Assembly (NCBI RefSeq): GCF_000143415.4
Contig: NW_003314305.1
Coordinates: forward strand, 1,336,834-1,400,833
Source: Selaginella moellendorffii
Taxonomy: Eukaryota > Plantae > Lycopodiophyta
Direction of reading: 5' to 3'
Length of the DNA: 64,000 nucleotides
In this document: positions 1-64,000 of the stretch, one piece after another
Numbering within the stretch: position 1 is the stretch's first letter
Layout of the letters: every line of letters starts with the position of its first letter
Notes under the pieces: generated by a model
Databases searched by the model: none
Seen by the model: only the letters and a program-made list of their open reading frames with translations
Told to the model about the DNA's origin: nothing
Position numbers and translations under genes: made by a program

Positions 1-136
1 CCATGGAGAAATCGAGGAGACAAGACTGAAAAGGAAGAATTTAAACGCTAGGAGCTAAGAGCTACGCATTAAAGAAGTTTTTGGAAACTTTAATCGTGAA
101 CTAGGAGCTAGAAACAGGGAAGAAAAAAAAATGTAC

Positions 137-378
137 CTCGTCTCGCGATCATCCACGCCAGGATTCTTCTTGCTGAAGAGATCACTCTTCTTCCGGGAGC
201 GAACAAGCACGGTAGAATCGCCCTGCTTGACTGCTTCCTGGGTTTGATAGAGCTGCGCCCGGAGCTCCACAATGGAGCCCGCCCCCACGCCCTCGATCAC
301 CTTCTGCTTCTTGGGCATCACCGACGACTCGGTGAGCCATCCCAGCGATTCCACACGCCGCTCCCTCCGCGCCTCCAT
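137..378 (-). CDS. Exon 1 of a conserved plant protein (At4g18257/CCDC174-like); gene continues leftwards out of the window
   Basis: N-terminus ESLGWLTESSVMPKKQKVIEGVGAGSIVELRAQLY resembles this conserved plant family; GT donor at 136-135 (CGAG|GTAC) followed by a T-rich intron. Confidence 0.7.
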
Positions 379-456
379 GGTCGTTCGCGCCTAGCTAAAC
401 CCTAATCTCCGGAAGAACCCTAAAATTTTGATAATCTATATAGGTAGCGTGGAAAC
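379..456. promoter_or_regulatory. 78-bp head-to-head (bidirectional) promoter region with telo-box
   Basis: ATGs at 378 (-) and 457 (+); AAACCCTAA at 397-405 and AACCCTAAA at 416-424. Confidence 0.6.
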
Positions 457-3400
457 ATGGCGAGGCGCAAGCAGAACGCGCCTCTCAAGGCATCCAAATC
501 TCCCATCGATGAGCCGCCGACGAAGCGCCGGAAGAAATCCGTGGAATCGGTGAGCAAGAAATGGCAGGATGTAGTGTCAGTGTCGATCGACAGAGAGAAG
601 GACGCAGAGATTGGGGAAATTGCCCTGGAGGATATTTCAGTCTCCCTGCTGGAATCCTCGAGCGGCGGCATTCCAGGGGTGAGGCTCCGGTTCTCAAGCA
701 GCGCCTCAAGATTCGGTCAGCTGGGAGTAGTGGACGATTTGTCGCTGGAGGTTTTCCAGGAGGAACGTGTGATCTCTGGGAAGCTGGATTGTGCGGAAGA
801 GATCTACTCGAGCTTGGTCTTGCTTGTGAAGAAGAGGTTCGCAGGCTTAAGGTACGAAGCTGAGAGAGTCCGAGTTTTTATCACCAGTGGATTATTTCTG
901 GCATGTGAAGAGGAACCAAGCCATATGCTGCGAAGATCTCTTCAGAGTTTGATCGTTTGGTTGAGGCCGGAGCTCTCTATCGATTTCTTCTACGGCCCCG
1001 AGACAAGAAGTAAGAGCCAGAATGAGGTGTTTGATCCTTCGAGCTTATACCGAGGAGTCCAGAGGCAAAGGTGTGATTCTTTCTTCGTCGAAATTCTTTT
1101 GTTGCTGATACTTATCATTGCAGAGATGAGCCATGCTGGAGCGTGGCTCTTGAGGGGCTATTGCCGGAACTTAGAACTTACCAACAACAAGCAGTGTTTT
1201 GGATGGTTCAGCGAGAAACAGCCGACCCGGCCGTGGAAGAAGTCGTGCGAAAGAGGCACCCGCTTTGGGTATTAGTGGAGTCTTTGGATAAAGAGAAGTC
1301 TTTCTACTACAACGTTTTCAAGTACGCCATCTCTCTTTTGCATTGTTGGTCAGTGAATTTGTTTTCTCATTGTCTTGCAGTGGGATGGTTTCTCGCGAGC
1401 CTCGAGATTGTTGTAGCTATGTTCGTGGGGGCATACTAGCTGGTACGCTGGATTCTTTTGTCGAAATATTCTTACAGTTTTATTTTGTACTTGTAGATGA
1501 AATGGGGCTTGGAAAAACTGTCGAGGTGCTGGCTTGCATTCTAGCAAACAGACACGAAGGACCTGCAATGTGGGAGCCTGCGGTTGAGAAACTGCAGCAC
1601 AGGCTGGATGACCGTAAGAACGAGAGAGTTGAATGCATCTGCGGCGATGATGACGCTGGCGGCATGATGGTTCAGTGCGATCATTGCCATGTCTGGCAGC
1701 ATACATCTTGCGTTGGCTATTCGCCTCCAAAAAAGAAGAAGACCAGGAAGAGCAAGGAAGCAGACGAAGATGACAACGCTTTTGCTTGCGATGGATGCTT
1801 TGAGGTGATTGCAAGCACGGAGGTTGAAGGCGTGTGTGGGGCTACTCTCATAGTTTGTCCCACGGCGATACTGAAGCAGTGGCAGGAAGAAATCGTCAGG
1901 TACTTTGCAATATTTTCTCTTCCTTGAAAATACTGATTGCGTCTTTTTCTAGGCACACAAAACTGGATGCAGTGAAAGTTCTAGTTTACGAAGGTGTGAG
2001 ACGGGGTTGCATCACATTGGGAGAAAAAAATTCTTGTCTGAGAAAGGTCGGAGCACACGATTTGGCAGCAGCAGATGTGGTAATTACTACCTACGATGTT
2101 CTTCAGGCAGATTTATGCCACGATATTGAAGAAGAGAACCAACAAACTTTACGGTTTGAGAAAAAGTATGAACTTTCTCTTGTTTTCTTTATGTCGATTG
2201 GTCAACTTTTTGTATTCTCAGGTACCACGTGATTGCCACCCCTCTCACAAGATTGAAGTGGTGGAGAATTTGCTTGGACGAAGCACAGATGGTGGAGTCT
2301 AGTACTGCTAAAGCAACTGAAATGGCTATGAGGCTGCATGCGGAGAACAAGTGGTGTGTTAGCGGAACGCCCATTCAACGGGGGCTGGATGATTTGTATG
2401 GCTTGCTTAGATTTCTTCAAGCGGAGCCGTTTGACAATCATACTTGGTGGCAGCAAGCCATAAAACATCCTTACGAGGTACTGTGTGTTTTTTTCTTTTT
2501 ATTGTAAGTAACACTCGTTGCTCTCCAGGAAGGAAAAATGGGAGCAGTTGACTTTGTTCATTTCTTTTTCCGTGAGATTATGTGGCGGTCTATGAAGATC
2601 GATGTCATAGACCAGCTAGATATTCCTCCTCAAGAAGAGCGAATTACGTGGCTCAAGTTTTCGGGTGTTGAGAACCACTTTTATAGGCAACAACACGAGC
2701 AATGCGTGAAGAGAGCCAGAGAAGTTATTGAGAAGTACTCATTAGGTGATGGTCGACCTCTAAATCATATGGATGCCTCAAAGTTAATGAACCCCTTGTT
2801 GAGGCTGCGACAAGCTTGTTGCCATCCTCAAGTGGGGAGTTCGGGAGTACGCTCGTTGCAGGCATCACCACTGCCGATGGATGAAGTCTTGGAGGTAAGA
2901 AACCTTGGTATTAGAGTTCTTATAGCTATTTACTTGTTTTCTTCTTCAGGTCTTAATTGAGAAAGCTAAAACTGAAGGAGAAGAAGCTCAACGAGATCTT
3001 GTTGCTTCGTTGAACGGACTGGCAGGTCTGGCGATTATCGAGGAAAACATCCCCATGGCTGTCTCCATTTACCGAGAAGCACTAGCAGCCACGGAGGAAA
3101 ATGCGACTAATTTTGAAGTTGATCCGCTTCAGAAAGTGCATATTTTACACAATTTGGAAGAGTCACTCAGAAACTGCAAGGATGACGCATTGAGCAAAAT
3201 TCCAAGAACTCTGAGGGATGATATGCTGATCAGTCAATGCGACGAATTACGAAAGAAGTACGTCAGTGGCCAGTATGCAAATCTTGCTGCGGCTCAGCAA
3301 GACTTTTACGCTGCACACAAAGAGGTATTATTGATTTCTTTTCAATGTTTTTTTCATGTGGCCCTTCTTTATCCTGCAGATTGCTTCTGCTCAGTCTCAT

Positions 3401-5760
3401 GATAAATCTTCAAGATGGAGCCGCTGGTGGCTAGATGCTTTTGCATGGGTTCAATCATCGAGCCAACGAAGTGACCACCTATTGGAACGAATAAAGCACG
3501 GGCTGGAAGATGTAAATCGTGCTGGTGGTCGGAATGCTTCTAGTCTTGTTCTAAGGTATGTTTTCCTTATCTTTCTCGGGAGGTAATCTAGTGAGCATGT
3601 AGATACCACGACCTCAACGGCCTCAAGTTCTTACTAAGCCAGGAGTTGGATGCTATCCATGAGACTCGTGACCACGTCCTGAGTCGCTTGCTTGAAGTGG
3701 ATGGCGGGATGCAGAATCCGAATCCCGATTATGTGCAGCGCGCTGGACAATGTTCCCAGTGCCAGCCTAGACACACTGGGATAACTTGTGTTCATTGTGC
3801 GATTGATCTCATGTTTCAGGTACAATCTAGTTCTTTCTTGTGTGGTTTCTGACATTGTCAGTGTGGATAAACAGAAATATGCAAATAGGCTATTTTACTT
3901 GACGTCCCGAGCAGCTGAATTAGATGGCATTGTCACTGCAGAAGACGCCTTTGTTTCTCAAGTACGTTCACTGGTTAAGGGAAACAAGGAAACTGAGACG
4001 AACACAGGCAGGAGAAAAGGAGCAGCAGTAGCTGCGGTAAGGCAACTTCTTTTTGTTTTTCTAACTTTTTTCTTTTGTTTTTCTTTGCTTCGAGCTTAAA
4101 TATTTCTTTTCACAGGTTACGCACAGATGTTCTGAAACGGAAATGGTTTTAAAGATTTTGCTTGCATACATGAAAGCGGAAACGAACCTTGAGGAGGATG
4201 AGATAGAAGCCGCAAAGAAGCATCTCGAGTATCTTGAAGTAAACACTCCTGTGCTTATTTGTACGTCTGTTTGACAAACCGTGTCAATTCAGGCATTGCG
4301 TAGCGAATATGCAGCGGCGAGACGCTTGACAACAGCACAACAATTAGTTCTAACTGCATTGGACGAGCTGAGCATGTCGACAACAAGGCTATGTTTGCAA
4401 GGTGCCAAGGCTGCAGACGGCAATCCTTTTGGTGATGAAGGCTACGAGATTGCAATTAGAAACGCGGAGCTTACCAACGAAAAATTTGTTGCTGTTGAGA
4501 ATCTATCTCGTGTGAAGAGGCAGCTCAGATACTTGAAGGTATTAGGCTTAAGTTTTCTTTTATTCGCAGCTTCCTCTCATTTCCGGATTGCAGGGTCTAA
4601 GGAATAAGAAGGACGAGGGGCATAACAGTTTGGAAGGAGAAATTTGCCCAGTTTGCCACGATGGCATAGAATCTGGAGCAATGGTCCTTCCGTGCGGCCA
4701 TTTGCTTTGTGGCAAGTGTAAGTTTTCGGTGTCTTACCTTGTTGGTTTCCTGAGCAAATCTTCGTTTTATTTCGCAGGTTTGAATCTTATTGTGAACCGC
4801 CAGAAAGCACCAGCGAACGGTGCTGATTTCAAGCGCATTGCATGTCCAACGTGCAGACAACAGACTTATGTCTCTAATATTGCTTATGCCAATGCTGAAG
4901 GGACTTCTTCAAAAATTGCGGAAAACCTCCAGGAAGAAGAAGAGGACGAAGAAAAATCTATAACCGTGGCAGGGTCGTACGGAACAAAGGTAATCTGGCT
5001 TTGTCGTCTGCTGTTTATTTTAATTTTTTTGCAATTTGAAGATTGAAGCTGTCGTCAGGAGAATTCTTAGTCTGAAAGAAGACGATCCGTTTGTGAAAAT
5101 TCTTGTGTTCTCGACGTGGCAAGAAGTGCTGGACTTGTTAGAACACGCACTGAAGAGCAACAAGCTCAGCTGGGTTCGATTAAAGCAGCGCAGGTAACAT
5201 CGATAATCTGTTTTACTTTTACTCATTTGCTCGTTTTGTGTTTTTCACAGGCAAATGGGTTCTTCCATCCTGGAATTTAAGAAGGAGAACGTCCAAGTCA
5301 TGTTACTGCCCATACAACATGGTGCCAATGGCCTGAACTTAATAGAGGCCCAACACGTTATTTTGGTGGAGCCTTTGCTCAATCCGGCAGTAGAAGCTCA
5401 GGCTATCAATCGAGTCCACCGGATTGGCCAACGTCTAAAGACACTTGTACATAGATTCATTGTAAGTTACGTACGTTTCTTCTGTTTTCCAATTACTGAC
5501 GACATTTCCAGATACGTAACACTGTGGAGGAGAACATCTACAAAATGAACCAGCAGAAGACGAACCTCCTTCCAATGAAACAAAAAGAGCAGCCTCTTTC
5601 AGCAAATGACATGAACAGCTTACTAGCTTGGGACGAACCGAAAGAGAACACCCCCACTTGTTCTACTCCTGATACTTTCCGAGATTTAACTCCGGCTCAA
5701 GCTGCTGGTGCTGCTGCTGAATCGCGGCTCTTGCGACTACAGGCCAACGCTTGCCTATAG
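457..5760 (+). CDS. SHPRH: E3 ubiquitin ligase / SNF2-family helicase SHPRH, multi-exon, apparently intact
   Basis: Spliced ORF pieces give GGILA-DEMGLGKT (motif I), PHD finger (CICG..MVQCDHCHVWQHTSCV), ATLIVCP, WWRICLDEAQ, WCVSGTPIQ, LRLRQACCHPQV, RING (CPVC..LPCGHLLC..CPTCR) and HELICc (GANGLNL..QAINRVHRIGQ); short GT-AG introns e.g. 1071-1123, 1322-1380, 1443-1496, 1900-1952, 2166-2221, 2478-2528, 2895-2949. Confidence 0.93.
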
Positions 5761-5899
5761 ATTCCTTGTAAGTACTTTCTCTTGCATGTCCGGATTCTGA
5801 ACCTTTGTATTTTCTAGCAGAGAAGGAACATTCTTTAATCGAAAGATGAGCTTTCTCATAAAGGTAAGGTTTTCGGGGTTTAGCTAGCTAGCAACAGAG

Positions 5900-8272
5900 A
5901 TGGGTGCCAAGTTTCAGCCCCTTCCTCGCTTCTACTGGACGAAGGAACAGATTGCTGCGATCAGAGACCTGTGCCGTGACGACGATCTCTACGTGAAGAC
6001 GAAGTATGGTAGGAAGCTGAGGCCGCCGCCTCGTCCGCGACTAAGTCGAGAGCAGGAACGCTTTGTTCGCGCAGACCCTCAAGCAGGCTTGGATAGAATC
6101 AGTGGGCAGTGGGTAGCACTCCAACACCAGCTCGGGAAGAAGCCTTACACAGCCGAGGAGCAGGAAGGCAACTACGTGGGTCCGATTCTGGGTCACAAGC
6201 AATACAGGCGCGAGCTCCATCTTCACAGGGGACAGAAGCAGTGGAATGTCCATGCAGTCGGGGACAAGTTTCTGGTCTACGAGACACTTCCTCCCGCGAC
6301 CGACACTGGTGATGATCCTCCGGTGCTTTGTGGTCGCGACAAGTTCGTCATTGGTCGCCCTCTGTCAGTAACAATGGACAACCGGGCGACGAATGTTTCC
6401 TCGTCATGGAACTCGTTTCCAGTGTGGAGCTTGCCAGAAGAAGGCAAAGAGGGAACGATCGCTCTGCCGGGGAACTATATGGTGCCGAGCAGTAAGGTGG
6501 CGCTGCCGGGTTTAGTTCCAGGCAAAGGAGCGCTAGTCTTCGATGCCTTGTACGAGACTGTGAAGGAAGGAGGAGCGAGCTGGAGCTCCGAGATGGTTGA
6601 GAAGCTGGACAGGCTCAAGCGTGGGATAACGCACCCCCACCAGGTCTGCGTGGTTCTCAAGAAGATCAAGCACGACGCATCTCTCTCGCTCAAGCTCTTT
6701 ACGTGGGCCAAGACGATCCCAGGCTTCAAGCACGACTTGGTAAACTACTCGACGATGATCATGATCTTGGGAGATGACGGGAACTATCTCATGGCCGAGG
6801 CACTTTTTGTTGAGATCCAGGAGCTCGGGCTTCGCCTTGACACGTTTGCAGTGAACAACATGATCCGCTGCTACACAAGAGTGAACCGGATCCAGGAAGC
6901 TCTCGACCTCTACAGGAAGATGCCATACTTTGGCTGTCACCCGGACAATTGCACCTTCGGCCTCCTCATCGACTGGTGCGGCAAGTTCGGCTCCCGGAAG
7001 GAGCTCCAGCGAATCTTCCTCGACTTGAGAGCCTCCCCCCGCAATGCCGACGCGCAGACGTTCAACACAATGATCCACAACTTCTGCAAGCAGCGGGACT
7101 TCGCAAACGCCAGGGAAGCTGCCAACCAGATGAAAGCCTGGGGGATTCCATTCTCCTCTGCAACGTACGCCATCCTCATCCACATGTACGCCAAGGCTCG
7201 AGACTCGAAAGCAGCGGCAGAGCTCTACGCGGACTACCTCCGCTCCGGCCTAGAGCCAAACTTGATCGTCTACAACAACGTGATACTGAGTTACGGTTCC
7301 AGCGGCTTCCCTGGCCATGCGCAGAACATCCTGGGTGATATACGAAAGGCCGGCCTCGCTCCAGATCGATTCACGTACTGCACGCTCATAAGTTCGTGGG
7401 CGAGAGCCGGAGCTATGCTGCAAGCCCGGCGATGGTTCAACAAAGCCTGCAAGACGAAGGCCGGTCCAAGCATCGAGATGTGCAACGCGCTCATCGATGG
7501 CTACCTCAAGGCCCGAGAAGTGGAACCGGCTAAGTTCATCCTCACCAAAGTCATGCCGGAGAGAGGCGTGGAGCCGACGCTACAAACGTACACGATCCTC
7601 CTGGGCCACTACACGAGCAGCGTCAAGGTGGCGGACTCGAGAGCAGTGAGAGAGATGATGAAGTCGTCCTCGAAACCAGCAGCAGCAGCAGCAGGAAGAG
7701 GAGGAGGAGATGATCATCCCGGTGTGGACGAGTTCCTGAACGAGATCCTGCAAGGCCTCCGCGCGATCAAGGAGCTCAAGAGCTACTCGAGGGAGTTTTT
7801 CCGCAAGCTGAGGATGGACAAGCCTCCTCGCTGGGGGCGATGGCTGGCGGATGCTCTCGTCAACCATCTCCACTGCTTTGGCTACGCTCGCGAGGCCTTC
7901 TACGTGTGGGAGGGTGTCTCCTCCACAGAGCTCTACCCGAGAGGGATCTGGGAGGACTGGCAGGGAGCGTGGTTTATCTGGCTCCAGGATATGAGCTCCG
8001 GGACTGCGATGGTGGCGCTCACCAGTGGATTGATCGTGTCCAGGCGGAAGCTCGCGCGGGGATTCGAGAGGCCGGAGCGAGTGATCATCGTGTGTGGCTA
8101 CGCGTCGGACAAGAGCAAGGAGGTGACCCATGCAGTGAACAGGACGCTGGTGGCTCTAGACTCGCCGTTTGAGCCTTTCATCTCTATGGGGAGATTTATG
8201 TGCGAGGGGAACTTGTTTAGAGACTGGCTGTGGGAGAAGCAAGTTGCTATAGAGCTCACCATGGATGCTTAG
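5900..8272 (+). CDS. Intronless P-class PPR protein with C-terminal SMR-like domain (At1g18900/At1g74750-like), copy 1, intact, 790 aa
   Basis: PGFKHDLVNYSTMI followed by ~35-aa PPR repeats (..TFNTMIHNFCK.., ..TYCTLISSWARAG.., PTLQTYTILL); C-terminal WFIWLQDMSSGTAMVAL..PERVIIVCG..SPF..GRF matches the SMR pattern of this subgroup. Confidence 0.88.
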   Translation: MGAKFQPLPRFYWTKEQIAAIRDLCRDDDLYVKTKYGRKLRPPPRPRLSREQERFVRADPQAGLDRISGQWVALQHQLGKKPYTAEEQEGNYVGPILGHKQYRRELHLHRGQKQWNVHAVGDKFLVYETLPPATDTGDDPPVLCGRDKFVIGRPLSVTMDNRATNVSSSWNSFPVWSLPEEGKEGTIALPGNYMVPSSKVALPGLVPGKGALVFDALYETVKEGGASWSSEMVEKLDRLKRGITHPHQVCVVLKKIKHDASLSLKLFTWAKTIPGFKHDLVNYSTMIMILGDDGNYLMAEALFVEIQELGLRLDTFAVNNMIRCYTRVNRIQEALDLYRKMPYFGCHPDNCTFGLLIDWCGKFGSRKELQRIFLDLRASPRNADAQTFNTMIHNFCKQRDFANAREAANQMKAWGIPFSSATYAILIHMYAKARDSKAAAELYADYLRSGLEPNLIVYNNVILSYGSSGFPGHAQNILGDIRKAGLAPDRFTYCTLISSWARAGAMLQARRWFNKACKTKAGPSIEMCNALIDGYLKAREVEPAKFILTKVMPERGVEPTLQTYTILLGHYTSSVKVADSRAVREMMKSSSKPAAAAAGRGGGDDHPGVDEFLNEILQGLRAIKELKSYSREFFRKLRMDKPPRWGRWLADALVNHLHCFGYAREAFYVWEGVSSTELYPRGIWEDWQGAWFIWLQDMSSGTAMVALTSGLIVSRRKLARGFERPERVIIVCGYASDKSKEVTHAVNRTLVALDSPFEPFISMGRFMCEGNLFRDWLWEKQVAIELTMDA

Positions 8273-8677
8273 AATTAATATGTAATTAGCGCATTAATGG
8301 GAGGGTAAAAAGGACAAAGATTCGTTGGATCTAGCCTTTTGCTTTGCTTTTTCTTAAGCTAGGAATTTTCTTAGGCTGCAAATTAGCACTTATGGATGTA
8401 AGAGCGAGCCTTATGTTGTTTCAACTCAGAGGAAGCTGATGAGCTGAACACCAATGCATTGAGATGTATGATTGAGATCTATAACATAGAATATTGGGAA
8501 AGTAAACATTATGGTTTGTTTGGAACTTCTTTGAAAGTGTAAGACTACAAAGAGATTGCAGACAACAAGTTGCGTTGTCAAACTTTATATATATAATATA
8601 TATATACATTTCAAGTACCCATTATTTAAACAACGATGCCCAGAGCTGTTTATTTTATATAAATACAGCATCATCTT

Positions 8678-9438
8678 CTAGGCAAGCTGGAGTAGATCAT
8701 CCTCCTTGACGCACAGCTGGTGCCCCTGACGGTTGTAGAGCTTGCAACCTTCCCTGAGTGGCTTCTTGCAAGTGTGGCAAGAGTTGAAGTCGAGCGCAAC
8801 ACTTTTTGGACCTGGGCAGACATAGGAAGCAAACCCACATTCGAGCGTGCAGGCTTTACCAGGTCCTGAGACGCATACTGATTTGCCATGCCCCAAGTCC
8901 ATGCAACCTTGAGGAATGGTGCAACAAGTAGCGCAGCTGCCTGGCTTCCAAGGATGGACAGTGCCTCCACAAATCTCCACGGCATCCTTCAAGCAGGAGT
9001 TGTCATCACCATTTGGCAGTGGTGCACCAGTCTTTAAATTGTAGAGATGACAGCCATTCGAAGGCTCCTTACCCGGTGGGAGCACAGAAATTGGAATTCG
9101 GTTAGTCCATCGGGATGGGCAGACTTTGATTTTTGGTGGAAGACAAATTGGGAGGCAAGCACGAGCAGGGGAGGTGCCACCAAGACAAACTGGACTGCCA
9201 GTTCCAGGCTCGAGATATATGCATCCAGGCTCAAGCGTACAGCAATTGGAGCATTCGTCCAGAGTGACAACAGCATCACTACAAACCTGGAGACGATGGC
9301 CGCTGGCTGCAAAATCATCTTGACAAGGCATTCAAGAAGTCAGTCCTGAAAGAAAGAATCAAAACTTGGAGATCAACCTGCAGATATCAGAAGTAGCTGA
9401 AAGCTTAGGATAGTGAGGAACAAGAATGAAGCTGCCAT
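8678..9438 (-). CDS. Secreted multi-domain potato type II (Pin-II, I20)-like proteinase inhibitor, copy 1 (229 aa; exons 9438-9378, 9306-8678)
   Basis: Signal peptide MAASFLFLTILSFQLLLISA|ASG split by a 71-nt phase-1 intron; 24 Cys; motifs CxxCC-x5-C-x9/11-C...KACTLEC-x6-C match Pin-II repeats. Confidence 0.8.
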
Positions 9439-9770
9439 GTTGTTGTGGTGCTGAACCTCGGGCTGTTTGAATTTATAGTCACACAGTGGCATGCGATCGA
9501 TCTCTACAAAAATCTCACGTTTTTTCCGGACTTGAAAGTTGCGTATGGATTGTACTGATCGGGGGCCACCTAGCCTGGCTCTCTGTGGTGAAACAAATCA
9601 TATACTTCCAGAGAGGTGTCCCATCAGTAGTTTGATCGGTGAGGTCCGATGTGGGGCGACGTGGCCGGAAATACAAAGGATTGCATGCCACGTCATAATA
9701 GACGAGGTTAGCGAAGCGGCCATGGCGGGGCTGCTCGGCCATGGCGCTTCTTTCAACGTGGCCAGGCTGG
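9439..9770 (-). promoter_or_regulatory. Pin-II promoter: TATA box plus ACGT-core (T/G-box, G-box-like) and CGTCA motifs
   Basis: TATAAAT on - strand at 9471-9477; CACGTT at 9516-9521 (kept in all five copies); GACGTGGC ~9658; GCCACGTCA ~9687; AACGTGG ~9754. Confidence 0.5.
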
Positions 9771-10509
9771 GAGCACTAGGGTAGCAGCTCACAGCGCTGT
9801 CACAGCAATGTGCTATCCGATCGATCGATCTGGGTCTCGGGTTTAGTTTCTAGAGGTTTCCGGCTTCTCCACAGCTAGTGGTTTCGTCCTCCGGCCTATG
9901 GCACCGCTAGAAAATCCTCCAAACCTTGAAGAACAGATCGAGATTTAGGAGCAGCGAGAGATTGCACGAAAGATCTTGCGTTGGGAGCTCGACCGCAATT
10001 CTGCCTAGCTGCTCTATCGAAGATTTGCAAGTCGAGCGTTCAAACAGAGTGCTCAAGAGATTGAGCTCCGTCCATAAATTCAATCCTTTCTGGGCTCCGA
10101 CCAATGTGATGCCGCGATTCAAATTTCTGGCGCTTGGTGCCTCAACATGGGTAATACCATACGTATTGAAATATCACATATTGAATGATTTTGGAACAGC
10201 TTATGCACAACAAGGGAACTCTTTTGATTATATATACACATTTGTGGGCTCAGCTGGAGGCATTTACAATATACAAATTGATTTCCTTGTCCTGATTTTA
10301 ATCTTGGAGTCCCTCTCTTTTGCCAATGTGAAAATTACTTTTGCCTGTTGAACTTTACTAGACCAAAGACAAGAAATCCATTTGCATCCATTGCATTGTG
10401 GTTTAATGCATCTAGTTGTTGGGTGCTACATGTATACTTATTCTTTCAAAGCCTAGAAAAAAAAAAATCATTTGCTGCATGTGATTAATCCTTTATCTTT
10501 TTTCTAGAA

Positions 10510-10527
10510 TAAACCCTAAACCCTAAA
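10510..10527 (+). repeat. Short interstitial (TAAACCC)n telomere-like/telo-box tract (also ~19566-19587, 27922-27947, 30336-30353)
   Basis: TAAACCCTAAACCCTAAA seen directly at the same position of each duplicated spacer. Confidence 0.6.
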
Positions 10528-11079
10528 TAGACAGAACCATGTGAAAAAAGGGTGGCTTCAATTTTGATTTTAATGATGAGAATTGCATGCAGTAACAACT
10601 GGATCAATCAAGTGGATGAGATCAAAATCTTCAAATTCTATAATAAGCCAAAACATGAAACTCATGAGGTATTGTCTTTTAGTATTTATTTCCAAAGGCA
10701 ATTACTGAAAGGCAAAAAATTAATGCCCTTTTGGCCCTTTTTGAGCCATTTTACATGGGTGTTTTTTAAAAATGACCTTTAAATGTTGGGCAAAAGTGCA
10801 TATAGCTTTTTTTGTTCAAGGGCAATAAAATAAAATATTCTTTCATTTTCTCTTTCTTAATGGACAATGAATATTTTGAATTAAATGAACAAGGAGTTGA
10901 CAGTGTTTCTCTCAATGACATTTTCTCTCAATTAATTAAAATTTGGTTTGCATGTCATAATTGTCTTGTTTAGAGCATAGTTTTACAGAAGAAAATGGAA
11001 GGGCAACAACACTCATCATCTAGTTCTTATACTATACATTCAATCTTTTTTATTTCCATGCATTTAATTTATAGATCTT

Positions 11080-12259
11080 AGGAAAAAAGTACATTCTTTC
11101 TTCCCTTTCTAGGTCCCCATTGCCACAGCTCGCCGTGATTGTCCATATCTGCGGTAGAATCCAGTGCGGGATTGATTGCTCAGGCTCTTTAGCCCGGGAT
11201 TTCTTGGACTGGATGGCTTCACCTCTCTTGCAATACCATTGATGCATGAGTGCGTGGAAGCAAATGTTCCAGCGGTGCTGTCTGCATGATCGTCGTATTG
11301 GAGGGCTTCGTTCTCATCCACAGCTGAGAATCTGGGGAGGGAGGGCAGATCGAGCTCCCACAGCTCCAGCAAATTGGTAAGATATCTTCTAACTTATCAA
11401 TCGACTTGCAAAACTCATGAAGCTCCTCTTGCAGGAAGGAACAAGCCGAGCTTCCACTATCTCGCCGCCGAATCCACAGCCCTCCAATACGTTCTTCTTT
11501 TAAACTGGGAACTGACAAGTTTCTATCCAGTTCTTAGTTCCAGACGCTAGACTTCGATGCAATGAAAGAGAGAAGAGAGAATCTGGACAGTCTTAAGCCC
11601 AAGATCGTTGACATGGTTGTCAAGAAGATGAAGCATAACACATATCTCTCGCTCGATTTCTTTACGCTGGCCATGAGAATCTCCAGCTTCCGGCACGACG
11701 TGGTGATGGTCATGATCCTTGGAGTCGATGGCAACTATCTTGGTGATCAGAGACATGCCCCGTGGAAACGATCTCTATGTGAAGACGAGGAAGCTGTGGC
11801 CGCCACATCGTCCGAGACAGCAGAAAGACCCCCAAGTAGGCTTGGATAGATTCAGCATGGTAGCAGTCCAACACCAGCTCGGGAGGAAGACTTAAACAGC
11901 CTACAAGAAGGAAAGCAACTCCGTGGATCTGATCATGAGTCACAAGCAGTACAGGCAGGAGCTCCACCTTCACAGCAGGAAGGAGTGGAACGTCCATGCA
12001 GTCAGGGACAAGTTTCTGGTCTACGAGACACTTCCTCACGTGAGCGACACCAGTGATGATCCTTTGGTGCTTTGCAGTCATGACAAGATCGTCATTGTTC
12101 GGCCCTTGTCAGTAACAGTGGACAACCGGGCAAAGAATGTCTCGTGGAACTCATTGGGCTTGCGGGAATGCAAAGAAGAAACGGAGAACTATACGGTGCC
12201 GAGCAGTAAGGAGAGTCAGTCGGGTTTAGTTCCAGGCAAAGGATGAAGGAAGGAGGAGG
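11080..12259 (+). pseudogene. Broken copy of the 48.4-49.6 kb region (upstream segment plus 5' part of the PPR-derived chimeric ORF)
   Basis: KHNTYLSLDFFTLAMRISSFRHDVV... and DLIMSHKQYRQELHLH... match ORF 48948; frameshift ~11740, stop ~11893; truncated by junction into SHPRH at 12260. Confidence 0.8.
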
Positions 12260-14796
12260 GATTTGCATGGCTTGCTTAGATTCTTACAAGCAGAGCCGTT
12301 TGACAATCATACTTGGTGGCAGCAAAGCTATAAAACATCCTTGCGAGGTACTATGTGTTTTTTCCTTTTTATTGTAAGTAACACTCGTTGCTCTCCAGGA
12401 AGGAAAAATGGGAGCAGTTGACTTTGCTCATTCCTTTTTCCGTGAGATTATGTGGCGGTCTATGAAGATCGATGTCATAGACCAGCTAGATATTCCTCCT
12501 CAAGAAGAGCGAATTACATGGCTCAAGTTTTCGGGTGTTGAGAACCACTTTTATAGGCAACAACACGAGCAATGCGTGAAGAGAGCCAGAGAAGCTATTG
12601 AGAAGTACTCATTAGGTGCTGGTCGACCTCTAAATCATATGAATACCTCAAAGTTAATGAACCCCTTGTTGAAGCTGCGACAAGCTTGTTGCCATCCTCA
12701 AGTGGGGAGTTCGGGAGTACGCTCGTTGCAGGCATCACCACGCTCATTGCAGGCCGATGGATGAAGTCTTGGAGGTAAGGAACCTTGGTATTAGAGTCTT
12801 CAGGTCCTAATTGAAAAAGCTAAAACTGAAGGAGAAGAAGCTCAACGAGATCTTGTTGATTCGTTGAACGGACTGGCAGGTCTGGCGATTATCGAGGAAA
12901 ACATCCCCATGGCTGTCTCCATTGACCGAGAAGCACTAGCAGCCGCGGAGGAAAATGCGACTAATTTTGAAGTTGATCCGCTTCAGAAAGTCCATATTTT
13001 ACACAATTTGGAAGAGTCACTCAGAAACTGCAAGGATGACGCATTGAGCAAAATTCCAAGAACTCTGAGGGATGATATGCTGATCAGTCAATGCGACGAA
13101 TTACGAAGGAAGTACGTCAGTGGCCAGTATGCAAATCTTGCTGCGGCTCAGCACGCTGCACACAAAGAAGTATTATTGATTTCTTTTCAAAAAAGCCCTT
13201 CTTTATCCTGCAGATCAGTCTGATGATAAATCTTCAAGATGGAGCCACTGGTGGCTAGATGCTTTTGCATGGGTTCAAACATCGAGCAAACGAAGTGACC
13301 ACCTATTGGAACGAATAAAGCACGGGCTGGAAGATGTAAATCGTGCTGGTGGTCGGAATGACAATAGCACAACAATTAGTTCTAACTGAATTGGACGAGC
13401 TGAGCATGTCGACAACAAGGCTATGTTTGCAAGGTGCCAAGGCTGCAGACGGCAATCCTTTTGGTGATGAAGGCTACGAGATAGCAATTAGAAACGCGGA
13501 GCTTACCAACGAAAAATTTGTTGCTGTTGAGAATCTATCTCGTGTGAAGAGGCAGCTCAGATACTTGAAGGTATTAGGCTTAAGTTTTCTTCTATTCGCA
13601 GCTCCTCTCATTTCCGGATTGCAGGGTCTAAGGAATAAGAAGGACGAGGGGCATAACAGTTTGGAAGGAGAAATTTGCCCAGTTTGCCACGATGGCATAG
13701 AATCTGGAGCGATGGTCCTTCCATGCGGCCATTTGCTTTGTGGCAAGTGTAAGTTTTTGGTGTCTTACTTTGTTGGTTTCCTGAGCAAATCTTCATTTTA
13801 TTTCGCAGGTTTGAATCTTATTGTGGACCGCCAGAAAGCACCAGCTAACGGTGCTGATTTCAAGCGCATTGCATGTCCAACGTGCAGCAGACTTATGTCT
13901 CTAATATTGCTTATGCCAATGCTGAAGCGGCTTCTTCGAAAATTGCGGAAATCCTCCAGGAAGAAGAAGAGGACGAAGAAAAATCTATAACCGTGGCAGG
14001 GTCGTACGGAACAAAGGTAATCTCGCTTTGTCGTCTGCTTTTTATTTTAATTCTATTGCAACTTTGAAGATTGAAGCTGTCGTCAGGAGAATTCTTAGTC
14101 TGAAAGAAGACGATCCGTTTGTGAAAATTCTTGTGTTCTCGACGTGGAAAGAAGTGCTGGACTTGTTAGAACACGCACTGAAGAGCAACAAGCTCAGCTG
14201 GGTTCGACTAAAGCCTCTCAGGTAATATCGATAATCTGTTTTACTTTTACTCATGTGCTCGTTTTGTGTTTTTCAGACAAATGGGTTCTTCCATCTTGGA
14301 ATTTAAGGAGAACATCCAAGTCATGTTACTACCCATACAACATGGTGCCAATGGCCTGAACTTAATAGAGAACACGTTATTTTGGTGGAGCCTTTGCTCA
14401 CCCCGGCAGTAGAAGCTCAGGCTATCAATCTAGTCCACCGGATTGGCCAACGTCTTAAGACACTTGTACATAGATTCATTGTAAGTTACGTACGTTTCTT
14501 CTGTTTTCCAATTACTGACGACATTTCCAGATACGTAACACTGTGGAGGAGAACATCTACAAAATGAACCAGCAGAAGACGAACCTCCTTCCAATGAAAC
14601 AAAAAGAGCAGCCTCTATCAGCGAATGACATGAACAGTTTACAATGAATCGCTTGGGACGAACCGAAAGAGAACACAGCTACTTCAAATACAGTGGTTCT
14701 ACTCCTGATACTTTCCGAGATTTAACTCCGGCTCAAGCTGCTGCTGCTGCTGCTGAATCGCGGCTCTTGCGACTACAGGCCAACGCTTGTCTATAG
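12260..14796 (+). pseudogene. SHPRH: 5'-truncated SHPRH pseudogene, copy 2
   Basis: Starts mid-exon (equivalent to ~2391), lacks ATPase motifs I-III and PHD; ~790-bp internal deletion at ~13360; frameshifts. Confidence 0.9.
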
Positions 14797-14937
14797 ATTC
14801 TTTGTAAGTACTTTCTGTTGCATGTCCGGATTCTGAACCTTCGTATTTTCTGGCAGAGAAGGAACATTCTTTAGTCAAACGATGAGCTTTCGGTAAGTTT
14901 TTCTGTTGGCGAGGGGTTTAGCTAGCTAGCAACAGAG

Positions 14938-17289
14938 ATGGGTGCCAAGTTTCAGCCCCTTCCTCGCTTCTACTGGACGAAGGCTGCGATCAGAGACCTG
15001 TGCCGGGACGACGATCTCTACGTGAAGACGTAGTATGGTAGGAAGTTGAGGCCGCCGCCTCGTCCGCGACTAAGTCGAGAGCAGGAACGCTTTGTTCACA
15101 CAGACCCTCAAGCAGGCTTGGATAGAATCAGTGGGCAGTGGGTAGCACTCCAACACCAGCTCGGGAAGAAGCAGGAAGGCACCTACATGGGTCCGATTCT
15201 GGGTCACAAGCAATACAGGTGCGAGCTCCATCTTCACAGGGGACAGAAGCAATGGAATGTCCATGCAGTCGGGGACAAGTTTCTGGTCTACGAGACACTT
15301 CCTCCTGCGACCGACACCGGTGATGATCCTCCGGTGCTTTGTGGTCGCGACAAGTTCGTCATTGGTCGGCCTCTGTCACTAGACAACCGGGCGACGAATG
15401 TTTCCTCGTCGTGGAACTCGTTTCCAGTGTGGAGCTTGCCAAAAGAAGGCAAGGAGGGAACGATCGCTCTGCCGGGGAACTATATGGTGCCGAGCAGTAA
15501 GGTGGCGCTGCCGGGTTTAGTTCCAGGCAGGGGAGCGCTAGTCTTCGATGCCTTGTACGAGACTGTGAAGGAAGGAGGAGTGAGCTGGAGCTCCGAGATG
15601 GTTGAGAAGCTGGACAGGCTCAAGCATGGGATAATGCACCCCCACCAGGTCTGCGTGGTTCTCAAGAAGATCAAGCACGACGCATCTCTCTCGCTCAAGC
15701 TCTTTACGTGGGCCAAGACGATCCCAGGCTTCAAGCACGACTTGGTAAACTACTCGACGATGATCATGATCTTGGGAGATGACGGGAACTATCTCATGGC
15801 CGAGGCACTTTTTGTTGAGATCCAGGAGCTCGGGCTTCGCCTTGACACGTTTGCAGTGAACAACATGATCCGCTGCTACACAAGAGTGAACCGGATCCAG
15901 GAAGCTCTCGACCTCTACAGTAAGATGCCATACTTTGGCTGTCACCCGGACAATTGCACCTTCGGCCTCCTCATCGACTGGTGCGGCAAGTTCGGCTCCC
16001 GGAAGGAGCTCCAACGGATCTTCCTCGACTTGAGAGCCTCCCCCCGCAATGCCGACGCGCAGACGTTCAACACAATGATCCACAACTTCTGCAAGCAGCG
16101 GGACTTCGCAAACGCCAGGGAAGCCGCCAACCAGATGAAAGCCTGGGGGATTCCATTCTCCTCTGCAACGTACGCCATCCTCATCCACATGTACGCCAAG
16201 GCTCGAGACTCGAAAGCAGCGGCAGAGCTCTACGCGGACTACCTCCGCTCCGGCCTAGAGCCAAACTTGATCGTCTACAACAACGTGATACTGAGTTACG
16301 GTTCCAGCGGCTTCCCTGGCCATGCGCAGAACATCCTGGGTGATATACGAAAGGCCGGCCTCGCTCCAGATCGATTCACGTACTGCACGCTCATAAGTTC
16401 GTGGGCGAGAGCCGGAGCTATGCTGCAAGCCCGGCGATGGTTCAACAAAGCCTGCAAGACGAAGGCCGGTCCAAGCATCGAGATGTGCAACGCGCTCATC
16501 GATGGCTACCTCAAGGCCCGAGAAGTGGAACCGGCTAAGTTCATCCTCACCAAAGTCATGCCGGAGAGAGGCGTGGAGCCGACGCTGCAAACGTACACGA
16601 TCCTCCTGGGCCACTACACGAGCAGCGTCAAGGTGGCGGACTCGAGAGCAGTGAGAGAGATGATGAAGTCGTCCTCGAAACCACCACCACTACCAGCAGC
16701 AGCAGCAGCAGCAGCAGGAGGAGGAGGAGGAGGAGATGATCATCCTGGCGTGGACGAGTTCCTGAACGAGATCCTGCAAGGCCTCCGCGCGATCAAGGAG
16801 CTCAAGAGCTACTCGAGGGAGTTTTTCCGCAAGCTGAGGATGGACAAGCCTCCTCGCTGGGGGCGATGGCTGGCGGACGCTCTCGTCAACCATCTCCACT
16901 GCTTTGGCTACGCTCGCGAGGCCTTCTACGTGTGGGAGGGGGTCTCCTCCACAGAGCTCTACCCGAGAGGGATCTGGGAGGACTGGCAGGGAGCGTGGTT
17001 TATCTGGCTCCAGGATATGAGCTCCGGGACTGCGATGGTGGCGCTCACCAGTGTGTCCAGGCGGAAGCTCGCGCGGGGATTCGAGAGGCCGGAGCGAGTG
17101 ATCATCGTGTGTGGCTACGCGTCGGACAAGAGCAAGGAGGTGACCCATGCGGTGAACAGGACGCTGGTGGCTCTAGACTCGCCGTTTGAGCCTTTCATCT
17201 CTATGGGGAGATTTATGTGCGAGGGGAACTTGTTTAGAGACTGGCTGTGGGAGAAGCAAGTTGCTATAGAGCTCACCATGGATGCTTAG
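14938..17289 (+). pseudogene. PPR-SMR copy 2: TAG at 15031, but long downstream ORF intact (possible restart at ATG 15187)
   Basis: Near-identical to 5900-8272; AAG>TAG at 15031-15033; only in-frame indels afterwards. Confidence 0.75.
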
Positions 17290-17700
17290 AATTAATATGT
17301 AATTAGCGCATTAATGGGAGGGTAAAAAGGACAAAGATTCGTTGGATCTATCCTTTTGCTTTGCTTTTTCTTAAGCTAGGAATTTTCTTAGGCTGCAAAT
17401 TAGCACTTATGGATGTGATATGGCAAGAGCGAGCCTTATGTTGTTTCAACTCAGGAAGCTGATGAGCTGAACACCAATGCATTGTGATGTATGATTGAGA
17501 TCTATAACATAGACTATTGGGAAAGTAAACATTATGGTTTGTTTGGAACTTCTTTGAAAGTGCAAGACTACAAAGAGATTGCAGACAACAAGTTGCGTTG
17601 TCAAACTTTATATATATAATATATATATATACATTTCAAGTACCCGTTATTTAAACAACGATGCCCAGAGCTGTTTATTTTATAAATACTGCATCATCTT

Positions 17701-18461
17701 CTAGGCAAGCTGGAGTAGATCATCCTCCTTGACGCACAGCTGGTGCCCCCGACGGTTGTAGAGCTTGCAACCTTCCCTGAGTGGCTTCTTGCAAGTGTGG
17801 CAAGAGTTGAAGTCGAGCGCAACACTTTTTGGACCTGGGCAGACATAGGAAGCAAACCCACATTCGAGCGTGCAGGCTTTACCAGGTCCTGAGACGCATA
17901 CTGATTTGCCATGCCCCAAGTCCATGCAACCTTGAGGAATGGTGCAACAAGTAGCGCAGCTGCCTGGCTTCCAAGGATGGACAGTGCCTCCACAAATCTC
18001 CACGGCATCCTTCAAGCAGGAGTTGTCATCACCATTTGGCAGTGGTGCACCAGTCTTTAAATTGTAGAGATGACAGCCATTCGAAGGCTCCTTATCCGGT
18101 GGGAGCACAGAAATTGGAATTCGGTTAGTTCCTCGGGATGGGCAGACTTTGATTTTTGGTGGATGACAAATTAAGGGGCAAGGACGAAAAGGGGAGGTGC
18201 CACCAAGACAAACTGGACTGCCAGTTCCAGGCTCGAGATATATGCATCCAGCCTCAAGCGCACAGCAACTGGAGCATCCGTCGAGAGTGACAACAGCATC
18301 ACTACAAACCTGGAGACGATGGCTGCTGGCTGCAAAATCATCTTGACAAGGCATTCAAGAAGTCAGTCCTGAAAGAAAGAATCAAAACTTGGAGATCAAC
18401 CTGCAGATATCAGAAGTAGCTGAAAGCTTAGGATAGTGAGGAACAAGAATGAAGCTGCCAT
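17701..18461 (-). CDS. Pin-II-like inhibitor, copy 2 (reactive loops CPLIC / CTLEC)
   Basis: Same two-exon structure, intact ORF, all 24 Cys retained. Confidence 0.8.
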
Positions 18462-20139
18462 GTTGTTGTGGTGCTGAACCTCGGGCTGTTTGGATTTATA
18501 GTCAGACAGAGTCTTATCTATGTGATGACTTGGCATCTGATCGATCTCTACAAAATCTCACGTTTTTTCCGGACTTGAAAGTTGCGTATGGATTGTACTG
18601 ATCGGGGGCCACCTAGCCTGACTCTCTGTGGTGAAACAACTCATATACTTCCAGAGAAGTGTCCCATCAGTATTTTGATTAGGGCGACGTGGCCGGAATG
18701 AATTTCCACGTTGGTTAGCGGCATGCCACGTCATAATAGACGAAGCGGCCATGGCAGGGCTGCTTGGCCATGGCGCTTCTTTCAACGTGGCCAGGCTGGG
18801 AGCACTAGGGTAGCAGCTCACAGCGCTGCCACAGTAATGTGCTATCCGATCGATCGATCTTGGTCTCGGGTTTAGCTTCTAGAGGTTTCCGGCTTCGCCA
18901 CAGCTAGTGGTTTCTTCCTCCGGCCTATGGCACCGCTAGAAAATCCTCCAAACCGACTCAGCCCTTGAAGAACAGATCGAGATTTAGGAGGAACAAGAGA
19001 TTGCACGAAAGGTCTTGCGTTGGGAGCTCGACCGGTGCCTAGCTGCTCTATGGAAGATTTGCCGTTCAAACGGAGAGTGCTCATGAGATTGAGCTCCATC
19101 TATAAATTCAATCCTTTATGAGATATGAGTGCCACGTCTGCATTTGACAAGGTGATGCCGCGATTCAAATTTCTGGCGCTTGGATGCCCGGTGCCTCAGC
19201 ATGGGTAATACCATATGTATTGAAATATCACATATTGAATGATTTTGGAACAGCTTATGCACAACAAGGGAACTCTTTTGATTATATATACACATTTGTG
19301 GGCTCAGCTGGAGGCATTTACAATATACAAATTGATTTCCTTGTCCTAATTTTAATCTTGGATTCCCCTTCTTTTGCCAATGTCAAAATTACTTTTGCCT
19401 GTTGAACTTTACTAGACCAAAGACAAGAAATCCATTTGCATCCATTGCATTGTGGTTTAATGCATTTAGTTGTTGGGTGTTACATGTATACTTATTCTTT
19501 CAAAGCCTAGAAAAAAAAAATCATTTGCTATAATCATACTCCTTTACCTTTTTCTAGAATATAATCTAAACCTTAAACCCTAAACCCGTGGCAAAATTGA
19601 AGGCAACAGGTCTTGTGTGACTTTAAGAATTGCATGCAGTAACAACTGGATCAATCAAGTGGTTGAGATCAAAATCTTCAAATTCTATAATAAGCCAAAA
19701 CATGAGACTCATGAGGTATTGGCTTGTAGTATTTATTTCCAAAGGCAATTACTGAAGCCTGGTGATTCAAGGCAAAAAATTGATGCCCTTTTGGCCCTTT
19801 TTGAGCCATTTTACATGGGTGTTTTTAAAAATGCCCTTTAAATATTAGGTAAAAATTACCAAAATTTCTTTTACGTGAAGGATGCGCTTCTATATAGCCC
19901 TTTTGTTCAAGGGCAATAAAATAAAATATTCTTTCAGAATATTTTTCTCTTTCTTAATGGACAATGAATATTCCGAATTAAATGAGCAAGGAGTCTCGAT
20001 GACTCTCTCAATTGATTAGAATTTGGATCGCATGCCATAGTTGTCTTGTTTAAGTTTTACACAGAAGAAATTGAAAGGGCAACAAGAGTCATCATTCAGT
20101 TCTCATACTGTACATTCAATCTTTTCTATTTCCATGCAT

Positions 20140-21043
20140 TTACTTGTAGATCTTAGGAAAAAAGTACATCCTTTCTTCCCTTTCTAGGCCCCCATTGCCA
20201 CAGCTCGCCATGATTGTCCAGATCTGCGGTAGAATCCAGTGCGGGATTGATTGCTCAGGCTCTTTAGCCCGGGATTTCTTCGACTGGATGGCTTCACCTC
20301 TCGCAATACCATTGATGCATGAGTGCGTGGAAGCAAATGTTCCAGCGGTGCTGTTGGCATGATCGTCGTATTGGAGGGCTTGGTTCTCATCCACCAGCTG
20401 AGAATCTGGGCAGGCAGGGCAGATCGAGCTCCCACAGCTCCAGAAAATTGGTAAGATATCTTCTAACTTATCAATCGACGTGCAAAACTCATGAAGCTCC
20501 TCTTGCAGGAAGGAACAAGCCGAGCTTCCACTATCTCGCCGCCGAATCGACAGCCAACTGCGACTAGTTCTAGCGGAGGAAAGCCTTGGTACGTTCTTCT
20601 TTTAAACTGGGAACTGACAAAGTTTCTATCCAGTTCTTAGTTCCAGACGCTAGACTTCGATGCAATGAAAGAGAGAAGAGAGAATCTGGACAGTCTTAAG
20701 CCCAAGATCGTTGACATGGTTGTCAAGAAGATGAAGCATAACACATATCTCTCGCTCGATTTCTTTACGCTGGCCATGAGAATCTCCAGCTTCCGGCACG
20801 ACGTGGTGATGGTCATGATCCTTGGAGTCGATGGCAACTATCTTGGTGATCACAGACATGCCCCGTGGAAACGATCTCTATGTGAAGACGAGGAAGCTGT
20901 GGCCGCCACATCGTCCGAGACAGCAGAAAGACCCCCAAGTAGGCTTGGATAGATTCAGCATGGTAGCAGTCCAACACCAGCTCGGGAGGAAGACTTAAAC
21001 AGCCTACAAGAAGGAAAGCAACTCCGTGGATCTGATCATGAGT
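20140..21043 (+). pseudogene. Second broken copy of the upstream segment plus chimeric-ORF 5' part
   Basis: Matches 11080-11940 and 48.4-49.3 kb; joined to SHPRH sequence at 21044. Confidence 0.75.
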
Positions 21044-23215
21044 CTTTTATAGGCAACAACACGAGCAATGCGTGAAGGGGGCCAGAGAAGCTATTGAGAA
21101 GTACTCATTAGGTGCTGGTCGACCTCAAGTTCTTACTAAGCCAGGAGTTGGATGCTCTCCATGAGACTCGTGACCACGTACTGAGTCGCTTACTTGAAAT
21201 GGATGGCGGGATGCAGAATCCGAATCCCGATTATGTGCAGCGCGCTGGACAATGTTCCCAGTGCCAGCCTAGACACACTGGGATAACCTGTGCTCATTGT
21301 GCTATTGATCTCATGTTTCAGGTACAATCTACTTCTTTCTTGTGTGGATAAACAGAAATATGCAAATAGGCGATTTTACTTGACGTCCCGAGCAGCTGAA
21401 TTAGATGGCATTGTTACTGCAGAAGACGCCTTTGTTTCTCAAGTACGTTCACAGGCAGGAGAAAAGGAGCAGCAGTAGCTGCGGTAAGGCAACTTCTTTT
21501 TGTTTTTCTAACTTTTTTCTTTTGTTTTTCTTTCCTTCGAGCTTAAATATTTCTTTTCACAGGTTACGCACAGATGTTCTGAAACGGAAATGGTTTTAAA
21601 AATTTTACTTGCATACATGAAAGCGGAAACGAACCTTGAGGAGGATGAGATAGAAGCCGCAAAGAAGCACCTCGAGTACCTTGAAGTAAACACTCCTGTG
21701 CTTATTTGTAAGTCTGTTTGACAAACCGTGTCAATTCAGGCATTGCGTAGCGAATATGCAGCGGCGAGACGCTTGACAACAGCACAACAATTAGTTCTAA
21801 CTGCATTGGACGAGCTGAGCATGTCGACAACAAGGCTATGTTTGCTTGCAAGGTGCCAAGGCTGCAGACGGCAATCCTTTTGGTGATGAAGGCTACGAGA
21901 TAGCAATTAGAAACGCGGCGCTTACCAACGAAAAATTTGTTGCTGTTGAGAATCTATCTCGTGTGAAGAGGCAGCTCAGATACTTGAAGGTATTAGGCTT
22001 AAGTTTTCTTCTATTCGCAGCTCCTCTCATTTCCGGATTGCAGGGTCTAAGGAATAAGAAGGACGAGGGGCATAACAGTTTGGAAGGAGAAATTTGCCCA
22101 GTTTGCCACGATGGCATAGAATCTGGAGCAATGGTCCTTCCGTGCGGCCATTTGCTTTGTGGCAAGTGTAAGTTTTTGGTGTCTTACTTTGTTGGTTTCC
22201 TGAGCAAATCTTCATTTTACTTCGCAGGTTTGAATCTTATTGTGGACCGCCAGAAAGCACCAGCTAACGGTGCTGATTTCAAGCGCATTGCATGTCCAAC
22301 GTGCAGACAACAGACTTATGTCTCTAATATATGCTGAAGCGGCTTCTTCGAAAATTGCTGAAATCCTCCAGGAAGAAGAAGAGGACGAAGAAAAATCTAT
22401 AACCGTGGCAGGGTCGTACGGAACAAAGGTAATCTCGCTTTGTCGTCTGCTTTTTATTTTAATTCTTTTGCAAGTTTGAAGATTGAAGCTGTCGTCAGAA
22501 GAATTCTTAGTCTGAAAGAAGACGATCCGTTTGTGACAATTCTTGTGTTCTCGACGTGGCAAGAAGTGCTGGACTTGTTAGAACACGCACTGAAGAGCAA
22601 CAAGCTCAGCTGGGTTCGATTAAAGCAGCGCAGGTAACATCGATAATCTGTTTTACTTTTACTCATGTGCTCGTTTTGTGTTTTTCACAGACAAATGGGT
22701 TCTTCCATCTTGGAATTTAAGAAGGAGAACATCCAAGTCATGTTACTGCCCACACAACATGGTGCCAATGGCCTGAACTTAATAGAGGCCCAACACGTTA
22801 TTTTGGTGGAGCCTTTGCTCAATCCGGCAGTAGAAGCTCAGGCTATCAATCGAGTCCACCGGATTGGCCAACGTCTAAAGACACTTGTACATAGATTCAT
22901 TGTAAGTTACGTACGTTTCTTCTGTTTTCCAATTACTGACGACATTTCCAGATACGTAACACTGTGGAGGAGAACATCTACAAAATGAGCCAGCAGAAGA
23001 CGAACCTCCTTCCAATGAAACAAAAAGAGCAGCCTCTTTCAGCAAATGACATGAACAGCTTACTAGCTTGGGACGAACTGAAAGAGAACACATCTACTTC
23101 AAACACCCCCAGTGGTTCTACTCCTGATACTTTCCGAGATTTAACTCCGGCTCAAGCTGCTGCTGCTGCTGCTGAATCGCGGCTCTTGTGACTACAGGCC
23201 AACGCTTGCCTATAG
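21044..23215 (+). pseudogene. SHPRH: 5'-truncated SHPRH pseudogene, copy 3
   Basis: Enters at the equivalent of ~2679, jumps ~2760 to ~3625 at a CCTC microhomology; frameshifts; CGA>TGA near the end. Confidence 0.9.
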
Positions 23216-23356
23216 ATTCCTTGTAAGTACTTTCTCTTGCATGTCCGGATTCTGAACCTTTGTATTTTCTAGCAGAGAAGGAACATTCTTTAATCGAAAG
23301 ATGAGCTTTCGGTAAGTTTTTCTTTTGGCGAGGGGTTTAGCTAGCTAGCAACAGAG

Positions 23357-25555
23357 ATGGGTGCCAAGTTTCAGCCCCTTCCTCGCTTCTACTGGACGAA
23401 GGAACAGATTGCTGCGATCAGAGACCTGTGCCGTGACGACGATCTCTACGTGAAGACGAAGTATGGTAGGAAACTGAGGCCGCCGCCTCGTCCGCGACTA
23501 AGTCGAGAGCAGGAACGCTTTGTTCGCGCAGACCCTCAAGCAGGCTTGGATAGAATCAGTGGGCAGTGGGTAGCACTCCAACACCAGCTCGGGAAGAAGC
23601 CTTACACAGCCGAGGAGCAGGAAGGCAACTACGTGGGTCCGATTCTGGGTCACAAGCAATACAGGTGCGAGCTCCATCTTCACAGGGGACAGAAGCAGTG
23701 GAATGTCCATGCAGTCGGGGACAAGTTTCTGGTCTACGAGACACTTCCTCCCGCGACCGACACCGGTGATGATCCTCCGGTGCTTTGTGGTCGCGACAAG
23801 TTCGTCATTGGTCGCCCTCTGTCAGTAACAATGGACAACCGGGCGACAAATGTTTCCTCGTCATGGAACTCGTTTCCAGTGTGGAGCTTGCCAGAAGAAG
23901 GCAAAGAGGGAACGATCGGGAACTATATGGTGCCGAGCAGTAAGGTGGCGCTGCCGGGTTTAGTTCCAGGCAAAGGAGCGCTAGTCTTCGATGCCTTGTA
24001 CGAGACTGTGAAGGAAGGAGGAGCGAGCTGGAGCTCCGAGATGGTTGAGAAGCTGGACAGGCTCAAGCGTGGGATAACGCACCCCCACCAGGTCTGCGTG
24101 GTTCTCAAGAAGATCAAGCACGACGCATCTCTCTCGCTCAAGCTCTTTACGTGGGCCAATACGATCCCAGGCTTCAAGCACGACTTGGTAAACTACTCGA
24201 CGATGATCATGATCTTGGGAGATGACGGGAACTATCTCATGGCCGAGGCGCTTTTTGTTGAGATACAGGAGCTCGGGCTTCGCCTTGACACGTTTGCAGT
24301 GAACAACATGATCCGCTGCTACACAAGAGTGAACCGGATCCAGGAAGCTCTCGACCTCTACAGGAAGATGCCATACTTTGGCTGTCACCCGGACAATTGC
24401 ACCTTCGGCCTCCTCATCGACTGGTGCGGCAAGTTCGGCTCCCGGAAGGAGCTCCAACGGATCTTCCTCGACTTGAGAGCCTCCCCCCACAATGCCGACG
24501 CGCAGACGTTCAACACAATGATCCACAACTTCTGCAAGCAGCGGGACTTCGCAAACGCCAGGGAAGCTGCCAACCAGATGAAAGCCTGGGGGATTCCATT
24601 CTCCTCTGCAACGTACGCCATCCTCATCCACATGTACGCCAAGGCTCGAGACTCGAAAGCAGCGGCAGAGCTCTACGCGGACTACCTCCGCTCCGGCCTA
24701 GAGCCAAACTTGATCGTCTACAACAACGTGATACTGAGTTACGGTTCCAGCGGCTTCCCTGGCCATGCGCAGAACATCCTGGGTGATATACGAAAGGCCG
24801 GCCTCGCTCCAGATCGATTCACGTACTGCACGCTCATAAGTTCGTGGGCGAGAGCCGGAGCTATGCTGCAAGCCCGGCGATGGTTCAACAAAGCCTGCAA
24901 GACGAAGGCCGGTCCAAGCATCGAGATGTGCAACGCGCTCATCGATGGCTACCTCAAGGCCCGAGAAGTGGAACCGGCTAAGTTCATCCTCACCAAAGTC
25001 ATGCCGGAGAGAGGCATGGAGCCGACGCTGCAAACGTACACGATCCTCCTGGGCCACTACACGAGCAGCGTCAAGGTGGCGGACTCGAGAGCAGTGAGAG
25101 AGATGATGAAGTCGTCCTCGAAACCAGCAGCAGCAGCAGCAGGAGGAGGAGGAGGAGGAGGAGATGATCATCCCGGCGTGGACGAGTTCCTGAACGAGAT
25201 CCTGCAAGGCCTCCGCGCGATCAAGGAGCTCAAGAGCTACTCGAGGGAGTTTTTCCGCAAGCTGAGGATGGACAAGCCTCCTCGCTGGGGGCGATGGCTG
25301 GCGGATGCTCTCGTCAACCATCTCCACTGCTTTGGCTACGCTCGCGAGGCCTTCTACGTGTGGGAGGGTGTCTCCTCCACAGAGCTCTACCCGAGAGGGA
25401 TCTGGGAGGACTGGCAGGGAGCGTGGTTTATCTGGCTCCAGGATATGAGCTCCGGGACTGCGATGGTGGCGCTCACCAGTGGATTGATCGTGTCCAGGCG
25501 GAAGCTCGCGCGGGGATTCGATAGGCCGGAGCGAGTGATCATCGTGTGTGGCTAA
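23357..25555 (+). CDS. PPR-SMR copy 3, C-terminally truncated (732 aa) within the SMR domain
   Basis: 11-nt deletion (CGCGTCGGACA) after VIIVCG creates TAA at 25553-25555; PPR tract intact. Confidence 0.75.
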   Translation: MGAKFQPLPRFYWTKEQIAAIRDLCRDDDLYVKTKYGRKLRPPPRPRLSREQERFVRADPQAGLDRISGQWVALQHQLGKKPYTAEEQEGNYVGPILGHKQYRCELHLHRGQKQWNVHAVGDKFLVYETLPPATDTGDDPPVLCGRDKFVIGRPLSVTMDNRATNVSSSWNSFPVWSLPEEGKEGTIGNYMVPSSKVALPGLVPGKGALVFDALYETVKEGGASWSSEMVEKLDRLKRGITHPHQVCVVLKKIKHDASLSLKLFTWANTIPGFKHDLVNYSTMIMILGDDGNYLMAEALFVEIQELGLRLDTFAVNNMIRCYTRVNRIQEALDLYRKMPYFGCHPDNCTFGLLIDWCGKFGSRKELQRIFLDLRASPHNADAQTFNTMIHNFCKQRDFANAREAANQMKAWGIPFSSATYAILIHMYAKARDSKAAAELYADYLRSGLEPNLIVYNNVILSYGSSGFPGHAQNILGDIRKAGLAPDRFTYCTLISSWARAGAMLQARRWFNKACKTKAGPSIEMCNALIDGYLKAREVEPAKFILTKVMPERGMEPTLQTYTILLGHYTSSVKVADSRAVREMMKSSSKPAAAAAGGGGGGGDDHPGVDEFLNEILQGLRAIKELKSYSREFFRKLRMDKPPRWGRWLADALVNHLHCFGYAREAFYVWEGVSSTELYPRGIWEDWQGAWFIWLQDMSSGTAMVALTSGLIVSRRKLARGFDRPERVIIVCG

Positions 25556-26124
25556 GAGCAAGGAGGTGACCCATGCGGTGAACAGGACGCTGGTGGCTCT
25601 AGACTCGCCGTTTGAGCCTTTCATCTCTATGGGGAGATTTATGTGCGAGGGGAACTTGTTTAGAGACTGGCTGTGGGAGAAGCAAGTTGCTATAGAGCTC
25701 ACCATGGATGCTTATATGTAATTAGCGCATTAGTGGGATGGTAAAAAGGACCAAGATTCGTTGGATCTAGCCTTTTGCTTTGCTTTATTTTTTCTTAAGT
25801 TCAGGTATTTAGGATTTTTCTTAGGCTGCAAATTAGCACATGGATGTGATAAGGCAAGAGCGAGCCATATGTTGTTTCAACTCAGAGGAAGCTGATGAGC
25901 TGGTTATGCATGATTTGTCTCTGTGGAGATCTATAACATGGAATACTGGGAAAGTAACCATTATGCCTAGGTAAAGTTTGTTTGGAACTTCTTCATAAGT
26001 GCAAGATTACAAAGAGATTGCAGACAACAAGTCTCGTTGTCAAACTTTACATATGTAATATATATACATTATTTAAACAACCATGCCCAGAGCTGTTTAT
26101 TTTATATAAATACAGCATCATCTT

Positions 26125-26885
26125 CTAGGCAAGCTGGAGTAGATCATCCTCCTTGACGCACAGCTGGTGCCCCTGACGGTTGTAGAGCTTGCAACCTTCC
26201 TTGAGTGGCTTCCTGCAAGTGTGGCAAGAGTTGAAGTCGAGCGCAACACTTTTTGGACCTGGGCAGACATAGGAAGCAGAGCCACATTTGAACGTGCAAG
26301 TTTTATCAGGTCCTGAGACGCATATCGATTTGCCATGCCCCAAGTCCAAGCAACCTTGAGGAATGCTGCAACAAGTAGCGCAGCTGCCTGGCGTCCAAGG
26401 ATGGACAGTGCCTCCACAAATCTCCACGGCATCCTTCAAGCAGGAGTTGTCATCACCATTTGGCAGTGGTGCACCAGTCTTTAAATTGTAGAGATGACAG
26501 CCATTCGAAGGCTCCTTACCCGGTGGGAGCACAGAAATTGGAATTTGGTTAGTCCATCGGGATGGGCAGACTTTGATTTTTGGTGGAAGACAAATTGGGT
26601 GGCAAGGACGAAAAGGGGCGGTGCCACCAAGACAAACTGGACTGCCAGTTCCAGGCTCGAGATATATGCATCCAGCCTCAAGCGTACAGCAATTGGAGCA
26701 TGCGTCCAGAGTGACAACAGCATCACTACAAACCTGGAGACGATGGCCGCTGGCTGCAAAATCATCTTGACAAGGCATTCAAGAAGTCAGTCCTGAAAGA
26801 AAGAATCAAAACTTGGAGATCAACCTGCAGATATCAGAAGTAGCTGAAAGCTTAGGATAGTGAGGAACAAGAATGAAGCTGCCAT
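26125..26885 (-). CDS. Pin-II-like inhibitor, copy 3 (reactive loops CHPIC / CTFKC)
   Basis: Intact two-exon gene, 24 Cys retained. Confidence 0.8.
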
Positions 26886-28007
26886 GTTGTTGTGGTGCTG
26901 AACCTCGGGCTGTTTGAATTTATAGTCACACAGTGGCATGCGATCGATCTCTACAAAAATCTCACGTTTTTTCCGGACTTGAAAGTTGCGTATGGATTGT
27001 ACTGATCGGGGGCCACCTAGCCTGGCTCTCTGTGGTGAAACAAATCATATACTTCCAGAGAGGTGTCCCATCAGTAGTTTGATCGGTGAGGTCCGATGTG
27101 GCGCCCTTATTAGGGCGACGTGGCCGGAAATACAAAGGATTGCATGCCACGTCATAATAGACGAGGTTAGCGAAGCGGCCATGGCGGGGCTGCTCGGCCA
27201 TGGCGGTTCTTTCAACGTGGCCAGGCTGGGAGCACTAGGGTAGCAGCTCACAGCGCTGTCACAGCAATGTGCTATCCGATCGATCGATCTGGGTCTCGGG
27301 TTTAGTTTCTAGAGGTTTCCGGCTTCTCCACAGCTAGTGGTTTCGTCCTCCGGCCTATGGCACCGCTAGAAAATCCTCCAAACCTTGAAGAACAGATCGA
27401 GATTTAGGAGCAGCGAGAGATTGCACGAAAGATCTTGCGTTGGGAGCTCGACCGCAATTCTGCCTAGCTGCTCTATCGAAGATTTGCAAGTCGAGCGTTC
27501 AAACAGAGTGCTCAAGAGATTGAGCTCCGTCCATAAATTCAATCCTTTCTGGGCTCCGACCAATGTGATGCCGCGATTCAAATTTCTGGCGCTTGGTGCC
27601 TCAACATGGGTAATACCATACGTATTGAAATATCACATATTGAATGATTTTGGAACAGCTCATGCACAACAAGGGAACTCTTTTGATTATATATACATAT
27701 TTGTGCAGTTGGAGGCATTTATACAATATACAAATTGATTTCCTTGGATTTCTTGTCTTTGGTCTAGTAAAATTCAACATTGGCAAAAGAGAACTCCAAG
27801 ATTAAAATCAGGACACCATTTGCATCCATTGCATTGTGGTTTAATGCATCTAGTTGTTGGGTGGTACATGTATACTTATTCTTTCAAAGCTAGAAAAAAA
27901 ATTTCATTTGCTACATGCAATCTAAACCCTAAACCCTAAACCTTAAATAGACACGTGAAAAAAGGGTGGCAACCCTTCAATTTTGATTTTAATGATGCTC
28001 CAATAAG

Positions 28008-28106
28008 CCATTTATCTCTATGGGGAGATTTATGTGCGAGGGGAACTTGTTTAGAGACTGGCTGTGGGAGAAGCAAGTTGCTATAGAGCTCACCATGGAT
28101 GCTTAG
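28008..28106 (+). pseudogene. 3'-terminal ~100-bp fragment of PPR-SMR marking the start of unit 4
   Basis: ATCTCTATGGGGAGA...ATGGATGCTTAG identical to 8178-8272, fused to spacer sequence. Confidence 0.85.
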
Positions 28107-28518
28107 AATTAATATGTAATTAGTGCATTAATGGAAGGGTAAAAAGGACAAAGATTCGTTGGATCTAACCTTTTGCTTTGCTTTATTTTTTCTTCAAGTT
28201 CAGGTATTTAGAAATTTTCTTAGGCTGCAAATTAGCACGCCATATGTTGTTTCAACTCAGAGGAAGCTGATGAGCTGAACACCAATGCATTGTGATGTAT
28301 GATTTGGCTCTGCGGAGATCTATAACATAGAATATTGGGAAAGTAAACATTATGCCTAGGTAAAGTTTGTTTGGAACTTCTTTGTAAGTGCAAGATTACA
28401 AGACAACAAGTTGCGTTGTCAAACTTTATATATATAATATATATATATACATTTCAAGTACCCGTTATTTAAACAACGATGCCCAGAGCTGTTTATTTTA
28501 TAAATACTGCATCATCTT

Positions 28519-29279
28519 CTAGGCAAGCTGGAGTAGATCATCCTCCTTGACGCACAGCTGGTGCCCCCGACGGTTGTAGAGCTTGCAACCTTCCCTGAGT
28601 GGCTTCTTGCAAGTGTGGCAAGAGTTGAAGTCGAGCGCAACACTTTTTGGACCTGGGCAGACATAGGAAGCAAACCCACATTCGAGCGTGCAGGCTTTAC
28701 CAGGTCCTGAGACGCATACTGATTTGCCATGCCCCAAGTCCATGCAACCTTGAGGAATGGTGCAACAAGTAGCGCAGCTGCCTGGCTTCCAAGGATGGAC
28801 AGTGCCTCCACAAATCTCCACGGCATCCTTCAAGCAGGAGTTGTCATCACCATTTGGCAGTGGTGCACCAGTCTTTAAATTGTAGAGATGACAGCCATTC
28901 GAAGGCTCCTTATCCGGTGGGAGCACAGAAATTGGAATTCGGTTAGTTCCTCGGGATGGGCAGACTTTGATTTTTGGTGGATGACAAATTAAGGGGCAAG
29001 GACGAAAAGGGGAGGTGCCACCAAGACAAACTGGACTGCCAGTTCCAGGCTCGAGATATATGCATCCAGCCTCAAGCGCACAGCAACTGGAGCATCCGTC
29101 GAGAGTGACAACAGCATCACTACAAACCTGGAGACGATGGCTGCTGGCTGCAAAATCATCTTGACAAGGCATTCAAGAAGTCAGTCCTGAAAGAAAGAAT
29201 CAAAACTTGGAGATCAACCTGCAGATATCAGAAGTAGCTGAAAGCTTAGGATAGTGAGGAACAAGAATGAAGCTGCCAT
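28519..29279 (-). CDS. Pin-II-like inhibitor, copy 4 (protein identical to copy 2)
   Basis: Intact; translated ORF identical to 17701-18354. Confidence 0.8.
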
Positions 29280-30899
29280 GTTGTTGTGGTGCTGAACCTC
29301 GGGCTGTTTGGATTTATAGTCACACATAGTCCTGTCTATTTGATGACTTGGCATCCGATCGATCTCTACAAAAATCTCACGTTTTTTCCGGACTTGAAAG
29401 TTGCGTATGGATTGTACTGATCGGGGGCTAGCCTGACTGTCTCTGTGGTGATGTCCCATCAAGGTCCGATGTGGCGCCCTAATTAGGGCGACGTGCTGGA
29501 ATACAATTTCCACGTTGGTTAGCGGCATGCCACGTCATAATAGACGAGGTTAGCGAAGCGGCCATGGCGGGGCTGCTCGGCCATGGCGCTTCTTTCAACG
29601 TGGCCACTAGGGTAGCAGCTCACAGCGCTGCCGCAGCAATGTGCTATCCGATCGATCGATCTTGGTCTCGGGTTTAGCTTCTAGAGGCTTCCGGCTTCTC
29701 CACAGCTAGTGGTTTCTTCCTCCGGCCTATGGCACCGCTAGAAAATCCTCCAAACTGACTCAGCCCAGATTTAGGAGCAGCAAGAGATTGCACGAAAGAT
29801 CTTGCGTTGGGAGCTCGACCGCAATTCTGCCTAGCTGCTCTATCGAAGATTTGCAAGTCGAGCGTTCAAACAGAGTGCTCAAGAGATTGAGCTCCGTCCA
29901 TAAATTCAATCCTTTCTGGGCTCCGACCAATGTGATGCCGCGATTCAAATTTCTGGCGCTTGGTGCCTCAACATGGGTAATACCATACGTATTGAAATAT
30001 CACATATTGAATGATTTTGGAACAGCTTATGCACAACAAGGGAACTCTTTTGATTATATATACACATTTGTGGGCTCAGCTGGAGGCATTTACAATATAC
30101 AAATTGATTTCCTTGTCCGGATTTTAATCTTGGAGTCCCTCTCTTTTGCCAATGTGAAAATTACTTTTGCCTGTTGAACTTTACTAGACCAAAGACAAGA
30201 AATCCATTTGCATCCATTGCATTGTGGTTTAATGCATCTAGTTGTTGGGTGCTACATGTATACTTATTCTTTCAAAGCCTAGAAAAAAAAAAATCATTTG
30301 CTGCATGTGATTAATCCTTTATCTTTTTTCTAGAATAAACCCTAAACCCTAAATAGACAGAACCATGTGAAAAAAGGGCTTCAATTTTGATTTTAATGAT
30401 GAGAAAATTGCATGCAGTAACAACTGGATCAATCAAGTGGATGAGATCAAAATCTTCAAATTCTATAATAAGTCAAAACATGAAACTCATGAGGTATTGT
30501 CTTTTAGTATTTATTTCCAAAGGCAATTACTGAAAGGCAAAAAATTGATGCCCTTTTGGCCCTTTTTGAGCCATTTTACATGGGTGTTTTTTAAAAATGC
30601 CCTTTAAATGTTGGGCAAAAGTGCATATAGCTTTTTTTGTTCAAGGGCAATAAAATAAAATATTCTTTCAAAATAATTTTTTCTCTTTCTTAATGGACAA
30701 TGAATATTTTGAATTAAATGAACAAGGAGTTGACAGTGTTTCTCTCAATGACATTTTCTCTCAATTAATTAGAATTTGGTTTGCATGTCATAGTTGTCTT
30801 GTTTAGAGCATAGTTTTACAGAAGAAAATGGAAGGGCAACAACACTCATCATCTAGTTCTTATACTATACATTCAATCTTTTTTATTTCCATGCATTTA

Positions 30900-32083
30900 A
30901 TTTATAGATCTTAGGAAAAAAGTACATTCTTTCTTCCCTTTCTAGGTCCCCATTCATGATTGTCCATATCTGCGGTAGAATCCAGTGCGGGATTGATTGC
31001 TCAGGCTCTTTAGCCCGGGATTTCTTGGACTGGATGGCTTCACCTCTCTTGCAATACCATTGATGCATGAGTGCGTGGAAGCAAATGTTCCAGCGGTGCT
31101 GTCTGCATGATCGTCGTATTGGAGGGCTTCGTTCTCATCCACAGCTGAGAATCTGGGGAGGCAGGGCAGATCGAGCTCCCACAGCTCCAGAAAATTGGTA
31201 AGATATCTTCTAACTTATCAATCGACGTGCAAAACTCATGAAGCTCCTCTTGCAGGAAGGAACAAGCCGAGCTTCCACTATCTCGCCGCCGAATCCACAG
31301 CCCTCCAATACGTTCTTCTTTTAAACTGGGAACTGACAAAGTTTCTATCCAGTTCTTAGTTCCAGACGCTAGACTTCGATGCAATGAAAGAGAGAAGAGA
31401 GAATCTGGACAGTCTTAAGCCCAAGATCGTTGACATGGTTGTCAAGAAGATGAAGCATGACACATATCTCTCGCTCGATTTCTTTACGCTGGCCATGAGA
31501 ATCTCCAGCTTCCGGCACGACGTGGTGATGGTCATGATCCTTGGAGTCGATGGCAACTATCTCATGGTGATCACAGACATGCCCCGTGGAAACGATCTCT
31601 ATGTGAAGACGAGGAAGCTGTGGCCGCCACATCGTCCGAGACAGCAGAAAGACCCCCAAGTAGGCTTGGATAGATTCAGCATGGTAGCAGTCCAACACCA
31701 GCTCGGGAGGAAGACTTAAACAGCCTACAAGAAGGAAAGCAACTCCGTGGATCTGATCATGAGTCACAAGCAGTACAGGCAGGAGCTCCACCTTCACAGC
31801 AGGAAGGAGTGGAACGTCCATGCAGTCAGGGACAAGTTTCTGGTCTACGAGACACTTCCTCACGTGAGCGACACCAGTGATGATCCTTTGGTGCTTTGCA
31901 GTCATGACAAGATCGTCATTGTTCGGCCCTTGTCAGTAACAGTGGACAACCGGGCAAAGAATGTCTCGTGGAACTCGTTGGGCTTGCGGGAATGCAAAGA
32001 AGAAACGGAGAACTATACGGTGCCGAGCAGTAAGGAGAGTCAGTCGGGTTTAGTTCCAGGCAAAGGATGAAGGAAGGAGGAGG
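30900..32083 (+). pseudogene. Third broken copy of the upstream segment plus chimeric-ORF 5' part
   Basis: Near-identical to 11080-12259 including the TAA stop and the same junction into SHPRH. Confidence 0.8.
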
Positions 32084-35000
32084 GATTTGCATGGCTTGCT
32101 TAGATTCTTACAAGCAGAGCCGTTTGACAATCATACTTGGTGGCAGCAAAGCTATAAAACATCCTTGCGAGGTACTATGTGTTTTTTCCTTTTTATTGTA
32201 AGTAACACTCGTTGCTCTCCAGGAAGGAAAAATGGGAGCAGTTGACTTTGCTCATTCCTTTTTCCGTGAGATTATGTGGCGGTCTATGAAGATCGATGTC
32301 ATAGACCAGCTAGATATTCCTCCTCAAGAAGAGCGAATTACATGGCTCAAGTTTTCGGGTGTTGAGAACCACTTTTATAGGCAACAACACGAGCAATGCG
32401 TGAAGAGAGCCAGAGAAGCTATTGAGAAGTACTCATTAGGTGCTGGTCGACCTCTAAATCATATGAATACCTCAAAGTTAATGAACCCCTTGTTGAAGCT
32501 GCGACAAGCTTGTTGCCATCCTCAAGTGGGGAGTTCGGGAGTACGCTCGTTGCAGGCATCACCACGCTCATTGCAGGCCGATGGATGAAGTCTTGGAGGT
32601 AAGGAACCTTGGTATTAGAGTCTTCAGGTCCTAATTGAAAAAGCTAAAACTGAAGGAGAAGAAGCTCAACGAGATCTTGTTGATTCGTTGAACGGACTGG
32701 AAGGTCTGGCGATTATCGAGGAAAACATCCCCATGGCTGTCTCCATTGACCGAGAAGCACTAGCAGCCGCGGAGGAAAATGCGACTAATTTTGAAGTTGA
32801 TCCGCTTCAGAAAGTCCATATTTTACACAATTTGGAAGAGTCACTCAGAAACTGCAAGGATGACGCATTGAGCAAAATTCCAAGAACTCTGAGGGATGAT
32901 ATGCTGATCAGTCAATGCGACGAATTACGAAGGAAGTACGTCAGTGGCCAGTATGCAAATCTTGCTGCGGCTCAGCACGCTGCACACAAAGAAGTATTAT
33001 TGATTTCTTTTCAAAAAAGCCCTTCTTTATCCTGCAGATCAGTCTGATGATAAATCTTCAAGATGGAGCCACTGGTGGCTAGATGCTTTTGCATGGGTTC
33101 AAACATCGAGCAAACGAAGTGACCACCTATTGGAACGAATAAAGCACGGGCTGGAAGATGTAAATCGTGCTGGTGGTCGGAATGTTTCTAGTCTTTATCT
33201 TTCTTGGAAGGTACTCTACTGAGCATGTAGATACCACGACCTTAACGGCCTCAAGTTCTTACTAAGCCAGGAGTTGGATACTCTCCATGAGACTCGTGAC
33301 CACGTTCTGAGCCGCTTAGTTGAAGTGGATGGCGGGATGCAGAATCCGAATCCCGATTATGTGCAGCGCGCTGGACAATGTTCCCAGTGCCAGCCTAGAC
33401 ACACTGGGATAATTGTGCTCATTGTGCGATTGATCTCATGTTTCAGGTACAATCTGCTTCTGTGGTTTCTGACATTGTCAGTGTGGATAAACAGAAATAT
33501 GCAAATAGGCTATTTTACTTGACGTCCCGAGCAGCTGAATTAGATGGCATTGTTACTGCAGAAGACGCCTTTGTTTCTCAAGTATGTTCACTGGATAAGG
33601 GAAACAAGGAAACTGAGACGAACACAGGCAGGAGAAAAGGAGCAGCAGTAGCTGCGGTAAGGCAACTTCTTTTTGTTTTTTAAACTTTTTTCTTTTGTTT
33701 TTCTTTGCTTCGAGCTTAAATATTTCTTTTCACAAGTTACGCACAGATGTTCTGAAACGGAAATGGTTTTAAAAATTTTACTTGCATACATGAAAGCGGA
33801 AACGAACCACCTTGAAGTAAACACTCCTGTGCTTATTTGTAAGTCTTTGACAAACCATGTCAATTCAGGCATTGCGTAGCGAATATGCAGCGGCGAGACG
33901 CTTGACAATAGCACAACAATTAGTTCTAACTGAATTGGACGAGCTGAGCATGTCGACAACAAGGCTATGTTTGCAAGGTGCCAAGGCTGCAGACGGCAAT
34001 CCTTTTGGTGATGAAGGCTACGAGATAGCAATTAGAAACGCGGAGCTTACCAACGAAAAATTTGTTGCTGTTGAGAATCTATCTCGTGTGAAGAGGCAGC
34101 TCAGATACTTGAAGGTATTAGGCTTAAGTTTTCTTCTATTCGCAGCTCCTCTCATTTCCGGATTGCAGGGTCTAAGGAATAAGAAGGACGAGGGGCATAA
34201 CAGTTTGGAAGGAGAAATTTGCCCAGTTTGCCACGATGGCATAGAATCTGGAGCAATGGTCCTTCCATGCGGCCATTTGCTTTGTGGCAAGTGTAAGTTT
34301 TTGGTGTCTTACTTTGTTGGTTTCCTGAGCAAATCTTCATTTTATTTCGCAGGTTTGAATCTTATTGTGGACCGCCAGAAAGCACCAGCTAACGGTGCTG
34401 ATTTCAAGCGCATTGCATGTCCAACGTAGCAGACTTATGTCTCTAATATTGCTTGTGCCAATGCTGAAGCGGCTTCTTCGAAAATTGCGGAAATCCTCCA
34501 GGAAGAAGAAGAGGACGAAGAAAAATCTATAACCGTGGCAGGGTCGTACGGAACATAGGTAATCTGGCTTTGTCGTCTTTTTAATTTAATTCTTTTGCAA
34601 CTTTGAAGATTGAAGCTGTCGTCAGGAGAATTCTTAGTCCCGATCCGTTTGTGAAAATTCTTGTGTTCTCGACGTGGAAAGAAGTGCTGGACTTGTTAAA
34701 ACACGCACTGAAGAGCAACAAGCTCAGCTGGGTTCGACTAAAGCCTCTCAGGTAATATCGATAATCTGTTTTACTCTTACTCATGTGCTCGTTTTGTGTT
34801 TTTCACAGACAAATGGGTTCTTCCATCTTGGAATTTAAGGAGAACATCCAAGTCATGTTACTGCCCACACAACATGGTGCCAATGGCCTGAACTTAATAG
34901 AGAACACGTTATTTTGGTGGAGCCTTTGCTCACTCCGGCAGTAGAAGCTCAGGCTATCAATCTAGTCCACCGGATTGGCCAACGTCTTAAGTCACTTGTA

Positions 35001-35322
35001 CATAGATTCATTGTAAGTTACGTACGTTTCTTCTGTTTTCCAATTACTGACGACATTTCCAGATATGTAACACTGTGGAGGAGAACATCTACAAAATGAA
35101 CCAGCAGAAGACGAACCTCCTTCCAATGAAGCAAAAAGAGCAGCCTCTATCAGCGAATGACATGAACAGTTTACTAGCTTGGGACGAACCGAAAGAGAAC
35201 ACAGCTACTTCAAACACAGTGGTTCTACTCCTGATACTTTCCGAGATTTAACTCCGGCTCAAGCTGCTGCTGCTGCTGCTGAATCGCGGCTCTTGCGACT
35301 ACAGGCCAACGCTTGTCTATAG
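32084..35322 (+). pseudogene. SHPRH: 5'-truncated SHPRH pseudogene, unit 5
   Basis: Same 5' junction as 12260 (offset 19824); stops and deletions (TAG at 34427, 34556). Confidence 0.9.
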
Positions 35323-35463
35323 ATTCTTTGTAAGTACTTTCTGTTGCATGTCCGGATTCTGAACCTTCGTATTTTCTGGCAGAGAAGGAACATTCTTTAG
35401 TCAAAAGATGAGCTTTCGGTAAGTTTTTCTGTTGGCGAGGGGTTTAGCTAGCTAGCAACAGAG

Positions 35464-37763
35464 ATGGGTGCCAAGTTTCAGCCCCTTCCTCGCTTCTACT
35501 GGACGAAGGCTGCGATCAGAGACCTGTGCCGGGACGACGATCTCTACGTGAAGACGTAGTATGGTAGGAAGTTGAGGCCGCCGCCTCGTCCGCGACTAAG
35601 TCGAGAGCAGGAACGCTTTGTTCACACAGACCCTCAAGCAGGCTTGGATAGAATCAGTGGGCAGTGGGTAGCACTCCAACACCAGCTCGGGAAGAAGCAG
35701 GAAGGCACCTACATGGGTCCGATTCTGGGTCACAAGCAATACAGGTGCGAGCTCCATCTTCACAGGGGACAGAAGCAATGGAATGTCCATGCAGTCGGGG
35801 ACAAGTTTCTGGTCTACGAGACACTTCCTCCTGCGACCGACACCGGTGATGATCCTCCGGTGCTTTGTGGTCGCGACAAGTTCGTCATTGGTCGGCCTCT
35901 GTCACTAGACAACCGGGCGACGAATGTTTCCTCGTCGTGGAACTCGTTTCCAGTGTGGAGCTTGCCAAAAGAAGGCAAGGAGGGAACGATCGCTCTGCCG
36001 GGGAACTATATGGTGCCGAGCAGTAAGGTGGCGCTGCCGGGTTTAGTTCCAGGCAGAGGAGCGCTAGTCTTCGATGCCTTGTACGAGACTGTGAAGGAAG
36101 GAGGAGTGAGCTGGAGCTCCGAGATGGTTGAGAAGCTGGACAGGCTCAAGCATGGGATAATGCACCCCCACCAGGTCTGCGTGGTTCTCAAGAAGATCAA
36201 GCACGACGCATCTCTCTCGCTCAAGCTCTTTACGTGGGCCAAGACGATCCCAGGCTTCAAGCACGACTTGGTAAACTACTCGACGATGATCATGATCTTG
36301 GGAGATGACGGGAACTATCTCATGGCCGAGGCACTTTTTGTTGAGATCCAGGAGCTCGGGCTTCGCCTTGACACGTTTGCAGTGAACAACATGATCCGCT
36401 GCTACACAAGAGTGAACCGGATCCAGGAAGCTCTCGACCTCTACAGTAAGATGCCATACTTTGGCTGTCACCCGGACAATTGCACCTTCGGCCTCCTCAT
36501 CGACTGGTGCGGCAAGTTCGGCTCCCGGAAGGAGCTCCAACGGATCTTCCTCGACTTGAGAGCCTCCCCCCGCAATGCCGACGCGCAGACGTTCAACACA
36601 ATGATCCACAACTTCTGCAAGCAGCGGGACTTCACAAACGCCAGGGAAGCCGCCAACCAGATGAAAGCCTGGGTACGCCATCCTCATCCACATGTACGCC
36701 AAGGCTCGAGACTCGAAAGCAGCGGCAGAGCTCTACGCGGACTACCTCCGCTCCGGCCTAGAGCCAAACTTGATCGTCTACAACAACGTGATACTGAGTT
36801 ACGGTTCCAGCGGCTTCTCTGGCCATGCGCAGAACATCCTGGGTGATATACGAAAGGCCGGCCTCGCTCCAGATCGATTCACGTACTGCACGCTCATAAG
36901 TTCGTGGGCGAGAGCCGGAGCTATGCTGCAAGCCCGGCGATGGTTCAACAAAGCCTGCAAGACGAAGGCCGGTCCAAGCATCGAGATGTGCAACGCGCTC
37001 ATCGATGGCTACCTCAAGGCCCGAGAAGTGGAACCGGCCAAGTTCATCCTCACCAAAGTCATGCCGGAGAGAGGCGTGGAGCCGACGCTGCAAACGTACA
37101 CGATCCTCCTGGGTCACTACACGAGCAGCGTCAAGGTGGCGGACTCGAGAGCGGTGAGAGAGATGATGAAGTCGTCCTCGAAACCAGCAGCAACAGCAGC
37201 AGCAGGAGGAGGAGGAGGAGATGATCATCCCAGCGTGGACGAGTTCCTGAACGAGATCTTGCAAGGCCTCCGCGCGATCAAGGAGCTCAAGAGCTACTCG
37301 AGGGAGTTTTTCCGCAAGCTGAGGATGGACAAGCCTCCTCGCTGGGGGCGATGGCTGGCGGATGCTCTCGTCAACCATCTCCACTGCTTTGGCTACGCTC
37401 GCGAGGCCTTCTACGTGTGGGAGGGGGTCTCCTCCACAGAGCTCTACCCGAGAGGGATCTGGGAGGACTGGCAGGGAGCGTGGTTTATCTGGCTTGAGCT
37501 CCGGGACTGCGATGGTGGCGCTCACCAGTGGATTGATCGTGTCCAGGCGGAAGCTCGCGCGGGGATTCGAGAGGCCGGAGCGAGTGATCATCGTGTGTGG
37601 CTACGCGTCGGACAAGAGCAAGGAGGTGACCCATGCGGTGAACAGGACGCTGGTGGCTCTAGACTCGCCGTTTGAGCCTTTTATCTCTATGGGGAGATTT
37701 ATGTGCGAGGGGAACTTGTTTAGAGACTGGCTGTGGGAGAAGCAAGTTGCTATGGATGCTTAG
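35464..37763 (+). pseudogene. PPR-SMR pseudogene, unit 5
   Basis: TAG at 35557 shared with copy 2; 23-nt deletion ~36672 and 10-nt deletion ~37495 shift the frame. Confidence 0.88.
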
Positions 37764-38193
37764 AATTAATATGTAATTAGCACATTAATGGAAGGGTAAA
37801 AAGGACAAAGATTCGTTGGATCTAACGTTTTGATTTTGTTTATTTTTTCTTTAAGTTCAGGTATTTAGGAATTTTCTTAAATTAGCACATGGATGTGATA
37901 AGGCAAGAGCGAGCCATATGTTGTTTCAACTCAGAGGAAGCTGATGAGCTGAACACCAATGCATTGTGATGTATGATTTGGTTCTGCGGAGATCTATAAC
38001 ATAGACTATTGGGAAAGTAAACATTATGCCTAGGTAAAGTTTGTTTGGAACTTCTTTGTAAGTGCAAGATTACAAAGACAACAAGTTGCGTTGTCAAACT
38101 TTATATATATAATATATATATACATTTCAAGTACCCATTATTTAAACAACGATGCCCAGAGCTGTTTATTTTATATAAATACAGCATCATCTT

Positions 38194-38957
38194 CTAGGCA
38201 AGCTGGAGTAGATCATCCTCCTTGACGCACAGCTGGTGCCCCTGACGGTTGTAGAGCTTGCAACCTTCCTTGAGTGGCTTCTTGCAAGTGTGGCAAGAGT
38301 TGAAGTCGAGCGCAACACTTTTTGGACCTGGGCAGACATAGGAAACAAAACCACATTCGCGCGTGCAGACTTTACCAGGTCCTGAGACGCATATTGATTT
38401 GCCATGCCCCAAGTCCAAGCAACCTTGAGGAATGGTGCAACAAGTAGCGCAGCTGCCTGGCGTCCAAGGATGGACAGTGCCTCCACAAATCTCCACGGCA
38501 TCCTTCAAGCAGGACTTGTCATCACCATTTACTGGCAGTGGTGCACCAGTCTTTAAATTGTAGAGATGACAGCCATTCGAAGGCTCCTTATCCGGTGGGA
38601 GCACAGAAATTGGAATTCGGTTAGTCCCTCGGGATGGGCAGACTTTGATTTTTGGTGGTTCACAAATTAAGGGGCAAAGACGAGAAGCAGAGGTGCCACC
38701 AAGACAAACTGGACTGCCAGTTCCAGGCTCTAGATATATGCATCCAGCCTTAAGCGCACAGCAATTGGAGCATTCGTCCAGAGTGACAACAGCATCACTA
38801 CAAACCTGGAGACGATGGCTGCCGGCTGCAAAATCATCATGACAAGGCATTCAAGAAGTCAGTCCTGAAAGAAAGAATCAAAACTTGGAGATCAACCTGC
38901 AGATATCAGAAGTAGCTGAAAGCTTAGGATAGTGAGGAACAAAAATGAAGCTGCCAT
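38194..38957 (-). CDS. Pin-II-like inhibitor, copy 5 (reactive loops CPLIC / CTREC)
   Basis: Intact, one-codon insertion (LPVNG), 24 Cys retained. Confidence 0.8.
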
Positions 38958-41334
38958 GTTGTTGTGGTGCTGAACCTCAGGCTGTTTGGATTTATAGTCA
39001 GACAGAGTCCTATCTATGTGATGACTTGGCATCCCGAATCCTGATCGCTCTCTACAGAATCTCACGTTTTCCGGACTTCAAAGTTGCGTGTTACATGTCA
39101 GGATTGTAGTGATCGGGGGACCACCTACCCTGACTCTCTGTGGTGACTTTTCAAAAACAAATCATATACTTCCGTGTTCCATCAGTATTTTGAGGACGTC
39201 ATGATTGTCCTAATCAGGGCCACCTGTGGTGATGTGAATTAGGGCCACGTGACCGGATACAAAGGATTTTTACGTGGGTTAGCGAGCAATGCAGATCTAG
39301 CAGCTCACAGCGCTGCCACAGCAATGTGCTATTAGATCGATTGATCTTAGAGGTTTCCGGCCTCTGCACAGCCAGTGGTTTCTTCCTCCGGCCTATGGCA
39401 CCGCTAGAAAATCCTCCAGACCGACTCAGCCCTTGAAGAACAGATCGAGATTGAGGAGGAGCAAGAGATTGCACGAACTATCGCGGATTATTGGGGAAGA
39501 TCTTGCGTTGGGAGCTCGACCGCAATTCTGCCTAGCTGCTCTAGATTTGCAAGTCGAGCGTTCAAACGGAGAGTGCTCATGAAATTGAGCTCCGTCTATA
39601 AATTCAATCCTTTATGGGCTCCGACCAATGTGAGTGCCACGTCTGCATTTGACAAGGTGATGCCGCGATTCAAATTTCTGGCGCTTGGATTCCCGGTGCC
39701 TCAACATGGGTAATACCATATGGATTGAAATATCACATATTGAATGATTTTGGAACAGCTTATACACAACAAGGGAACTCTTTTGATTATGATCATGAAA
39801 TTATTTTCTAATAAAGCATATATGTATATATACACATTTGTGGGCTCAGCTGGAGGCATTCACAATATACAAATTGATTTCCTTGTCCTGATTTTAATCT
39901 TGGAGTCCCTCTCTTTTGCCAATGTCAAAATTACTTTTGCCTGTTGAACTTTACTAGACCAAAGACAAAAAATCCATTTTTATCCATTGCATTGTGGTTT
40001 AATGCATCTAGTTGTTGAGTGCTACATGTATACTTATTCTTTCAAAGCCTAGAAAAAAATCATTTGCTGCATGTAGCATGCAGAAATATTGGTTTGGTTT
40101 GTTTTGATCAATTAATTTATAAACACAAGATTAATCATACTCCCTTATCTTTTTCTAGAATAATATCTAAAATTATGCTTTTGATCTAACGTTTGAAATT
40201 TTTAAACTTTAATTAGACAGCATAGATTAAACCACATGCAAAAAAGGTGGCAACCTTCAATTTTGATTTTAATGATGCAATTGTGCAAGTCCCATGTGAC
40301 TTTTCAGCTTGCCAAGAATTGCAATGCAATAACAACTGGATCAATCAAGTGGACGAGATCAAAATCTTAAAATTCTATTGTAAGCCAAAGCATGAGACTC
40401 ATGAGGTATTGGCTTTTAGCATTTATTTCCGAAGGCAACTAATGAAGCCAGCATGCTTAGTGATTGACTGCCCTTCCACTGAAGTTTGCTGAGACAACAA
40501 GAGTAAAGAACACTACCAGGAAGCCATTAGGTGAGCCAGACTATGCATTCCTAAGTGAGTTATCTTGTAACACTACACTAAACTGTGGGGATTGAACATG
40601 TCCTGCAACCATCTGATTGCAATGATTTACATGTTGTTCCAATCCTTGCTTCTGTATACATCATTGGAAATGGTAACTATGATCCATTTGCTGGTTATAC
40701 TATCTTGGAGAATTGGCTTTTGTAAGGATTAGTGATACCACCAACAGTTCCAAAATGCATCTTAGTAGCAATATGCTTTACAAGGAATTGTGTGATCCGT
40801 GGCTGCCATGCACATGGACAACTGATTATAGTGGCCGAGGCTTGTTAGTAGAGGAGTGTGCATTTAACCAGGTTGGATCACCACTAAGAGGATCTGGAGC
40901 ACATTACTTGGCTATAAAGAAGTGAGAAAGGCAAGGAAAATAAAGAATCAATGACTTCAAAACAAGTTCAAAATGGAGAGAAGTATAAATAAATACATAT
41001 TTCATCCATAAATAAACTGTATTTATATGTCCAATTATTAGATATGATTTTAAATAATAAATTAGTATTTATTTTAAAAAATTCGGTTTTTTATTATTCA
41101 CTTTTTCTAAATGTTTAAAAAGTAAAAAAAACCTAATGCATGCAATAATTGTATTAGAAAACAATTGAGCTGATAAAAGGAAAGAATATAAAATTTTTAA
41201 TTGTGTCTAGGTAATACCTATAAAATTTAATTTCATAAATATAAAATATTATTTAAATAATATTTAAATTTAAATAAATAATGAACAAAAAATAACTTTA
41301 TTTTAAAATATAATTAATGATGTTTTATAAATTA

Positions 41335-41370
<36 letters not shown>

Positions 41371-41377
41371 TATATAT
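41335..41377. repeat. (TACA)n(TA)n microsatellite inside a very AT-rich tract (~40960-42050)
   Basis: Seen directly. Confidence 0.85.
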
Positions 41378-42069
41378 TATTTGAATATGATGATCCTATC
41401 AATATCTAACTTTATTTATTTGATAATTGTCAAAACATTACCTTTTATTAAATAAATAAGTTAATTAATAAACTACCAAGAAGTGGACTAGATTCAGTAA
41501 ATGATTATAAATCTAAATGAATTAACTATATTTTTAGATTAAACTTAAAATTTACAAATGATGTTATAAATTTCATGGTTTACACATTGCAAGTGTTTAA
41601 AATAAATATTTTTTTGTTTATTAAATGATCTTTGTATATTAAGCTAAAAATTTAAAATGAAAATAATGTTACTTTATAAATTTTTTGAAAGAGAGAGTAT
41701 TTTTTAATTTTAAATTAAAAATAAAACTTAAAATTTTAGTGAAATATCATTTAATATTATAGAAACATATTATACACAGTATGTTATGTGGTATTTTTAT
41801 TTTTCCTCATATTTTTAAATTTCAATTTTAACTTGAAGTAAACAAATACATTATTCACTCCAACATTACTTTTGTAAGCAGAGTTAGGATCCTTACTAGT
41901 TTTATTATATATCAACTATTAGATGGTAAAACAAACTAAGAAGTGTTTTATAAATTATAAACATTATACATACATCATTTATCCCAAAATATTCAAATAT
42001 CCATTACCACAAAGTGCAATTAACATGGTATAAAACTTGGTTATATCAAGTAATCAGTTCTATTATCCA

Positions 42070-42482
42070 TCCTCCTTTCTCATCCACGCAAAGGAATCTA
42101 TGCACCTGGCTGTGAAAAGCTCTATGGTGCTTGTGAGTGTCTCTCCAGTGCTTCCCATATGGACAAGTCCCAAGTCCCAAATAGTTGTAGCTGAAATGCT
42201 CGCCTAAAACCATGTATGGCCTGGAACCAAAATTCACGTCGTGTGTTGTAAAGACTTCCTTGACAAGCTCCTGGCTAGAGATAACCACGGTGGGCATCAT
42301 TCCCAGCCTCAAGAGTACTTTTTGGAGATATATTGTAATCCCTTATGTGGGAATATTCCTGCCAATAAATGAAGGTGGCCGATTAGAGGCAGTCCCCATG
42401 GGCCTGGGGTGACGTTTTTGTGAGATTTGTAACTCCATGAGAGAACCAAGAAGAGAATTAACGCCACAAAGAGGATATACAT
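42070..42482 (-). pseudogene. 5' fragment of cytochrome P450 (copy of 60215-60643)
   Basis: LRLGMMPTVVISSQELVKEVFTTHDVNFGSRPY matches the intact CYP; deletions/frameshifts; 3' part absent. Confidence 0.88.
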
Positions 42483-42594
42483 CAGTGGCCTATGAAAGCA
42501 AAAATTGTCCGACCTTTATTTTGCAGTGCGTGGTTTTTTTCTCCGCCACGTTGTTCTAAGTGGACTTTCTGAACAAAAGAAAGATCAGATGTGT

Positions 42595-43022
42595 GCCTCA
42601 ACAAATCTTCCAAGCAGGACTTGTCATCAACCTTTATTGGCGGCCATTCGAAAGCGCCTCTCCAGACTTTGAATTTTGGTGGTGGTTCACAATTTTTGAC
42701 GAATAGAAACTGGACTCTCAGTTCCAGGCTTTATATGCATCCAGCCTTCAGTGCACAGCAATTGGAGCATTCGTCCAGAGTGACACGAGACGATTGCAAA
42801 ATCATTATAACAAGGCATTCATTGAAACAAATAATATTTGAACAAGAATCACACAAATGTTGTGTTATACAAATATTACCTAATATTTTTGGGCGACAAA
42901 ACCTTTTTGAGTGAGTGTCACAACTTTCTAAGATCCTCTGCCTGGAATAACACAAAAGGTTGACAACGAGAGAGAAGAAGACCTTTAGATAGCCAACTTT
43001 GTTCCAGTCGAAGGCGAGCATT
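42595..43022 (-). pseudogene. Degenerate older Pin-II-like paralog
   Basis: VTLDECSNCCALKAGCI remnant; signal-like exon MLAFDWNKVGYLKVFF; stops and frameshifts. Confidence 0.7.
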
Positions 43023-46000
43023 GTCACTGGCAGTGAATTCCAGGTATTTCTGGTTCTTTTTTCTTCGCGTAAAACGCTGCGATTTTTTTATAATGTACCT
43101 CTTACGAGCAGCGGAGCATTCATGTCCAGTTGCTGAGCTTGTGCTGGAATGTACACGAGTGAAGCCTTGCACATCCCTTCCTTCCAGGTCTTTGTCTATT
43201 TTGGATAGAAACTTATTTCCTTCTTTTGTAAGTGCAGTTCTTCCATTCCATCTGAAGACCCTCTAAAGTTACATGAGTTGCAAAACACTTGATGGAGCTT
43301 ATGAGCACGAAAGAGTTGCTTCACAATGCCATGGTCCTCGTAATGAGGATCGACAAAGACATCGCAATTTCGAGGTAGTGGAAACTTTATTTTCTGGTTA
43401 CTGAATTCGTTAGCGATGTGCAGGCCACAAAGTTTGCTCGCCTTATAATAGATCACTTCGATTTATTAAGTGAAGCATTCCTTCCGAGCAAACTACGTAA
43501 GCTGCGCAGCTCCTGCTCGGTCTTTCAGCTCCTCGGGGGTGTTGAAATGACGGCCATGGGATCAGCACCGACATTCATGGATTCACAGAGAAGGGGTGCT
43601 GTGGAGGCAATCAGCGCCAGAGGACTCGGAGCTGTGGTGAGATGCCGATCATGTAAGTAGATCTTCTTGCTGAGCAGTGCTGAGTGTGAATTCCTTTTCC
43701 TGGACTTTTCTTTGTTTTTCTGTAGGGATGCCGGAGAGATCGATCGTTTTCATCAATGAAGACTACAAGCGCGATGTTTTACCACTACTCCCAGCGCAGG
43801 TTTTCTCTTTGTTTCTGCGTGACATAAAACTTTCTCTATTTCACCAGCTTCATGCGAGAGAGATGGCCAACTCAGTGAATATCGTGCAGTACGATGGAGT
43901 TTTTTGCGTTTTTGTCGAGGTGCGTTTTAGCTTCAAGATAGAGCACTCTTTTTGCAGAGGCAGTTACACATGGTTTACGCCTAACCGGTATCCTCGTCGA
44001 CTGGAGTGATGGAGGGAGCATTCGTCATGGTTTTGCTGCAAAACGTTCCTTTAAGATTTCGCGTTCTCTTACGTCCATAGCAGTTTGCATATGGCCTTCT
44101 TGATCTCATTGTTCTCCGGGACTCAAGCTCATTGACCTGCTTACGAGCATACAGCGGTGGAATGCAAGTATCTCACGTATGTCTCACTCGAAGCTTTGTT
44201 TGATCTTTGATGCATATATAGGTGTAAGCGTTCCCGGTGGAAGAGTGTTCCAAGGAGGATACATCGACGTTGATGGTGACATAATCGATCACGGAGGAAC
44301 TGTCAACGCGAGTTCTTTCTTATCGTCTTCGTTCTTTTTGTTCATGCTAGCCGCAAATGCTACCGGCAACCTGGAATTGTCAACAGGCATGCATACGATC
44401 AGTGTACACAGATATTTTTGGTTCTTTTTTCTTTCCTGGCGCGAATTTGTTGTTTAACGTACTTATGACGAGCAGCGACTGAAAGTTTGCAGCATTCATA
44501 CGTTCTATCGGGAAGAGACGGAGACCTGTATAAAGAACCCAAGGCTTCACTGGCACTGGCCAGCCGTGTATATTCCGCCACAACCTGGACATCTTCTTTT
44601 ATACATGCAAAATTTTCCATTCCATCTGAAGGCCCTCAAGAGCACTTGATGGAGTTGCTGAAGATGAAACATATGAGTCGCTTGACATGCCATTGTCCTC
44701 GTAATGGCGCTGGGTAAACACTGATCGTATGTATCCCCTTGGCAATACCTAGCACGAAAAATAAATGAAAGCGAAAAAAGAGTACTCACGTTGAATCTTA
44801 TAGAGAGATTTCTTTATCGCAGCCTGGAATTGAGACATTTGCATCGTACCACTACTCTCAGCTATCAAATCCTCGTCACAACCTCACCATCGACATCAAT
44901 GTATCCTACTTGGAACGGTCTTCCACCGGGAACGCTTTCACCTATGCGTCAAAATCAAACGCTCTTCTTGTAAGCTTTTCGAGCGATTTACTTTGACATA
45001 CGTGAGATACTTGGATTCCACCGCTTTCCCTTGCTATATGCTTGTAAGCAGGGCGATGAACTTGCAGTCCCGGATAGAAATTCGTCTGCATACTGCTATG
45101 AAAGGACAACGAGATCTTAGAGTGTGTACCTTGGACTCAGGGAACGGAGTTGAAGCCTTCACTAGCCCAAGGAACGTTTTGCAGCAAAAACATTACGATT
45201 GCTCCCTCCAATCGCTTCTCAGCGACGAGGATACCCGTCACGAGGAGCCGGTCGCAGCGCGTCTCCTTCTCTCGTTGTCTCGCCGTAGTAAGGTGCTCCA
45301 TGCACTGGACCGTAGGCAAAAACATCGTTGTGCGTAAGATACGTATCAAGCTCTGCAACAGGTGTTATTTTAGCTCTTTCTTGAAGACCACTTGCGTAAA
45401 TTTGGATGCAATGCAACCGTGGCGACATCAGCCGCTTGATTGTGACTTAAAAGAAGTGTCAATGCTCTGTAATATTGCTCAAGGACTCCGCTCAGAGAAG
45501 CAAAAAGAATTACCGCGTATTAAGCAAACGTTATAGCAAGGCTCCCAGGCAGCATCTAACAAGGATTTAGCATTGTTGCATTCAAACAAAAACAAGCAAC
45601 ACTTGAAAGATGCAAAAGCATTTTGTTTCCGAAAGTTCATTGCAGGAAAAGCACCTTGGTGAAATCGTGTTTAATTTGAATTGCCAATTTAGTATTTGAG
45701 AGCACTAAAAAATGTGCTAATTGGGCATTTTCAAATGCCAGATTTAAATTGCAAAAAAAAAAAAAAAAAATTACAAACAAGAAGAAAACAAAACAAGTGA
45801 AAGTGAAACCTTTTTTCGTGACCTTAATGCGATGTCCTGGGAGTAGTGGCAAAACATTGCGCTTGTACTACCTGAACAAAAAATTCCAGGAAAAGAGCAC
45901 AGCTCGTTCTAGGAGAAGATCTACTCATATGATCGAGTTCATAAGCCACAAATTCCTCTTGCGCTGATTGTCCCTCGGAATCCAAGAAAGACGGATCTCG

Positions 46001-48900
46001 AGCTCCAGCGCCATCGAGCAATACGTGTCCATTCCCGCCAAATTCTTCACATCTCTTCACGTCGCATGTAAGATCTCTATCTAGGCGTTGTCTTTCTTCC
46101 CCCCTAGGTCTCCATCGCCACAGCTGGCCATGATCGTCCGTGGCAGAATCCATCGCGAGGGAGAAATATTTGGATCGCCAGGGCCGGGATTTTCTTGGAT
46201 CGGCTGCTGGATTATTACAGCTTCACCTCTCTTGCGATAGTGTCGATGCATGAGCGCGTCAAGTGGATTTTCCAGCGCTGCTGTTGGCGTGATCTTCGTA
46301 CTGGTGCCTTCTCTTCTAGATATATTTGGCCAATTTGATCTGGTAAAATCTTCGTTATTAGACTGTCGAAAAATTCCACGAAGCTCCCATGCTTGCCAGC
46401 AACCACAATCCCGATGGTACCACAGAGTTTCCCAATTTGGAGGTCAAGAGCATCCTGGATCACGCTTCTATAGCACCGGATTATGTTGTTGACTGCAACC
46501 ATGTCGATGCAAAGCCCGAGCTCCTCTTTTTCATTGCATCGAAGACTTGAACTAGACAAAAAGAATAGAAACTTGTCATCATTTTATTGTAACAAGAACG
46601 ATTTTAGCTTACCAGTAGTGGATTGATTTGAGGGCTTCCTACCGCTAGAACTAGTTGCCGTGGCTGTGAATTCGGGGGCGAGATAGTGGAAGCTCGGCTT
46701 GTTCCTGCAAAAGGAACTTCATACGTAAGTTAGAAGGCATCTTACCAATTTGCTGGAGCTGCCGGAGCTCGATCCGGATTCTCAGCTGATAGATGACAGG
46801 GATTAGTGACGAGCCACAACTATAAATCGGCATTTCTGGGTCCGTAAGTGATGCTCGCTCCATCATAAGGGTACTGAAGATTGAAATCTCAAGTCAAGCT
46901 CCACCATGACTTGTGAGGCAACTGCAAATTTCGTCTTCCAGCACTGCACGAGATCACGCTTTTTCATTTTTAATCACAAAAAACTCTCCGCTGTTTGGAG
47001 AGACGAGTACTAGCTCTTGCAATTGGACGCAGTGGAACAGCCACACTTGACTATCTGTTAAGGTGGCCCGCATGCTGAAGATTTTGTGTGATTGGATTTT
47101 GTTTCCTTGTGTGATTGGATTAAGCTGCTTTTGAATTCTGCAGGGCAAGCTCACGGGAAGAAGCCACTCTGGGCCAAATCACTAATCTTGGACCTCGCAG
47201 AAGCATGCGACAAAATCAGAATCCCACTTTGATGTGCTGCTGCTGAAATATTCAAAGAGACCAAGAGGTAGACTAAATATGGTTTTGTTTCAGACAGGAT
47301 AACGAGGACTGAGAAAGTTTTTTTTGTCACTTTTAATTTTTTTCTCCTTCTTTCTCCTTCAGATGGCCAAGTGCTAGAAGCTTTAAGAAATTTCTGGTCA
47401 CCGGATGTTGATTGGCAAACATTGTGTGTCTGGTAAGAACACCGCGACAGAGTTGGAGCGATGATTGACGATTCCAACAAGAGAGGCATACAGCCCTCCA
47501 AATAAAGGATTGCTGTGATTTTATAACTGGGAAGGTGGCCATGATTGATGAACTAAGTGGGCTACACAGCAAAGGATCTGCCAGTGCCATATGAAGGTAG
47601 TGTGGCGACTCATGGGAAATTTTTCCCTCGGGATGCAAAAGGTGTGAGGGCTTTGATCGTCTTTATTGTTGACGAGGATAACGACGAAGCCATGGACGTG
47701 AGGGCGGAAAGGGTATGTTATGCGCTATGGCATTTTGTTTTCCACTTTTTAATTTTTTTCTCTTTTAGGTGTCTGAGGATGGCCAAGTGCTAGAAGCTGT
47801 AAGACATTTCTGGTCACCGGATGATGATTGGCAAACATTGTGTGTCTGGCAAGAACACCACGACAGAGCTGAAGCGATGATCGATGATTCCATCAAGAGA
47901 GGCGAGATTCTTTTGTGCTAAAATGCTATTACTCTCTAGAAAACGTCTAAAACATATTCTCCTTCTACCATATTGGTAAGAGAAGTTCTTCGAAAATTTC
48001 AGCAGCAGCAACTCAAAGTGGGATTTAACATTTGAATATGGATAAATATCTGGCTCCACCGCAGTGTGGATCATTGTCACATGCTTCTGCGGGGGCATCT
48101 TCTTCCATTGCCTTCTAATCCTCTTGCCGCGCCCTAAACTTTGAATCAGTGCCTTGGCGGCACGCTGACGTGGCAGCAATGAATGCATCCTCTTCAGAAA
48201 TCGAGCATATCCCCTTCCCTTCCCGCCTAAATTCGCCCTAGTCGTGCCCAAGTATCTTTGGTATATTCTCCGCATCTTTAACTTCACGGCCAGCAGAACA
48301 CCGAGGGAGAAGAAGATCTCTGCCTAGGGTTTTACAGATCGATCGATAGATTTCTAGGCGCTTGGCAGCATTGAGAAATCATCCACAAGGTACATTCTTT
48401 CTTCCCTTGCTAGGTCGCCATCGCCATAGTTCACCAGGATTGTCTAGATCTGCAGCAGAATCCAGCGCGGGATTGATCGCTCAGGCTCTCTAGGCCGGGA
48501 TTTCTTGGACTGGATGCTGGATTATCACGGCTTCACCTCTTTTGCAATAGCATCGATGCATGAGCGCGTGGAAGCGACTGTTCCAGCGGTGCTGTTGGCG
48601 TGATCGTCGTATTGGAGAGCGTGGTTCTCATCCACCAGCTGAGAATCCGGGCAGGCAGGGTAGATCGAGCTCCCACGGCTCCAGAAAATTGGTAAGCTAT
48701 CTTCTAACTTATAGATCGACGTGCATAACTCATGAAGCTCCTCTTGTAGGAAGGAACAAGCCGAGCTTCCACTATCTCGCCGCCAAATCCACAGCCAACT
48801 GTGACTAGTTCTAGCAGAGGAAAGCATTGGTACGTTCTTCTTTTAAACTGGGAACTGACAAGTTTCTATCCAGTTCTTAGTTCCAGACGCTAGACTTCGA
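43023..48900. repeat. Mosaic of gene-like fragments of unknown family, repeated in direct and inverted orientation at 52-58 kb and 61-64 kb
   Basis: e.g. 43060-43520 direct to 53630-54100; 44800-45170 direct to 62815-63180; 45800-47490 largely direct to 56574-58235. Confidence 0.7.
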
Positions 48901-48947
48901 AAGAGAGAAGAGAGAATCTGGACATTCTCAAGCCCGAGATCATTGAC

Positions 48948-51900
48948 ATGGTTGTCAAGAAGATGAAGCATAACACATATCTCTCGCTCGAGTTCTTTAC
49001 GCTGGCCATGAGAATCTCCAGCTTCCGGCACGACGTGGTGATGGTCATGATCCTTGGAGTCGATGGCAACTATTTCATGGCGATCACAGACATGCCCCGT
49101 GGAAACGATCTCTACGTGAAGACGAAGTATGACAGGAAGCTGCGGCCTTCACCTCGTCCCAGACAGCAAAAAGTCCCCGAAGCAGGCTTGGATAGGTTCA
49201 GCATGGTAGCAGTCCAACACCAGCTCGGGAGGAAGACTTACACAGCCGACGAGCAGGAAGGCAACTACGTGGATCTGATAATGAGTCACAAGCAGTACAG
49301 GCAGGAGCTCCATCTTCACAGAGGGAAGAAGCAGTGGAACGTCCGTGCAGTCAGGGACAAGTTTCTGGTCTACGAGACATTTCCTCCCGCGAGTGACACT
49401 GGTGATGATCCTCTGGTGCTTTGCGGTCGCGACAAGATCGCCATTGTTCAGCCATTGTCAGTAACAGTGAACAACCAGGCGAAGAATGTCTCATGGAACT
49501 CGTTGGGCTTGCAGGAATGCAAAGAAGAAACAGAGAACTATATGGTGGCGAGCAGTAAGGAGGGTCAGCCGGGTTTAGTTCCAGGCAAAGGAGCTCTAGT
49601 CGTCCACAAGACTGTGAAGAAAGGAGGAGGGAGCTGGAGCTTCAAGACGGTTGCGAAGCTGGATAACAGGCTCAAGGCTGGGATAACGCACCCCTACCAG
49701 CTCTGCGTGTTTCTCAAGAATGCCTCTCTCTCACTCAAACTCTTTACGTGGGCCAAGACAATGCAGCACGACCTGGTGATGATCATGATCCTGCCCGACT
49801 ATCTCATGGTGATCACAGAACTGCCCCGTGACGACGATCTCTACGTGAAGACGAAGCATGGTAGGAAGCTCGGGCCACCACCTTGTAGTCGAGAGCAGGA
49901 ACTCGCAGACCACCAAGCAGGTTTCAGTGTGGCAGCACTCCACCACCAGCTCGGGAAGAAGACTTACACAACCGAAGAGCAGGAAAGCAATTGCGTGGAT
50001 CCAATCCTGAGTCACAAGGAATACGGGCGGAAGCTCTACCTTCATAGTGGGAAGGAGCAATGGAACGTCCATGCAGTCGAGGACAAGTTTCTGGACTACG
50101 AGACAGTGAGCGACAGCGATGATGATCCTCTGGAGCTTTGCGGTCGCAACAAGTTCGTCAGTGGTCAGCCTTTGTCAGTAACAGTGGACAACCAGGCGAC
50201 GAAGGTCTCCTTGTCATGGAACTCGTTTCCAGTGTGGAGCTTGCGAGAAGGAACAGAAGAAACGGGGAACTATATGGTGCTGAGCAGTAAGGTGGTGCTA
50301 CCAGGTTTACTTCCAGGCAAAGGAGCTCTAGTCTCCAATGCTTTGTGTGAGATTGTGAAGGAAGGAGGAGGGAGCTGGAGGTCCGAGATAGTTGAGAAGC
50401 TGGACAGGCTCAAGCGCGGGAAAACGCACCCCCACCAGGTCTGCGTTGCTCTCAAGAAGATGAAACACGATGCATCTCTCAGGCTCTCTACGTGGGCCAA
50501 GACGATCCCTGGCTCAAAGCACGACTTGGTAAACTACTGCACGATGATCATGATCTTGGGAGATGACGGCGACTATCTCATGCGGGAGGCACTCTTCATT
50601 GATCTCCAGGAGCTCGGGCTTTGCATCGACACGTTCGCAGTGAACAACATGATCCCCTGCTACACAAGAGTGAACCGGATCCAGGAAGCTGTCGACCTCT
50701 ACAGAAAGATACCATACTTTTCAGACAATTGCATCCCCGGCCTCCTCGTCGACTGGTGCAGCACTGGTCTCCAGGGAAACAATAAGATGGCAGTTCCAGA
50801 CAGCGGCACGCTAGTCTTGAATGCTTTCTATGAGGCAATGGAAGAGGGAGGAGGGAGCTGGGACTTTGAGACGGCTGAAAATCTAGACAGACTTAAGCGT
50901 GGGATCAACATGGTTCTCAAGAAGCTCCAGCACGATGCATCTCTTGCACTCGAGCTCTTTATCCTGGCCAAGACGATCCCTGGTTTCCAGCATGACCTGG
51001 CCAACTACTCAACGATGATCATGATCCTGGGAAACGCTGGTAACTATCTCATGGCCAAGGCACTCTTCACTGAGATTCAGGAGCTCGGGCTTTGCATCGA
51101 CATGGTTGCAGCCAACAACATAATCCGCTGCTACACAAGCGTGATCCAGGATGCTCTTGACCTCCAAATTGGGAAACTCTGTGGTACCATCGGGATTGCG
51201 GTTGCTGGCAAGCATGGGAGCTTCGTGGTATTTTTCGACAGTCTCGTAACGAAGATTGCATCAGATCAAATTGGCCAACTATATCTAGAAGAGAAGGACA
51301 GGGAATACCAGAAAGTGACTGTGATTCGTGACGAGCCACAACTACAAATCGGCATTGTTGGGTCCGTAAGTGATGCTCGCTGCATCATAATGGTACTGAA
51401 GATTGAGATGTCAAGTCAGGCTCAGCATGGAGTCACCATGACTTGTGAGGCAGCTGCAAATTTCGTCTTCCAGCGCTGCGTGGCTGATGAGCACTGTACG
51501 AGATCAAGCTTTTTCATTTTTGACAACAAGAAACTCTTCGCTGTTAAGAGAGACAACACGCGCCAGTACCAGCTCTTGCAATTGGACGCAGTGGAACAGC
51601 CGTTTTTGACTATCGGTTCTGGTGGCCCGCATGCCGAAGGTATTCTGCGAGATCCACGGCCAGGTGTGGTTGGATTTTGTTTCCTTGAGATTGGATTAAG
51701 CTGCTTTTGAATTCTGCAGGGCAAGCTCACGGGAAGAAAGCCACTCTGGGCCAAATCACTAATCTTGGGCTCGATGCCCTCGCAGAAGCATGCGACAATG
51801 ATCCACATTGCGGCGGAGACAAATATTATGCATATTCAAATGTTAAATCCCACTTTGATGAGCTGTTGCTGAAATTTGCGAAGAAGAACTTCTCTTACCA

Positions 51901-51952
51901 ATATGCGAGAAGAAAGAGACCGAGAGGTAAACTAAACATGGCTTTGTTTTAG
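48948..51952 (+). CDS. Chimeric gene: tandem partial repeats of the PPR-SMR N-terminal region fused to a proteasome-beta-like Ntn-hydrolase domain (exons 48948-51663, 51720-51952)
   Basis: 920-codon uninterrupted ORF; recurring DLYVKTK..RKL / KHDASL..LF..AKTIPG..HDL..MIMILG units; C-terminus G-T-IGIAVAG..DS..QKV..GSVSD..TIGSGGPHAEGIL; a 56-nt GT-AG intron restores frame to ..ALAEACDNDPHCGG. Confidence 0.65.
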
Positions 51953-51977
51953 ACATTTTCTAAGGAGTAATAGCATT

Positions 51978-52995
51978 TTAGCACAAAAGAATCTCGCCTC
52001 TCTTGATGGAATCATCGATCATCGCTTCAGCTCTGTCGTAGTGTTCTTGCCAGACACACAATGTTTGCCAATCAACATCCGGTGACCAGAAATTTCTTAC
52101 AGCTTCTAGCACTTGGCCATCCTCAGACACCTAAAAGAGAAAAAAATTAAAAAAGTGGAAAACAAAAGCCATAGCATACCCTTTCCGCCCTCACGTCCAT
52201 GGCTTCGTCGTTATCCTCGTCAACAATAAAGACGATCAAAGCCCTCACACCTTTTGCATCCCGAGGGAAAAATTTCCCATGAGTCGCCACACTACCTTCA
52301 TATGGCACTGGCAAATCCTTTGCTGTGTAGCTCAAGAGGTAGTACTCTCGCCCACTTAGTTCATCAATCATGGCCACCTTCCCAATTATAAAATCGCCCT
52401 TATAATTCTTGACCATGGCTTCCATCATCTGCCTGGCAATCGCCTCCATCGCGACCTCGACCTAAAACAATGCCTGGACAGCAATCCTTTATTTGGAGGG
52501 CTTGCATCCAAAAGTGACTTACTCCCGGAATATTCTACAGCAGTCCTTTATTTGGAGGGTTGCATCTTCATTAAAATAAAATCATCAAAACAGCTTACTA
52601 TAATCCGTTGGTCTCATGTTTTCTTGGTGGGCGCTGCAAGACCTTATAAACAATTAATGAATGAATGAATGAAAACAGTGTTGGCTATGTTTCAGAATTT
52701 GTCCAACATTGAATCCAGTTTTCAAGAAGCTCAAATAAGCCACCAGCTCCAGAGCTACACTTTCGGTGTCTTTGCCTACGTTCCAGCGCCTGGATACAAG
52801 GACATAGGAGTGGACTTTAACTCCGCCCGAGTTTAAGGTACACACTCTCCGCTTGTTTGCCAAAAGAAGTGTCAATGCATAGTATTGCTTAAGTCCCATC
52901 AGAGACCAGGCCAAGAAGCAAAGCGAATCACCGTGTATTATAGCGTTGTGAGCATTGCAAGGCTTCCCGGCAGCATCTAACAAGGATTTAGCCAT
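51978..52995 (-). CDS. Multi-exon hypothetical protein gene, convergent with the chimeric gene; inverted copy at ~63420-64000, fragments at 47.3-47.9 kb
   Basis: ORF 52449-52180 splices over a 49-nt GT-AG intron (52179-52131) in frame to a 153-nt last exon (VSEDGQVLEAVRNFWSPDVDWQ...GEILLC*); 5' exons uncertain. Confidence 0.45.
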
Positions 52996-55610
52996 GCCAT
53001 TTCTGTAACCTGAGAATTAAAGTCATTACAGACTTTCCAGGCAATTGCGTCTCCAGCCTCCCATCGACTGGTGAAACGCTACTCTTTAGGAAACAGTGAG
53101 GTGGCAGTTGCAGCAGAGGGAATGGGACTCTGAGACGGCTGAAATCTGGACAGACTTAAGCGTTGGATCAACATGGTTCTCAAGAAGCTCGAGCACAATG
53201 CATCGCTTGGGCTAGTGAAGGCTTCAACTCCGTTCCCCGAGTCCAACGTACACACTCTAAGATCTCGTTGTCTTTTCATAGCAGTTTGCAGACGAATTTC
53301 TATCCGGGACTGCAAGCTCATCACCCTGCTTACAAGCATACAGCAAGGGAAAGCGGTGGAATCCAAGTATCTCACGTATGTCAAAGTAAGTCGCTCGAAA
53401 AGCTTACAAGAAGAGCGTAACACTTTTTATGCATAGGTACATAGGTAGTAGGATACATCGATGTCGATGGTGGGGTTGTGACGAGGATTTGATAGCTGAG
53501 AGCAGTGGTACGATGCAAATGTCTCAATTCCAGGCTGCGATAAAGAAATCTTTTTTCGCTTTCATTTATTTTTCGTGCTGCTGTGGGGATACATACGATC
53601 AGTGCAGCTTTCCAGGTCTTTCTGGTTCTGTTCTATTCGCGTAGCACGCTGCGATTTTTTTATAATGTACCTCTTACGAGCAGCTGAGCATTCATGTCCA
53701 GGTGCTAAGCTTGTGGCGGAATGTACACGAGTGAAGCCTTGCACGTCCCTTCCTTATAGGTCTCTGTCTATTTTGGATAGAAACTTCTTTCCTTCTTTTG
53801 TTAAGTGTAGTTCTTCCATTCCATCTGAAGACCCTCTGAAGTGACATGACTACCGGCTGCTTGGAAAACCTTGATGAAACTTATGAGCACGAAAGAGTCG
53901 CTTCACAATGCCATGGTCCTCGTAATGAGGATCGACAAAGACACCGCAATTTCGAGGTAGTGGAAACTTTATTTTCTGGTTACTGAATTCGTTAGCCATG
54001 TGCTGGCCACAAAGTTTGCTCGCCTTATAATAGATCACTTCAATTTATTGTGGATCTATTAAGTGAAGCATTCAGCAAACTATGTAAGCTGCACAGCTCT
54101 AAAACAAAACCATATTAAGTTACCTCATCAAAGTGGGATTCTGATTTTGTCGCATGCTTCTGCGAGGTCCAAGATTAGTGATTTGGCCCAGAGTGGCTTC
54201 TTCCCGTGAGCTTGCCCTGCAGAATTCAAAAGCAGCTTAATCCAATCACACAAAATCTTCGGCATGCGGGCCACCTTAACAGATAGTCAAGTGTGGCTGT
54301 TCCACTGCGTCCAATTGCAAGAGCTAGTACTCGTCTCTCCTTACAGCGGAGAGTTTTTTGTGATTAAAAATGAAAAAGCGTGATCTCGTGCAGTGCTGGA
54401 AGACGAAATTTGCAGTTGCCTCACAAGTCATGGTGGAGCTTGACTTGAGATTTCAATCTTCAGTACCCTTATGATGGAGCGAGCATCACTTACGGACCCA
54501 GCAATGCCGATTTATAGTTGTGGCTCGTCACGAATCCCTGTCCTTCTCTTCTAGATATATTTGGCCAATTGGATCTGGTAAAATCTTCGTTATGAGACTG
54601 TCGAAAAATTCCACGAAGCTCCCATGCTTGCCAGCAACCAGAATCCCGATGGTACCACAGAGTTTCCCAGTTTGGAGGTCAAGAGCATCCTGGATCACGC
54701 TTCTATAGCACCGGATTATGTTGTTGACTGCAACCATGTCGATGCAAAGCCCGAGCTCCTCTTTTTCATTGCATCGAAGACTTGAACTAGACAAAAAGAA
54801 TAGAAACTTGTCATCATTTTATTGTAAGAAGAACGATTTTAGCTTACCAGTAGTGGATTGATTTGAGGGCTTCCTACCGCTAGAACTATTTGCAGTGGCT
54901 GTGAATTCGAGGGCGAGATAGTGGAAGCTCGGCTTGTTCCTGCTTCATACGTAAGTTAGAAGGCATCTTACCAATTTGCTGGAGTGCCGGAGCTCGATCC
55001 GGATTCTCAGCTGATAGATGAGAACCAAGTTCACCAGTACGACGATCACGCCAACAGCGCTGGAAAATCCACTTGACGCGCTCATGCATCGACACTATCG
55101 CAAGAGAGGTGAAGCCGTAATAATCCAGCAGCCGATCCAAGAAAATCCCGGCCCTGGCGATCCAAATATTTCTCCCTCGCCACGGACGATCATGGCCAGC
55201 TGTGGCGATGGAGACCTAGGGGGGAAGAAAGACAACGCCTAGATAGAGATCTTCCTAGATAGAGATCTTACATGCGACGTGAAGAGATGCGAAGAATATA
55301 CCAGAGATACTTGTGAATAGGCGGGAATGGACACGTATTGCTCGATGGCGCTGGAGCTCAAGATCCGTCTTTCTTGGATTCCAGCGCAAGAGGAATTTGT
55401 GGCTTATGAACTCGATCATATAAGTAGATCTTTCCTAGAACGAGCTGTGCTCTTTTCCTGGAATTTTCTGTTCAGGAAGTACAAGCGCAATGTTTTGCCA
55501 CTACTCCCAGGACATCGCATTAAGGTCACGAAAAAGGTTTCACTTTCACTTGTTTTGTTTTGGGCATTTTCAAATGCCAGATTTAAATTGCAAAAAAAAT
55601 AAAAAAAATT

Positions 55611-56573
55611 GCTGCGCGTTGCGTTGCAGCAACGCTTGGTTTGCTTTTGTTTTTAAATATTTTTTATTATGATATATAATTTGTTATGATCTGTCCAATA
55701 TGCAGGTGCTATTCCTGCTTTTGTATATATTATATCTTTTATCCATATATGATCTATTAATTTATTATTACGTGTATTGTGTTTTATCCTTCTTTCTCCA
55801 TTATTGTTTGAAGTGGTTTTACTTCTTCTATTTGGTAGTCAATATTAAAATCTCCTGTAGTTATTACTGGTTTTTTATTATCTATTTTCTGTATATATTT
55901 TTGTAGTTGTTTTATGAATATATGTATATTTGTTCCAGGTTTTCTATGTAAATTTATTATCTGTAATTGTTTTTTATTTTTTTCTAGTGATACATATGAC
56001 ATTGCCATTGTTTCTGTTTTTAAATGTTCTACTATTTCTGATTTGTAGTCATTTGTATGCAACATTGTTCATGTATATATGATTTATATTTATTAAAATA
56101 TAAATCCTCATGTTTTTGTGTTCTTACTTCTTGCATACATATTATATCTGATGTTAATAATTGTGAATCACTCTTTATATCTTCTTGATGTGCAGTAATA
56201 GATCTTGTATTTGGAACTTGTATAATTGTTTGGTTAGCTGTTTTTTCTTCTTGTAAATCTATTAAATCAATTTGCCATGGTGCTTCTGTTGTCATTCTTA
56301 TTATTTCTTTAGCTGCATCTTTATTGATTTTAATATGTTTATGTTCAATTGGTCTATATAAATGTATCCCTTTTAGTGTTTGTGCTCTTGATAATGTGGT
56401 ATATGCTTGTCTTGGATATTTTGTTTTATATGGGTCATATCCTAATTGCATAACTGTTGATCCTTGTGCTCTATGTCCTGCACATGGTTGTAATGGAAAT
56501 TGGGTTCTACTTATAACATTGTTTTTATTTTTAGTAATATTTATTGTTCTTGTTTTTTTTTTTATTGGTGTCC
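55611..56573 (-). mobile_element. 5'-truncated Helentron/Helitron2-type rolling-circle element fragment (PIF1 helicase C-terminus + AP/EEP endonuclease)
   Basis: RTQFPL..HRAQGST..QAYTTLSRA (PIF1 motifs V/VI), then NTRS, DIICMQE, GDFN, LIDHIW (~55743-55760) and YWTDH (~55686-55700); palindrome GCGTTGC-A-GCAACGC at 55621-55635; strongly AT-rich; empty site at ~45720-45830. Confidence 0.8.
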
Positions 56574-57359
56574 GTGAAACCTTTTTTCGTGACCTTAATG
56601 CGATGTCCTGGGAGTAGTGGCAAAACATTGCGCTTGTACTACCTGAACAAAAAATTCCAGGAAAAGAGCACAGCTCGTTCTAGGAGAAGATCTACTCATA
56701 TGATCGAGTTCATAAGCCACAAATTCCTCTTGCGCTGATTGTCCCTCGGAATCCAAGAAAGACGGATCTCGAGCTCCAGCGCCATCGAGCAATACGTGTC
56801 CATTCCCGCCAAATTCTTCGCATCTCTTCACGTCGCATGTAAGATCTCTATCTAGGCGTTGTCTTTCTTCCCCCCTAGGTCTCCATCGCCACAGCTGGCA
56901 TGATCGTCCGTGGCAGAATCCATCGCGAAGGAGAAATATTTGGATCGCCAGGGCCGGGATTTTCTTGGATCGGCTGCTGGATTATTACGGCTTCACCTCT
57001 CTTGCGATAGTGTCGATGCATGAGCGGGTCAAGTGGATTTTCCAGCGCTGCTGTTGGCGTGATCTTCGTACTGGTGAACTTGGTTCTCATCTATCAGCTG
57101 AGAATCCGGATCGAGCTCCGGCAGCTCCAGCAAATTGGTAAGATGCCTTCTAACTTACGTATGAAGTTCCTTTTGCAGGAACAAGCCGAGCTTCCACTAT
57201 CTCGCCCCCGAATTCACAGCCACGGCAACTAGTTCTAGCGGTAGGAAGCCCTCAAATCAATCCACTACTGGTAAGCTAAAAAATTTCTTCTTACAATAAA
57301 ATGATGACAAGTTTCTATTCTTTTTGTCTAGTTCAAGTCTTCGATGCAATGAAAAAGAG

Positions 57360-57970
57360 GAGCTCGGGCTTTGCATCGACATGGTTGCAGTCAACAACAT
57401 AATCCGGTGCTATAGAAGCGTGATCCAGGATGCTCTTGACCTCCAAATTGGGAAACTCTGTGGTACCATCGGGATTGTGGTTGCTGGCAAGCATGGGAGC
57501 TTCGTGGAATTTTTCGACAGTCTCATAACGAAGATTTTACCAGATCAAATTGGCCAAATATATCTAGAAGAGAAGGACAGGGATTCGTGACGAGCCACAA
57601 CTATAAATCGGCATTGCTGGGTCCGTAAGTGATGCTCGCTCCATCATAAGGGTACTGAAGATTGAAATCTCAAGTCAAGCTCCACCATGACTTGTGAGGC
57701 AACTGCAAATTTCGTCTTCCAGCACTGCACGAGATCACGCTTTTTCATTTTTAATCACAAAAAACTCTCCGCTGTTTGGAGAGACGAGTACTAGCTCTTG
57801 CAATTGGACGCAGTGGAACAGCCACACTTGACTATCTGTTAAGGTGGCCCGCATGCCGAAGATTTTGTGTGATTGGATTAAGCTGCTTTTGAATTCTGCA
57901 GGGCAAGCTCACGGGAAGAAGCCACTCTGGGCCAAATCACTAATCTTGGACCTCGCAGAAGCATGCGACA
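57360..57970 (+). pseudogene. Broken copy of the PPR/proteasome-beta-like 3' part (others at ~54140-54760 (-) and ~46307-47220)
   Basis: ELGLCIDMVAVNNIIRCY..LQIGKLCGTIGIVVAGKHGSF then deletion and stop. Confidence 0.75.
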
Positions 57971-58669
57971 AAATCAGAATCCCACTTTGATGTGCTGCTG
58001 CTGAAATATTCAAAGAGACCAAGAGGTAGACTAAATATGGTTTTGTTTTAGACAGGATAACGAGTTTTTTTTGTCACTTTTAATTTTTTTCTCCTTCTTT
58101 CTCCTTCAGATGGCCAAGTGCTAAAAGCTTTAAGAAATTTCTGGTCACCGGATGTTGATTGGCAAACATGGTGTGTCTGGTAAGAACACCGCGACAGAGT
58201 TGAAGCGATGATTGACGATTCCAACAAGAGAGGCATATAAGTGATTAAAACAAGAAAGTATTTTATAATTTTAAATTAGAAATAAAACTTTTAAACTTTA
58301 GTGAGGTATTATTTAAATTTATAGAAACATATAATACATAGTAAGTTATGTGGTATTATATTTTTCCTCATCTTTTTAATTTTTAATTTTAACTTGAAGT
58401 AAACAAATACATTATTCACTCCAACATATATTTTTCCCAGCAAAGCTGGGATCTTTACTAGTCTTTTTACATATCAACTATTAAATTAAGAAGTGTTTAG
58501 AAAAGTTTATAATTTATAAACATTATACATACAAGATTTATCCCAAAATATTCAAGTATATTTTAGATATAGCAATTAACATGGTATAGGACTTGGTGAA
58601 TGTAAAACATGCCTAAGAAAGAGCTACATAATATATCAAATAATCAGTCTCTATTATCCATACTATATA

Positions 58670-58990
58670 CCTCGTCTACACAAATGAATTGATGCACTTG
58701 GTTGGCTCTATGGAAAACAACTTACGAGTGTCTTTCCAGTACTTTACATATGAAGAAGTTTTAAGCCCCAATTATAGTTGAAATGGTTGCTTCAAACCAA
58801 ATTTTATGCTGTGTATGGTAAATACCTCCTTGGGCATCATTCAAATTAAGGTGGCCAACCAAAGAATGGGCTTTAATCGTTATGGACCAATCCACCACAC
58901 AACACCTGTGGGCCGATTCCTCTTGTGCATAGCTTGCGGGCTGATTCCTCCCAAAAAGCGGAAGTTCATGGAGCGAATCAGCAAACCAAG
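58670..58990 (-). pseudogene. Heavily decayed P450 5' remnant downstream of the intact CYP
   Basis: Patchy collinear similarity to 60222-60610 (GATGCACTTGG, GTCTTTCCAGT, AACCAAATTT, GGGCATCATTC, GAACCAAGA-like). Confidence 0.5.
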
Positions 58991-59127
58991 AGATCCCAAC
59001 TGCTTGGAGTTCAATTGTCAAATGTGTCTTTTATGCTGATTCCTAGAGCATCATCTTTAATGCGGTAGTCATATTCAAAAGCTCCTAAGTAAACATTTTA
59101 AAATAGAAATATATCCACGTTTTACAT

Positions 59128-60643
59128 TTACATGATCATGTTCTTGTAGATGTCCATACGTAACCTTGGAGTGGCCATGGCTTGCAGTGGAGTCTTGAGG
59201 TAGCAAGAACTATTGAAAACCTCTTCCATGGACGGTGTCGTCCCCGGTACAAAGTTCCAGTCAAAGCCGTGAATTAGATTTGCCACGAGCAGCTCCACTG
59301 TTCGCAATCCCAGGGACATTCCCGGACACTTTCTCCGCCCGGCTCCAAATGGGAGCAGCTCAAAGTTTTGGCCTTTGACATCGATGGAGCTCCCCAAGAA
59401 GCGCTCCGGCTGGAATTGTGTGGGATTCTCCCACACTTCCGGGTCCATGTGCACGGCCCAAGCATTCACCAGGAGAGTGGTCCCTTTTGGAACGTGATAG
59501 CCGGCAACTGTGACGTCCTGGGTAGACATGCGTGGGAAAAGTAGCACTCCTGGAGGATAGCACCTAAATGTCTCCTTGAGGACAAGCTGGAGATAGTCGA
59601 GCTTTGGGAGGTCGGATTCTTGGACCATCCGGTTGCCGCCTACGACTCTGTCAAGCTCCTGCTGGAGCTTGATCAAAACCCGAGGATTGTGCATCACCGA
59701 GGCCATGAGCCACTCGCTTGTGGTGGCAGAAGTATCGGTTCCAGCGACAAGCATCTCCTGGAATGAAATTTATGGCAATCACAAAGTATAGAAGAACTCT
59801 TACCAAAAGATTTGCCTTTATGTGTGTTTCCCCCTGGACATTTGTTCCGTAGAACTCGAGCATGATATCAAGGAAGTCCTTGCATTCCCGTGTTGTCTCC
59901 TTGTGCTCGTCAATTATCTTTTGTAAGAAGTTGTCTTGCTTGGCATGGATTCGCTTGTAGCGAGGGATCTGCCAGTCTAGCCATCTCAAGTACCAAGGCA
60001 CCAAGTTGCTAACACAGGGATTCATCACCAGGTCAACAACAGAGCTCAGCATCTCCTTAAACTCTACAGCATCTCTGTCTACTTCGTCGTCACCAAAATA
60101 CCTCTTGCTCATCAAAATCCTGGACATATTGTTGAAAGCAAAATTGGATAGTAACGCCCTCATCTTCACTGGCTTGCTGCCGCCGAGAATCACTCGCAAG
60201 GCATGAGAGAGCTCCTCCTTTCTCATCCACGCGAAGGAATCTATGCACTTGGCTGTGAAAAGCTCTATAGTACACAGCTTGCGAGAGTCTCTCCAGTGCT
60301 TCCCATATGGACAAGTCCCAAGTCCCGAATAGTTGTAGCTGAAATGCTCGCCTAAAACCATGTATGGCCTGGAACCAAAATTCACGTCGTGTGTTGTAAA
60401 GACTTCCTTGACAAGCTCCTGGCTAGAGATAACCACGGTGGGCATCATTCCCAGCCTCAAGAATACAACGGGGCCATACTTTTTGGAGATATATTGTAAT
60501 CCCTTATGTGGGAGTGTTCCTGCCAATAAATGAAGGTGGCCGATCAGAGGCAGTCCCCATGGGCCTGGGGGGACGTTTTTGTGAGATTTGTAACTCCATG
60601 AGAGAACCAAGAAGAGAATTAACGCCACAAAGAGGATATACAT
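59128..60643 (-). CDS. Cytochrome P450, A-type / CYP71 clan (489 aa; exons 60643-59804, 59757-59128)
   Basis: N-terminal membrane anchor, PPGPWGLPLIGHLHLL, AGTDTS I-helix, ETFR, PERF, PFGAGRRKCPG heme motif; single 46-nt phase-0 intron just before the I-helix motif. Confidence 0.93.
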
Positions 60644-60754
60644 CGGTAGCCTATGAAAGCAAAAATTGTCCAACCTTTATTTTGCAGTGCGTGGTTTTTT
60701 TCTCCGCCACGTTGTTCTAAGTGGACTTTCTGAACATAAGAAAGATCAGATCTG

Positions 60755-61225
60755 TGCCTCAACAAATCTTCACGGCATCCTCCAAAGGAGGACTTGTCAT
60801 CAACATTTATTGGCAGTGGAAAGTGCTCATCCAGACTTTGAATTTTGGTGGTGGTTCACAATTTTTGACGAATAGGGGACAAATTGGACTCCCAGTTCCA
60901 GGCTCTAGATATATGCATCCAGCCTTCAGCACATGGCAATTGGAGCATTCGTCTAAAGTGACAACATCATCACTTGGAGATGATGTTGTCATCATGACAA
61001 AGCATGACAAAGCATTCATGACAAAGCATTCATTGAAATGAACAATATTTAAATCATACAAACATTACACTATACAAAGATTGCCTAACATTTCTGGGTG
61101 ACAAATTTTTTTCCAGTGTATTACAATTTTCTAAAATCCTCCACCTGGAATAACACAAAAGGTTAAGACTGGGACAAAGAAGACCTTTAGCTTGCCAACT
61201 TTGTTCCAATCGAAGGCAAGCAACA
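60755..61225 (-). pseudogene. Degenerate older Pin-II-like paralog immediately upstream of the CYP
   Basis: VVTLDECSNCHVLKAGCIYLEPGTGSPICP..CEPPPKFKV; signal-like exon ..KVFFVPVLTFCVIP-G|GT; frame broken. Confidence 0.7.
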
Positions 61226-62247
61226 CATTGGTGGGGAATCATCATTGGCAGTGGATCAAAGTTTCCACTACCCAGCACCATTACGAGGACAATGGCATGT
61301 CAAGCGACTCTCGTATCTTTCATCTTCAGCAACTCCATCAAGTGCTCTTGGGTCTTCAGATGGAATGGAAAATCTGCATGTATAAAAGAAGATAAGTTCT
61401 ATCGAGAAGAGACGGAGACCTGTATAAAGGCTTTGTTTGATCTTTGATGCATATATAGGTGCAAGCGTTCCCGGTGGAAGAGTGTTCCAAGGAAGATACA
61501 TCAACGTTGATGGTGAGGTAATCGATCACGGAGGAACTGTCAACGTGAGTTCTTTCTTATCGTCTTCATTTTTTTGTTCGTGCTAGCTGCAAATGCTACC
61601 CGCAACCTGGAATTGTCAACAGGCATGCATACGATCAGTGTACACAGATATGTTTGGTTCTTTTTTCTTTCCTGGCGCGAATTTGTTGTTTAACGTACTT
61701 ATGACGAGCAGCGACTGAAAGTTTGCAGCATTCATGTCCAGCTTGTGGCGGAATATACATAGCTGGCCAGTGCCAGGAAAGCTTCGAGTGAGACATACGT
61801 GAGATTCTTGCATTCCACCGCTTTATTCTCCTAAGCCGGCCAATGAGCTTGAGTCCCGGAGAACAATGAGATCCAGAAGACCATATGCAAACTGCTATGG
61901 ACGTAAGGGAACGCGAAATCTTAAGTGTGACCTTGGAGTCGGGATTACCCCAAGGAACGTTTTGCAGCAAAACCATCACGAATGCTCCCTCCATCACTCC
62001 AGTCGACGAGGATACCGGTTAAGCGTAAACCTTGCGTAACTCCCTCTAAGCCAAAACGCACCTCGACAAAAATGCAAAAAAACTCCATCGTACTGCGCGA
62101 TATTATCTCTCTCACATGAAGCTGGTGAAACAGAGAAAGTTTTATGTCACGCAGAAACAAAAAAAACCTTCTCTGTGAATCCATGAATGTCGGTGCTGAT
62201 CCCATGGCCGTCATTTTAACACACCCGAGGAACTGAAAGACCAAGCA

Positions 62248-64000
62248 GGAGCTGTGCAGCTTACATAGTTTGCTCGGAAGGGCAAGCTACCAATGCTTCA
62301 CTTAATAGATCCACAATAAATCGAAGTGATCTATTATAAGGCAAGGAAACTTTGTGGCCAGCACATCGCTAACGAATTCAGTAACCAGAAAAATAAAGTT
62401 TCCACTACCTCGAAATTGCGATGTCTTTGTCGATCCTCATTACGAGGACCATGGCATTGTGAAGCGACTCTTTCGTGCTCATAAGCTTCATCAAGGTTTT
62501 CCAAGCAGCCGGTAGTCATGTAACTTCAGAGGGTCTTCAGATGGAATGGAAGAACTACACTTAACAAAAGAAGGAAAGAGGTTTCTATCCAAAATAGACA
62601 GAGACCTGTAAGGAAGGGACGTGCAAGGCTTCACTCGTGTACATTCCGCCACAAGCTTAGCACCTGGAATGAATGCTCCGCTGCTCGTAAGAGGTACATT
62701 ATAAAAAAATCGCAGCGTGCTACGCGAATAGAACAGAACCAGAAAGACCTGGAAAGCTGCACTGATCGTATGTATCCCCACAGCAGCACGAAAAATAAAT
62801 GAAAGCGAAAAAAGATTTCTTTATCGCAGCCTGGAATTGAGACATTTGCATCGTACCACTGCTCTCAGCTATCAAATCCTCGTCACAACCCCACCATCAA
62901 CATCGATGTATCCTACTTGGAACCGTCTTCCACCGGGAACACTTTCACCTATGCATAAAAAGTCTTACGCTCTTCTTATAAGCTTTTCGAGCGACTTACT
63001 TTGACATACATGAGATACTTGGATTCCACCGCTTTCCCTTGCTGTATGCTTGTAAGCAGGGCGATGAACTTGCAGTCCCGGATAGAAATTCGTCTGCAAA
63101 CTGCTATGAAAAGACAACGAGATCTTAGAGTGTGTACCTTGGACTCGGGGAACGGAGTTGAAGCCTTCACTAGCCCAAGAGATGCATTGTGCTCGAGTCT
63201 CTTGAGAACCATGTTGATCCAACACTTAAGTCTGTCCAGATTTCAGCCGTCTCGGAGTCCCATTTCATCGCCTTAGAAAAGCGTTTAAGACTGGCGTGCC
63301 TCTGCTGGAACTGCCACCTTACTGTTTCCTAAAGACTAGCGTTTCACCAGTCGATGGGAGGCTGGAGACGCAATTGTCCCGAAAGTCTGTAATGACGTTT
63401 AATTCTCGTTACAGAGATGGCATGGCTAAATCCTTGTTAGATGCTGCCGGGAGCCTTGCAATGCTCACAACGCTATAATACACGGTGATTCGCTTTGCTT
63501 CTTGGCCTGGTCTCTGATGGGACTTAAGCAATACTATGCATTGACACTTCCTTTGGCAAACAAGCGGAGAGTGTGTACCTTAAACTCGGGCGGAGTTAAA
63601 GTCCACTCCTATGTCCTTGTATCCAGGCGCTGGAACGTAGGCAAAGACACCGAAAGTGTAGCTCTGGAGTTGGTGGCTTATTTGAGCTTCTTGAAAACTG
63701 GATTCAATGTTGGACAAATTCTGAAACATAGCCAGCACTGTTTTCATTCATTCATTCATTAATTGTTTATAAGGTCTTGCAGCGCCCACCAAGAAAACAT
63801 GAGACCAACGGATTATAGTAAGGTGTTTTGATGATTTTATTTTAATGAAGATGCAACCCTCCAAATAAAGGACTGCTGTAGAATATTCCGGGAGTAAGTC
63901 ACTTTTGGATGCAGCCCTCCAAATAAAGGATTGCTGTCCCAGGCATTGTTTTAGGTCGAGGTCGCGATGGAGGCGATTGCCAGGCAGATGATGGAAGCCA
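62248..64000. repeat. Right arm of an inverted repeat whose left arm is ~52416-54099 (extends past window end)
   Basis: 63961-64000 is the reverse complement of ~52416-52455; ORFs 52654-52995(-) and 63502-63762(+) are identical over their overlap except L>P. Confidence 0.9.

Follow-up and report, generated by a model that had tools for sequence, protein, structure and literature searches.

A Pin-II-type proteinase inhibitor of Selaginella moellendorffii with a duplicated module, one predicted reactive head per module and a tandem array of variable copies

A gene on the minus strand, at positions 9438-8678 of a 64,000-nucleotide stretch of Selaginella moellendorffii DNA (the window, below), encodes a protein which, by profile match and cysteine pattern, belongs to the Pin-II or potato type II inhibitors (MEROPS I20, PF02428). 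This protein is probably a secreted inhibitor consisting of two fused one-headed bracelets with local degenerate clasps, encoded within a diversifying gene array. In the terms of Kong and Ranganathan (PMC2259423), an H fragment has the pattern CxxCC..C..C, and an L fragment, which bears the reactive loop, has the pattern CxxxC..C. Judged from its internal repeat, the mature protein is a tandem duplication of a module of ~105 residues with the order L°-H-L-H*, where L° and H* are the outer fragments.

The proposed mode of action is as follows. The protein would be secreted, or possibly sent to the vacuole, as its homology suggests. The inner H and L fragments of each module would together make up one domain of 8 Cys in circular permutation, held by the four canonical disulfides. 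It would expose a C-x3-C loop, and this loop would block a serine protease by the substrate-like mechanism standard for the family. The outer L° and H* fragments would close the module as a clasp which has lost the reactive loop and its bonding Cys. The whole protein would be two-headed, with one head per module. The analysis shows the membership of the family, the structure of the gene, the arrangement of the Cys, the internal duplication, the array, and the variation of the loops; which Cys bond, whether the clasps are local, and that the protein is secreted and inhibits proteases are inferred.

Two-domain Pin-II proteins of Selaginella are already published, and the gain here is a refinement, not a discovery. 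For S. moellendorffii, Santamaría et al. (2014; PMC4189545) counted four genes of the I20 family; each encodes two Pin-II domains and six additional Cys, and one or three of the canonical Cys are missing. They found no I20 in moss or algae, and the Selaginella branch was separate from the angiosperms. The PINIR database (2021; PMC8188708) also includes S. moellendorffii. The original prediction regarded both the lineage and the multi-domain state as new and named as refuting a host in which such forms are already catalogued, which is partly the case (PMC4189545, PMC8188708). Our protein and these entries share the species and gene family, the two-domain composition, and the missing and extra Cys; the entries list four genes, and the tandem array, the hypervariability of the loops, and the sub-threshold second family described below are absent there. 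Our literature search found no functional or structural study of S. moellendorffii Pin-II proteins. What appears to be new is the detailed layout, a putative double one-headed bracelet with paired loss of Cys, for which the logic of the sequence argues and the predicted models argue weakly.

Gene structure and host

The gene has two exons on the minus strand and an intact ORF for a predicted secreted protein of 229 aa:

9378..9438, minus strand: exon 1, 61 nt, read from the sequence as an ATG start with 20 codons of hydrophobic signal peptide and base 1 of codon 21
9307..9377, minus strand: phase-1 intron GT..AG, 71 nt, between the GT donor after codon 20 and the AG acceptor
8678..9306, minus strand: exon 2, read as ORF, mature protein (residues 21-229) and the TAG stop at 8680-8678

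This is the gene as it had originally been predicted, including the phase-1 intron within the signal peptide. An alternative AG acceptor lies 12 nt upstream; it gives a 59-nt intron ending at 9319 and an exon 2 from 9318, and adds the residues DDFA. The upstream acceptor is the form used in the RefSeq model of this S. moellendorffii gene (database protein P0001), and the paralogues are annotated as 230/234-aa isoform pairs which differ by the same 4 residues. The Met at 9438 is the likely start. Exon 1 is common to all five copies in the window, and the paralogue models in RefSeq/GenBank begin at the same Met. The 251-aa start of RefSeq (9492, 18 codons upstream) was rejected; it would bury the signal peptide, overlaps a TATAAAT at 9474-9468, and is missing in most paralogue models.

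Pin-II genes are described by Barta (2002, as cited in PMC2259423) as having two exons and, close to where the signal peptide ends, a phase-1 intron. Intron lengths of 100-200 nt are reported for angiosperms. The Selaginella gene likewise has two exons and a phase-1 intron, which is shorter (59 or 71 nt, depending on the acceptor).

Exon 2 was 100% identical to XP_002980466.2 (LOC9647732, "uncharacterized protein", Selaginella moellendorffii), in agreement with the expectation of a host outside the seed plants. The 90% cluster of this protein contains 13 models from two scaffolds of S. moellendorffii. The joined exons 1 and 2 were used for translation and codon counts; searches were run with exon 2 or with P0001.

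Pin-II family membership

The PF02428 (Prot_inhib_II) model matched the exon 2 product with 47.8 bits and E = 1.9e-12 (47.8-48.8 bits across runs); the Pfam gathering cut-off for this model is 22.3 bits. The mature protein has exactly 24 Cys. The first complete unit has the pattern CxxCC-x5-C-x11-C followed by CxxxC-x7-C, and the second has CxxCC-x5-C-x9-C followed by CxxxC-x6-C; one lone Cys at the N-terminus, three in the middle, and four at the C-terminus make up the remainder. All these counts and spacings were as originally listed. Given the E-value of the Pfam match, the invariance of 24 of 24 Cys across the five copies in the window, and the same number of Cys in a second family, the Cys pattern, read as sequence, is not a chance one.

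Single-sequence phmmer of exon 2 against the PDB gave no match at E ≤ 1. Profiles were more informative: the full-length family profile matched the two-domain inhibitor 1FYB of Nicotiana alata among solved structures (E = 2e-5), and the profile of the ~105-residue unit matched 1FYB with E = 4e-10 and tomato inhibitor-II (1OYV_I/1PJU) with E = 1.5e-7, followed by 2JZM, 1TIH, 5ZFO, and 4SGB. The only convincing profile matches among solved structures were Pin-II proteins. The assignment to Pin-II made in the original prediction, for which an HMMER search had been suggested as the check, thus stands on both the Pfam model and the profile matches to solved structures. A language-model search of the ESM Atlas returned Pin-II clusters only, at 0.75-0.77 (a lead-level result).

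In the printed profile alignments, the H+L units align contiguously and with all 8 Cys to the mature domains of 1FYB, 1TIH, 2JZM, and 1OYV. Hence both complete units are genuine Pin-II domains, with the H-L permutation that the structural domains of Solanaceae show, as had been proposed. The inner domains and their loops are located as follows:

9119..9253, minus strand: inner inhibitory domain A (H1+L1, Cys39 to Cys83, 8 Cys), Cys-for-Cys with N. alata C1/T1 and tomato inhibitor-II residues 27-77
9143..9157, minus strand: reactive loop 1 (C-LPI-C), residues 71-75, aligned to the C-x3-C reactive site of solved inhibitors
8816..8935, minus strand: inner inhibitory domain B (H2+L2, Cys145 to Cys184, 8 Cys), with the Cys pattern of domain A, to which it is aligned in A4
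8837..8851, minus strand: reactive loop 2 (C-TLE-C), residues 173-177, matching the chymotrypsin-type C-TLN-C loop of 1FYB/2JZM

By alignment, a C-x3-C reactive loop is present at residues 71-75 and again at residues 173-177, and the disulfides bracketing the loops are presumed. In loop 2, the middle residue Leu (Leu175) is the presumed P1, and this points to a chymotrypsin- or subtilisin-like target for head 2. In loop 1 of this copy the presumed P1 is Pro (Pro73), an unusual residue for a functional head, and it is uncertain whether head 1 (Leu-Pro-Ile) would be one.

Besides the protein itself, exhaustive phmmer against 1.84 billion representatives returned P0014, which represents a second family of S. 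moellendorffii, and P0015, a metagenome protein of 808 aa. The latter was judged spurious by eye, since its repeats look different and do not have the Pin-II Cys pattern. No such architecture was found by this search outside S. moellendorffii; the search is insensitive to single Cys-rich domains of 50 residues, so that the blank says little about ferns and other lycophytes. A word search with the unit profile A4 (candidates of 58-185 aa), which is insensitive to short Cys-rich domains, gave nothing at E ≤ 1.

Internal duplication and module layout

The two halves of the mature protein, units A and B, align end to end with ~35% identity and 10 shared Cys in an alignment including the halves from both S. 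moellendorffii families. Unit B has four Cys more than unit A in both families, and in unit A of both families a Pro stands in place of the last of these four, which is the last Cys of H. In the tree of units, A and B were grouped separately across both families with support of 88/86, indicating that the duplication predates the split of the families.

Each unit is itself repetitive. A comparison by hhalign of L°+H with L+H* gave a collinear match over 42 columns with E = 0.0025, a modest signal (probability 12%, single comparison). In this register, the N-terminal C-x7-C of unit B falls on the second and third Cys of L, and CATCC on CHTCK; the GC of the two halves coincide, as do their last Cys. 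The collinear match of half against half suggests that each unit consists of two ancestral L-H repeats, L°-H-L-H*. The outer fragments, which flank the inner domains, and the C-terminal tail are as follows:

9278..9304, minus strand: L°A, an L remnant keeping only the last Cys (Cys29), proposed N-terminal half of clasp A; aligned with 'VEIC' of unit B and, by hhalign, with the last Cys of L
8996..9118, minus strand: H', a degenerate H with one Cys (Cys106, 'GCHLYN') and a linker, proposed C-terminal half of clasp A; aligned with 'GCKLYN' of H'' in A4
8966..8995, minus strand: L°B, an L remnant with C-x7-C (Cys125, Cys133) that has lost the first Cys of the reactive loop and would be the N-terminal half of clasp B; aligned by hhalign with the second and third Cys of L
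8711..8815, minus strand: H'', an H fragment with Lys at the third of its five Cys positions and Cys at the other four (197, 200, 208, 219), which would be the C-terminal half of clasp B; aligned by hhalign (CATCC/CHTCK)
8681..8710, minus strand: C-terminal tail of 10 residues, acidic and then hydrophobic, predicted as a short helix with pLDDT below 50; invariant in the five copies

One might speculate that the conserved tail is a vacuolar sorting signal. The original summary of two active plus two structural domains is a fair one for this arrangement.

The fragment order L-H-L-H is that of the tomato inhibitor-II type, as seen both by hhalign and by the collinear Foldseek alignment of unit B with 1PJU over 108-109 columns. 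The tomato type has two reactive sites per module, and neither L°A nor L°B has a C-x3-C loop. With one head per module, the Selaginella protein is a variant of the tomato inhibitor-II bracelet type rather than a member of it.

When the pieces were searched separately with PF02428, the only stretch to pass was L2+H'' (48 bits); the H+L pieces gave ~14 bits, and unit A alone gave 16.7. The Pfam model is written in L-H order, and this accounts for the "domains lacking one or three Cys" of the catalogue. These scores, together with the agreeing description in Santamaría et al. (2014; PMC4189545), could be taken literally, i.e., as beads on a string in the L-H register: L1+H' (4-5 Cys) and L2+H'' (7 Cys) would be the domains, each placed after an extra 6-Cys module of a different fold. 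Such an arrangement is improbable. It deprives both loop Cys of L1 and the first Cys of L2 of their canonical partners, and exactly those partners are held by the preceding H fragments. Moreover, the profiles align H+L contiguously to the solved H-L domains on all 8 Cys, the AlphaFold model packs H1 with L1, and in Solanaceae too a Pfam model in L-H order scores sequence repeats and not structural domains (PMC2259423). We keep to the H-L domains.

The second S. moellendorffii family (P0014), found by exhaustive phmmer, was 41% identical in the search and 38-39% identical over the full-length alignment. It has 24 Cys and the same layout as the array family; the Cys equivalent to those of L°B are kept as C-x8-C after a long linker (22-38 residues from H'). 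Against PF02428 it scored 16.1 bits, below the 22.3 cut-off, so that counts of Pin-II proteins in Selaginella based on Pfam are underestimates.

Predicted structures

The AlphaFold (AF2) model of the mature protein was of middling quality, with a pLDDT of 63. Its H1+L1 stretch (model residues 19-67) superimposed on residues 19..73 of 1PJU (tomato inhibitor-II domain II) with Z 4.1 and rmsd 3.0 Å over 47 residues. For the single domain 5ZFO of Capsicum, the values were Z 2.7 and rmsd 2.7 Å over 46 residues. Pin-II chains gave the only credible superpositions, and no unrelated chain was comparable; the Z values are low, however, even with the small size of these domains in mind.

The model of unit B alone, likewise of middling quality, had a pLDDT of 72 and a pTM of 0.65, and its two ends were the most confident parts. 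In a Foldseek search with this model, four chains of tomato inhibitor-II were the only matches with E below 0.1. The best three had E = 4e-3 to 6e-3, prob 0.91-0.93, and 28% identity over 108-109 columns; the fourth, 1OYV_I, had E = 0.06, prob 0.41, and 24% identity over 110 columns. The global TM of the model to 1PJU was only about 0.3. By VIA-align, residues 1..96 of the model matched 1PJU residues 6..108, spanning both ends, though weakly (Z 2.0, rmsd 3.5 Å, 46 residues).

Cysteine pairing and the clasps

The pattern of missing Cys was compared with the canonical disulfides, of which C3-C7 and C5-C8 are those of N. alata T1 (C14-C50 and C7-C25). For the other two, Li et al. (2011; PMC3073943) give a bond between C1 of repeat one and C6 of repeat two (C1-IIC6) and another between C2 and IIC4. 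Tomato inhibitor-II has one domain made of the inner H+L and a second one in which the fragments from the two termini come together (PMC2259423). Unit B of the Selaginella protein lacks exactly C1 (in L°) and C6 (in H''), the same pair as potato Pi7C. Unit A lacks the pairs C1/C6, C2/C4, and C5/C8, leaving one putative clasp disulfide. The clasp Cys thus appear to have been lost in bonding pairs.

Unit A has 10 Cys and unit B has 14, both even numbers. If each unit is closed by its own clasp, none of the Cys is left unpaired, and all 24 have their canonical partners within their own unit. In this model the N-terminal Cys would bond to the middle piece at its 'GC', and the middle C-x7-C would bond to the C-terminal half. 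Numbered as in the 229-aa precursor, the predicted bonds are 29-106, 39-75, 42-61, 43-71, 49-83, 125-197, 133-208, 200-219, 145-177, 148-165, 149-173, and 155-184.

The original prediction had paired the lone N-terminal Cys with the C-terminal half. In full, that would be one bracelet spanning four repeats as in NaProPI, with H' and the middle C-x7-C as a 3-Cys middle domain and H'' closing on the lone N-terminal Cys; the predicted bonds would be 29-208 and 106-133. A global bracelet is the rule for all solved or processed multi-repeat Pin-II proteins of Solanaceae (PMC2259423), it contains the same inner H-L domains as the model with local clasps, and the total number of Cys is even. It is unlikely here all the same. 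Cys125 and Cys197 would be without canonical partners, and domains of 3 and 5 Cys would result. The end-to-end alignment of A and B, which places the N-terminal Cys on Cys133 and Cys106 on Cys208, indicates self-contained modules of 10 and 14 Cys. In the second family, the stretch of 22-38 residues between H' and C-x8-C varies among isoforms, unlike a connection within a domain, and unit B folds when modelled by itself with the ends predicted most confidently. On the internal-repeat alignment, the Cys counts, and the second family, we clearly prefer two local clasps over one clasp from the N- to the C-terminus.

Comparison with known Pin-II systems

Of the known systems, tomato inhibitor-II and potato PI-II (1PJU, 1OYV) are collinear in their L-H-L-H order with one Selaginella module, and their chains align with it over 108-110 columns at 24-28% identity. 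In these inhibitors the inner H+L is a permuted domain and the terminal fragments form a second H+L domain; the same is proposed for the Selaginella module. The reactive loops (C-TRE-C) are also very similar. The tomato inhibitor has two working heads and 16 Cys, whereas a Selaginella module has one predicted head and 10 or 14 Cys. In Selaginella, in addition, two modules are fused per chain, linker peptides of the Solanaceae type are absent, and the lineage is that of lycophytes.

The potato variants Pi7C and Pi6C (Li et al., 2011; PMC3073943) have, like the Selaginella protein, lost pairs of bonding Cys which are distant in the sequence. In both cases the first reaction center, that of the clasp, is knocked out, and the second is intact. 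The variants of potato are recent and restricted to potato, whereas the loss in Selaginella is kept in two families which are 39-41% identical; it also goes further in unit A and occurs twice per protein.

Of the solved structures, the domains C1/T1 of N. alata NaProPI (1FYB, 1TIH, 2JZM) match best by sequence (E = 4e-10, with the unit profile); they share with Selaginella the H-L permuted 8-Cys domain and a loop of the C-TLN-C / C-PRN-C type. NaProPI has six repeats, one global clasp, and processing linkers of the EEKKN type; in the Selaginella protein there are four pieces derived from repeats and no linkers of the EEKKN type, and the clasps are probably two and local.

A broader interpretation, to which we give tentative credence just short of an even chance, is that lycophytes built a domain-swapped multi-repeat Pin-II protein independently of Solanaceae and then fixed a form not described before: two fused one-headed bracelets with clasps shedding disulfides pairwise, kept while two families diverged to about 40% identity, with the loops still diversifying. 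If true, evolution would have tried circular permutation and domain swapping on the Pin-II fold a second time, and much earlier, in lycophytes. With one predicted head and one degenerate clasp per module, kept across two divergent families, the lycophyte version makes it possible to ask independently what favors the H-L permutation and the clasp, and how disulfides come to be lost in pairs.

Tandem array and variation of the reactive loops

Five full copies of the gene, including the one at 9438-8678, are present in the window. All are on the minus strand, and ORFs and splice sites are intact in five of five. The four paralogues, located by tblastn and gene model, are as follows:

17701..18461, minus strand: copy 2, 229 aa, intact
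26125..26885, minus strand: copy 3, 229 aa, intact
28519..29279, minus strand: copy 4, 229 aa, coding sequence identical to copy 2
38194..38957, minus strand: copy 5, 230 aa, intact, upstream AG acceptor changed to TG

The copies sit in a segmental repeat of roughly 6.5 kb (91-95% identity) and in one shorter copy of it. Decayed remnants of the family are also found within the window.

Among the codons of the mature protein, 32 varied between copies in the amino acid and only 4 varied synonymously alone. The regions of the two reactive loops, 24 codons in all, held 13 of the 32 amino-acid-variable codons, against 3.7 expected (p = 1.8e-6), and none of the 32 fell on a Cys codon (p = 0.015). 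Loop 1 occurs as C-LPI-C, C-PLI-C, and C-HPI-C, and loop 2 as C-TLE-C, C-TRE-C, and C-TFK-C. The presumed P1 of head 2 switches among Leu, Arg, and Phe, with Phe and Arg in loop 2 of copies 3 and 5. Across both loops of the array, the presumed P1 residues are Leu, Pro, Phe, and Arg on nearly identical scaffolds. The array could be regarded as a small natural library of reactive loops on one scaffold.

Pairwise dN/dS was 1.1-2.0; each pair offered 2.5-6 synonymous differences, and the excess over 1 did not reach significance (binomial p = 0.13). Synonymous divergence was also higher in the loops than in the scaffold, which suggests that the scaffold is homogenized by gene conversion and the loops keep their differences. 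Such conversion would contribute to the pattern.

Could these genes encode something other than working inhibitors, either decaying duplicates or Cys-rich peptides with an antimicrobial or signaling role, with loops drifting freely? A dN/dS at or above 1, the Pro at the presumed P1 of loop 1 in two copies, and decayed family members in the same window would be consistent with this. We consider it highly improbable, given that every full-length copy has retained its ORF and splice sites, that the 24 Cys codons are free of change, that the changes cluster in the reactive loops in the classic manner of canonical inhibitors, that the layout is kept in a family only 39-41% identical, and that C-TLE-C and C-TRE-C resemble working loops of Solanaceae. 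The variation among the copies fits a defense repertoire under diversifying selection. Functional canonical inhibitors engaged in an arms race would be expected to vary in this way. The same pattern of loop variation was described for Solanaceae by Kong and Ranganathan (PMC2259423).

Genomic organization of the Pin-II array

The intact Pin-II genes lie within a segmental repeat of ~6.5 kb that occupies window positions 4000-39100 in four tandem copies with 91–95% identity. A short copy of 1.4 kb is also present, and each copy of the repeat carries one Pin-II gene.

Copies of the segmental repeat (window coordinates)
about 4003-10481, long copy
about 13359-19854, long copy
about 21450-27917, long copy
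28006-29451, short 1.4-kb copy
about 33811-39005, long copy

Every long copy contains a GC-rich stretch (e.g., 5959-6983), which is ~82% identical to positions 49811-50763. The array is separated from a segment with a Pin-II remnant and a P450-like ORF by a strongly AT-rich block at 40001-42000 (GC content 0.265 vs. 0.41–0.57 elsewhere).

Decayed remnants of Pin-II genes were observed on the minus strand at 60762-61061 and 42687-43027. In both, the H fragment (CxxCC..C..C) was recognizable, with CC changed to CH, a broken reading frame, and the second half absent. The remnants are located within two segments of ~750 bp, 42070-42785 and 60213-60963, which are 90% identical to each other. The adjoining ORFs (59651-60673 and 42046-42482) resemble, by eye, the N-termini of cytochrome P450.

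Start codon and splice acceptor in the RefSeq models

The RefSeq model of the query gene, XP_002980466.2, starts from an in-frame upstream ATG at 9492, which adds 18 residues (9439-9492). This extension overlaps a TATAAAT motif (9474-9468), and the signal peptide would become internal. The upstream start is probably an annotation artefact. In the fifth intact Pin-II copy (38957-38194), the upstream alternative acceptor at the intron end (about 38830-38845) is changed from AAG to ATG, and therefore a canonical AG is available only for the 71-nt intron. RefSeq nonetheless lists an X1 isoform with four extra residues for the matching locus, LOC9647735.

Second Pin-II-like family of S. moellendorffii

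The cluster of protein P0014 represents a second S. moellendorffii family, larger than that of the query.

Loci of the P0014 cluster
LOC9648705
LOC9649237/8
LOC9649242
LOC9655501/3
LOC9660822/4
LOC9639023

In the exhaustive search, P0014 was 41% identical to the query; the alignment over the full length gave 38–39%. The layout of its family is the same, with 24 Cys and two L°-H-L-H* modules, and the variable loops are its own (C-TRE/TLE-C and C-ALV/PLV/VQV-C). A 16-residue insert in the linker between the units distinguishes isoforms of this family. Against PF02428 the family scored only 16.1 bits and thus fell short of the 22.3-bit cut-off.

One UniRef member of the P0014 family was automatically named ‘4Fe-4S ferredoxin-type domain-containing’, probably an artefact of the Cys pattern. 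Within the query's own family, an allele or paralogue (P0008, UniRef D8QVL2) was automatically named ‘Bowman-Birk serine protease inhibitors family domain-containing protein’, which conflicts with the assignment to Pfam PF02428.

Follow-up and report, generated by a model that had tools for sequence, protein, structure and literature searches.

Divergence concentrated at the reactive-site loops of tandem Pin-II genes in Selaginella moellendorffii

Five intact genes of the Pin-II family (PF02428) lie in tandem on the minus strand of a 64,000-nucleotide stretch of Selaginella moellendorffii DNA (hereafter, the window). In the minus-strand open reading frames, the five copies appear as frames of 217 or 218 amino acids. 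The genes and their two C-P2-P1-P1'-C loops are located in the window as follows.

8678..9438, minus strand: copy 1 gene, ATG to stop; exon 1 9378-9438, intron 9307-9377, exon 2 8678-9306; 229 aa
9143..9166, minus strand: copy 1 loop 1, ARACLPIC; P2-P1-P1' = L-P-I, register from Pfam profile positions 3-7 and the internal repeat alignment
8837..8857, minus strand: copy 1 loop 2, KACTLEC; P1 Leu
17701..18461, minus strand: copy 2 gene; exon 1 18401-18461, intron 18330-18400, exon 2 17701-18329
18166..18189, minus strand: copy 2 loop 1, FRPCPLIC; P1 Leu
17860..17880, minus strand: copy 2 loop 2, KACTLEC; P1 Leu
26125..26885, minus strand: copy 3 gene; exon 1 26825-26885, intron 26754-26824, exon 2 26125-26753
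26590..26613, minus strand: copy 3 loop 1, FRPCHPIC; P1 Pro
26284..26304, minus strand: copy 3 loop 2, KTCTFKC; P1 Phe
28519..29279, minus strand: copy 4 gene; exon 1 29219-29279, intron 29148-29218, exon 2 28519-29147; CDS identical to copy 2
28984..29007, minus strand: copy 4 loop 1, FRPCPLIC
28678..28698, minus strand: copy 4 loop 2, KACTLEC
38194..38957, minus strand: copy 5 gene; exon 1 38897-38957, intron 38826-38896, exon 2 38194-38825; 230 aa
38662..38685, minus strand: copy 5 loop 1, SRLCPLIC; P1 Leu
38353..38373, minus strand: copy 5 loop 2, KVCTREC; P1 Arg

Each gene consists of a 61-nt exon 1, a 71-nt GT-AG intron and a 629-nt exon 2, except that exon 2 of copy 5 is 632 nt long owing to one additional Val codon. 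The spliced protein of copy 1 comprises 229 amino acids and that of copy 5 comprises 230. A hydrophobic N-terminus of ~20 residues, predicted to direct secretion, is encoded by exon 1. Searches were performed with exon 2, whereas exon 1 (20 codons) was read by eye and the joined coding sequence was used only for codon counting. The Pfam profile PF02428 (Prot_inhib_II, curated cut-off 22.3 bits) matches all five copies at 41.0-52.9 bits. Open frames are kept in all eight known copies, and a TATAAAT box is kept in the five window copies. Among the five paralogs dS is 0.015-0.044. Decayed Pin-II relics are also present in the same window.

A first-pass annotation of this DNA had described five near-identical paralogs that vary at their loops. 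The loop strings it gave are exact for all five copies, with verified coordinates, and five intact genes are indeed present; because the coding sequences of copies 2 and 4 are identical, these encode only four distinct proteins (90-94% identical to copy 1). Its description of the signal peptide, intron and cysteines as essentially invariant also agrees with our counts: copy 5 alone departs from the others here, by a single synonymous change in exon 1 and a single change in the intron, and none of the mature protein's 24 cysteines varies among the copies.

The assignment of the loops to the Pin-II motif, likewise proposed previously, is borne out by the profile matches and by the repeat structure of the protein. 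The N- and C-terminal halves are 33% identical (E=3e-7) in an internal repeat alignment that places the two loops opposite each other and aligns eight of eight Cys, several Gly and one Pro between the two units. Each half carries one C-P2-P1-P1'-C reactive loop and a contiguous eight-cysteine unit of the form C-x2-CC-x5-C-x9/11-C-x7/9-C-x3-C-x6/7-C. Both C-x-x-x-C loops fall at Pfam profile positions 3-7, and therefore P1 is the middle residue. In loop 2, profile position 1 corresponds to the residue two places ahead of the first Cys, which puts the Cys pair at positions 3 and 7. In copies 2 and 5 the loop 1 alignment runs from profile position 2 and scores a weak 14-15 bits when taken alone; in copies 1 and 3 this loop has no separate PF02428 match. 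The protein is an internal duplication in which each half would present one reactive loop, with a presumed pairing of the cysteines in disulfides.

AlphaFold models of whole exon 2 and of one cysteine unit were too poor for use (pLDDT 33.3 and 51.4, respectively). Searches of solved structures by phmmer with whole exon 2, the C-terminal 91 amino acids or the 49-amino-acid Pfam-matched stretch returned chance matches only and no Pin-II chain. A word-based homologue search yielded a single S. moellendorffii cluster with whole exon 2 and no candidates with the C-terminal half.

Differences among the copies are concentrated at the two loops, as had been anticipated for exon 2. Variable residues make up 7 of 15 loop positions compared with 24 of the 192 other exon 2 positions (odds ratio 6.1, p=0.0024), and variable nucleotides per 30-nt window peak exactly at the two loops (7, 6 and 9, versus 0-4 elsewhere). 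By tree-free minimum counts, the loops carry 12 non-synonymous changes over 35 N sites versus 27 over 440 elsewhere (OR 8.0, p=3.7e-6), a loop rate 5.5 times the pooled synonymous rate (p=4e-5). Positions 68, 70, 72, 173 and 176 in the loops, together with position 76 just 3' of loop 1, each show three or four amino-acid states in four to seven distinct sequences. P1 is Leu, Phe or Arg in loop 2 and Leu or Pro in loop 1. None of the 24 Cys codons varies while 31 of 207 positions do (p=0.016), which points to purifying selection on the scaffold. Synonymous changes, too, are more frequent close to the loops: within two codons of them there are 5 over 16.7 S sites, versus 4 over 129 (p=0.001).

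Gene conversion or unequal crossing-over has made the copies into mosaics. Exon 2 shows 0 differences over its 629 nt between copies 2 and 4, while their flanks are 12-13% diverged. Conversely, copies 1 and 3 differ at only 2 of 500 positions in the 5' flank (2 of 632 nt for 5' flank, exon 1 and intron together) and at 22 of 629 in exon 2. Their eight nucleotide differences in codons 38-90 are all non-synonymous, and several copy 1/copy 3 differences are states shared with copy 2. Copy number also differs, with five genes on the window haplotype and two on the other, and six loop combinations occur among eight genes. The N-half and C-half trees contradict each other at 99-100% bootstrap, and therefore single-tree analysis was dropped in favor of partitioned trees and three-sequence sets. 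This recombination had been missed in the first-pass annotation, and it violates the single-tree assumption of the PAML site models proposed there.

Site-class models, in our own implementation rather than PAML, were applied to the sequences available (four distinct in the window, seven overall). With separate trees per half, M2a, which cannot separate rate heterogeneity from selection, is favored over M1a (2dlnL=26.35, p=2e-6). Sites 68, 70, 72, 73, 76, 173 and 176, all in or beside the loops, have posteriors of at least 0.945 for the fast class, including both P1 codons (0.945 for codon 73 in loop 1 and 0.970 for codon 176 in loop 2). The four three-sequence sets, for which only one tree shape is possible, give p=0.015, 0.006, 0.00016 and 0.004; in the set of copies 1, 3 and 5, the same seven sites, and only these, exceed 0.9.

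When the loop neighborhoods are allowed their own rate, however, omega is 1.79 there (p=0.28 versus 1) and 2.06 in the remaining exon 2 (p=0.12), with overall rates ~4-fold near the loops and 0.6-fold elsewhere relative to exon-2 M0 branch lengths. Local dN/dS at the loops by counts is 1.2-1.7. The high-omega class of M2a is thus largely rate heterogeneity. Two-nucleotide differences occur in several loop codons, and apparent repeated hits could there reflect mutations of several nucleotides at once or conversion tracts brought in from elsewhere. For the gene as a whole, omega is 1.83 (p=0.069). Pairwise Nei-Gojobori (NG86) dN/dS values range from 0.94 to 2.0, none individually significant, and this comparison was set aside as too coarse to be decisive. 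PPR genes ~400 bp away in the same repeat units, which serve as an internal control, have the same dS (0.018-0.045) but an omega of 0.15-0.39, compared with the 0.94-2.0 of the inhibitor. For the earlier proposal of diversifying selection, the loop enrichment, the cysteine conservation and the fast class that includes both P1 codons speak in favor, but a dN/dS above 1 at the loops is not established.

We lean, without great confidence, toward an explanation in which the five genes are young tandem paralogs of a two-headed potato-type-II inhibitor, presumably secreted and inhibitory, and in which selection, rather than chance, keeps the loops different as islands of divergence while the rest of the gene is homogenized. 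Unequal crossing-over and gene conversion between the ~9-kb repeat units would keep the promoter-proximal region, signal peptide, intron and scaffold near-identical, and the same exchanges would reshuffle the two halves. The reactive loops, ~6-8 times more diverged than the remaining exon 2, would be held apart by selection favoring distinct protease specificities, a case of diversifying selection broadly understood. Judged from P1, the predicted targets of loop 2 are chymotrypsin- or subtilisin-like proteases for Leu, chymotrypsin-like for Phe and trypsin-like for Arg. Loop 1, with P1' Ile and with P1 Pro in two copies, may be non-inhibitory altogether. The elevated synonymous sites beside the loops point to old haplotypes preserved under concerted evolution, not simply to faster replacement.

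A recurrent arms race, in which new loop changes were repeatedly fixed after the duplications with dN exceeding dS, would dispense with old loop haplotypes. The significant M2a tests on partitioned trees and in all four triplets are consistent with this reading, as are the multiple amino-acid states at the six positions listed above and the exclusively non-synonymous differences that separate copies 1 and 3 in codons 38-90, downstream of a near-identical 5' flank, exon 1 and intron. However, a short conversion tract explains equally well those copy 1/copy 3 differences that are shared with copy 2, and local omega does not exceed 1 once the local synonymous rate is applied. We therefore consider this reading unlikely.

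Similarly improbable, in our judgment, is that the loop differences have no adaptive value. Exposed and unconstrained loops would then drift in older or more mutable stretches that conversion has yet to erase, and some heads would be dead, most obviously the P1-Pro loop 1. In agreement with this, omega is ~1.8-2.1 throughout exon 2 without differing significantly from 1, synonymous sites are raised beside the loops, loop 1 is matched weakly or not at all by the Pfam profile, and decayed relatives lie nearby. However, relaxed constraint cannot yield a replacement rate 5.5 times the pooled synonymous rate, and on its own it was rejected as a sufficient cause. Moreover, each of the two divergence peaks sits on one of the reactive loops, a match that by our rough estimate two random islands would produce ~1% of the time. 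Cysteines, reading frames and TATA boxes are also intact, whereas of the four co-duplicated PPR copies two have suffered truncation or a frameshift and another starts at an internal TTG.

A bolder version of the selective explanation is quite doubtful. Here the loops would be long-lived, balanced cassettes that resist concerted evolution and are recombined by micro-conversion and unequal crossing-over into novel two-headed pairings, with five- and two-copy haplotypes together in a single plant. The P1-Pro head would then not be dead but directed against something unusual, for example a proline-directed protease or an endogenous one. If this holds, combinatorial diversification of inhibitors would have its first example outside seed plants. 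Finally, although both haplotypes are commonly described as present in the S. moellendorffii assembly, a mis-joining of alleles of the sequenced plant into a false tandem array is highly improbable and was rejected, because the allelic region lies separately on scaffold GL377567.1 with units 98.9% and 97.5% identical to those of copies 5 and 1, compared with 91-95% among the window's own units, and because copies 2-4 have distinct flanks.

The loop 2 sequence, K-x-C-T-[L/F/R]-[E/K]-C, presumably resembles solanaceous loops closely. The Pfam family, the eight-cysteine unit and the C-P2-P1-P1'-C loop are shared with the Pot II/Pin-II inhibitors of Solanaceae (MEROPS I20; tomato inhibitor II, Nicotiana alata NaProPI), as are tandem gene arrays and a hypervariable P1 on a conserved Cys scaffold (PMC2259423). 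In Solanaceae, positive selection acts on P1 and purifying selection on the Cys scaffold (Kong and Ranganathan 2008, PMC2259423). In contrast to these relatives, the Selaginella copies are too diverged for phmmer to reach solved Pin-II chains, comprise two units of ~100 aa in which a degenerate half-repeat comes after a complete cysteine unit (24 Cys in total), and have a loop 1 with P1' Ile and, in two copies, P1 Pro. They also belong to a lycophyte, a lineage dated to ~400 million years ago (PMC1184070). The textbook pattern of tandem Pin-II genes, in which the reactive site varies and the cysteine scaffold stays fixed, is thereby extended from Solanaceae to a lycophyte, and its recurrence suggests that this evolutionary mode goes with the fold and not with one plant family.

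Much of this system was already known: the genes are annotated, the family was described in 2014, and the loop-variable pattern is known from tomato and potato relatives. According to Santamaria et al. 2014 (PMC4189545), S. moellendorffii has four Pin-II members with two Pin-II domains each, in which cysteines are missing and six are extra. The window genes are those catalogued there and in PINIR (PMC8188708), with the NCBI identifiers LOC9647732, LOC9647735, LOC112350004 and others. Loop variation, recombination among copies and the five- versus two-copy haplotypes are not described in the accessible text of either source, and the PINIR supplement holds no loop strings matchable to these copies. 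In an alternative repeat frame, with the cysteine-rich half first and the loop second, both units keep all eight cysteines, and the 'missing' cysteines may be an effect of framing.

These results also provide a cautionary case, in that a strong signal of positive selection from the standard site-model test mostly fades when recombination and local variation in the synonymous rate are taken into account. Fast-changing contact loops on conserved scaffolds in young tandem duplicates are likewise found in serpins and ovomucoid Kazal domains. Kunitz/BPTI proteins of venoms and ticks offer a further example (e.g., PMC5107962). The folds of all these inhibitors are unrelated to that of Pin-II, and unlike in those systems, synonymous sites beside the loops are raised here as well. 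The natural panel of the window, with P1 Leu, Phe or Arg on one head and Leu or Pro on the other, constitutes a ready set for specificity assays on a divergent Pin-II scaffold.

Five ORFs of 217 or 218 amino acids lie on the minus strand of the window, and each of them matches PF02428 (potato type II proteinase inhibitor, Pin-II), scoring 41-53 bits where the cut-off is 22.3. A single gene model, read in copy 1 and sliced from all copies, fits each of these tandem genes, which were placed by slicing together with the ORF and Pfam results:

8678-9438, minus strand, copy 1 gene
17701-18461, minus strand, copy 2 gene
26125-26885, minus strand, copy 3 gene
28519-29279, minus strand, copy 4 gene
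38194-38957, minus strand, copy 5 gene

A TATAAAT box conserved in all five copies is located ~35 nt 5' of the ATG. Exon 1 (61 nt) codes for a hydrophobic N-terminus and is followed by a phase-1 GT-AG intron of 71 nt. Exon 2 measures 629 nt, or 632 nt in the case of copy 5, and the products have 229 or 230 amino acids. The first-pass annotation held that the signal peptide, the intron and the cysteines are essentially invariant. Indeed, exon 1 and the intron carry one change apiece, both confined to copy 5, and none of the mature protein's 24 cysteines differs among copies. Its readings of the two reactive loops in copies 1 to 5 (ARACLPIC, FRPCPLIC, FRPCHPIC, FRPCPLIC, SRLCPLIC; KACTLEC, KACTLEC, KTCTFKC, KACTLEC, KVCTREC) were all correct when each copy was sliced.

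The same annotation proposed that substitutions concentrate at these loops, and this proved to be so relative to the rest of exon 2; the refuting outcome it had named, a lack of such enrichment, is not seen. With its own 8- and 7-residue strings as loop windows, variable residues occupy 7 of 15 loop positions and 24 of the other 192 exon-2 positions (OR 6.1, p=0.0024), and no cysteine position varies (p=0.016). Variable nucleotides per 30-nt window reach their maxima precisely at the two loops. Non-synonymous and synonymous changes were tallied as tree-free minimum counts, which give 12 non-synonymous changes per 35 N sites in the loops versus 27 per 440 elsewhere (OR 8.0, p=3.7e-6). Scaled to the pooled synonymous rate, the replacement rate is 5.5 in the loops (p=4e-5) and 0.99 in the rest of exon 2.

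The N- and C-terminal protein halves share 33% identity (E=3e-7), and in their alignment loop 1 falls opposite loop 2. When each half is aligned as a cysteine-rich segment followed by a loop, both retain eight of eight cysteines, several glycines and one proline. The C-x-x-x-C of loop 2 occupies positions 3-7 of the PF02428 profile, which begins at the loop, and that of loop 1 in copies 2 and 5 falls weakly on the same positions; P1 is therefore the middle residue. Loop 2 has Leu, Phe or Arg there, which are classical specificity determinants, and loop 1 has Leu or Pro. Copies 1 and 3 are the ones whose loop 1 bears the unusual P1 Pro flagged by the earlier reading, and this head may be inactive, because the loop 1 segments of these copies, taken alone, have no Pfam match. 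Two AlphaFold models were poor (pLDDT 33 and 51), and phmmer reached no solved Pin-II chain. Previously, four Pin-II members were reported in S. moellendorffii (Santamaria et al. 2014), each having two Pin-II domains, lacking one or three of the canonical cysteines and carrying six additional ones (PMC4189545). If, as the alignment suggests, the partner of each loop is the cysteine-rich segment that precedes it, these 'missing' cysteines would be a repeat-frame effect.

The copies are mosaics. Trees built from the N half and from the C half disagree at 99-100% bootstrap, and the copy 1 allele combines the N half of copy 1 with the C half of copy 3. Copies 2 and 4 share the same coding sequence (0/629 differences across exon 2) and intron, but their flanks beyond ~150 bp are 12-13% diverged, a pattern suggestive of recent gene conversion over about 1 kb. 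Copies 1 and 3 differ at 2/500 sites in the 5' flank and at 22/629 in exon 2. Across copies, 2/132 sites vary in exon 1 plus intron versus 102/472 in the flanks (p=5e-10).

The ~9-kb repeat units that each carry one inhibitor gene also bear the following co-duplicated features, with the PPR genes ~400 bp from the inhibitor genes:

5900-8272, plus strand, PPR gene
15046-17289, plus strand, PPR gene
23357-25555, plus strand, PPR gene
35572-37675, plus strand, PPR gene
12408-13990, plus strand, SNF2/RING (SHPRH-like) helicase fragment
21846-22988, plus strand, SNF2/RING (SHPRH-like) helicase fragment
32232-34429, plus strand, SNF2/RING (SHPRH-like) helicase fragment

Two of the four PPR copies are damaged (copy 3 is truncated at the C-terminus, and a frameshift divides the copy beside inhibitor 5), and a third, copy 2, opens at an internal TTG. 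Despite this damage, their pairwise omega is 0.15-0.39 at the same dS as the inhibitor genes (0.018-0.045). Pairwise dN/dS among the inhibitor genes (Nei-Gojobori) is 0.94-2.0, with no value significant, and a single omega for the whole gene is 1.83 (p=0.069 versus 1). The contrast with the PPR genes indicates that ordinary constraint has clearly been lifted from the inhibitor.

Codon models were fitted to seven distinct sequences overall with our own codon-likelihood code, not PAML. With separate trees per half, M2a is preferred to M1a (2dlnL=26.35, p=2e-6), with omega 13 in 13% of sites. In this partitioned fit, 7 of the 11 sites with posterior of at least 0.945 are in or beside the loops, both P1 positions included. 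The others are codons 38, 90, 142 and 206, of which the last three are homoplasic and probably recombination artefacts. M2a is also preferred in four three-sequence sets (p=0.015, 0.006, 0.00016 and 0.004), which have one topology, so their tree cannot be mis-specified by recombination; in the set of copies 1, 3 and 5, the only sites above 0.9 are those seven in or beside the loops. However, synonymous changes also cluster, with 5 per 16.7 S sites within two codons of the loops versus 4 per 129 elsewhere (p=0.001). Given their own rates, loop neighbourhoods evolve ~4-fold and the rest ~0.6-fold relative to exon-2 M0 branch lengths, and omega is 1.79 near the loops (p=0.28) and 2.06 elsewhere (p=0.12). 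Most of the 'omega 13' class thus reflects rate heterogeneity. The loops are islands of high total divergence, and no significant local excess of replacements over silent changes is seen once local rate is modelled.

These findings bear on the proposal of diversifying selection, for which site models had been suggested as a check. Enrichment of loop replacements and the placement of both P1 positions in the fast class stand, but a local dN/dS significantly above 1 does not. We lean towards a reading in which selection preserves the differences among reactive loops, with conversion and unequal crossing-over making the remainder uniform and recombining it. The loops would be held apart in the face of this homogenisation, and silent sites tightly linked to them would hitchhike. 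This reading is preferred because both divergence islands fall on the two functional loops, because loop 2 shows three P1 residues that are classical specificity determinants, and because frames, cysteines and promoters are intact in all copies, unlike two of the four co-duplicated PPR copies and the SNF2/RING fragments. The window also contains two decayed Pin-II relics (41-56% identical fragments, one without a Cys of the CC pair and without the loop segment), which lie beside a cytochrome-P450-like gene and a fragment of it:

60807-61061, minus strand, decayed Pin-II relic
42731-43027, minus strand, decayed Pin-II relic
59128-60673, cytochrome-P450-like gene
42046-42312, cytochrome-P450-like gene fragment

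Recurrent new substitution at the loops, as originally proposed, accords with M2a but not with the local omega, and we regard it as unlikely. Drift in unconstrained or older stretches seems similarly doubtful: relaxed constraint alone cannot yield replacements at 5.5 times the silent rate, which is a further reason for preferring loops kept different by selection.

Scaffold GL377567.1 carries three more inhibitor genes. Two of them occupy adjacent units, one sharing 98.9% identity with the copy 5 unit and the other 97.5% with the copy 1 unit, versus 91-95% among the window units. This stretch of the scaffold is the other haplotype, and alleles mis-joined in tandem by the assembly are a highly improbable source of the array, since these separate units are closer to copies 5 and 1 than the window units are to each other. 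The stretch bearing copies 2-4 is missing there (window 13100-33500 versus L001:354-19469 / L003), so one plant has five-copy and two-copy alleles, a copy-number polymorphism inside the sequenced plant. A full-length SNF2/RING gene (2074 aa, NCBI model) adjoins the last inhibitor copy of this haplotype (L001:11191-19013), and the third gene (L002:10001-10764) is ~168 kb from the two-gene region.

Protein searches used exon 2, and that of copy 1 matched one 90%-identity cluster of 13 S. moellendorffii proteins, all labelled 'uncharacterized' or 'hypothetical'. Pin-II membership in this species is already known, and the pattern is of a known kind: in Solanaceae, P1 is under positive selection and cysteines are under purifying selection (Kong & Ranganathan 2008; PMC2259423). 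PINIR includes S. moellendorffii, and Pro is absent from its text on P1 residues (PMC8188708). A search of one literature library for Selaginella loop variation found no paper.

Two in-frame AG acceptors 12 nt apart are present in the introns (e.g. 9307-9377), and depending on the acceptor the NCBI isoforms include or lack the tetrapeptide DDFA. The sole substitution in the copy 5 intron (38826-38896), common to two GL377567.1 genes, converts the upstream AG to TG, and NCBI annotates an isoform at that acceptor despite the change. Isoforms of LOC112350004 (NCBI; window 26125-29528, minus strand) link an upstream ORF and copy 4 exon 1 either to exon 2 of copy 4 itself or to that of copy 3, 2.4 kb downstream. 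The cross-copy isoforms probably arise because reads map ambiguously to the identical first exons, or from read-through. Directly beyond the end of the inhibitor array, 2 kb (40001-42000) has 26.5% G+C, versus 41-57% elsewhere.

What the first reader, a model, noticed from the sequence alone, without database searches (positions are those of the whole stretch)
48948..51952. Chimeric gene: amplified PPR N-terminal repeats fused to a proteasome-beta-like Ntn-hydrolase domain
Seen: a 920-codon open frame built from about four diverged partial copies of the neighbouring PPR-SMR 5' region, with many indels but no loss of frame. From 51183 it reads G-T-IGIAVAGKHGSFVVFFDS..YQKV..IGIVGSVSDAR..MTCEAAANFV..FLTIGSGGPHAEGIL and, after a 56-nt intron, LGLDALAEACDNDPHCGG. 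Known: 20S beta subunits/HslV have Gly|Thr1, Asp17-Ser, Lys33, Gly47-x-x-x-Asp, GSG(129) and D166xxSGG in this order and self-cleave at Gly|Thr. Inference: a young, possibly functional gene whose ~746-aa PPR-derived part sits where a propeptide would and might be released autocatalytically. Sibling copies in the window are all broken.
Basis: partly seen in the sequence, partly recalled or inferred. Interest (0 to 1): 0.78.

Follow-up and report, generated by a model that had tools for sequence, protein, structure and literature searches.

The report
Spikemoss PPR-fragment / proteasome-like fusion gene
A spikemoss (Selaginella moellendorffii) gene joins about 746 codons copied from the front of a neighbouring PPR gene to a very divergent but intact-looking copy of the proteasome's cutting subunit; it shows signs of past selection, but nobody has tested whether it is read or whether it cuts itself.

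Summary
Window 48948-51710 is a 920-codon ORF. Its first 739 codons are four rearranged pieces of the 5' region of the neighbouring PPR gene. From Gly746-Thr747 (51183) it runs into a proteasome-beta/HslV-type Ntn-hydrolase domain.

Evidence for the domain:
- Pfam PF00227 and TIGR03634 give weak, colinear matches.
- A family profile hits archaeal beta subunits in the PDB at E 3.6e-6.
- An AlphaFold model matches only proteasome subunits and HslV (Z up to 13.8), with Thr747 on Thr1.
- The Thr1, Asp17, Lys33, Gly47, Ser129 and Asp166 equivalents are present; Ser169 is Cys.

The domain belongs to a small family found only in S. moellendorffii. This scan had already met it on other DNA, including an inverted paralogue just past the window's end.

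New here:
- The gene is not young. The ORF has no stops where 4-11 are expected, and all 22 gap blocks are in frame.
- After the fusion, the intact copy kept family-conserved residues 13:2 against its broken siblings.
- The other haplotype has an in-frame 1791-nt deletion in the PPR-derived part.
- The 56-nt intron fits the family better than the database's 80-nt model.
- A small unknown gene sits beside the domain in all three clades.

Expression, splicing and self-cleavage are untested.

The parts
48948..51663 (+). Exon 1 of the chimeric gene: 905 full codons plus the first base of a split codon
   Evidence: ORF; called gene on GL377609.1; donor GT at 51664
48948..49082 (+). PPR-derived piece 0 (aa 1-45, matches parent aa 251-299)
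   Evidence: BLASTP. The same mosaic start is present in sibling fragments at 11613-12243, 20716-21043 and 31435-32067.
49080..49808 (+). PPR-derived piece 1 (aa 45-287, matches parent aa 20-298)
   Evidence: dN/dS 0.48, dS 0.29
49797..50777 (+). PPR-derived piece 2 (aa 284-~610, matches parent aa 16-~345)
   Evidence: dN/dS 0.51, dS 0.26
50793..51164 (+). PPR-derived piece 3 (aa 616-739, matches parent aa 206-337); holds the only Pfam PPR motif (aa 687-715)
   Evidence: dS 0.56
49166..50958 (+). Segment absent from the allele on the other haplotype (GL377567.1). Net loss is 1791 nt, in frame.
   Evidence: Homology to the parent runs across both breakpoints, so the long form is ancestral.
51183..51188 (+). 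Gly746-Thr747, the predicted processing site and N-terminal nucleophile
   Evidence: Invariant GTIG in the family. The model's Thr aligns with residue 1 of mature beta subunits.
51186..51663 (+). Proteasome-beta-like domain, first part (Thr1 through the GSG motif and ILRDPRPG)
   Evidence: PF00227 E 3.3e-4; TIGR03634 E 1.6e-5; PDB profile hits
51664..51719 (+). Predicted 56-nt intron (GT..AG, phase 1). It is an insertion specific to the PPR-fusion lineage.
   Evidence: keeps the family motif. Clades A and B have no intron here. No RNA evidence.
51720..51952 (+). Exon 2: rest of the domain (LGLD..AC..DxxCGG, NFSYQY..LNMALF) and stop TAG at 51950-51952
   Evidence: The C-terminal LN..ALF motif is shared with the family, which argues against the extra 3' splice in the database model.
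51978..52449 (-). Conserved neighbour gene 'nb' (~140 aa; exons 52449-52180 and 52130-51981, stop codon 51980-51978). It converges on the fusion gene, with about 25 nt between the two stop codons.
   Evidence: Homologues sit beside the beta-like genes of the other two clades.
46307..47290 (.). Broken sibling copy c46. It is split and partly inverted: 46540-46307 on the minus strand, 46793-47290 on the plus strand.
54126..54780 (-). Broken sibling copy c54, with shared deletions of 20, 10, 18 and 9 nt and 3 stops
57340..58050 (+). Broken sibling copy c57
47517..48099 (.). Left arm of an inverted repeat. The right arm, 51773-52395, carries the 3' end of the fusion gene and nb.
   Evidence: 89-98% complementary blocks

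Best explanation
This is a protein-coding chimeric gene of Selaginella moellendorffii. The best model is 48948-51663 joined to 51720-51952, about 982 codons.

Shown:
- The first ~745 codons are rearranged, duplicated copies of the non-PPR leader and the first one or two PPR motifs of the adjacent PPR gene.
- The last ~236 codons are a very divergent proteasome-beta/HslV-type Ntn-hydrolase domain. The Gly|Thr1, Asp17, Lys33, Gly47, Ser129 and Asp166 equivalents are present, and Cys stands in place of Ser169.
- The fusion is old. It is shared by broken siblings and by an inverted paralogue.
- After the fusion, the intact lineage kept family-conserved residues.
- The long upstream frame stayed open although its amino-acid sequence drifted almost freely.

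Inferred:
- The selected part is the C-terminal Thr-protease-like domain.
- The PPR-derived stretch is a translated but nearly sequence-indifferent leader that has to stay in frame, so that ribosomes starting upstream reach the domain.
- To become active, everything before Thr747 must be removed, most simply by the domain's own Gly|Thr autolysis as in proteasome beta subunits.

The two loci on the two haplotypes each carry one full-length copy and one altered copy, which fits redundancy after a recent inverted duplication. Expression, splicing, cleavage, assembly and activity are all untested.
For: Domain identity:
- PF00227 matches the focal exon at E 3.3e-4 and all 5 family members tested, best 5.3e-7.
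- TIGR03634 (archaeal beta) matches at E 1.6e-5.
- A domain-only family profile against the PDB gave 56 hits, all proteasome or HslV. The best was an archaeal beta subunit at E 3.6e-6. Lys33, AGsvgDA, GSG and D..SG columns aligned.
- The AF2 model's top 500 Foldseek hits are all proteasome or HslV at about 1e-7.
- VIA-align gave Z 12-13.8, with the model's Thr167 on residue 1 of mature beta chains.

Family: invariant GTIG, FDSL, K, AG, SFF, IGSG, GQ, LGLD and CGG columns across three clades that are 37-40% identical.

Selection:
- No stops where 3.9-11 are expected (P <= 0.018), and 22 of 22 gap blocks are in frame.
- dN/dS of the PPR-derived part is 0.28-0.66.
- Of the polarisable amino-acid differences from the siblings, 13 keep the family state in the focal copy and 2 in the sibling (binomial P about 0.004, my own calculation from the counts).
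- Between the two intact long copies, the beta domain has 5 non-synonymous and 5 synonymous changes (omega about 0.3). The PPR-derived part has omega 0.76.

Allele and paralogue structure.
Against: - No transcript, splice or protein evidence could be obtained here. An earlier agent's note says the paralogue gave no RNA reads; I did not check that.
- Recent evolution is close to neutral overall (omega 0.62, P = 0.10).
- This haplotype's copy has lost the upstream ATG used by the other three copies, through a 9-nt deletion.
- It also carries Ala->Val at a family-invariant position next to the Gly47 equivalent.
- The allele has deleted 597 codons of the leader and the paralogue is frameshifted in it. 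The leader may therefore be dispensable or untranslated.
- A 746-residue propeptide is about ten times longer than any I know of in beta subunits (my own knowledge). It would not fit inside a closed ring before cleavage.
- The intron is absent from the other clades. If it is not spliced, the protein ends at 51710 without the last third of the domain.
- The AF2 model is of low confidence overall (pLDDT 44; the core reaches 70-90).
Confidence: 0.5

Rival explanations
1. The gene is a decaying mosaic pseudogene. It was assembled by repeated local duplication, inversion and deletion, and its long ORF is only a leftover. The proteasome-like domain is a dead copy of a functional family member elsewhere.
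For: - The region is riddled with rearranged duplicates.
- There are three broken siblings.
- The paralogue has a 19-nt frameshift and the allele a 1.79-kb deletion.
- Recent omega is 0.6-0.9 and is not significantly below 1.
- The window copy has lost an ATG and has Ala->Val at an invariant site.
- No exact product was seen on any contig other than the genome assembly.
Against: - No stops where 4-11 are expected, and all 22 gap blocks are in frame.
- 13:2 retention of family-conserved residues against the siblings.
- Every catalytic position is intact.
- Two long copies that are 1.8% apart are both fully open.
- The beta domain has omega of about 0.3 between them.
Confidence: 0.25
2. The functional product is only a short proteasome-like protein. 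It would start at an internal Met close to the domain, for example the ATG at 51102, about 27 codons before Gly-Thr. That would give a leader like the ~17-residue leaders of the stand-alone family members. On this reading the upstream PPR-derived frame is untranslated 5' sequence.
For: - Stand-alone members P0006 and P0007 have 17-residue leaders before GT.
- Both natural lesions (the 1791-nt deletion and the 19-nt frameshift) hit only the upstream part and leave the last ~75 leader codons and the domain intact.
- The sibling lineage looks like a start-region-to-ELGLC deletion of the same kind.
Against: It does not explain why about 2.2 kb of upstream frame stayed free of stops and frameshifts over dS 0.26-0.56.
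Confidence: 0.17
3. The fusion was made and spread by a gene-capturing transposon (Helitron or Pack-MULE type). That would explain why the same domain is found fused to unrelated gene pieces elsewhere in this genome.
For: - Earlier notes of this scan place Helitrons 22-33 kb past the window's end and list fusions of this domain with other genes (not checked here).
- TE-like ORF remnants lie at 56032-56628 (my reading of the sequence only).
Against: - There is no nucleotide similarity between the flanks of the three clades' loci.
- No terminal repeats bracket the L003 gene pair beyond AT-rich low complexity.
- The copies here are explained by local tandem and inverted segmental duplication.
Confidence: 0.05

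Closest known systems
20S proteasome beta subunits (archaeal PsmB, eukaryotic beta1/2/5; Pfam PF00227)
   Same: Same fold (Z up to 13.8). Gly|Thr1 follows an N-terminal extension. The Asp17, Lys33, Gly47, Ser129 and Asp166 equivalents come in the same order. The best sequence matches are archaeal beta subunits.
   Different: - Only about 12-19% identity over structural alignments.
- The focal exon scores below Pfam's cut-off.
- Ser169 is Cys.
- Loops are longer: the Lys33 equivalent is residue 43 after Thr.
- The leader is about 746 residues, against at most about 75 in known propeptides (my own knowledge).
- No alpha-subunit partner is known.
- It has been seen in one plant species only.
HslV/ClpQ and bacterial stand-alone homologues (Anbu, BPH)
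   Same: A stand-alone Thr1 Ntn peptidase domain that would work outside the 20S particle. HslV chains are among the structural and profile hits.
   Different: Sequence matches are weaker than to archaeal beta subunits (E 0.2 against 4e-6). HslV has no propeptide, and no HslU-like gene is nearby. No relative was found in bacterial, metagenomic or viral collections.
The S. moellendorffii-only proteasome-like family (SELMODRAFT_403023/422680, LOC112344941, LOC9635678 and others)
   Same: The focal domain is a third clade of this family, 37% identical, and shares 47 invariant columns. All three clades have the small neighbour gene nb.
   Different: Clades A and B encode the domain core in one exon. 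Clade A has an intron just before Gly-Thr. Only the PPR-fusion clade has the 56-nt insertion/intron and the PPR-derived leader.
Chimeric new genes made from duplicated gene fragments (for example Drosophila jingwei; plant Pack-MULE or Helitron chimeras)
   Same: A new reading frame built from duplicated pieces of a neighbouring gene joined to another gene's domain, followed by local copy turnover.
   Different: No retroposition or transposon hallmarks were found. The captured pieces are internally amplified and appear to be kept only as an open frame.

Membership tests
Proteasome beta / HslV-type Ntn hydrolase (PF00227) | Significant match to the family's sequence profile | tested here: inconclusive
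   The focal exon scores 20.8 bits against a cut-off of 22.4 (E 3.3e-4). TIGR03634 gives E 1.6e-5, far below its equivalog cut-off. All 5 family members hit PF00227, best 5.3e-7. The family profile hits archaeal beta subunits at E 3.6e-6, and only proteasome or HslV chains are hit.
Proteasome beta / HslV-type Ntn hydrolase (PF00227) | Alpha-beta-beta-alpha Ntn sandwich fold | tested here: met
   The AF2 model of the allele's database protein P0003 was used. All of the top 500 Foldseek hits are proteasome subunits or HslV, E about 1e-7. VIA-align gives Z 12-13.8 over residues 164-380. Caveat: mean pLDDT is 44, with the core at 70-90.
Proteasome beta / HslV-type Ntn hydrolase (PF00227) | Nucleophile Thr that becomes residue 1, preceded by Gly | tested here: met
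   GTIG is invariant in 8 of 8 family members. The model's Thr167 (window Thr747) aligns with residue 1 of mature beta chains.
Proteasome beta / HslV-type Ntn hydrolase (PF00227) | Asp/Glu17 and Lys33 of the catalytic triad; Gly47 | tested here: met
   The FDS Asp is 16-17 residues after Thr. The invariant Lys aligns with the KK(I/L) Lys33 of archaeal beta subunits, and (A/V)G-S-V-S-D-A aligns with AGsvgDA. The window allele has Val for the invariant Ala before this Gly.
Proteasome beta / HslV-type Ntn hydrolase (PF00227) | Ser129, Asp166, Ser169, Gly170 | tested here: inconclusive
   IGSG is invariant. The focal copy has D-P-H-C-G-G, so Asp166 is present (it is Asn in clade A). Ser169 is Cys in all members.
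Proteasome beta / HslV-type Ntn hydrolase (PF00227) | Autocatalytic removal of the N-terminal extension; peptidase activity; ring assembly | not testable with these tools
   Needs expression, a Thr747Ala control, activity-based probes, and SEC or cryo-EM.
PPR protein (the N-terminal part) | Tandem array of PPR motifs able to bind RNA | tested here: not met
   Only one PF01535 motif (aa 687-715, E 6e-7) and a PPR_2 trace. The copied pieces cover parent aa 16-345, mostly the non-PPR leader. The parent's main array at aa 318-514 and beyond is not included.
Transposon-captured chimera (Helitron / Pack-MULE) | Element termini or shared element DNA around the captured pieces | tested here: not met
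   No nucleotide similarity between the family loci. No convincing terminal repeats. This was not a genome-wide test.

The most novel reading that the evidence does not exclude
The Selaginella-only proteasome-like domain is a portable self-cleaving module. Wherever it lands behind an open frame (PPR pieces here; other genes elsewhere according to earlier notes), it cuts itself free at Gly|Thr. That yields an active stand-alone Thr protease and releases the upstream polypeptide. The small gene nb, conserved beside it in all three clades, encodes its regulator, inhibitor or assembly partner. This would be a new two-gene protease system in a land plant.
Probability: 0.12. Interest if true: 0.85.

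Novelty: new variant of a known kind. Interest (0 to 1): 0.58.

Why it matters
Apart from the 20S subunits themselves, plants are not known to have stand-alone proteasome-type threonine proteases (my own knowledge). Two full-text searches found no paper on these proteins. A lineage-specific family that keeps every catalytic residue, is repeatedly joined to scavenged gene pieces and always travels with the same small neighbour gene would be new. It would add a case to how Ntn hydrolases evolve and self-activate. It would also give a clear example of a new gene whose captured part is kept only as an open frame. This locus adds natural variants for testing whether the leader matters: a full-length copy, one with a 597-codon in-frame deletion, and one with a frameshift.

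Tried and rejected
- phmmer of the focal exon against the PDB found nothing relevant. A profile was needed.
- The single-sequence search of 1.84 billion representatives found only S. moellendorffii proteins, plus two repeat-driven false hits: a Bartonella YadA-like adhesin and a repeat protein.
- Motif scans with the family alignment in bacterial/archaeal genomes, JGI metagenomes and viral contigs found no relative.
- Transposon capture: no shared flanks or termini.
- The neighbour gene nb has no hit in the Pfam scan up to E 10 for the window and L003 copies; the L004 copy gave one weak hit, PF12254, E 0.054, below its cut-off. The nb profile gave only two sub-threshold PDB matches (E 0.48 and 1.2), and the protein atlas score was 0.87 or less. 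Foldseek E was 0.6 or worse. The best VIA-align Z was 5.6, to Ugi-, PepSY- and cystatin-like alpha+beta folds, which is below the level that means more than a common arrangement.
- The database's 80-nt intron (donor 51640) and its extra 3' splice at 51927 are rejected in favour of donor 51664 and the stop at 51952. The database versions delete family-conserved residues.
- The exons were searched separately by reference. I did not build or search a joined spliced protein. The only spliced sequence used was the database's own model of the allele (P0003).
- Exact-product look-ups found the 920-aa and 396-aa products only on the genome assembly. This says little about expression.
Full report
**What is there.** The window is Selaginella moellendorffii scaffold GL377609.1. 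The 920-aa product of ORF 48948..51710 is a called gene on that scaffold, and all close protein hits are from this species. The left 40 kb holds roughly 9-kb tandem units. Each unit carries a PPR gene (5900-8272 and three more copies), a Pin-II proteinase-inhibitor gene, and pieces of an SNF2/PHD/RING gene.

**The PPR-derived part.** BLASTP of the ORF against the 790-aa PPR protein splits its first 739 residues into four pieces:
- aa 1-45 = parent 251-299
- aa 45-287 = parent 20-298
- aa 284-~610 = parent 16-~345
- aa 616-739 = parent 206-337

Most of what was copied is the parent's non-PPR leader. Only one Pfam PPR motif survives, at aa 687-715.

**The C-terminal domain.** From Gly746-Thr747 (51183-51188) the frame leaves PPR homology, which ends at 51164.
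- The exon 51171-51707 gives PF00227 at E 3.3e-4. That is 20.8 bits, just under the 22.4 cut-off.
- The shorter reference 51171-51638, cut at the database donor, gives TIGR03634 (archaeal proteasome beta) at E 1.6e-5. Both matches are colinear.
- A search of 1.84 billion representatives with 51171-51638 found only S. moellendorffii proteins. A profile word search added three more.
- The relatives fall into two clades besides the focal one, and the three are 37-40% identical to one another.
- All five members tested hit PF00227, best 5.3e-7.
- A domain-only profile hit 56 PDB sequences, every one a proteasome subunit or HslV. The best was an archaeal beta subunit at E 3.6e-6. The family's invariant Lys lies on Lys33, AG-x-V-x-D-A on AGsvgDA, IGSG on GSG(129), and D-x-x-C-G-G on D166-x-x-S-G.
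- I modelled the database protein of the allele, P0003, which is 1 residue different in the domain. The model was poor overall (pLDDT 44, core 70-90). Even so, its top 500 Foldseek matches were all proteasome subunits or HslV. VIA-align gave Z 12-13.8, with the Thr on residue 1 of mature beta chains.

So the domain is a true, very divergent member of the proteasome-beta/HslV fold, with the catalytic positions filled. Ser169 is Cys throughout the family.

**Gene model.** Two donors (51640 and 51664) are in phase with the acceptor at 51719. The JGI model of the allele uses 51640.

Clades A and B have no intron here; their domain core is a single exon. The 56 nt are therefore an insertion specific to the PPR-fusion lineage, and they must be spliced for the last third of the domain to be made.

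The family's C-terminal LN..ALF motif supports the stop at 51952 rather than JGI's further splice.

**Copies.**
- Three other beta-like copies in the window share the same PPR/beta junction. They also share deletions of 20, 10, 18 and 9 nt and three stops. They descend from one already broken ancestor.
- A near-identical inverted paralogue lies about 320 nt past the window's end (L005). On this haplotype it has a 19-nt deletion that shifts the frame in the leader. Its allele on the other haplotype (L006) is open for 947 codons.
- The focal gene's own allele (L001, SELMODRAFT_404515) lacks window 49166-50958, a net 1791 nt, in frame. It otherwise differs at 2 of about 1270 coding bases.
- Parent homology crosses both deletion breakpoints, so the long form is ancestral.
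- Each haplotype therefore has one full-length copy and one altered copy.
- The window copy has lost, by a 9-nt deletion, the upstream ATG that the other three copies have. It also has Val for a family-invariant Ala at 51358.

**Selection.** Against the parent, the PPR-derived pieces have dS 0.26-0.56 and dN/dS 0.28-0.51. The two longest pieces compared with each other give 0.66. So the gene is not young, and its leader is only weakly constrained in sequence.

Yet 713 aligned codons with 338 base differences contain no stop. Simulated neutral change gives 3.9-11 stops, with P(none) of 0.018 at most. All 22 codon-level gap blocks are in frame.

In the beta domain, 15 amino-acid differences from the broken siblings can be polarised with the other clades. 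In 13 the focal copy keeps the family state, and in 2 the sibling does. I calculated binomial P of about 0.004 from these counts.

Between the two intact long copies, the beta domain shows 5 non-synonymous and 5 synonymous changes (omega about 0.3). The leader shows omega 0.76, and the total is 0.62 with P = 0.10. Long-term constraint on the domain and on frame integrity is therefore clear. The recent record is too thin to say whether it still holds.

**Mechanism.** The simplest reading is that the selected product is the Thr-protease-like domain, and that the leader is translated only as a way to reach it. A stop in the leader would end translation before the domain.

Activation needs a free Thr747. 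Proteasome-type Gly|Thr autolysis is the obvious route. It remains an inference, and a 746-residue propeptide would be unprecedented and hard to fit inside a closed ring. An internal start near 51102 is the main alternative. It fits the natural deletion and frameshift variants, but it does not explain the preserved frame.

**Origin.** No relatives were found in prokaryotic, metagenomic or viral collections. No shared flanking DNA or element termini link the family's loci. No paper mentions these proteins.

**Earlier notes.** Earlier notes of this scan had already reported this family on other DNA of the same genome. These include the inverted paralogue and fusions to other genes. I confirmed the paralogue's frameshift, the restriction to this species and the intron before Gly-Thr in clade A. 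I did not test the other fusions or any RNA claims.

**A new observation.** A small two-exon gene of unknown fold (nb, 52449-51978, minus strand) lies beside the beta-like gene here. Homologues at 28-36% identity lie beside the beta-like genes of both other clades, in three different orientations. Structure and family searches did not identify it.

Noticed in passing
window 51978-52449 (-); L003 10989-11515 (+); L004 8799-9331 (-): A ~140-aa two-exon gene of unknown function ('nb') is adjacent to the proteasome-like gene in all three clades of the family. The orientation is convergent here, tandem in L003 and head-to-head in L004. Identity is 28-36%, and the second exon is also conserved. The AF2 model of exon 1 is one helix on a five-stranded antiparallel sheet (pLDDT 70), with only weak cystatin/PepSY/Ugi-like resemblance (Z <= 5.6).
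   Followed up: partly
window 8678-9331, 17701-18354, 26125-26778, 28519-29172, 38194-38850 (all -): There are five copies of a 217-218-aa cysteine-rich ORF. The one copy scanned (8681-9331) matches the potato type II proteinase inhibitor family (PF02428, E 1.9e-12). The copies are spread among the ~9-kb tandem units that hold the PPR gene.
   Followed up: partly
window 5900-8272, 15046-17289, 23357-25555, 35572-37675 (+): Four tandem copies of the parent PPR gene. The two compared (5900-8272 and 23357-25555) are nearly identical (dS 0.018). The fourth is broken into two ORFs, and the third is truncated at its 3' end.
   Followed up: partly
window 11086-12243, 20161-21044, 30919-32067: Each tandem unit carries a fragment 86-89% identical to 48387-49592, that is, the fusion gene's upstream region and first ~215 codons, including the same mosaic start. 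The 5' block of the fusion gene is thus one more copy of a unit-embedded PPR 5' fragment. Two of the three show a frame change.
   Followed up: partly
window 47517-48099 and 51773-52395: An inverted repeat of about 600 nt brackets the fusion gene, with blocks 89-98% complementary. Each arm holds the 3' end of a beta-like exon 2 and a copy of nb. This points to inverted duplication or gene conversion at the gene's 3' end.
   Followed up: partly
window 56032-56628 (-): A 198-aa ORF with no Pfam hit at E <= 0.001. By eye, its sequence resembles a PIF1/Helitron-type helicase tail followed by the start of an AP-endonuclease-like (LINE) domain. It is probably a transposon remnant, inside a segment (55550-57870) that is absent from the other haplotype.
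   Followed up: no
L004 7073-9331 (-): The database's 350-aa model here starts with the nb homologue. Further on it contains a fragment of a beta-like C-terminus (8300-8563, 48% identical to P0005). This is either another scrambled copy or a mis-joined model.
   Followed up: no
UniProt name of P0008 (SELMODRAFT_422680): One clade-B member is auto-named 'Glutamine amidotransferase type-2 domain-containing protein', which is a different Ntn family with a Cys nucleophile. Its Pfam match here is Proteasome, so the name looks like a rule-based mislabel.
   Followed up: no
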